Assembly: GCA_934121885.1 (NCBI GenBank)
Contig: CAKOVH010000001.1
Coordinates: forward strand, 143,825 to 207,824
Source: an uncultured Clostridia bacterium
GTDB lineage: Bacteria; Bacillota; Clostridia; TANB77; CAG-508
Length of the DNA: 64,000 bases
Reading direction: 5' to 3'
Shown here: positions 1-64,000 of the stretch, piece by piece
Numbering within the stretch: position 1 is the stretch's first letter
How the letters are laid out: the number at the start of each line of letters is the position of its first letter
Translations under genes and position numbers: made by a program
Notes under the pieces: model-generated
Databases searched by the model: none
Seen by the model: the letters and a program-made list of their open reading frames with translations, nothing else
What the model was told of the DNA's origin: nothing

Positions 1-1397
1 GGTCCATATGAACCTGTTCCTGTTAATGAGTTATTAAGTATTTTCCATGAAGACATATTATTTAATTGGTCTTGTACAAGTTTACTAACTTCATCTTGGC
101 TGATATTTGTTTGGAAACTTCCTTCCATAGAATTTAATATACTTGTATATTTAGTTAATATTGTTTTACTGTCTAATACTTTATTAATAATTGCTTCAAT
201 TACTTGTTGTTGATTTCTAACTCTTTGATTATCGCCATTTGCAAATGAGTATCTTTCTCTACTATATGCTAGAGCCTGATTTCCATTTAATCTATTGTAA
301 CCCTTATGATAAGTATATCCCGTTGCCGTTGAAAAGTCATAATCTGAATATACACTAACTCCACCTAAAGTATCTACTAATTTGATTAGTGTTGTAAAAT
401 TGACTCTTACATAATAATTAATATCTATATCTAACAAATCTTCTACGGTTGTTACGGTTTCGCTAACTCCATAAATACCAGAATGTGTTAATTTGTCTTT
501 AGCCTTTTTACTATGAAGTGTTACATAATAATCTCTTGGAATAGAAGTAAGTAAAACTTCATGAGTTTTTGTATTAACAGTAGCAAGTATATTAGCATCA
601 CTTCTTGCAACATTATTAATACTTCCTGTTGTGTCTATTCCACTTATATATACATTAAATATTCCATTATTTATTGTTTGTCTAGAATCTGTCGTTTCTA
701 TTTTAGTACTTACTTTTACATCATGATTTACAATATATATTATTTTTGTATTGTCCTTAAATTCCTTTATTTCTTCAGAAAGCATTTCATATTGTGTTAA
801 TGAAACAAAAACAGTATCTATATCTTTATCAAGTAACTTTTTGCCTAAATCTGTTAAACTTTCTCCACTTTTTAAGGTTACCGTTACCTTATCAGTCAAA
901 TCTTTTTTTACACTATCATCTATTTGGAACAAGTAAATATCTTTTCCTTTAACATCCTCTATTTTACTATAGCTATTGTCTTTTCTAGCTATAATATAAT
1001 ATTGTTCTGTTTCAGTTACTTCTCTAAAAACTTTTCCTAAAAAGTTACTTGTAGCAAGTAAATAATTAGTTGCGTATATATATATACCAGATACGAAAAG
1101 AACTGCTATTATACATATAATATTTATCTTTAAAGATTTACGATTTTTTAAAATTCCTCTTATCATTAATATCGTAAATACAATTTCAGCAATTGTAAAT
1201 ATTACGGTATATGAAGTAGGAAGCATATTTACTTTTCTAACAGCAATATAGAAGATAATTGTAATAACTACATATACAAAAGCTAATAACTTAAGTATAC
1301 CATCTAGCTTTGTATTTCTTCTTTTACTATTTTTTTGATTTGTTACTCCCTTTTTCCCCCTTTTAGGTTCTTCTTTCATTCTTTTCCCTTGACTCAT
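1..1397 (-). CDS. LytR-CpsA-Psr (LCP) family cell-envelope glycopolymer ligase. N-terminus at 1397; C-terminus truncated by the window edge.
   Basis: Reverse translation from ~1397 gives MSQGKRMKEEPKRGKK..., then a TM segment, then an LCP-like body. It overlaps the stop of the upstream epimerase by 1 nt. It is absent from the ORF track only because it runs off the window. Confidence 0.65.
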   Translation of the reverse strand, partial: MSQGKRMKEEPKRGKKGVTNQKNSKRRNTKLDGILKLLAFVYVVITIIFYIAVRKVNMLPTSYTVIFTIAEIVFTILMIRGILKNRKSLKINIICIIAVLFVSGIYIYATNYLLATSNFLGKVFREVTETEQYYIIARKDNSYSKIEDVKGKDIYLFQIDDSVKKDLTDKVTVTLKSGESLTDLGKKLLDKDIDTVFVSLTQYEMLSEEIKEFKDNTKIIYIVNHDVKVSTKIETTDSRQTINNGIFNVYISGIDTTGSINNVARSDANILATVNTKTHEVLLTSIPRDYYVTLHSKKAKDKLTHSGIYGVSETVTTVEDLLDIDINYYVRVNFTTLIKLVDTLGGVSVYSDYDFSTATGYTYHKGYNRLNGNQALAYSRERYSFANGDNQRVRNQQQVIEAIINKVLDSKTILTKYTSILNSMEGSFQTNISQDEVSKLVQDQLNNMSSWKILNNSLTGTGSYG

Positions 1398-2491
1398 TAG
1401 TTAACCTCCGTAAAATTTTTAATTAACTTTGCAATTATATTAGCTGCATTTCCATCTCCATAATAATGTATTTTTTCATTATCAACTATTTTCGCATTAC
1501 AAATTTTATTATAAAGATCATTTTTTTCAGGAGTAGATAATATATTATAACCTTTATTCAAAGTTTCAACCCACTCTGTTTGATTTCTTATTGTAATACA
1601 AGGTGTATCTAATATATAACATTCTTTTTGTAATCCACCAGAATCTGTTACAACTTTAGTTGCATTTTTGGTTAAATATAGCATCGTTAGATAATCAACT
1701 GGCTCAACAAAATATATATTAGTATATTTATTTTGTTGATATAATTCATCAACCATTTTCTTTATTCTTGGATGAACTGGAAAAATTACAAGTTTATCCA
1801 AGCTTTCAAATACTCCTAATATATTCCTTAAATTTTTATCATCCATTGTATTTTCTGCTCTATGGATTGTTGTTAAATACCAACTATCTATATTCCTTCT
1901 TTCGTAAATAGGTACTAATTGTATATCATCTTTGTTAATCTTTTTATCTGCCATCTTAGAATAATATAAAACAGAATCACACATAACATCACCAGTTAAA
2001 TATACATTTTCTGTTATTCCCTCATTCTTTAGATTTTCAACTGCTGTTTTAGTTGGGCAAATCAGGATTTTCGAGATATGATCAGTTAGTATTCTGTTTT
2101 GTTCTTCAGGCATCTTCATATTAAAAGATCTTAGTCCCGCTTCAACATGTATTATAGGTATTAGCAATTTTGATGCAGCAATTGCACCAGCCAATGTAGA
2201 GTTTGTATCACCATATACCATAACATAATCTGGTTTTTCTTTCAATAATACTTCTTCAATTTTTATAATCATTTCTCCTGTTTGTTTTCCATGAGTTCCA
2301 GATCCTATCCCTAAATTATATTTTGGCTTTGGTATTTCTAATTGTTCAAAAAATATTTCTGACATATTTTTATCATAATGTTGTCCTGTATGTACCAGTA
2401 TTTCTTCAAAATTATCTTTTAAGGCTTTTGAAACCATAGCAGCTTTTATAAACTGTGGTCTTGCACCTATTATTGTTATAATTTTTTTCAT
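1397..2491 (-). CDS. wecB: UDP-N-acetylglucosamine 2-epimerase (non-hydrolysing, WecB/WbpI-like)
   Basis: MKKIITIIGARPQFIKAAMVSKAL...HTGQHYD...DSGGLQKE motifs. The internal ATG has a GAGGAG RBS. The track ORF's 18-codon N-extension was rejected. Confidence 0.85.
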   Translation of the reverse strand: MKKIITIIGARPQFIKAAMVSKALKDNFEEILVHTGQHYDKNMSEIFFEQLEIPKPKYNLGIGSGTHGKQTGEMIIKIEEVLLKEKPDYVMVYGDTNSTLAGAIAASKLLIPIIHVEAGLRSFNMKMPEEQNRILTDHISKILICPTKTAVENLKNEGITENVYLTGDVMCDSVLYYSKMADKKINKDDIQLVPIYERRNIDSWYLTTIHRAENTMDDKNLRNILGVFESLDKLVIFPVHPRIKKMVDELYQQNKYTNIYFVEPVDYLTMLYLTKNATKVVTDSGGLQKECYILDTPCITIRNQTEWVETLNKGYNILSTPEKNDLYNKICNAKIVDNEKIHYYGDGNAANIIAKLIKNFTEVN

Positions 2492-2502
2492 ATTTTTTCT
2501 CC

Positions 2503-3615
2503 TCATTTTAAATCTTTTACAACTTTTCTTACCCTTGCATTCCACGTGTTTTCATCAATAATACTATTAAATTTTTTCTGTATTTCATATATTTCTGATT
2601 TATTATCTCTTATCATTTTAAGCATCTTTTCTATATCGTTTATTTCATAGTTTGTTGTCCACCCAATATGATTTTCTTCAACAAATTTTCCTGCTGCAGT
2701 ATTCTTAGTTGCAATAATTGGTTTTTTATTTTGAATGTATTCAAACAGTTTTACTGGCATAGCTATATTCATATATTCATATCTGTTAAATATAAGACTA
2801 CATACATCAGCTTCTTTATAATATTTTTCCAACTCTTGTCCACTTGCATGTACAATATGTATATTTTCATTTATATACTTAATATACTTACTTTTTATAT
2901 TATTCCATTCTGGTTCCCTACAGCAAACTGTCAATCGTACATTTTTCATTTTACAAACTACTGCAAATAGTTTTTCAAAATTATAAATATGCTCAGATAT
3001 TCCTCCTACATAAAATATATTTAAAATATTATTTTTTTCTTTTTCATTAAATGTTATATTTTTGTTATCGCATCCAGGTGGTAATATATCAATGTTGTAT
3101 TTTTTACATATTACATTTTTTTTCGGTAAATATTTTTTCATTTCTTTAGTTGGTATATATAATACATTTAGGTATTTTCTATATTTGAGCAAATCATATT
3201 TATATAATGGAATTGATACTATTCTTTTTATAAAAGAAACATTTTTTCTATATACATCAAATTTCCAATGTATATCTCTATAGAATAAACCTATTTTTAT
3301 TCCATTTTTTTTACAATATTTAAAAAAAGAAAAATCAAGCATTGGATGTAATGGCAAATGATTTTTTTCTGTTAACAAAGTGGGCATTGTGCTACTTTCT
3401 GAATACAAAAAATCATATTTTATTCCATTTTTTATATTTTGTTTTATTTTTTTTATTTGCTCTTTTCTTTCTTTTGCATATCCCATTACAACATCAACAT
3501 CATACCCTATCTCTTTAAATGCATTTATCATTTTTAAAGGTCTAATATTTGAGCCGGATTTTCTATTAACATCTATATAATTTGGGACATGAAATATACA
3601 TTTTTTATTAGCCAT
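2503..3615 (-). CDS. Glycosyltransferase (putative, family unclear)
   Basis: 370-aa ORF inside the polysaccharide operon with an HVPNYID...SGSNIRP N-terminus. It overlaps wzx by 8 nt (coupled). Confidence 0.5.
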   Translation of the reverse strand: MANKKCIFHVPNYIDVNRKSGSNIRPLKMINAFKEIGYDVDVVMGYAKERKEQIKKIKQNIKNGIKYDFLYSESSTMPTLLTEKNHLPLHPMLDFSFFKYCKKNGIKIGLFYRDIHWKFDVYRKNVSFIKRIVSIPLYKYDLLKYRKYLNVLYIPTKEMKKYLPKKNVICKKYNIDILPPGCDNKNITFNEKEKNNILNIFYVGGISEHIYNFEKLFAVVCKMKNVRLTVCCREPEWNNIKSKYIKYINENIHIVHASGQELEKYYKEADVCSLIFNRYEYMNIAMPVKLFEYIQNKKPIIATKNTAAGKFVEENHIGWTTNYEINDIEKMLKMIRDNKSEIYEIQKKFNSIIDENTWNARVRKVVKDLK

Positions 3616-4900
3616 TATTGTTCTTTCCCTTTCTTAAAATTCCCACAGTCTGATTTATTATTATCTTTAAATCATTTTTATTTATTTTAAATATTTCTTT
3701 TATATTAAATCCTTTTTTCTTTAAAACTATTATATAAATTGCTCCATATACAAAATATGATATTGTTGAGGCTAGTGCTGCTCCATTAATACCAAATCTC
3801 GGAATCAAAATCATATTAAATAATACATTGACTGCAAGAACTATCGCTGATACTTTTAAATGCATACCAGGATTTCCATTCGTATAAAAATACGCAGGTG
3901 TAACTTTTCCTATAGACGCAAATATAATTCCTATCAATAGTATTACCATTGAGACTCCCGCTGCTGAATACTCTTGCCCATATAAAACTGTTACAAGTGG
4001 TTTACATATACATCCGACTATACATATCATTAATGTCAAATAAAATGCTAACTTAATTGTCTGAATAGTAATTTCATCTCGTTCTTCTTTTTTACAGGTA
4101 TATAATCGTCCTTCAAATGCAGAAGTAATAGATTCTGGAAAAACAAAAGCCAATTCTGCTAAATTTACAGATATTGCATATATTCCTAATTCTACTGTAC
4201 CTAGCATTTGTTTTACCATAAATTGATCTACTCTATAATTTAAGTATATACATAATGCTGCTAAATACAATGGTATTCCAAATTTTAACTCATCTTTTAT
4301 GATATTTATGTTAAATTCAAAATGGTAATTTAATTTTAACCCCTTTAACAATAACGCTATTTTTAATATTTCTAATGATGCATATATTAAAGAAAGCGTA
4401 ACAATATTTAAGCAATTTATAAAATACAAAATAACTATCAATATACCTTTTAATATGTTTATTGCAATTAAATATTTATTATACACATATATATTTTCAT
4501 CTGAAACATATACTGTAATAAAAAAATTATTGAATAATAAATTTATTGCATATAATAGCCATATTAAAGGTAATATGTATATATTATTAGAAAATATCTG
4601 TTTACTAAAGATTATCGCTATGATTATATATATACATCCCAAAAATATTAAAGTTGATATATTTGTATTTATTACATTTTTCTTTTCATACTGACTTTTC
4701 TTTATAAAATAACTATTTGAACTTGTTATTCCTAAATGTCCATATGATGCTATTATTCCAAAAATTAAAAGATAATACGAAAATTGCCCTTGATTTTCCG
4801 TTCCTAATCCTCTAGCAATCAATATACTTGTAATAAAACCAGTTCCTATAGATAATATATGTAATATTAAATTACTAACAATATTTTTCTTAAATTTCAT
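3608..4900 (-). CDS. wzx: Oligosaccharide flippase (Wzx / MOP superfamily polysaccharide biosynthesis protein)
   Basis: 430 aa and about 12 TM helices. The N-terminus MKFKKNIVSNLILHILSIGTGFITSILIARGLG is typical of Wzx. Confidence 0.75.
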   Translation of the reverse strand: MKFKKNIVSNLILHILSIGTGFITSILIARGLGTENQGQFSYYLLIFGIIASYGHLGITSSNSYFIKKSQYEKKNVINTNISTLIFLGCIYIIIAIIFSKQIFSNNIYILPLIWLLYAINLLFNNFFITVYVSDENIYVYNKYLIAINILKGILIVILYFINCLNIVTLSLIYASLEILKIALLLKGLKLNYHFEFNINIIKDELKFGIPLYLAALCIYLNYRVDQFMVKQMLGTVELGIYAISVNLAELAFVFPESITSAFEGRLYTCKKEERDEITIQTIKLAFYLTLMICIVGCICKPLVTVLYGQEYSAAGVSMVILLIGIIFASIGKVTPAYFYTNGNPGMHLKVSAIVLAVNVLFNMILIPRFGINGAALASTISYFVYGAIYIIVLKKKGFNIKEIFKINKNDLKIIINQTVGILRKGKNNNG

Positions 4901-6632
4901 CTTTTTTATTTTCCTTATTAAAATATTTTTCTAAAAAAGATAGTAATGAGATAACTTCTATTTTTTCTATTGCACTACCCTCTTTATATAGCTTTTCAAT
5001 ATCATTTTTTAACTCATTATCATTATCTAAAAGCTTTTTGTTTTTTTGATAATATGTATCCAGCTTTTCTCTTAAATCCTTATTAGTTTCATACCAATAT
5101 TGCATTGGGTTCATATTACTTTTTGGGTCAGTTTTCAATTTTAATTTATTTTTTATGATATTTAATATCATATTTATGGTATATTTTTTTCTTTTTATTG
5201 TAACCTTAACAGAGTTACTCTTCGGGATTTTAACACCATTATGAGCATATTTCATAGCATCTTTATGATATTTTTCTACCCATTTATAATATATATAATG
5301 TCCAAATCTATATTTTAATGGCAATGAAAAACAAAATTCCATAAACTCAATATTCATAAATGGAGACATAGCTTCGGTATAATTTTGGAATGTTGTTGAA
5401 TATCCTAATACTGCTCCATTAAAAGCTCTATTATAGAGCATTCCAACTTCATAATTATCATACTCTTTTATTGTTATCATTTCACTTAATTTATTAATTA
5501 AGGTTTTTGAAAAAGCTCCATCGCCTATCTGATAATTCTTCTTATCATAACTTTTATAAAAAGTTGCTAAAACAACATCTCCAATTACACCTGTATGAAC
5601 AATTCCCATATTCTCTGTATTAATCAATTTCATATAATCATACAATTGTGAAGGCCATGCATAATATATGATACCATCTGTAATATCAGTTGATTTTTGT
5701 ATATTATATAGAGCAAGACCATTATCTAAATTTTTAAATATCCAATGATTATGTAATTCTGATGCTATTTTACTTGGAACAATCTGATCAAGTTGTCCTG
5801 TTTGTGAATATGTTATATTATATATATCTTTTTTATAGATTTTTCTCAGCATATAGTTTGTCATTCTTGAGTCTAACCCTGCACTTAAAGGTGCAAAATT
5901 ATCATATCCATATTCTTCGTTTTTTGAAACTTGTAACATCATAGCTTCTTGAAATTTCTTTTCAATCTTCTCTAATATTTCATCTTCAGACATAGTTACA
6001 TCTTTATCAATATTAGTTTTTAATTTGTAATACTCAATTTCTTCTATTTTATTATTTTCTATTTTTATATAATGACCTGGTAATAATTTTTTTATTTCTT
6101 TTATAAGAGTCAAATTATCATACATATATCCATATGTAAGTAAGCAGTATACACCTTTTTTATCCAAATTATATTTTATATCATTGTACTTCATAAATTT
6201 GATAATGTGTTTTATTTCAGATGCAAATATTATTTCACTTTTTACATTATAAAAGAAAATTGTCTTGTCTCCTGTTTGATTTGTGAATATTATAGTTTTA
6301 TTTTTTATTTTATCTTCGAAAAATCCACAAAAATTTCCTCGAAATTCACTAAAAAATTTTTCGCCATTCTTTTTGTACATTTCTATTATCAAATCTTGCA
6401 TTTCATTTTTGTTAAACTTTTCTTTTAATTTTGATAAATTTAAAATTACACCTTCTACTAATACTGTATAATTTTCATCTTTATACATTATCTTATCGTT
6501 TTCAAATTTTTTTATGCTACTCATTTCTAAATGCCAAGTATTTATATTCTCGTTTCTGTAAATTCTATTTTCTTCTTCCATAATTTTTTCTGGCATATTA
6601 TTATATATATTAGTTCCAAAGATTCCTGGCAT
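4890..6632 (-). CDS. Asparagine synthetase-like amidotransferase (WbpG/WbpS-like). The N-terminal nucleophile Cys is replaced by Pro.
   Basis: N-terminus MPGIFG (normally MCGI..). The PP-loop is LSAGLDSR. 580 aa. A strong AAGGAG RBS fixes the start. Confidence 0.8.
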   Translation of the reverse strand: MPGIFGTNIYNNMPEKIMEEENRIYRNENINTWHLEMSSIKKFENDKIMYKDENYTVLVEGVILNLSKLKEKFNKNEMQDLIIEMYKKNGEKFFSEFRGNFCGFFEDKIKNKTIIFTNQTGDKTIFFYNVKSEIIFASEIKHIIKFMKYNDIKYNLDKKGVYCLLTYGYMYDNLTLIKEIKKLLPGHYIKIENNKIEEIEYYKLKTNIDKDVTMSEDEILEKIEKKFQEAMMLQVSKNEEYGYDNFAPLSAGLDSRMTNYMLRKIYKKDIYNITYSQTGQLDQIVPSKIASELHNHWIFKNLDNGLALYNIQKSTDITDGIIYYAWPSQLYDYMKLINTENMGIVHTGVIGDVVLATFYKSYDKKNYQIGDGAFSKTLINKLSEMITIKEYDNYEVGMLYNRAFNGAVLGYSTTFQNYTEAMSPFMNIEFMEFCFSLPLKYRFGHYIYYKWVEKYHKDAMKYAHNGVKIPKSNSVKVTIKRKKYTINMILNIIKNKLKLKTDPKSNMNPMQYWYETNKDLREKLDTYYQKNKKLLDNDNELKNDIEKLYKEGSAIEKIEVISLLSFLEKYFNKENKKDEI

Positions 6633-6634
6633 TC

Positions 6635-8029
6635 TTATTCTCCTTCATTATTTTTTCTTTTTATCATCTTTAATAATACATTTTCTTTAACAAAATTAAT
6701 ATTTTTTTCATTTGTAACAATTTTGATTCCAAAAACAACTAACAAACTAACCATAAATTGAATGTTATATATAAAATCAATAAATCCTGCTAATAATACA
6801 TTTGTAAATATTATAAAGCATTGCAAATATAATACTATATTTAATGGTGTTTTTTTACTTTTTAAGAATATGCACAAAATTGATGAGAAAATTAATCCTA
6901 CCAATATAGGCGAAATTATAATACCAAATATTCCAAAATTTGCATATGCTTCACCTAAAAATACTGTGCTCATTACTCCCGCTGTCCCATTTTCTATTCC
7001 AGCTTTGTTATATTCTTGCATTACTACTCTCCCTGATCGTACATAATAATCTCCCTCACCAAATATAAACTTAAATATTGGTGGAAAACTATGTCCATTT
7101 AAATAGTCTATCTTCTCTGGAAAAGCATCAAAGTGCAAGAATAAAGTTCCTGCTTGTGATATAACCACTCTTGAAATTGGTCCATTGGATAGAGAGATAA
7201 AGCTTCCTCTATATCCTGCTACAATAGTATATGAAAGAACTACTAATACAATAGCTACAATAACAAAAGGTATAATCTTTTTTAGCTTAAATGTTTTTCC
7301 AAGTGTTACTTCTATAATAAAAAAGTAGCATATGTAATATATTAATGGAGCTTTTGAAAAATCATATGTTTTTACAAATACATTTAGTATAAAGGATATA
7401 ATAAATAAAATTAACCATTTTTTTTCTTTAGTAGTTCTCATATATATATATGCTATATATGAAAGAATAGGAGTCACCATAAGCATTACAATATTTTTTA
7501 TGTATTCATTTCCATTAAAATTTCTTACTGTATTTATTCTTTCTTCTGCAAAATTAAAATTGCTATCAAAATACTTAAATAGAGGTACATACCCTATACA
7601 GCAAAAAACATAAATTATTGCAATTAAACATATGAACAAAGCCATCACTACTATAATATATATCATTTTCTGTGTTTTAGTATTTTCCATAATAATATCT
7701 TGTTGTATTTTTTTTATATATGTTTTATCTATTTTCTTTAATTTAAATATAAAATAATTAGATACAAAAATTGTTAATGGTAAAATAATCATCACATAAG
7801 CCATTGACCAATATGTTTTATTTATTACATTATTATCAGTAATCTTTGATATTAAATAATGATCCCTATATCCTAAAAACACTAATGTTACTCCAATAAA
7901 TTCAAATGCCATTAAGCTATAAAAAGCAAAACTTGAAATATTTATTAGATTTACCTTTAAAGTTCCAGATGCTTTTTTAAACAAAAATGTACTTATTAAT
8001 ATAATAATAATTGCTACTACAATATTCAT
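6635..8029 (-). CDS. O-antigen/oligosaccharide polymerase-like polytopic membrane protein (Wzy-like)
   Basis: 464 aa, many TM helices, no soluble domain. It sits between a GT and the amidotransferase in a Wzx/Wzy-type locus. Confidence 0.5.
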   Translation of the reverse strand: MNIVVAIIIILISTFLFKKASGTLKVNLINISSFAFYSLMAFEFIGVTLVFLGYRDHYLISKITDNNVINKTYWSMAYVMIILPLTIFVSNYFIFKLKKIDKTYIKKIQQDIIMENTKTQKMIYIIVVMALFICLIAIIYVFCCIGYVPLFKYFDSNFNFAEERINTVRNFNGNEYIKNIVMLMVTPILSYIAYIYMRTTKEKKWLILFIISFILNVFVKTYDFSKAPLIYYICYFFIIEVTLGKTFKLKKIIPFVIVAIVLVVLSYTIVAGYRGSFISLSNGPISRVVISQAGTLFLHFDAFPEKIDYLNGHSFPPIFKFIFGEGDYYVRSGRVVMQEYNKAGIENGTAGVMSTVFLGEAYANFGIFGIIISPILVGLIFSSILCIFLKSKKTPLNIVLYLQCFIIFTNVLLAGFIDFIYNIQFMVSLLVVFGIKIVTNEKNINFVKENVLLKMIKRKNNEGE

Positions 8030-9141
8030 TTGTTAAAACTTCTCCTTGCATATATTTCTTTCATATAATTAACATTATCTTTCCAATTATATTTTTCTAC
8101 AACTCTTTTTCTTCCATTAATTCCCATTTGTTTTGCTAAATTTTTATCATTGTATATTTCCTCTATTTTTTCTGCAATTTCTTCTGCATTTTCCTTTTCA
8201 ACTAAATATCCTGTATCTTGATCTATCATAACCTCAGAAAATCCATCAGTTTTAGTTGCAACAACTGGTAATTCACAAGCCATTGCTTCAACAACGGCTA
8301 CACCAAAACTTTCACTATTTAATATACTTGTAGCACAAAAAACATCAAATGTATTTAATGCTTCAGGTACTTCGTAATTTGGTATTTTTCCCATTAGAAA
8401 AACACTATCTTCCAAATTTTCATTTTTTATCAACTCTTGTAATTTTTCTTTTTCCTCTCCATCTCCATATATAAAAAGTCTTATAGAATCAGCAATTTTT
8501 TCTTTTTTTTCTGCTCTTAATTTATCTTTTAATTTCTTAATTGCTAATATCGCATATCTAATTCCATATTTCTCGCTTAATGCTTTAATGATTCCCACAT
8601 TAAAATATCTACTATCCTTTTTTATATTCATATTTTTAAACCTATCTATATCAACACCAAATGGAGTTATATATATGTCTTTATTTAAATCTGGAACCTG
8701 CTTTTTTAACTCTTTCGCCATTATGTTACTTGTTGATGCAATTTTGTCTGCATACATTATATTTTTTTGTAATATTCTTTTTTTTATTTTTGATTCATTC
8801 GGAAAATCATATATGTCGCTTCCCCAAATCGATAATAGTGTTACCCTTATTTTTGATACTCTTGCTAGGGTTCCATATCCACTTGCATAATGAACATTAA
8901 CAATATCTGGTTGTATTTTATTGTATAACATTTTTAATTGTATAGAATTTAAATAATATCCAATCGGAGCTTTAAAATATAATTCATGTAGAATAACATT
9001 TTCATTTATCACATCATTGCTTGGTTTATGATTTTTACAATACACTAAATGTACTTCATAATCATTTGATAAAGCATTTACCCACTTTACTGTATGTATA
9101 CTACTTGCAGCAGATATAAACATTACTTTTTGCTTACTCAT
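8026..9141 (-). CDS. Glycosyltransferase family 4 (GT1 fold)
   Basis: C-terminal EAMACELPVVATKTDGFSEVM...GYLV motif typical of GT4. Confidence 0.8.
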   Translation of the reverse strand: MSKQKVMFISAASSIHTVKWVNALSNDYEVHLVYCKNHKPSNDVINENVILHELYFKAPIGYYLNSIQLKMLYNKIQPDIVNVHYASGYGTLARVSKIRVTLLSIWGSDIYDFPNESKIKKRILQKNIMYADKIASTSNIMAKELKKQVPDLNKDIYITPFGVDIDRFKNMNIKKDSRYFNVGIIKALSEKYGIRYAILAIKKLKDKLRAEKKEKIADSIRLFIYGDGEEKEKLQELIKNENLEDSVFLMGKIPNYEVPEALNTFDVFCATSILNSESFGVAVVEAMACELPVVATKTDGFSEVMIDQDTGYLVEKENAEEIAEKIEEIYNDKNLAKQMGINGRKRVVEKYNWKDNVNYMKEIYARRSFNK

Positions 9142-9151
9142 ATTCTTCCTC

Positions 9152-10399
9152 TCAATTTTCGATAATACTTTCTAATTTTTTAGTTAATACTTTATAATCA
9201 AATTGATTTAAAACTTTTTTAGAATTCTCATTATATTCTTCTCTTCTTTTTTCATATTCACTATATAGCTTCACAAATGCATCGTAATATTCTTCTACCG
9301 TATTATTTTTTAATGTAATGCCACATCCATTCTTTTCAATTATATCATATTTATTGTAAAAGCATGATATAATTGGCTTTCCACTATATAAATATGCGAA
9401 CATTTTATTTTGACTGGTACCATATTTAAAGATATCTACATTTTTTCCATGTAATAAGCATATATTACATTTAGACATTATATTTGGAATATATTTATTA
9501 TCAATAAAATCTCTAAATATTACATTGTTTATGTTGTGTTCTTTGCAGTAATTAATCATTTCTTCTTTTTCGTTGCCATTTCCATATAAAAATATTCTTA
9601 CATCATTATATTTATTCTTTTGTATAATTTCTGCTAAATCAAGGATATCTTTTATATTATATGATTTTCTTATTCCACCCGTATAAAGTAGCTTAAATGT
9701 ATTTTTATCGTTTAACTCATTATCATCTTCAACTTTATAATTACTCTCATTGTATTCATACTGCTCTATGTCTACACCATTATTTATATTAAATATTTTA
9801 CCAAAATCAATTTTATTTTTGTATTTCTTGGTTTTTATATAGTCCTTTCCACCACTCATAGTAAATACTAATTTATCAGCTTTTATATACATTTTTTTCT
9901 CAATTAAGTACAATATCTTTACAAGTATATTACTTTTTTTAGCCACACCAAAACTTACTACTGAGTCTGGCCATAAGTCTCTAATTTCTACAATACTTTT
10001 TATCTTCATTTTTTTTGCTAAATCTATTCCTAATAGTGCTGTTGTTGGCATTGGAGATGAAGCATAAATGATGTCTGGTTTTCCAACATCTTTTATTATT
10101 CTACTGCAATTCATCTTTGTATTAATGAAGAATTGCAGTATATTAATAATTCTTTTTATTCCATTTCCCTTATATTGGCTTGTCTTTATATGAATATAAT
10201 TTACTCCATCTATGCTAGATATTTTATATTTTTCCTTTGTTTCAATCAAATTTACATCTGAATTATGTATTGCACTAGATGATAATATATATACATTATA
10301 TTTACTTTTATCCATATACTTTGCAAGATTATGATGTCTTACTATACTACCATATTTAGGTGGAGTTGCATATTGATTTAATATCCATATATTTTTCAT
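9152..10399 (-). CDS. Glycosyltransferase family 4, WbuB/Cap5-like
   Basis: N-terminus MKNIWILNQYATPPKYGSIVRHHNLAKYM is characteristic of WbuB-type GT4 enzymes. Confidence 0.75.
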   Translation of the reverse strand: MKNIWILNQYATPPKYGSIVRHHNLAKYMDKSKYNVYILSSSAIHNSDVNLIETKEKYKISSIDGVNYIHIKTSQYKGNGIKRIINILQFFINTKMNCSRIIKDVGKPDIIYASSPMPTTALLGIDLAKKMKIKSIVEIRDLWPDSVVSFGVAKKSNILVKILYLIEKKMYIKADKLVFTMSGGKDYIKTKKYKNKIDFGKIFNINNGVDIEQYEYNESNYKVEDDNELNDKNTFKLLYTGGIRKSYNIKDILDLAEIIQKNKYNDVRIFLYGNGNEKEEMINYCKEHNINNVIFRDFIDNKYIPNIMSKCNICLLHGKNVDIFKYGTSQNKMFAYLYSGKPIISCFYNKYDIIEKNGCGITLKNNTVEEYYDAFVKLYSEYEKRREEYNENSKKVLNQFDYKVLTKKLESIIEN

Positions 10400-10409
10400 G
10401 ATTTTACTC

Positions 10410-11732
10410 CTATAATAATTCTATATTATCTCTATTTTTTTCATTCTTCATTGCGTTTCTTGTATCAAAAATTGCTTTTGCATTCTTTGCAATCATATCA
10501 TAATCAAAGTTACTATGAGCTGCTGTAAATATGACTAAATCAGCATCTTGAACTTTCTTTTCATCAATACATACTAATCCTTTATGAATTTCTCCTTTAT
10601 ACTTATATTCACTAATCCATGGGTCATAAAATTCAACATTTGCTCCTTCTTTTTGTAATACTTCAATTACTCTTAATGCTGGACTTTCTCTATAATCATC
10701 TATATCGTTTTTATATGCTACTCCAAGAACTAATACTTTTGCACCATTCATCGCCTTTTTAAATCTTGTGCTAAGCATTTTACTTGCTCTTTCAACACAA
10801 TATTCAGGCATTCTATCATTAATTATTCCTGATGCTTGTATCAAAGATGTATGGAATCCATATTCTCTTGCCTTCCAATCTAAATAATATGGATCAAGTG
10901 GTATGCAATGTCCTCCTAATCCTGGACCTGGATAAAATGCTTGGAAACCATATGGTTTTGTTTTTGCAGCATCTACAACTTCCCATAAACTAATCCCCAT
11001 TTTCTCACATAACATTGCTAATTCATTAACTAAACCTATATTAATGTTTCTATATGTATTCTCAAGTATTTTTTCCATTTCAGCAACTGCAGGAGAAGAC
11101 ACTTCATAAATATCTGCACCTAAAACAGCTCTGTACATTTTAGCAATTACTTCTGTTGCATCTTTACCAATTGCTCCTACTACTTTTGGTGTATTTTTTG
11201 TTTTATAAACTAGATTTCCTGGATCTACTCTTTCTGGTGAAAATCCTAAATAGAAATCCTCTCCACATTTTAAACCTGAGTTCTCTTCTAATATTGGTTT
11301 AAGTAGTTCTTCTGTTGTTCCCGGATAAGTGGTTGATTCTAAGACTACCATAGTTTCTGGTTTTAGATATTTAGAAACAGCTCTTGTACTGCTTTCAACA
11401 AAGCTTATATCTGGTTGTTGATGCTCATCTAGTGGAGTTGGTACACAAATTGCAATAAAATCAACATCTTTAATAAATGAAAAGTCTGTTGTTGCTGATA
11501 GCATTCCATTATCTACTAATTTTTTTAGATCTTCATCTACTACATCTCCTATATAATTATGACCCTCATTAACTAATTTAACTTTTGATTCTTGCACATC
11601 AAATCCTATTGTTTTAAATCCTGCCTTTGCTTTTTCAACAGCAAGTGGTAAACCAACATATCCTAATCCTACAACTCCAACAGTAATTTCCTTATTTTCA
11701 ATTTTTTTAATTAAATTTTCTTTCATTCCCAT
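10410..11732 (-). CDS. UDP-N-acetyl-D-glucosamine/mannosamine 6-dehydrogenase (WbpA/WecC/Cap5O-like nucleotide-sugar dehydrogenase)
   Basis: The VGVVGLGYVGLPLAV Rossmann motif, GFHTSLI...GGHCIP catalytic-Cys region, and 440 aa. Confidence 0.85.
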   Translation of the reverse strand: MGMKENLIKKIENKEITVGVVGLGYVGLPLAVEKAKAGFKTIGFDVQESKVKLVNEGHNYIGDVVDEDLKKLVDNGMLSATTDFSFIKDVDFIAICVPTPLDEHQQPDISFVESSTRAVSKYLKPETMVVLESTTYPGTTEELLKPILEENSGLKCGEDFYLGFSPERVDPGNLVYKTKNTPKVVGAIGKDATEVIAKMYRAVLGADIYEVSSPAVAEMEKILENTYRNINIGLVNELAMLCEKMGISLWEVVDAAKTKPYGFQAFYPGPGLGGHCIPLDPYYLDWKAREYGFHTSLIQASGIINDRMPEYCVERASKMLSTRFKKAMNGAKVLVLGVAYKNDIDDYRESPALRVIEVLQKEGANVEFYDPWISEYKYKGEIHKGLVCIDEKKVQDADLVIFTAAHSNFDYDMIAKNAKAIFDTRNAMKNEKNRDNIELL

Positions 11733-11755
11733 ATTTTTATACTTCCTTTCAAATT

Positions 11756-12334
11756 TTAAACTTGTTTTACTATATTGTTTTCTATTTTATATGTTTTTCC
11801 ACATTTAGGACATTCAAAACTATTATTTTGAAAATTCATTTTTTCTGAACACTCACACACATAATACTTAATTCTAGCAGGATTTCCCATTACTAGTGCA
11901 TAATCTGGTACATCCTTTGTTACAACTGCTCCTGCAGCCACAAATGCATATTTTCCAATATTATGACCACATACAATCGTCGCATTAGCTCCTATAGAAG
12001 CTCCTTTACCTATAATCGTTTTTCTATATTCGTCTTTTCTTGATATAAAGCTTCTTGGATTTATAACATTTGTAAATACACAAGATGGTCCCAAAAATAC
12101 ATCGTCTTCACAAACAACTCCGGTATAAACAGAAACATTGTTTTGAATTTTTACACCATTTCCAAGTACAACATCGGGAGATATTACAACATTTTGACCA
12201 ATATTACAATTTTCTCCTATCTTGCAATTAGACATAATGTGTGAAAAGTGCCATATTTTAGTTCCTTTACCTATTTCACATGGACTATCAACATAACTTG
12301 ATTCATGTATGAAATAGTTTTCACAATTACTCAT
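11756..12334 (-). CDS. Hexapeptide-repeat N-acetyltransferase (WbpD-like) with a C-terminal CxxC...CxxC zinc ribbon
   Basis: Left-handed beta-helix repeats (IGENCNIGQNVVISPDVVLGNGVKIQNNV...). The start is MSNCENYF with a GGAAAGGAAG RBS. The upstream MERKCII extension was rejected. Confidence 0.75.
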   Translation of the reverse strand: MSNCENYFIHESSYVDSPCEIGKGTKIWHFSHIMSNCKIGENCNIGQNVVISPDVVLGNGVKIQNNVSVYTGVVCEDDVFLGPSCVFTNVINPRSFISRKDEYRKTIIGKGASIGANATIVCGHNIGKYAFVAAGAVVTKDVPDYALVMGNPARIKYYVCECSEKMNFQNNSFECPKCGKTYKIENNIVKQV

Positions 12335-12367
12335 TATTATACACTTCCTTTCCATATATCTATTTAT

Positions 12368-13507
12368 CTATTTTCTGTTTTCCTTTATGATTGAACATAT
12401 TTTTTCACTTATTTCTTCTATTTGCTTTTCATTCATATATGGATGCATTGGTAAACTCAAAACACATTTGCTTAATCTTTCTGACACTTTTAAATCTTCT
12501 AGATTAAAATCATAGTCTTTATACACAATTTGTTTATGAAGTGGTATTGGATAATATACCATTGTTGGTATTCCACTTTCCTTTAATTTTTCTTGTAACA
12601 TATTTCTTTCTTCTTCATCTTCTAAAATTAGAGTATACTGTGCCCAACTGCTAACATATCCGTCTGGTACATATGGCGTCTTTACTATTTTATCTAATTT
12701 TTCTGTATACATTTTTGCAAATTTATTTCTATCTTCTAATTCATAACTTTCAAAAGCAGCTAACTTTGGCAATAATATAGCAGCCTGGATTGTATCTAAT
12801 CTCGAATTAAGACCTACTCTTATATTTTCATATTTGTATGAACCTTTTCCATGTACCCTAACTGATAATATTTTTTTATATATTTCTTCATCATCTGTAA
12901 ATATTGCTCCACCATCTCCATAACATCCTAATGGCTTAGCTGGGAAGAAAGATGTTGTTGATATATCTCCAAAGGAACATGCCTTTCTTTTACCTATTGA
13001 ACCTCCAAATCCTTGAGCTGCATCCTCCACAACTTTAAGCCCGTACTTTTCTGCAATCCTTAGAATTTCATTAAAATTTGCCGTTTGTCCAAACAAATCA
13101 ACTGCTGTTATTAATTTAGGTGTTAGTTTTCCCTCTTGTATAACCTTTTTTATTGTGTTTTCTAATTTTTCAGGATTCATATTAAAAGTTCTTTCATCTA
13201 CATCAACAAATATTGGTGTAGCACCTTCTAATGATACAACCTCAGCTGTTGAATAAAATGTAAAGGTTGGCACAAATACAGCATCTCCAGCTTTTAAATC
13301 AAACATTTTCATTGCAATCGTCAATGCATCTGTTCCATTAGCACATGTAGCACAATACTTTCTCCCAACATATTTAGCTAATTTTTCTTCTAATGTTTTT
13401 ACTTCTTCTCCCATAATGTAATTAGCATTGTTTAATACATTTTTTATATTTTCATCAATTTGATCTTTTAATTTAGCATATTGTGCTTTTAAATCTATAA
13501 ATTCCAT
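12368..13507 (-). CDS. DegT/DnrJ/EryC1/StrS family PLP aminotransferase (WbpE-like, 3-oxo-sugar aminotransferase)
   Basis: MEFIDLKAQY... start with an AGGAG RBS, GTDAL motif and conserved Lys region. It overlaps the upstream gene's stop. Confidence 0.85.
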   Translation of the reverse strand: MEFIDLKAQYAKLKDQIDENIKNVLNNANYIMGEEVKTLEEKLAKYVGRKYCATCANGTDALTIAMKMFDLKAGDAVFVPTFTFYSTAEVVSLEGATPIFVDVDERTFNMNPEKLENTIKKVIQEGKLTPKLITAVDLFGQTANFNEILRIAEKYGLKVVEDAAQGFGGSIGKRKACSFGDISTTSFFPAKPLGCYGDGGAIFTDDEEIYKKILSVRVHGKGSYKYENIRVGLNSRLDTIQAAILLPKLAAFESYELEDRNKFAKMYTEKLDKIVKTPYVPDGYVSSWAQYTLILEDEEERNMLQEKLKESGIPTMVYYPIPLHKQIVYKDYDFNLEDLKVSERLSKCVLSLPMHPYMNEKQIEEISEKICSIIKENRK

Positions 13508-13523
13508 AATACTTTTCTCCTTA

Positions 13524-14600
13524 CTAATTAAATCTTCCTGTAAAATCCATTGTAGAGCATTTATCAAGTGGTAATTTTACTGGTCTTCCATCGGCAGCTG
13601 ACTTATATATAGCTAAGACCATCTCTAAAGCTCTCTTTCCTGCTTCAGCATCAACTAATGGTTTTGTATGATTTTGAATAGCCTCAATTACATTTTTATA
13701 TAATGGAGTATGACCAAATCCATAAACATTCTTTGGCATTTCACTATTTTTTTCTTTTATTTCTTCTGAACTTTCATTTTGATTTTCAAAGTTCCATTCC
13801 TCTATTATATTAACAGACTTTCCTCCTGCTTTAACAGTTCCTTTTTGACCAAATAGATACAATGTTTCTTCTAAATTTTTAGGATATATATCAGTTGTTC
13901 CTTCTATAATTCCGTAAGAGCCATTTTTAAACTTTACAATAGCCATTCCTAAATCTTCTGCTTGTATATAATCATGTTTTAAATTATCCGTATATGCACA
14001 AACCTCTGTCACTTCATCCCCCATCATCCATCTAAGCAAATCTATGTTATGAATACATTGATTCATTAGGGCTCCACCGTCTTGTTCCCAAGTACCTCTC
14101 CAAGGTGCTTGAGTATAATAATCCTTTCCTCTATTCCATCTAATATGTGCTGTTCCATATAGCATTTTACCAAAATCACCATTTTCAACAGCTTGTCTTA
14201 TTTTTTGTATTGACTTATTAAATCTATTTTGATGATTAGCACATACCACTAATCCTTTTTCCTTTGCCTTTGCAATAATTTTATCAGCATCTTCTAGCGA
14301 TAATGCAATTGGCTTTTCGATAATAACATTGCATCCTTTTTCTAGGCAATCAAGTGCTATTTTAGCGTGTTTACCACTTTCTGTTGCAATTGCTACCAAT
14401 TCAGGTCTTTCATTTTCTATCATTTCATTATAATCAGTATACTTTTTATAATTCTTGTCATTCATTCCCAACTTTTCTAATAAATTATCCATATTTTGAG
14501 GTATAATATCACAAATCCCAACTACCTCCAATTTATTATTTACTGCAGCTTCTAAGTGATTTGGTGATATTCTTCCACATCCAATTAACGCATATTTCAT
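13524..14600 (-). CDS. Gfo/Idh/MocA family oxidoreductase (WbpB-like UDP-GlcNAcA 3-dehydrogenase)
   Basis: MKYALIGCGRIS NAD-binding N-terminus. 358 aa. Context between the transferase and aminotransferase. Confidence 0.85.
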   Translation of the reverse strand: MKYALIGCGRISPNHLEAAVNNKLEVVGICDIIPQNMDNLLEKLGMNDKNYKKYTDYNEMIENERPELVAIATESGKHAKIALDCLEKGCNVIIEKPIALSLEDADKIIAKAKEKGLVVCANHQNRFNKSIQKIRQAVENGDFGKMLYGTAHIRWNRGKDYYTQAPWRGTWEQDGGALMNQCIHNIDLLRWMMGDEVTEVCAYTDNLKHDYIQAEDLGMAIVKFKNGSYGIIEGTTDIYPKNLEETLYLFGQKGTVKAGGKSVNIIEEWNFENQNESSEEIKEKNSEMPKNVYGFGHTPLYKNVIEAIQNHTKPLVDAEAGKRALEMVLAIYKSAADGRPVKLPLDKCSTMDFTGRFN

Positions 14601-14620
14601 TTTTTCATTTCCTCCTTATT

Positions 14621-15307
14621 TTAAAAAATTGTTTTAAAACATACTTTTATATCTTCTATAATATTAAATTTCTTTATGTACTCTAAATTCCATTTCATCT
14701 TTTCAGGTAATATTCTTTGTACATAAATATCATCAACTTTTTCGCCTTTATTTAAATATTGGCTTATCATTTCATCTTCATCTTTGTACTCAATACTGGC
14801 TCTTGATGAAATTCCTGCTGGCATAAGCAAAGTTGCTTTCATTTCGTCTGTGTATTTATTTACATACTTTTCTACTTCTGGTCTTGTTCCTACAAATGAC
14901 ATTTCACCTTTTAAAACATTTATGAGTTGTGGGAATTCATCTAATCTGCATTTACGTATTTTACTTCCAACTCTTGTTATTCTTGGATCTTCGCCAATAG
15001 TAACTAAAGCTCCCTTTTTATCTGCATCTTGTACCATTGTTCTAAATTTAAATATTCTAAATTTTTTACCATATCTAGTTATTCTCTCTTGCCTATAAAA
15101 TACTGGACCTTTTGAATCAATTTTTATTGCTATTGCTAAAATAAGCATAATAGGAGATAAGATAATTAATAAAATTAATGATGCTATAATATCAAACAAT
15201 CTCTTTACTATAAGGCTTATTTTTTTATGTGAAAGAATATTATAATATTCTTTCACTTTTTCATTTTTCATATTTTCTGGCAAGTTTTCATATTTTTTAA
15301 ATATCAT
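14621..15307 (-). CDS. Initiating sugar phosphotransferase (PglC/WcaJ C-terminal-type bacterial sugar transferase)
   Basis: KRLFDIIASL...GPVFYRQERITRYGKKFRIFKFRTM...DEFPQLINVLKGEMSFVGTRP. Its ATGA start overlaps the upstream stop. Confidence 0.85.
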   Translation of the reverse strand: MIFKKYENLPENMKNEKVKEYYNILSHKKISLIVKRLFDIIASLILLIILSPIMLILAIAIKIDSKGPVFYRQERITRYGKKFRIFKFRTMVQDADKKGALVTIGEDPRITRVGSKIRKCRLDEFPQLINVLKGEMSFVGTRPEVEKYVNKYTDEMKATLLMPAGISSRASIEYKDEDEMISQYLNKGEKVDDIYVQRILPEKMKWNLEYIKKFNIIEDIKVCFKTIF

Positions 15308-16521
15308 TTTGTATATTCTCCAACAATCTCTTTAAAGTTTTCTATAATATATTCAACTTGTTCATCAGTTAATTTACTATATAGTGGTAAAGTAATTTCA
15401 TTTCTGTAGAAATCGTATGCATTAGGATAATTTGCAATGTCAAATCCTAACTTTTTGTAAGCTGTTAGCATTGGTAATGGCTTATAATGTACATTACATG
15501 CTATTCCTCTTTCTGCCATTTTTATAATAATTTCATTTCTTTGTTTTTCATCAATACCTTTTATTCTTGTAATATATAAATGTCCTGATGATCTATGATT
15601 TTCATCTTTATGGTTTAGTACAGTTATTGGTAAATCTTTAAAAGCCTCATTATATTTTGATATAATTTGATGTCTTCTTTCTACTAATTTTGGATATCTT
15701 GCAATTTGTGCAAGTCCTATTCCTGCCATTATGTCAGTCATATTACATTTGTAATATGTATCAACGATATCGTATTCCCATGCACCTAGTGCATTTTTAT
15801 GTAGTGCATCTTTTGTTTGTCCATGTAATGATAATAATTGATATTGTTTGTAGATTGCTTCATTATCTAAACCTTCTTTATTTTTCCAAACTGCAGCGCC
15901 ACCTTCTCCTGTTGTTAGATTTTTAACTGCGTGAAATGAAAATGTTGTAAAGTCAGCAAATTCTCCTGACATCTTTCCATCTTTTTTAGCACCAAAACCA
16001 TGTGCACTATCTGCAACTACAATTATTCTGTTATATATTTTTTGTATATCATTATTTGCTTTAAATAATTTTTTCTTTTCCTCTACAATTTTAAATATTT
16101 TGTCATAATCACACAAAATTCCAGCCACATCTACAGGTATAATTACTTTTGTTTTTTCTGTAATTGCATTTGCTAATTTTTCATAATCCATTTCAAAAGA
16201 ATCTTTTTGTGTATCTACTAATACAATTTTTGCTCCTACATGAGCTATAGGACTTGCTGAAGCTGTATATGTATAACTTGAAGTTATTACTTCATCCCCT
16301 TCACCTATTCCTAATATTCTTAATGTTAATTCTAATGCAGCTGTTGCAGAATTTAAGCATACTGCCTTTTCTGTATTGCATAATTGTGCTATTTCTTTTT
16401 CGAATTGCTTTGTTTTTGGACCTGTTGTAATCCATCCAGATTTTAAAGCATCAATCACATTATTAATTTCTTCTTCACCAATATCTGGTGGAGAAAATGG
16501 TATATTCATTTTCACACTCAT
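15304..16521 (-). CDS. DegT/DnrJ/EryC1/StrS family aminotransferase (PglE-like, UDP-4-keto-6-deoxy-sugar 4-aminotransferase)
   Basis: MSVKMNIPFSPPDIGEEEI... start with a GGAGG RBS. The GTG-start extension in the track was rejected. Confidence 0.85.
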   Translation of the reverse strand: MSVKMNIPFSPPDIGEEEINNVIDALKSGWITTGPKTKQFEKEIAQLCNTEKAVCLNSATAALELTLRILGIGEGDEVITSSYTYTASASPIAHVGAKIVLVDTQKDSFEMDYEKLANAITEKTKVIIPVDVAGILCDYDKIFKIVEEKKKLFKANNDIQKIYNRIIVVADSAHGFGAKKDGKMSGEFADFTTFSFHAVKNLTTGEGGAAVWKNKEGLDNEAIYKQYQLLSLHGQTKDALHKNALGAWEYDIVDTYYKCNMTDIMAGIGLAQIARYPKLVERRHQIISKYNEAFKDLPITVLNHKDENHRSSGHLYITRIKGIDEKQRNEIIIKMAERGIACNVHYKPLPMLTAYKKLGFDIANYPNAYDFYRNEITLPLYSKLTDEQVEYIIENFKEIVGEYTK

Positions 16522-16537
16522 TTTTTCCTCCACATTA

Positions 16538-18421
16538 TTAATCATTTTTTTTAATATTATTAACCTCTTCTGGATCTTTAAATGTTGGTACAACACTTTT
16601 TAGTGTTTCTTTAACATGTTCTCTAGAATAATTTTCATCATATTCTAATGTTTCAAGCTTATCTAATTTTTCTTGTAGTTCTTCCATTTCCAAATGCATT
16701 GGTTCTGTAACAAATATTTTTTCATGTTTTGTTGCAGTTAATCCTTCCTCTGACATTAATATTTCTTCATATAATTTTTCGCCAGGTCTTAATCCTGTTA
16801 TTTGAATTGGTATATCTACATTTGGTTCATATCCTAAAAGCTTAATTACATTTACTGCTAAATCATATATTTTAACAGGTTCTCCCATATCTAGTACGAA
16901 TATTTCTCCACCTTTTGCATATGTAACTGCTTGTAATATTAATTGCACAGCTTCAGGAATTGTCATAAAGAATCTTGTAATATCTTTGTGTGTTACTGTT
17001 ACTGGTCCACCTTTTGCTATTTGCTTTTTAAATAGTGGAATAACAGACCCGTTACTTCCAAGTACATTTCCAAATCTTACTGCTGCATATTCTGTTTTGC
17101 TTAATTTGTTCTTGGCTTGAACTATCATTTCGCAAACTCTTTTTGTCGCCCCCATTATATTTGTTGGGTTAACAGCTTTATCTGTAGAAATTAGTATAAA
17201 CTTTTCTACCTCAAATTCATCTGCACAATTTACTACATTATATGTTCCAAATACATTATTTTTTATTGCCTCTAATGGGTTATTTTCCATTAATGGAACA
17301 TGTTTATGTGCTGCTGCATGGAAAACTATTTCTGGCTTATATTCTTTAAATACTTCTTCTAATCTATCTTTATCTCTAACACTTGCAACAACAGCATCTA
17401 TACTTGCTTTTGGATATGCTGATTTTAGTTCTACTTCTATATCGTATAAGTTATTTTCATAAATATCTAATATTACTAATCTTTTTGGTTCGTATTTTAT
17501 AATTTGTCTGCATAATTCTGAACCTATTGAACCACCGCCGCCAGTAACAAGCACTACTTTATTTTTTATTAATGAATGAATATTTTTGTTATCTAAATGT
17601 ATCGCGTCTCTTCCTAGTAAATCTTCTATTTCTATATCTCTTAGACTATTTATTGCACCTTGTTTATCTATTACTTCTTCTGTAGTTGGAAGTACTCTTG
17701 TTTTTACACCTGTTTCTTGGCATATTTCAATAATTTTCTTTCTTGATGCTGGGTCTATTTTATTTATTGCAAAGAAAATAATATCAACATCATTTTCTGA
17801 TACTACTTTTGGAATATCATATCTTGTTCCTAAAACTTTAACACCAAGAATATAGTGATTTAGTTTACTCATATCATCATCTATAATTCCAACTATATTA
17901 TATTTATTTCTCATTGAATTTTTTACAGCAATTACAATTTCTCTTGCACCCATTCCTGCACCGATAATTAATAAATTGCTTATTTTTTTCTTTTCTACTG
18001 TTTGCTTATCTTTCTCTTTTTTATCCATTCTTCTGCTTAATATAGATCTTCCTGCTAATCTATACATTACAAATGTTCCTGCAATAAGCACACCTGATAA
18101 AATATTTAATTTTGGATTAATATATTTTAAATGAAATATTAAATCAAGACCAGAAAGAATAGTAACTGCAAAGAATGCACTAATAATATAATTTACATAG
18201 TCTTTTCCAACTTCGTATCTCATCATATTTTGATACATATGAAAGATATTTAGGAATATTTCATATACAGCAATTGCAAGTACGATTTCCTTTATAAAAT
18301 CTGTTACATTATCTATATTAATATCCAAGAAAATCATTGATATTAAGTAAATTCCTATTATTATACAAATATCTATTAATATAAGAAATATGTTTCTATT
18401 TCTCTTTACAATTTCAATCAT
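16538..18421 (-). CDS. Membrane-bound UDP-GlcNAc 4,6-dehydratase (CapD/PglF/WbpM family polysaccharide biosynthesis protein). First gene of the operon.
   Basis: Four N-terminal TM helices, then the LVTGGGGSIGSEL Rossmann motif and VFHAAAHKHVP. 627 aa. Confidence 0.9.
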   Translation of the reverse strand: MIEIVKRNRNIFLILIDICIIIGIYLISMIFLDINIDNVTDFIKEIVLAIAVYEIFLNIFHMYQNMMRYEVGKDYVNYIISAFFAVTILSGLDLIFHLKYINPKLNILSGVLIAGTFVMYRLAGRSILSRRMDKKEKDKQTVEKKKISNLLIIGAGMGAREIVIAVKNSMRNKYNIVGIIDDDMSKLNHYILGVKVLGTRYDIPKVVSENDVDIIFFAINKIDPASRKKIIEICQETGVKTRVLPTTEEVIDKQGAINSLRDIEIEDLLGRDAIHLDNKNIHSLIKNKVVLVTGGGGSIGSELCRQIIKYEPKRLVILDIYENNLYDIEVELKSAYPKASIDAVVASVRDKDRLEEVFKEYKPEIVFHAAAHKHVPLMENNPLEAIKNNVFGTYNVVNCADEFEVEKFILISTDKAVNPTNIMGATKRVCEMIVQAKNKLSKTEYAAVRFGNVLGSNGSVIPLFKKQIAKGGPVTVTHKDITRFFMTIPEAVQLILQAVTYAKGGEIFVLDMGEPVKIYDLAVNVIKLLGYEPNVDIPIQITGLRPGEKLYEEILMSEEGLTATKHEKIFVTEPMHLEMEELQEKLDKLETLEYDENYSREHVKETLKSVVPTFKDPEEVNNIKKND

Positions 18422-18627
18422 TATAATTACCCCTTATTTTATCTTAATGCTTTCCGTATTATATATCACATATGATTTAATATCAAGTTTTTTAGACATT
18501 TTTTTACTTTTTTGTGTTATTTTTTTAAGGTAAATTGTATTTAGATTTATTCATATAAAAAACATAGTATTTTTTCTATGTTTATGATATACTACTATTA
18601 TAATTTTTAGTAAGAAAGGAGTTTATT

Positions 18628-18819
18628 ATGTCTTTAGTAAAAGAAAATTTTATTAAAATTCTTGAAACCTTACCTTATGATTTAAATAAAGAAATATATA
18701 ATCGAAGCACAAAAGAACTTTTGCAAGAAATAACTCAACACTATGTAGACGCTTATGGTATTCAAAATTTGTCTGAAAACGACAAAGAATGTATTCAATT
18801 ATTAATTGGAAAATTTTAA
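18628..18819 (+). CDS. Hypothetical small protein (63 aa)
   Basis: Strong AAGGAG RBS 8 nt upstream of the ATG. First of three co-directional small ORFs. Confidence 0.5.
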   Translation: MSLVKENFIKILETLPYDLNKEIYNRSTKELLQEITQHYVDAYGIQNLSENDKECIQLLIGKF

Positions 18820-18839
18820 ATACAAGGAGGAAATTTAAT

Positions 18840-19055
18840 ATGTCAGCAGATGAAATCCCTATGAGAAATGTTATCGACCTTTTTAAAGAAACTAAAGATG
18901 ATGGCACATTTTATAGTAATATTTATAACTTATATGTTGTTATTGGAATTGTTAAAGGAATAAGCAACGTTAAAGATGGAACCTGTATAACATTAGAAGA
19001 ACTTGAAAAAGAAATGGAGGCATTATATGAAAATTATAATAGACGATTTGGCTAG
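18840..19055 (+). CDS. Putative antitoxin (71 aa) of a type II TA pair
   Basis: GGAGG RBS before the ATGTCAGCAGAT start. It overlaps the start of the downstream RelE/ParE-like ORF by about 29 nt. Confidence 0.4.
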   Translation: MSADEIPMRNVIDLFKETKDDGTFYSNIYNLYVVIGIVKGISNVKDGTCITLEELEKEMEALYENYNRRFG

Positions 19056-19371
19056 GCAATCACTTATAGATATATATCATTATAATTATCAATATTCACA
19101 AAAAAATGCGACCGAAACAAATAGAAATATTATAACTCAAATTCATAATTTGGAGCATTCACCATATATTGGAAGATATATCCCAGAAATATATGATAAG
19201 CGATTTCGAGAAATATTATATAAAAGTTCTCGATATTCCGGATATAGAATTATGTATTATATATCAGAAAATACTAATAAAATTTACATATTCAACATCA
19301 TTAATAGCAAACAAAACTTTTATCATTTTCTAAAATTGCATAATTACTTCAAAAATTATTTTCAATTTTAA
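19027..19371 (+). CDS. Type II toxin-antitoxin system RelE/ParE family toxin (putative)
   Basis: MKIIIDDLARQ start with a GGAGG RBS. The C-terminal GYRIMYYISENTNKIYIFNIINSKQ resembles the RelE/ParE core. Confidence 0.5.
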   Translation: MKIIIDDLARQSLIDIYHYNYQYSQKNATETNRNIITQIHNLEHSPYIGRYIPEIYDKRFREILYKSSRYSGYRIMYYISENTNKIYIFNIINSKQNFYHFLKLHNYFKNYFQF

Positions 19372-19429
19372 TTTAAGATCAATTATTTTTAATCTTTTAT
19401 CCAATTTTAAACTACATATTAAGCAAAAA

Positions 19430-19476
19430 ATAAAGACCGCTTAGCCTTTATTATAAAAAGCTTTTCGGTCTTTTAT
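19430..19476. terminator. Bidirectional rho-independent terminator between the convergent TA cassette and galE
   Basis: AAAGACCG...CGGTCTTTT inverted repeat flanked by A/T runs. Confidence 0.5.
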
Positions 19477-19486
19477 TGTATCTAAC

Positions 19487-20485
19487 TTATATATTATTTT
19501 TTGTATATCTCCAAGAATCTTTGCACATCTGCTCTAAGTTTTTAGTTGCTTGCCAACCAAGTTCTTCTTTTGCTTTTGTTGGATCTGCATAATATATTGC
19601 TATATCTCCTGATCTTCTTGGTGCTATTTCATATTTAATTTTTATATTATTTGCCTTTTCAAATGCTTTTACTATATCTAAAACAGAATATCCAATGCCT
19701 GTTCCTAAATTATATGCCACAACCCCTTTAAAATCTCTTACTTTATCTATTGCCTTTAAATGTCCCATTGCTAAATCTACAACATGGATGTAGTCTCTTA
19801 CACCTGTTCCATCTGGAGTATTATAATCATTTCCAAAAACATTTAAATGATCTAATTTTCCGCACGCCACATAATTTATGTATGGCATTAAATTATTAGG
19901 AACCCCGTTAGGGTTTTCCCCAATTTTTCCACTTTCATGTGCGCCTATTGGGTTAAAATATCTTAATAATATAACAGACCAATCATTATCCGACTTTTGA
20001 ACATCAGTTAATATTTGTTCTATCATAAGTTTTGTAGAAGCATATGGATTAGTAGTAGAAAGAGGAAAATCCTCTTTTACCGGAACTGTCTTTGGATTTC
20101 CATATACTGTTGCTGTTGAACTAAACACAATCTTTTTGCATTTAAATTCTTTCATAAGTTCTAGTAAAATTAATGTACCCGTAATATTATTATGATAATA
20201 TTCTATAGGTTTTTCGCATGATTCTCCTACTGCTTTTAATCCTGCAAAATGTATTACTTCACTTATTTCGTTTTCTTCAAATACTTTTCTTAAATTTTCT
20301 TTATCTAATAAATCCACCTTGTAAAATTTAAAATCTTTTCCTGTTATTTCTTTTATTTTGTCACAAACCTCTATTTTACTATTATATAAATTATCAGCTA
20401 TAACTATTTCTTCCCCTCTGTTTAATAGTTCAACACCTGTATGACTTCCTATATAACCTGTTCCACCTGTTACCAATATTGCCAT
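19487..20485 (-). CDS. galE: UDP-glucose 4-epimerase
   Basis: [16 protein letters not shown]...YxxxK...; start has a GGAGG RBS. 332 aa. Confidence 0.9.
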
Positions 20486-20582
20486 ATATTTTACCTCCAT
20501 TTTTTTATTTTGTTATATCAAAATTTTACAAAAATATCAATAAAAAAAGAATAGTTTTTAAGATTTCTCTTATATCTATTCT

Positions 20583-64000: not shown

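What the first reader, a model, noticed from the sequence alone, without database searches (positions are those of the whole stretch)
1..18421. 18-kb Wzx/Wzy-type glycan locus predicted to make a polymer with 2,3-diacetamido-2,3-dideoxy-uronic acid (possibly amidated) and a 4-amino-4,6-dideoxy-HexNAc reducing-end sugar, finished by an LCP ligase
Transcription order on the minus strand is: CapD/PglF dehydratase, PglE-like aminotransferase, PglC-like phosphoglycosyltransferase, WbpB-like oxidoreductase, WbpE-like aminotransferase, WbpD-like acetyltransferase, WbpA-like dehydrogenase, two GT4, Wzy, AsnB-like amidotransferase, Wzx, GT, WecB/WbpI-like 2-epimerase, LCP.

This is the complete Pseudomonas B-band-like UDP-ManNAc(3NAc)A pathway (WbpA/B/E/D/I plus a WbpG-like amidotransferase) transplanted into a Gram-positive. 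It is coupled to LCP-mediated attachment to peptidoglycan, that is, a secondary cell-wall glycopolymer rather than a classical capsule. Several genes are translationally coupled (ATGA overlaps).
Basis: partly seen in the sequence, partly recalled or inferred. Interest (0 to 1): 0.5.

Follow-up and report, generated by a model that had tools for sequence, protein, structure and literature searches.

The report
Cell-wall sugar polymer operon, gut Clostridia
This is a real, intact 15-gene operon from an uncultured human-gut Clostridia bacterium. It should build and wall-anchor a repeat-unit polysaccharide containing rare di-N-acetylated amino-uronic acids and a free-amine sugar; it is a new example of a known kind of system, with one uncharacterised enzyme in it.

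Summary

**Wbp/Wlb block.** The five steps to UDP-ManNAc3NAcA are well supported.
- 3-dehydrogenase: best solved match 3q2k/3q2i, 1e-74.
- Aminotransferase: WbpE, 1e-100.
- Acetyltransferase: 3mqg, 8e-58.
- 2-epimerase: best match is the Thermus UDP-GlcNAc3NAcA 2-epimerase (2e-111), and it carries all three published specificity residues (Ala17, Tyr93, Trp307).

**Initiation trio.**
- The dehydratase is PglF-like (1e-100).
- The aminotransferase is 61% identical, without gaps, to pneumococcal Spr1654, so the first sugar is probably AATGal with a free amine.

- The "WbpG-like amidotransferase" is neither WbpG-type nor WbpS-type. It belongs to an uncharacterised AsnB-fold family in which 0 of 115 members keep the catalytic Cys.
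- The Wbp cassette is widespread in Clostridia, so it was not "transplanted".
- An LCP gene does not separate a wall polymer from a capsule.
- Only two of the gene overlaps are ATGA.

Verdict: a new member of a known kind, of moderate-to-low interest. The main hooks are a possible zwitterionic polymer in gut Clostridia and the Cys-less AsnB-like enzyme.

The parts
16538..18421 (-). Membrane-anchored UDP-GlcNAc 4,6-dehydratase (CapD/PglF/WbpM type), 627 aa; first gene of the operon
   Evidence: Best solved match is 5bju, C. jejuni WlaL (= PglF; the equation is from my own knowledge), E 9e-101, 341 bits, residues 261-617. Pfam Polysacc_synt_2 plus CoA_binding_3. NCBIfam PseB and FnlA hits are below cut-off.
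15304..16521 (-). UDP-4-keto-6-deoxy-GlcNAc 4-aminotransferase, 405 aa; likely makes UDP-AATGal
   Evidence: Best solved match is 6EWJ, S. pneumoniae Spr1654: E 4e-164, 549 bits, 241/395 identical with no gaps. 6EWJ is identified as Spr1654 in PMC5936713.
14621..15307 (-). Small monotopic phosphoglycosyltransferase (Bac_transf), 228 aa; initiates on undecaprenyl phosphate; ATGA overlap with the aminotransferase
   Evidence: TIGR03025 C-terminal domain, 230 bits. PDB WbaP catalytic domain and PglC, 87-98 bits. 4-nt overlap.
13524..14600 (-). UDP-GlcNAcA 3-dehydrogenase (WlbA type; does the WbpB step), 358 aa
   Evidence: Best solved matches are 3q2k and 3q2i, E 2e-74 and 4e-73. That these entries are WlbA is my own knowledge. 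Co-located with the next three genes in about 40 genomes.
12368..13507 (-). UDP-3-keto-GlcNAcA 3-aminotransferase (WbpE/WlbC type), 379 aa
   Evidence: PDB 'Aminotransferase WbpE' 3nyu/3nu7, E about 1e-100, 340 bits. QdtB scores only 245 bits.
11756..12334 (-). UDP-GlcNAc3NA 3-N-acetyltransferase (WbpD/WlbB type), 192 aa; the only acetyltransferase in the locus
   Evidence: PDB 3mqg/3mqh, E 8e-58, 199 bits. QdtC scores only 67 bits.
10410..11732 (-). UDP-N-acetylhexosamine 6-dehydrogenase (WbpA step, inferred), 440 aa
   Evidence: TIGR03026, 437 bits (cut-off 190); substrate-specific models are all below cut-off. Best solved relatives are UDP-ManNAc dehydrogenases, about 240 bits, which is not decisive. 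A 90%-identical homologue is named 'UDP-N-acetyl-D-glucosamine dehydrogenase' by JGI. It sits next to the three genes above in most related loci, most of which show no 2-epimerase nearby.
9152..10399 (-). GT4 glycosyltransferase a, 415 aa
   Evidence: Pfam Glycos_transf_1 and Glyco_trans_1_4. Weak WcaI and TuaH hits.
8026..9141 (-). GT4 glycosyltransferase b, 371 aa; ATGA overlap with Wzy
   Evidence: Pfam Glyco_trans_4_2 plus Glycos_transf_1. EpsE, BshA and TuaC-like hits are below cut-off. Overlap shown.
6635..8029 (-). Wzy-type repeat-unit polymerase, 464 aa, polytopic membrane protein
   Evidence: TIGR04370, 60.3 bits (cut-off 40). Its 90%-identity cluster has only 3 members.
4890..6632 (-). 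AsnB-fold ATP-dependent amide-forming enzyme lacking the glutaminase Cys, 580 aa; substrate unknown. Best guess: it converts the C-6 carboxyl of the di-N-acetyl-hexuronic acid into an amide
   Evidence: The N-terminus is MPGIFG. The PP-loop SxGxDSR is invariant across the family. 0 of 115 family members have Cys at position 2. The AF2 model has pLDDT 94.5, and the top folds are beta-lactam synthetase, AsnB, TsnB9 and CarA. TIGR01536 scores 84 bits (cut-off 267), TIGR03108 scores 72 bits (cut-off 817), and there is no TIGR03573 hit.
3608..4900 (-). Wzx-type flippase, 430 aa
   Evidence: Pfam Polysacc_synt, Polysacc_synt_3 and MurJ. NCBIfam MurJ and Wzx_EPS hits are weak.
2503..3615 (-). Third glycosyltransferase (GT-B, Gtf3_C-like), 370 aa
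   Evidence: Pfam PF26337 Gtf3_C and Glyco_trans_1_4 (weak). Weak TuaH-like hit.
1397..2491 (-). UDP-GlcNAc3NAcA 2-epimerase (WbpI/WlbD type), 364 aa
   Evidence: Best solved match is 8sxv/8sxy/8sy9, E 2e-111, 376 bits, against 112-151 bits for Firmicute UDP-GlcNAc 2-epimerases. It has the specificity residues Ala17, Tyr93 and Trp307. A 76%-identical homologue is named 'UDP-GlcNAc3NAcA epimerase' by JGI.
1..1397 (-). LCP (LytR-CpsA-Psr) glycopolymer-to-peptidoglycan transferase; 465 of 498 aa lie inside the window; overlaps the epimerase stop by 1 nt
   Evidence: TIGR00350 domain, 117 bits (cut-off 62). The Cps2A-type model scores 299 bits, below its equivalog cut-off of 650. Full length and downstream VanZ gene seen in L004.
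18458..18486 (-). Candidate sigma-70-type promoter of the operon
   Evidence: TTGATA-17-TATAAT, 11 of 12 matches; joint top-scoring site in 1-19500. Position is suggestive only, because promoter-like sites are at chance frequency in this AT-rich DNA.

Best explanation
This is a single operon for a Wzx/Wzy-dependent heteropolysaccharide that ends up covalently attached to peptidoglycan. The host is an uncultured, low-GC human-gut Clostridia bacterium whose closest genomes are 'Clostridium sp. CAG:508' and similar metagenome-assembled genomes.

**Proposed steps**
1. The PglF-like dehydratase and the Spr1654-like aminotransferase convert UDP-GlcNAc into a UDP-2-acetamido-4-amino-2,4,6-trideoxyhexose, most likely AATGal. 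Its 4-amine stays free, because no second N-acetyltransferase is encoded.
2. The small PGT transfers this sugar-1-phosphate to undecaprenyl phosphate.
3. In parallel, a WbpA-like 6-dehydrogenase, a WlbA-type 3-dehydrogenase, a WbpE-type aminotransferase and a WlbB-type acetyltransferase make UDP-GlcNAc3NAcA. The WbpI-type epimerase converts some or all of it to UDP-ManNAc3NAcA.
4. Three GT-B glycosyltransferases extend the lipid-linked sugar, probably to a tetrasaccharide. At least one residue should be a di-N-acetyl-hexuronic acid; the other sugars are unknown.
5. The Cys-less AsnB-like enzyme uses ATP to adenylate a carboxyl group and form an amide. The most likely target is C-6 of the uronic acid. 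The nitrogen donor would be free ammonia or an amine or amino acid, not glutamine.
6. Wzx flips the unit, Wzy polymerises it, and the LCP enzyme transfers the polymer from undecaprenyl diphosphate to peptidoglycan.

**Shown versus inferred.** Shown here are the gene content, order and intactness, the family-level or best-homologue identity of each enzyme, and the specificity residues of the epimerase. Inferred are the stereochemistry of the 4-amino sugar, the substrate of the 6-dehydrogenase, the repeat-unit size and composition, the substrate and amine donor of the AsnB-like enzyme, and the final attachment site.
For: - Gene order and tight packing.
- PglF-like dehydratase, 9e-101.
- Aminotransferase 61% identical, without gaps, to Spr1654, the teichoic-acid AATGal aminotransferase (PMC5936713).
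- PGT domain.
- WlbA-, WbpE- and WlbB-type best matches at 1e-74, 1e-100 and 8e-58.
- Epimerase best match to the biochemically proven Thermus UDP-GlcNAc3NAcA 2-epimerase at 2e-111. It has Ala17, Tyr93 and Trp307 at the three positions that the structural paper says distinguish this substrate from UDP-GlcNAc.
- The dehydrogenase-WlbA-WbpE-WlbB cassette is co-located in about 40 Clostridia genomes.
- Wzy is above its curated cut-off, and the LCP domain is above its cut-off.
- AsnB fold with an intact PP-loop.
- An asnB-type gene next to wbp genes makes the uronamide in P. gingivalis (PMC7468200).
- The closest homologues of the AsnB-like gene (42-66% identity: L077, L079, L133, L071) sit in loci that also carry Wbp-cassette genes.
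- A fully collinear sister locus at 60-92% identity argues that the 15 genes work together.
Against: - Nothing here is biochemical, and the organism is uncultured.
- The 6-dehydrogenase's nearest solved relatives are UDP-ManNAc dehydrogenases, and no substrate-specific model reaches its cut-off.
- The AsnB-like family is not generally tied to uronic-acid genes. Only 13 of 45 homologue loci of at least 10 kb show a sugar 6-dehydrogenase within reach, whereas 33 of 45 show a DegT aminotransferase and 14 of 45 a GT56 transferase. Its substrate could therefore be an amino sugar.
- No chain-length regulator or tyrosine kinase (Wzz/CpsC/CpsD) is seen in the window or in 10 kb beyond it. This is unusual for Gram-positive Wzy capsules.
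- Spr1654's own product stereochemistry is inferred from the teichoic-acid structure and was not shown enzymatically.
Confidence: 0.7

Rival explanations
1. The product is a classical Gram-positive capsule, a thick serotype-variable outer layer attached through a CpsA-type LCP as in pneumococci. On this reading it is not a short secondary cell-wall polymer that serves wall or S-layer functions.
For: - The LCP's best family match is the capsule-attaching CpsA/Cps2A type, 299 bits over nearly the whole model.
- The central genes (Wzy, Wzx, AsnB-like, GTs) are low in GC (23.5-26.6%) and are replaced in related species, while the sugar-precursor genes are kept. This is the pattern of serotype loci.
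Against: - No CpsB/CpsC/CpsD (phosphatase, co-polymerase, tyrosine kinase) homologues appear in the operon, the rest of the 64-kb window, or 10 kb downstream.
- The initiating module is closest to the pneumococcal teichoic-acid one.
- The distinction is partly semantic and cannot be settled from sequence.
Confidence: 0.3
2. The AsnB-like enzyme does not amidate the uronic acid. Instead it N-acylates the free 4-amino group of the first sugar, or another amino sugar, with an ATP-activated carboxylic or amino acid.
For: - Across 45 homologue loci, the most frequent neighbour is a DegT sugar aminotransferase (33/45). GT56 (4-amino-6-deoxyhexose transferase family) is present in 14/45, against 0/47 in a comparison set.
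- Only 13/45 have a sugar 6-dehydrogenase.
- The locus leaves one sugar amine unsubstituted.
Against: - AsnB-superfamily enzymes adenylate the carboxyl substrate. The known glycan examples (WbpS, WbqG, PGN_1234) act on uronic acids.
- The nearest relatives of this particular protein co-occur with Wbp uronic-acid genes.
- DegT genes are common in glycan loci generally (37/47 in the comparison set).
Confidence: 0.2
3. The epimerase is an ordinary UDP-GlcNAc 2-epimerase (MnaA/WecB) paired with the LCP gene, as mnaA sits beside an LCP gene in Bacillus subtilis. The polymer would then contain GlcNAc3NAcA and ManNAc, or ManNAcA, rather than ManNAc3NAcA.
For: - The protein passes the generic WecB model TIGR00236 (292 bits, cut-off 210).
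- It lies next to the LCP gene, far from the Wbp cassette.
- Most related Wbp cassettes have no such epimerase nearby.
- The second-best solved match is an archaeal enzyme named UDP-GlcNAc 2-epimerase (316 bits).
Against: - It scores 376 bits against the proven UDP-GlcNAc3NAcA epimerase, against 112-151 bits for Firmicute MnaA enzymes.
- All three substrate-discriminating positions carry the UDP-GlcNAc3NAcA-type residues: Ala instead of Leu/Met, Tyr instead of His/Gln, Trp instead of Arg.
- 120 of 121 close homologues share Tyr and Trp.
Confidence: 0.07
4. The glycan is transferred to a protein (S-layer, flagellin or pilin glycosylation) rather than to peptidoglycan.
For: Di-N-acetyl-hexuronic acids occur in archaeal N-glycans and in the Bacteroidetes protein-linking sugar.
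Against: - No oligosaccharyltransferase (PglB, PglL or WsaB type) is present in the operon.
- An LCP transferase is translationally linked to the last sugar gene.
- A Wzy polymerase is present.
Confidence: 0.04

Closest known systems
Wbp/Wlb pathway for UDP-ManNAc3NAcA (P. aeruginosa O5 B-band WbpA/B/E/D/I; Bordetella WlbA-D; Thermus thermophilus HB27)
   Same: All five enzymatic steps have a counterpart here. Four have the characterised enzyme as best solved match. The epimerase shares the substrate-specificity residues.
   Different: - The 3-dehydrogenase is of the WlbA structural type; P. aeruginosa WbpB is not among the matches.
- The glycan is destined for peptidoglycan through an LCP enzyme, not for lipid A-core.
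- There is no WbpG-type acetamidino-forming enzyme.
- The epimerase gene is separated from the cassette by seven genes.
Secondary cell-wall polymer of Geobacillus stearothermophilus wild-type strains (contains 2,3-diacetamido-2,3-dideoxymannuronic acid; anchors the S-layer)
   Same: A Gram-positive, peptidoglycan-bound, non-teichoic anionic polymer with the same rare uronic acid (PMC4232325).
   Different: No S-layer gene or SLH/CWB2 protein is seen in the window. This locus adds a 4-amino sugar and an AsnB-like modifier.
Pneumococcal teichoic acid precursor pathway (Spr0092 dehydratase, Spr1654 aminotransferase, AATGal-1-P initiation, flippase, polymerase, LCP attachment)
   Same: - Membrane CapD-type dehydratase.
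- Aminotransferase 61% identical to Spr1654, including its two insertions, since the alignment is gap-free (PMC5936713).
- Adjacent small PGT, repeat-unit polymerisation, and LCP-mediated transfer to peptidoglycan.
   Different: No ribitol-phosphate or phosphocholine genes are present, so the polymer has no phosphodiester backbone. It resembles teichuronic acid rather than teichoic acid.
Zwitterionic capsular polysaccharides that start with AATGal (Bacteroides fragilis PSA; S. pneumoniae serotype 1)
   Same: A predicted free amine on the first sugar together with carboxylates in the same repeat unit, in a gut commensal. Genomic screens have already predicted PSA-like polymers in diverse gut bacteria (PMC13063421, PMC10167101).
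   Different: The acidic sugars here are di-N-acetyl-hexuronic acids, which may be amidated. Amidation would remove the negative charge. No immunological data exist.
WbpS/WbqG/PGN_1234 uronic-acid amidotransferases (AsnB-like, TIGR03108 family)
   Same: An AsnB-superfamily gene embedded among wbp, wzx and wzy genes. PGN_1234 turns the Wbp product into the uronamide (PMC7468200).
   Different: The protein here scores 72 bits against a cut-off of 817 for that family. It has no N-terminal Cys, and neither does any of its 115 relatives. It cannot be a glutamine-dependent amidotransferase of that type.
Bacillus subtilis teichuronic acid (tua) operon
   Same: A Wzx/Wzy-type anionic wall polymer with a uronic-acid dehydrogenase and GT4 enzymes. 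There are weak hits to TuaC, TuaD and TuaH.
   Different: All Tua hits are far below the equivalog cut-offs. The sugars differ, and no TuaF (Wzz-like) counterpart is present.

Membership tests
Wbp/Wlb UDP-ManNAc3NAcA pathway | UDP-GlcNAc 6-dehydrogenase (WbpA) | tested here: inconclusive
   It is a member of the nucleotide-sugar dehydrogenase subfamily (TIGR03026, 437 bits, cut-off 190). The TviB, WecC and archaeal UDP-ManNAc dehydrogenase models are all below cut-off. Its nearest solved relatives are UDP-ManNAc dehydrogenases. Gene linkage and a JGI name on a 90% homologue favour WbpA.
Wbp/Wlb UDP-ManNAc3NAcA pathway | UDP-GlcNAcA 3-dehydrogenase (WbpB/WlbA) | tested here: met
   Best solved matches are 3q2k and 3q2i, E 2e-74 and 4e-73 over the full length; the next hit is at 1e-29. 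That these entries are WlbA rests on my own knowledge of Thoden & Holden 2011.
Wbp/Wlb UDP-ManNAc3NAcA pathway | PLP-dependent 3-aminotransferase (WbpE/WlbC) | tested here: met
   PDB 'Aminotransferase WbpE', E 1e-100, 340 bits, full length.
Wbp/Wlb UDP-ManNAc3NAcA pathway | Left-handed beta-helix 3-N-acetyltransferase (WbpD/WlbB) | tested here: met
   3mqg/3mqh, E 8e-58. WlbB is cited as the solved WbpD-step structure in PMC10622841.
Wbp/Wlb UDP-ManNAc3NAcA pathway | UDP-GlcNAc3NAcA 2-epimerase with Ala18, Tyr96 and Trp307 (Thermus numbering) in place of Leu/Met, His/Gln and Arg | tested here: met
   Best match 8sxv, 2e-111. The window protein has K16-A17, Y93-G94-D95 and R302...E306-W307.
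Wzx/Wzy-dependent polysaccharide assembly | Polyprenyl-phosphate phosphoglycosyltransferase, Wzx flippase and Wzy polymerase in one locus | tested here: met
   - PGT: TIGR03025 domain, 230 bits.
- Wzx: Pfam Polysacc_synt.
- Wzy: TIGR04370, 60 bits, above cut-off 40.
Wzx/Wzy-dependent polysaccharide assembly | Polysaccharide co-polymerase / chain-length regulator (Wzz, CpsC/CpsD) | tested here: not met
   No such domain appears among the Pfam hits for any gene in the operon, in the flanks covered by L001, L004, L067 and L072, or in the other window ORFs scanned. It could be encoded elsewhere in the genome.
AATGal-initiating module (pneumococcal TA Spr0092/Spr1654/PGT; B. fragilis WcfR/WcfS) | Retaining UDP-GlcNAc 4,6-dehydratase, a 4-aminotransferase orthologous to Spr1654, an adjacent small PGT, and no 4-N-acetyltransferase | tested here: met
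   - Dehydratase: 5bju, 9e-101.
- Aminotransferase: 61% identity, gap-free, to Spr1654.
- PGT overlaps the aminotransferase by 4 nt.
- The only acetyltransferase in the operon is WlbB-type.
- The galacto configuration of the product is not testable from sequence.
WbpG/WbuX N-acetyl-sugar amidotransferase (acetamidino formation; TIGR03573) | PP-loop protein matching TIGR03573, usually with HisH/HisF-like partners | tested here: not met
   No TIGR03573 hit at E <= 1e-5 for the 580-aa protein. No HisH/HisF-like genes are present in the locus.
WbpS/WbqG uronic-acid amidotransferase (TIGR03108) and class II glutamine amidotransferases in general | N-terminal catalytic Cys (residue 2 before Met removal) and a full-length match to the family model | tested here: not met
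   The sequence starts MPGIFG. 0 of 115 family members have Cys2. TIGR03108 scores 72 bits against a cut-off of 817, covering residues 59-277 only.
AsnB superfamily (asparagine synthetase B / beta-lactam synthetase fold) | Two-domain Ntn-like plus PP-loop ATP-pyrophosphatase fold with an SGGxDS-type motif | tested here: met
   The AF2 model has pLDDT 94.5. Foldseek top hits are 1m1z, 1ct9, 7ylz, 6gq3 and 1q15, at E about 1e-16 to 4e-18 and TM 0.55-0.68. S250-x-G252-x-D254-S255-R256 is invariant or nearly so.
LCP (LytR-CpsA-Psr) glycopolymer transferases | LCP catalytic domain | tested here: met
   TIGR00350, 117 bits (cut-off 62). Pfam LytR_cpsA_psr on the full-length 498-aa protein. The equivalog models (CpsA, TagU, LytR) are all below cut-off.
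Streptococcal-type Wzy capsule locus (cpsA-B-C-D + ...) | CpsB phosphatase, CpsC co-polymerase and CpsD tyrosine kinase next to CpsA | tested here: not met
   None was found (see the co-polymerase row). The LCP lies at the 3' end of the operon, not the 5' end.

The most novel reading that the evidence does not exclude
The 580-aa protein would represent an uncharacterised, widespread clade of AsnB-fold enzymes that has lost glutamine hydrolysis. The clade spans Clostridia, Bacilli, Bacteroidota, Thermotogae and methanogens. On this reading it works as a glycan amide ligase, joining an amine or amino acid, rather than glutamine-derived ammonia, to the C-6 carboxyl of N-acetyl-hexosaminuronic acids. 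That would be the bacterial counterpart of the threonine-amidated ManNAc3NAmA of Methanococcus N-glycans. Combined with the free-amine AATGal, it would give a prevalent uncultured gut Clostridia lineage a charge-tuned, possibly zwitterionic, wall polysaccharide.
Probability: 0.2. Interest if true: 0.6.

Novelty: new member of a known kind. Interest (0 to 1): 0.33.

Why it matters
The locus gives a concrete, testable prediction for the surface chemistry of a common but uncultured human-gut Clostridia group.

- **Predicted polymer.** It should be peptidoglycan-anchored and combine a free-amine sugar (AATGal-like) with di-N-acetyl-hexuronic acids. That is the kind of zwitterionic motif behind the immune-modulating polysaccharide A of Bacteroides fragilis and the pneumococcal serotype 1 capsule.
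- **Variable centre.** The variable part of the locus would be a serotype and phage-receptor determinant.
- **Tractable enzyme family.** The Cys-less AsnB-like proteins sit in glycan loci and their chemistry is unknown.

None of this overturns current understanding. Every module has a well-studied relative.

Tried and rejected
1. **Organism name.** Exact-sequence look-ups found the proteins only in unnamed metagenome contigs and one unnamed NCBI assembly. The species-representative scan gave at best 89% identity to the 3-dehydrogenase, so the organism is placed only approximately, near 'Clostridium sp. CAG:508' and Hadza gut genomes.
2. **Other variants of the locus in the same species.** I looked up the exact galE and radical-SAM flank proteins. 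Every contig carried the same arrangement, so within-species variability is untested. Variability was shown only between related species.
3. **Methanococcus AglU (MMP1084).** From memory, this is the factor needed for threonine attachment to the mannuronic acid, and I wanted to know whether it is an AsnB-like protein. The papers are not held, so the lead stays untested.
4. **Sequence search of the AsnB-like protein against solved structures.** It gave only one marginal hit (7ylz, E 4e-4). A fold search was needed instead.
5. **Legionaminic/pseudaminic acid or Qui3NAc readings of the middle block.** Rejected. PseC and LegC models are below cut-off. QdtB and QdtC score far lower than WbpE and WlbB. 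No NeuB/NeuA, RmlA/B or QdtA-type genes are present.
6. **Promoter and terminator scans.** Both are at chance level in this AT-rich DNA (153 promoter-like sites against 161 expected; 3 terminator-like sites against 3.4). They add only the position of a top-scoring (11 of 12) site.
7. **PDB entries 3q2i/3q2k and 3mqg.** I could not confirm from held papers that these are WlbA and WlbB. That identification rests on my own knowledge plus the reference list seen.

Full report
**What is there.**
- The window has about 27% GC, and nearly all its genes are on the minus strand.
- Gaps between genes run from -11 to +33 nt, and each start codon follows a GGAG-like ribosome-binding site.
- A top-scoring promoter-like site (TTGATA-17-TATAAT) lies at 18486-18458, just upstream of the first gene. 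Promoter-like and terminator-like sites overall are at chance frequency in this AT-rich DNA.
- Only two junctions are ATGA overlaps (aminotransferase/PGT and GT4b/Wzy). Three more overlap by 11, 8 and 1 nt.
- The LCP gene is cut by the window edge. In identical metagenome contigs it is 498 aa and is followed by a VanZ-like gene. After that come housekeeping genes: a HAD phosphatase, a prepilin peptidase, an Xaa-Pro peptidase and EF-P.
- Upstream of the operon, a ParE-type toxin-antitoxin module on the opposite strand separates it from galE.

**The uronic-acid block.**
- The Gfo/Idh/MocA protein (13524-14600) matches 3q2k and 3q2i at 2e-74 and 4e-73; the next hit is at 1e-29. From my own knowledge, these two entries are the WlbA UDP-GlcNAcA 3-dehydrogenases of Bordetella and Chromobacterium.
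- The next protein matches 'Aminotransferase WbpE' at about 1e-100.
- The left-handed beta-helix protein matches 3mqg (WlbB) at 8e-58.
- Alternative 3-amino-sugar enzymes score far lower: QdtB 245 bits against 340, and QdtC 67 bits against 199. No pseudaminic or legionaminic acid synthase genes are present.
- The WecB-family protein (1397-2491) has the Thermus thermophilus UDP-GlcNAc3NAcA 2-epimerase as best solved match (2e-111, 376 bits). Bacillus, Staphylococcus and Listeria UDP-GlcNAc 2-epimerases score 112-151 bits.
- The structural paper on the Thermus enzyme states that three substitutions accommodate the bulkier substrate: Ala18 for Leu/Met, Tyr96 for His/Gln and Trp307 for Arg (PMC10622841). 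The window protein has Ala17, Tyr93 and Trp307, and its close homologues share them. I regard this membership test as passed.
- The weakest step is the 6-dehydrogenase. It is clearly a nucleotide-sugar dehydrogenase (TIGR03026, 437 bits), but no substrate-specific model reaches its cut-off, and its nearest solved relatives use UDP-ManNAc.
- The dehydrogenase's constant position beside the other three genes favours UDP-GlcNAc as its substrate. So do the fact that most such loci show no 2-epimerase within 10 kb and a JGI name on a 90%-identical homologue.

**The first sugar.**
- The 627-aa membrane protein matches C. jejuni PglF (5bju) at 9e-101.
- The following aminotransferase matches 6EWJ at 4e-164, with 241 of 395 residues identical and no gaps.
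- 6EWJ is Spr1654. This is the essential pneumococcal enzyme assigned to making AATGal, the first sugar of pneumococcal teichoic acid, from the product of the membrane dehydratase Spr0092 (PMC5936713).
- The small PGT overlaps the aminotransferase by 4 nt.
- The operon has no second N-acetyltransferase, so the 4-amine should stay free.
- "PglE/PglC-like" is therefore right in kind, but the closest relative is the Gram-positive AATGal module.

**Assembly and attachment.**
- Three GT-B glycosyltransferases, a Wzx, a Wzy (above the curated cut-off) and an LCP-domain protein (above the domain cut-off) complete the system.
- No Wzz/CpsC/CpsD-type gene is seen in the operon, in the rest of the window, or in the flanks read from identical contigs.
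- The LCP resembles the capsule-attaching CpsA type most closely. An LCP gene therefore does not distinguish a secondary wall polymer from a capsule. I leave this question open and treat it as partly semantic.

**The amidotransferase.**
- The 580-aa protein has no hit to the WbpG/WbuX family.
- It scores 72 bits against a cut-off of 817 for the WbpS/WbqG family (TIGR03108). PMC7468200 identifies that family as the uronic-acid amidotransferases.
- It begins MPGIFG.
- A search found 209 relatives of 33-66% identity in Clostridia, Bacilli, Bacteroidota, Thermotogae and a methanogen, mostly annotated as hypothetical. None of the 115 full-length members listed has the N-terminal Cys, while the PP-loop SxGxDSR is invariant.
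- A confident model (pLDDT 94.5) has the AsnB fold. Its top hit is beta-lactam synthetase, which from my own knowledge also lacks the Cys and does not use glutamine.
- I conclude that it is an ATP-dependent amide-forming enzyme that does not take nitrogen from glutamine.
- Its substrate is uncertain. The closest relatives (42-66% identity) sit in loci that carry Wbp-cassette genes. Across 45 homologue loci, however, only 13 show a sugar 6-dehydrogenase nearby, while 33 show a DegT aminotransferase and 14 a GT56 transferase.
- Amidation of the uronic acid is my preferred reading. Acylation of an amino sugar is a live rival.

**Host and distribution.**
- Identical proteins occur only in metagenome contigs and one unnamed assembly.
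- The nearest species-representative genomes are uncultured Clostridia from human gut and Clostridium sp. CAG:508, at 88-89% identity for the 3-dehydrogenase.
- About 40 of the 57 related loci carry the four-gene cassette. Close relatives share the frame CapD - aminotransferase - PGT - cassette - variable genes - (epimerase) - LCP.
- The central genes are lower in GC (23.5-26.6% against 29-32%) and belong to tiny 90%-identity clusters (1-3 members). The 3-dehydrogenase, by contrast, belongs to a cluster of 503 members. This is the mosaic pattern of serotype loci.
- One contig (L077) has a fully collinear sister locus at 60-92% identity.
- The cassette is therefore native to and widespread in Clostridia, not a recent import from Pseudomonas.

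**Comparison with what is known, and verdict.**
- ManNAc3NAcA is already documented in a Gram-positive secondary wall polymer, in Geobacillus stearothermophilus (PMC4232325). It is also known in Thermus and in archaeal N-glycans.
- AATGal-initiated, polymerase-dependent, LCP-attached polymers are known from pneumococci.
- PSA-like zwitterionic polymers have been predicted in many gut bacteria.
- The locus is thus a new member of a known kind: a well-formed, credible prediction, but not surprising.
- The residual interest lies in the combination of a free-amine sugar with (possibly amidated) diacetamido-uronic acids in an uncultured gut lineage, and in the uncharacterised Cys-less AsnB-like family.

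Noticed in passing
window 21715-22318 (-) and 21172-21696 (-): A full-length OLE (ornate large extremophilic) RNA, 369 bits against a gathering score of 50. It is followed directly by a 174-aa ORF with no family hit, in the position where the OLE-associated membrane protein gene usually lies. Two metagenome contigs (L074, L075) end right at this RNA.
   Followed up: partly
window 57727-57912 (-): 6S RNA (RF00013), 104 bits, full length.
   Followed up: no
window 18628-19371 (+): Three small plus-strand genes, including a ParE-family toxin (114 aa). They are wedged between galE and the glycan operon on the opposite strand. In a related species (L013), galE lies directly upstream of the locus, so the module looks like an insertion.
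   Followed up: partly
window about 36620-36990 (-), upstream of ORF 35306-36616: The formate-tetrahydrofolate ligase gene is split. The ORF covers only profile positions 119-556, and the N-terminal ~118 residues read in another frame just upstream. This is either a frameshift pseudogene or an assembly error.
   Followed up: partly
window 4890-6632 (-) and proteins P0001-P0120: A family of about 570-590-aa AsnB-fold proteins in glycan loci of bacteria and archaea. None has the catalytic Cys, and about half start MPG. Most are annotated 'hypothetical' or, wrongly, 'asparagine synthase (glutamine-hydrolysing)'.
   Followed up: yes
L077 129-16558 (contig ERZ827458 NODE-3, 520 kb): A fully collinear sister locus covering 14 of the 15 genes from the aminotransferase to the LCP (CapD would lie beyond the stretch fetched), at 45-92% protein identity. 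The flippase, polymerase, AsnB-like gene and two transferases are at only 60-66%.
   Followed up: partly
window 48115-50322 (-): A 735-aa protein with Big_2 and GLUG motifs, probably a surface protein. No SLH or CWB2 wall-binding domains were seen among the window ORFs scanned.
   Followed up: no
window 34520-34921 (-): A SleB-type cell-wall hydrolase (Hydrolase_2). This suggests a spore-forming lineage and is consistent with a monoderm Clostridia host.
   Followed up: no
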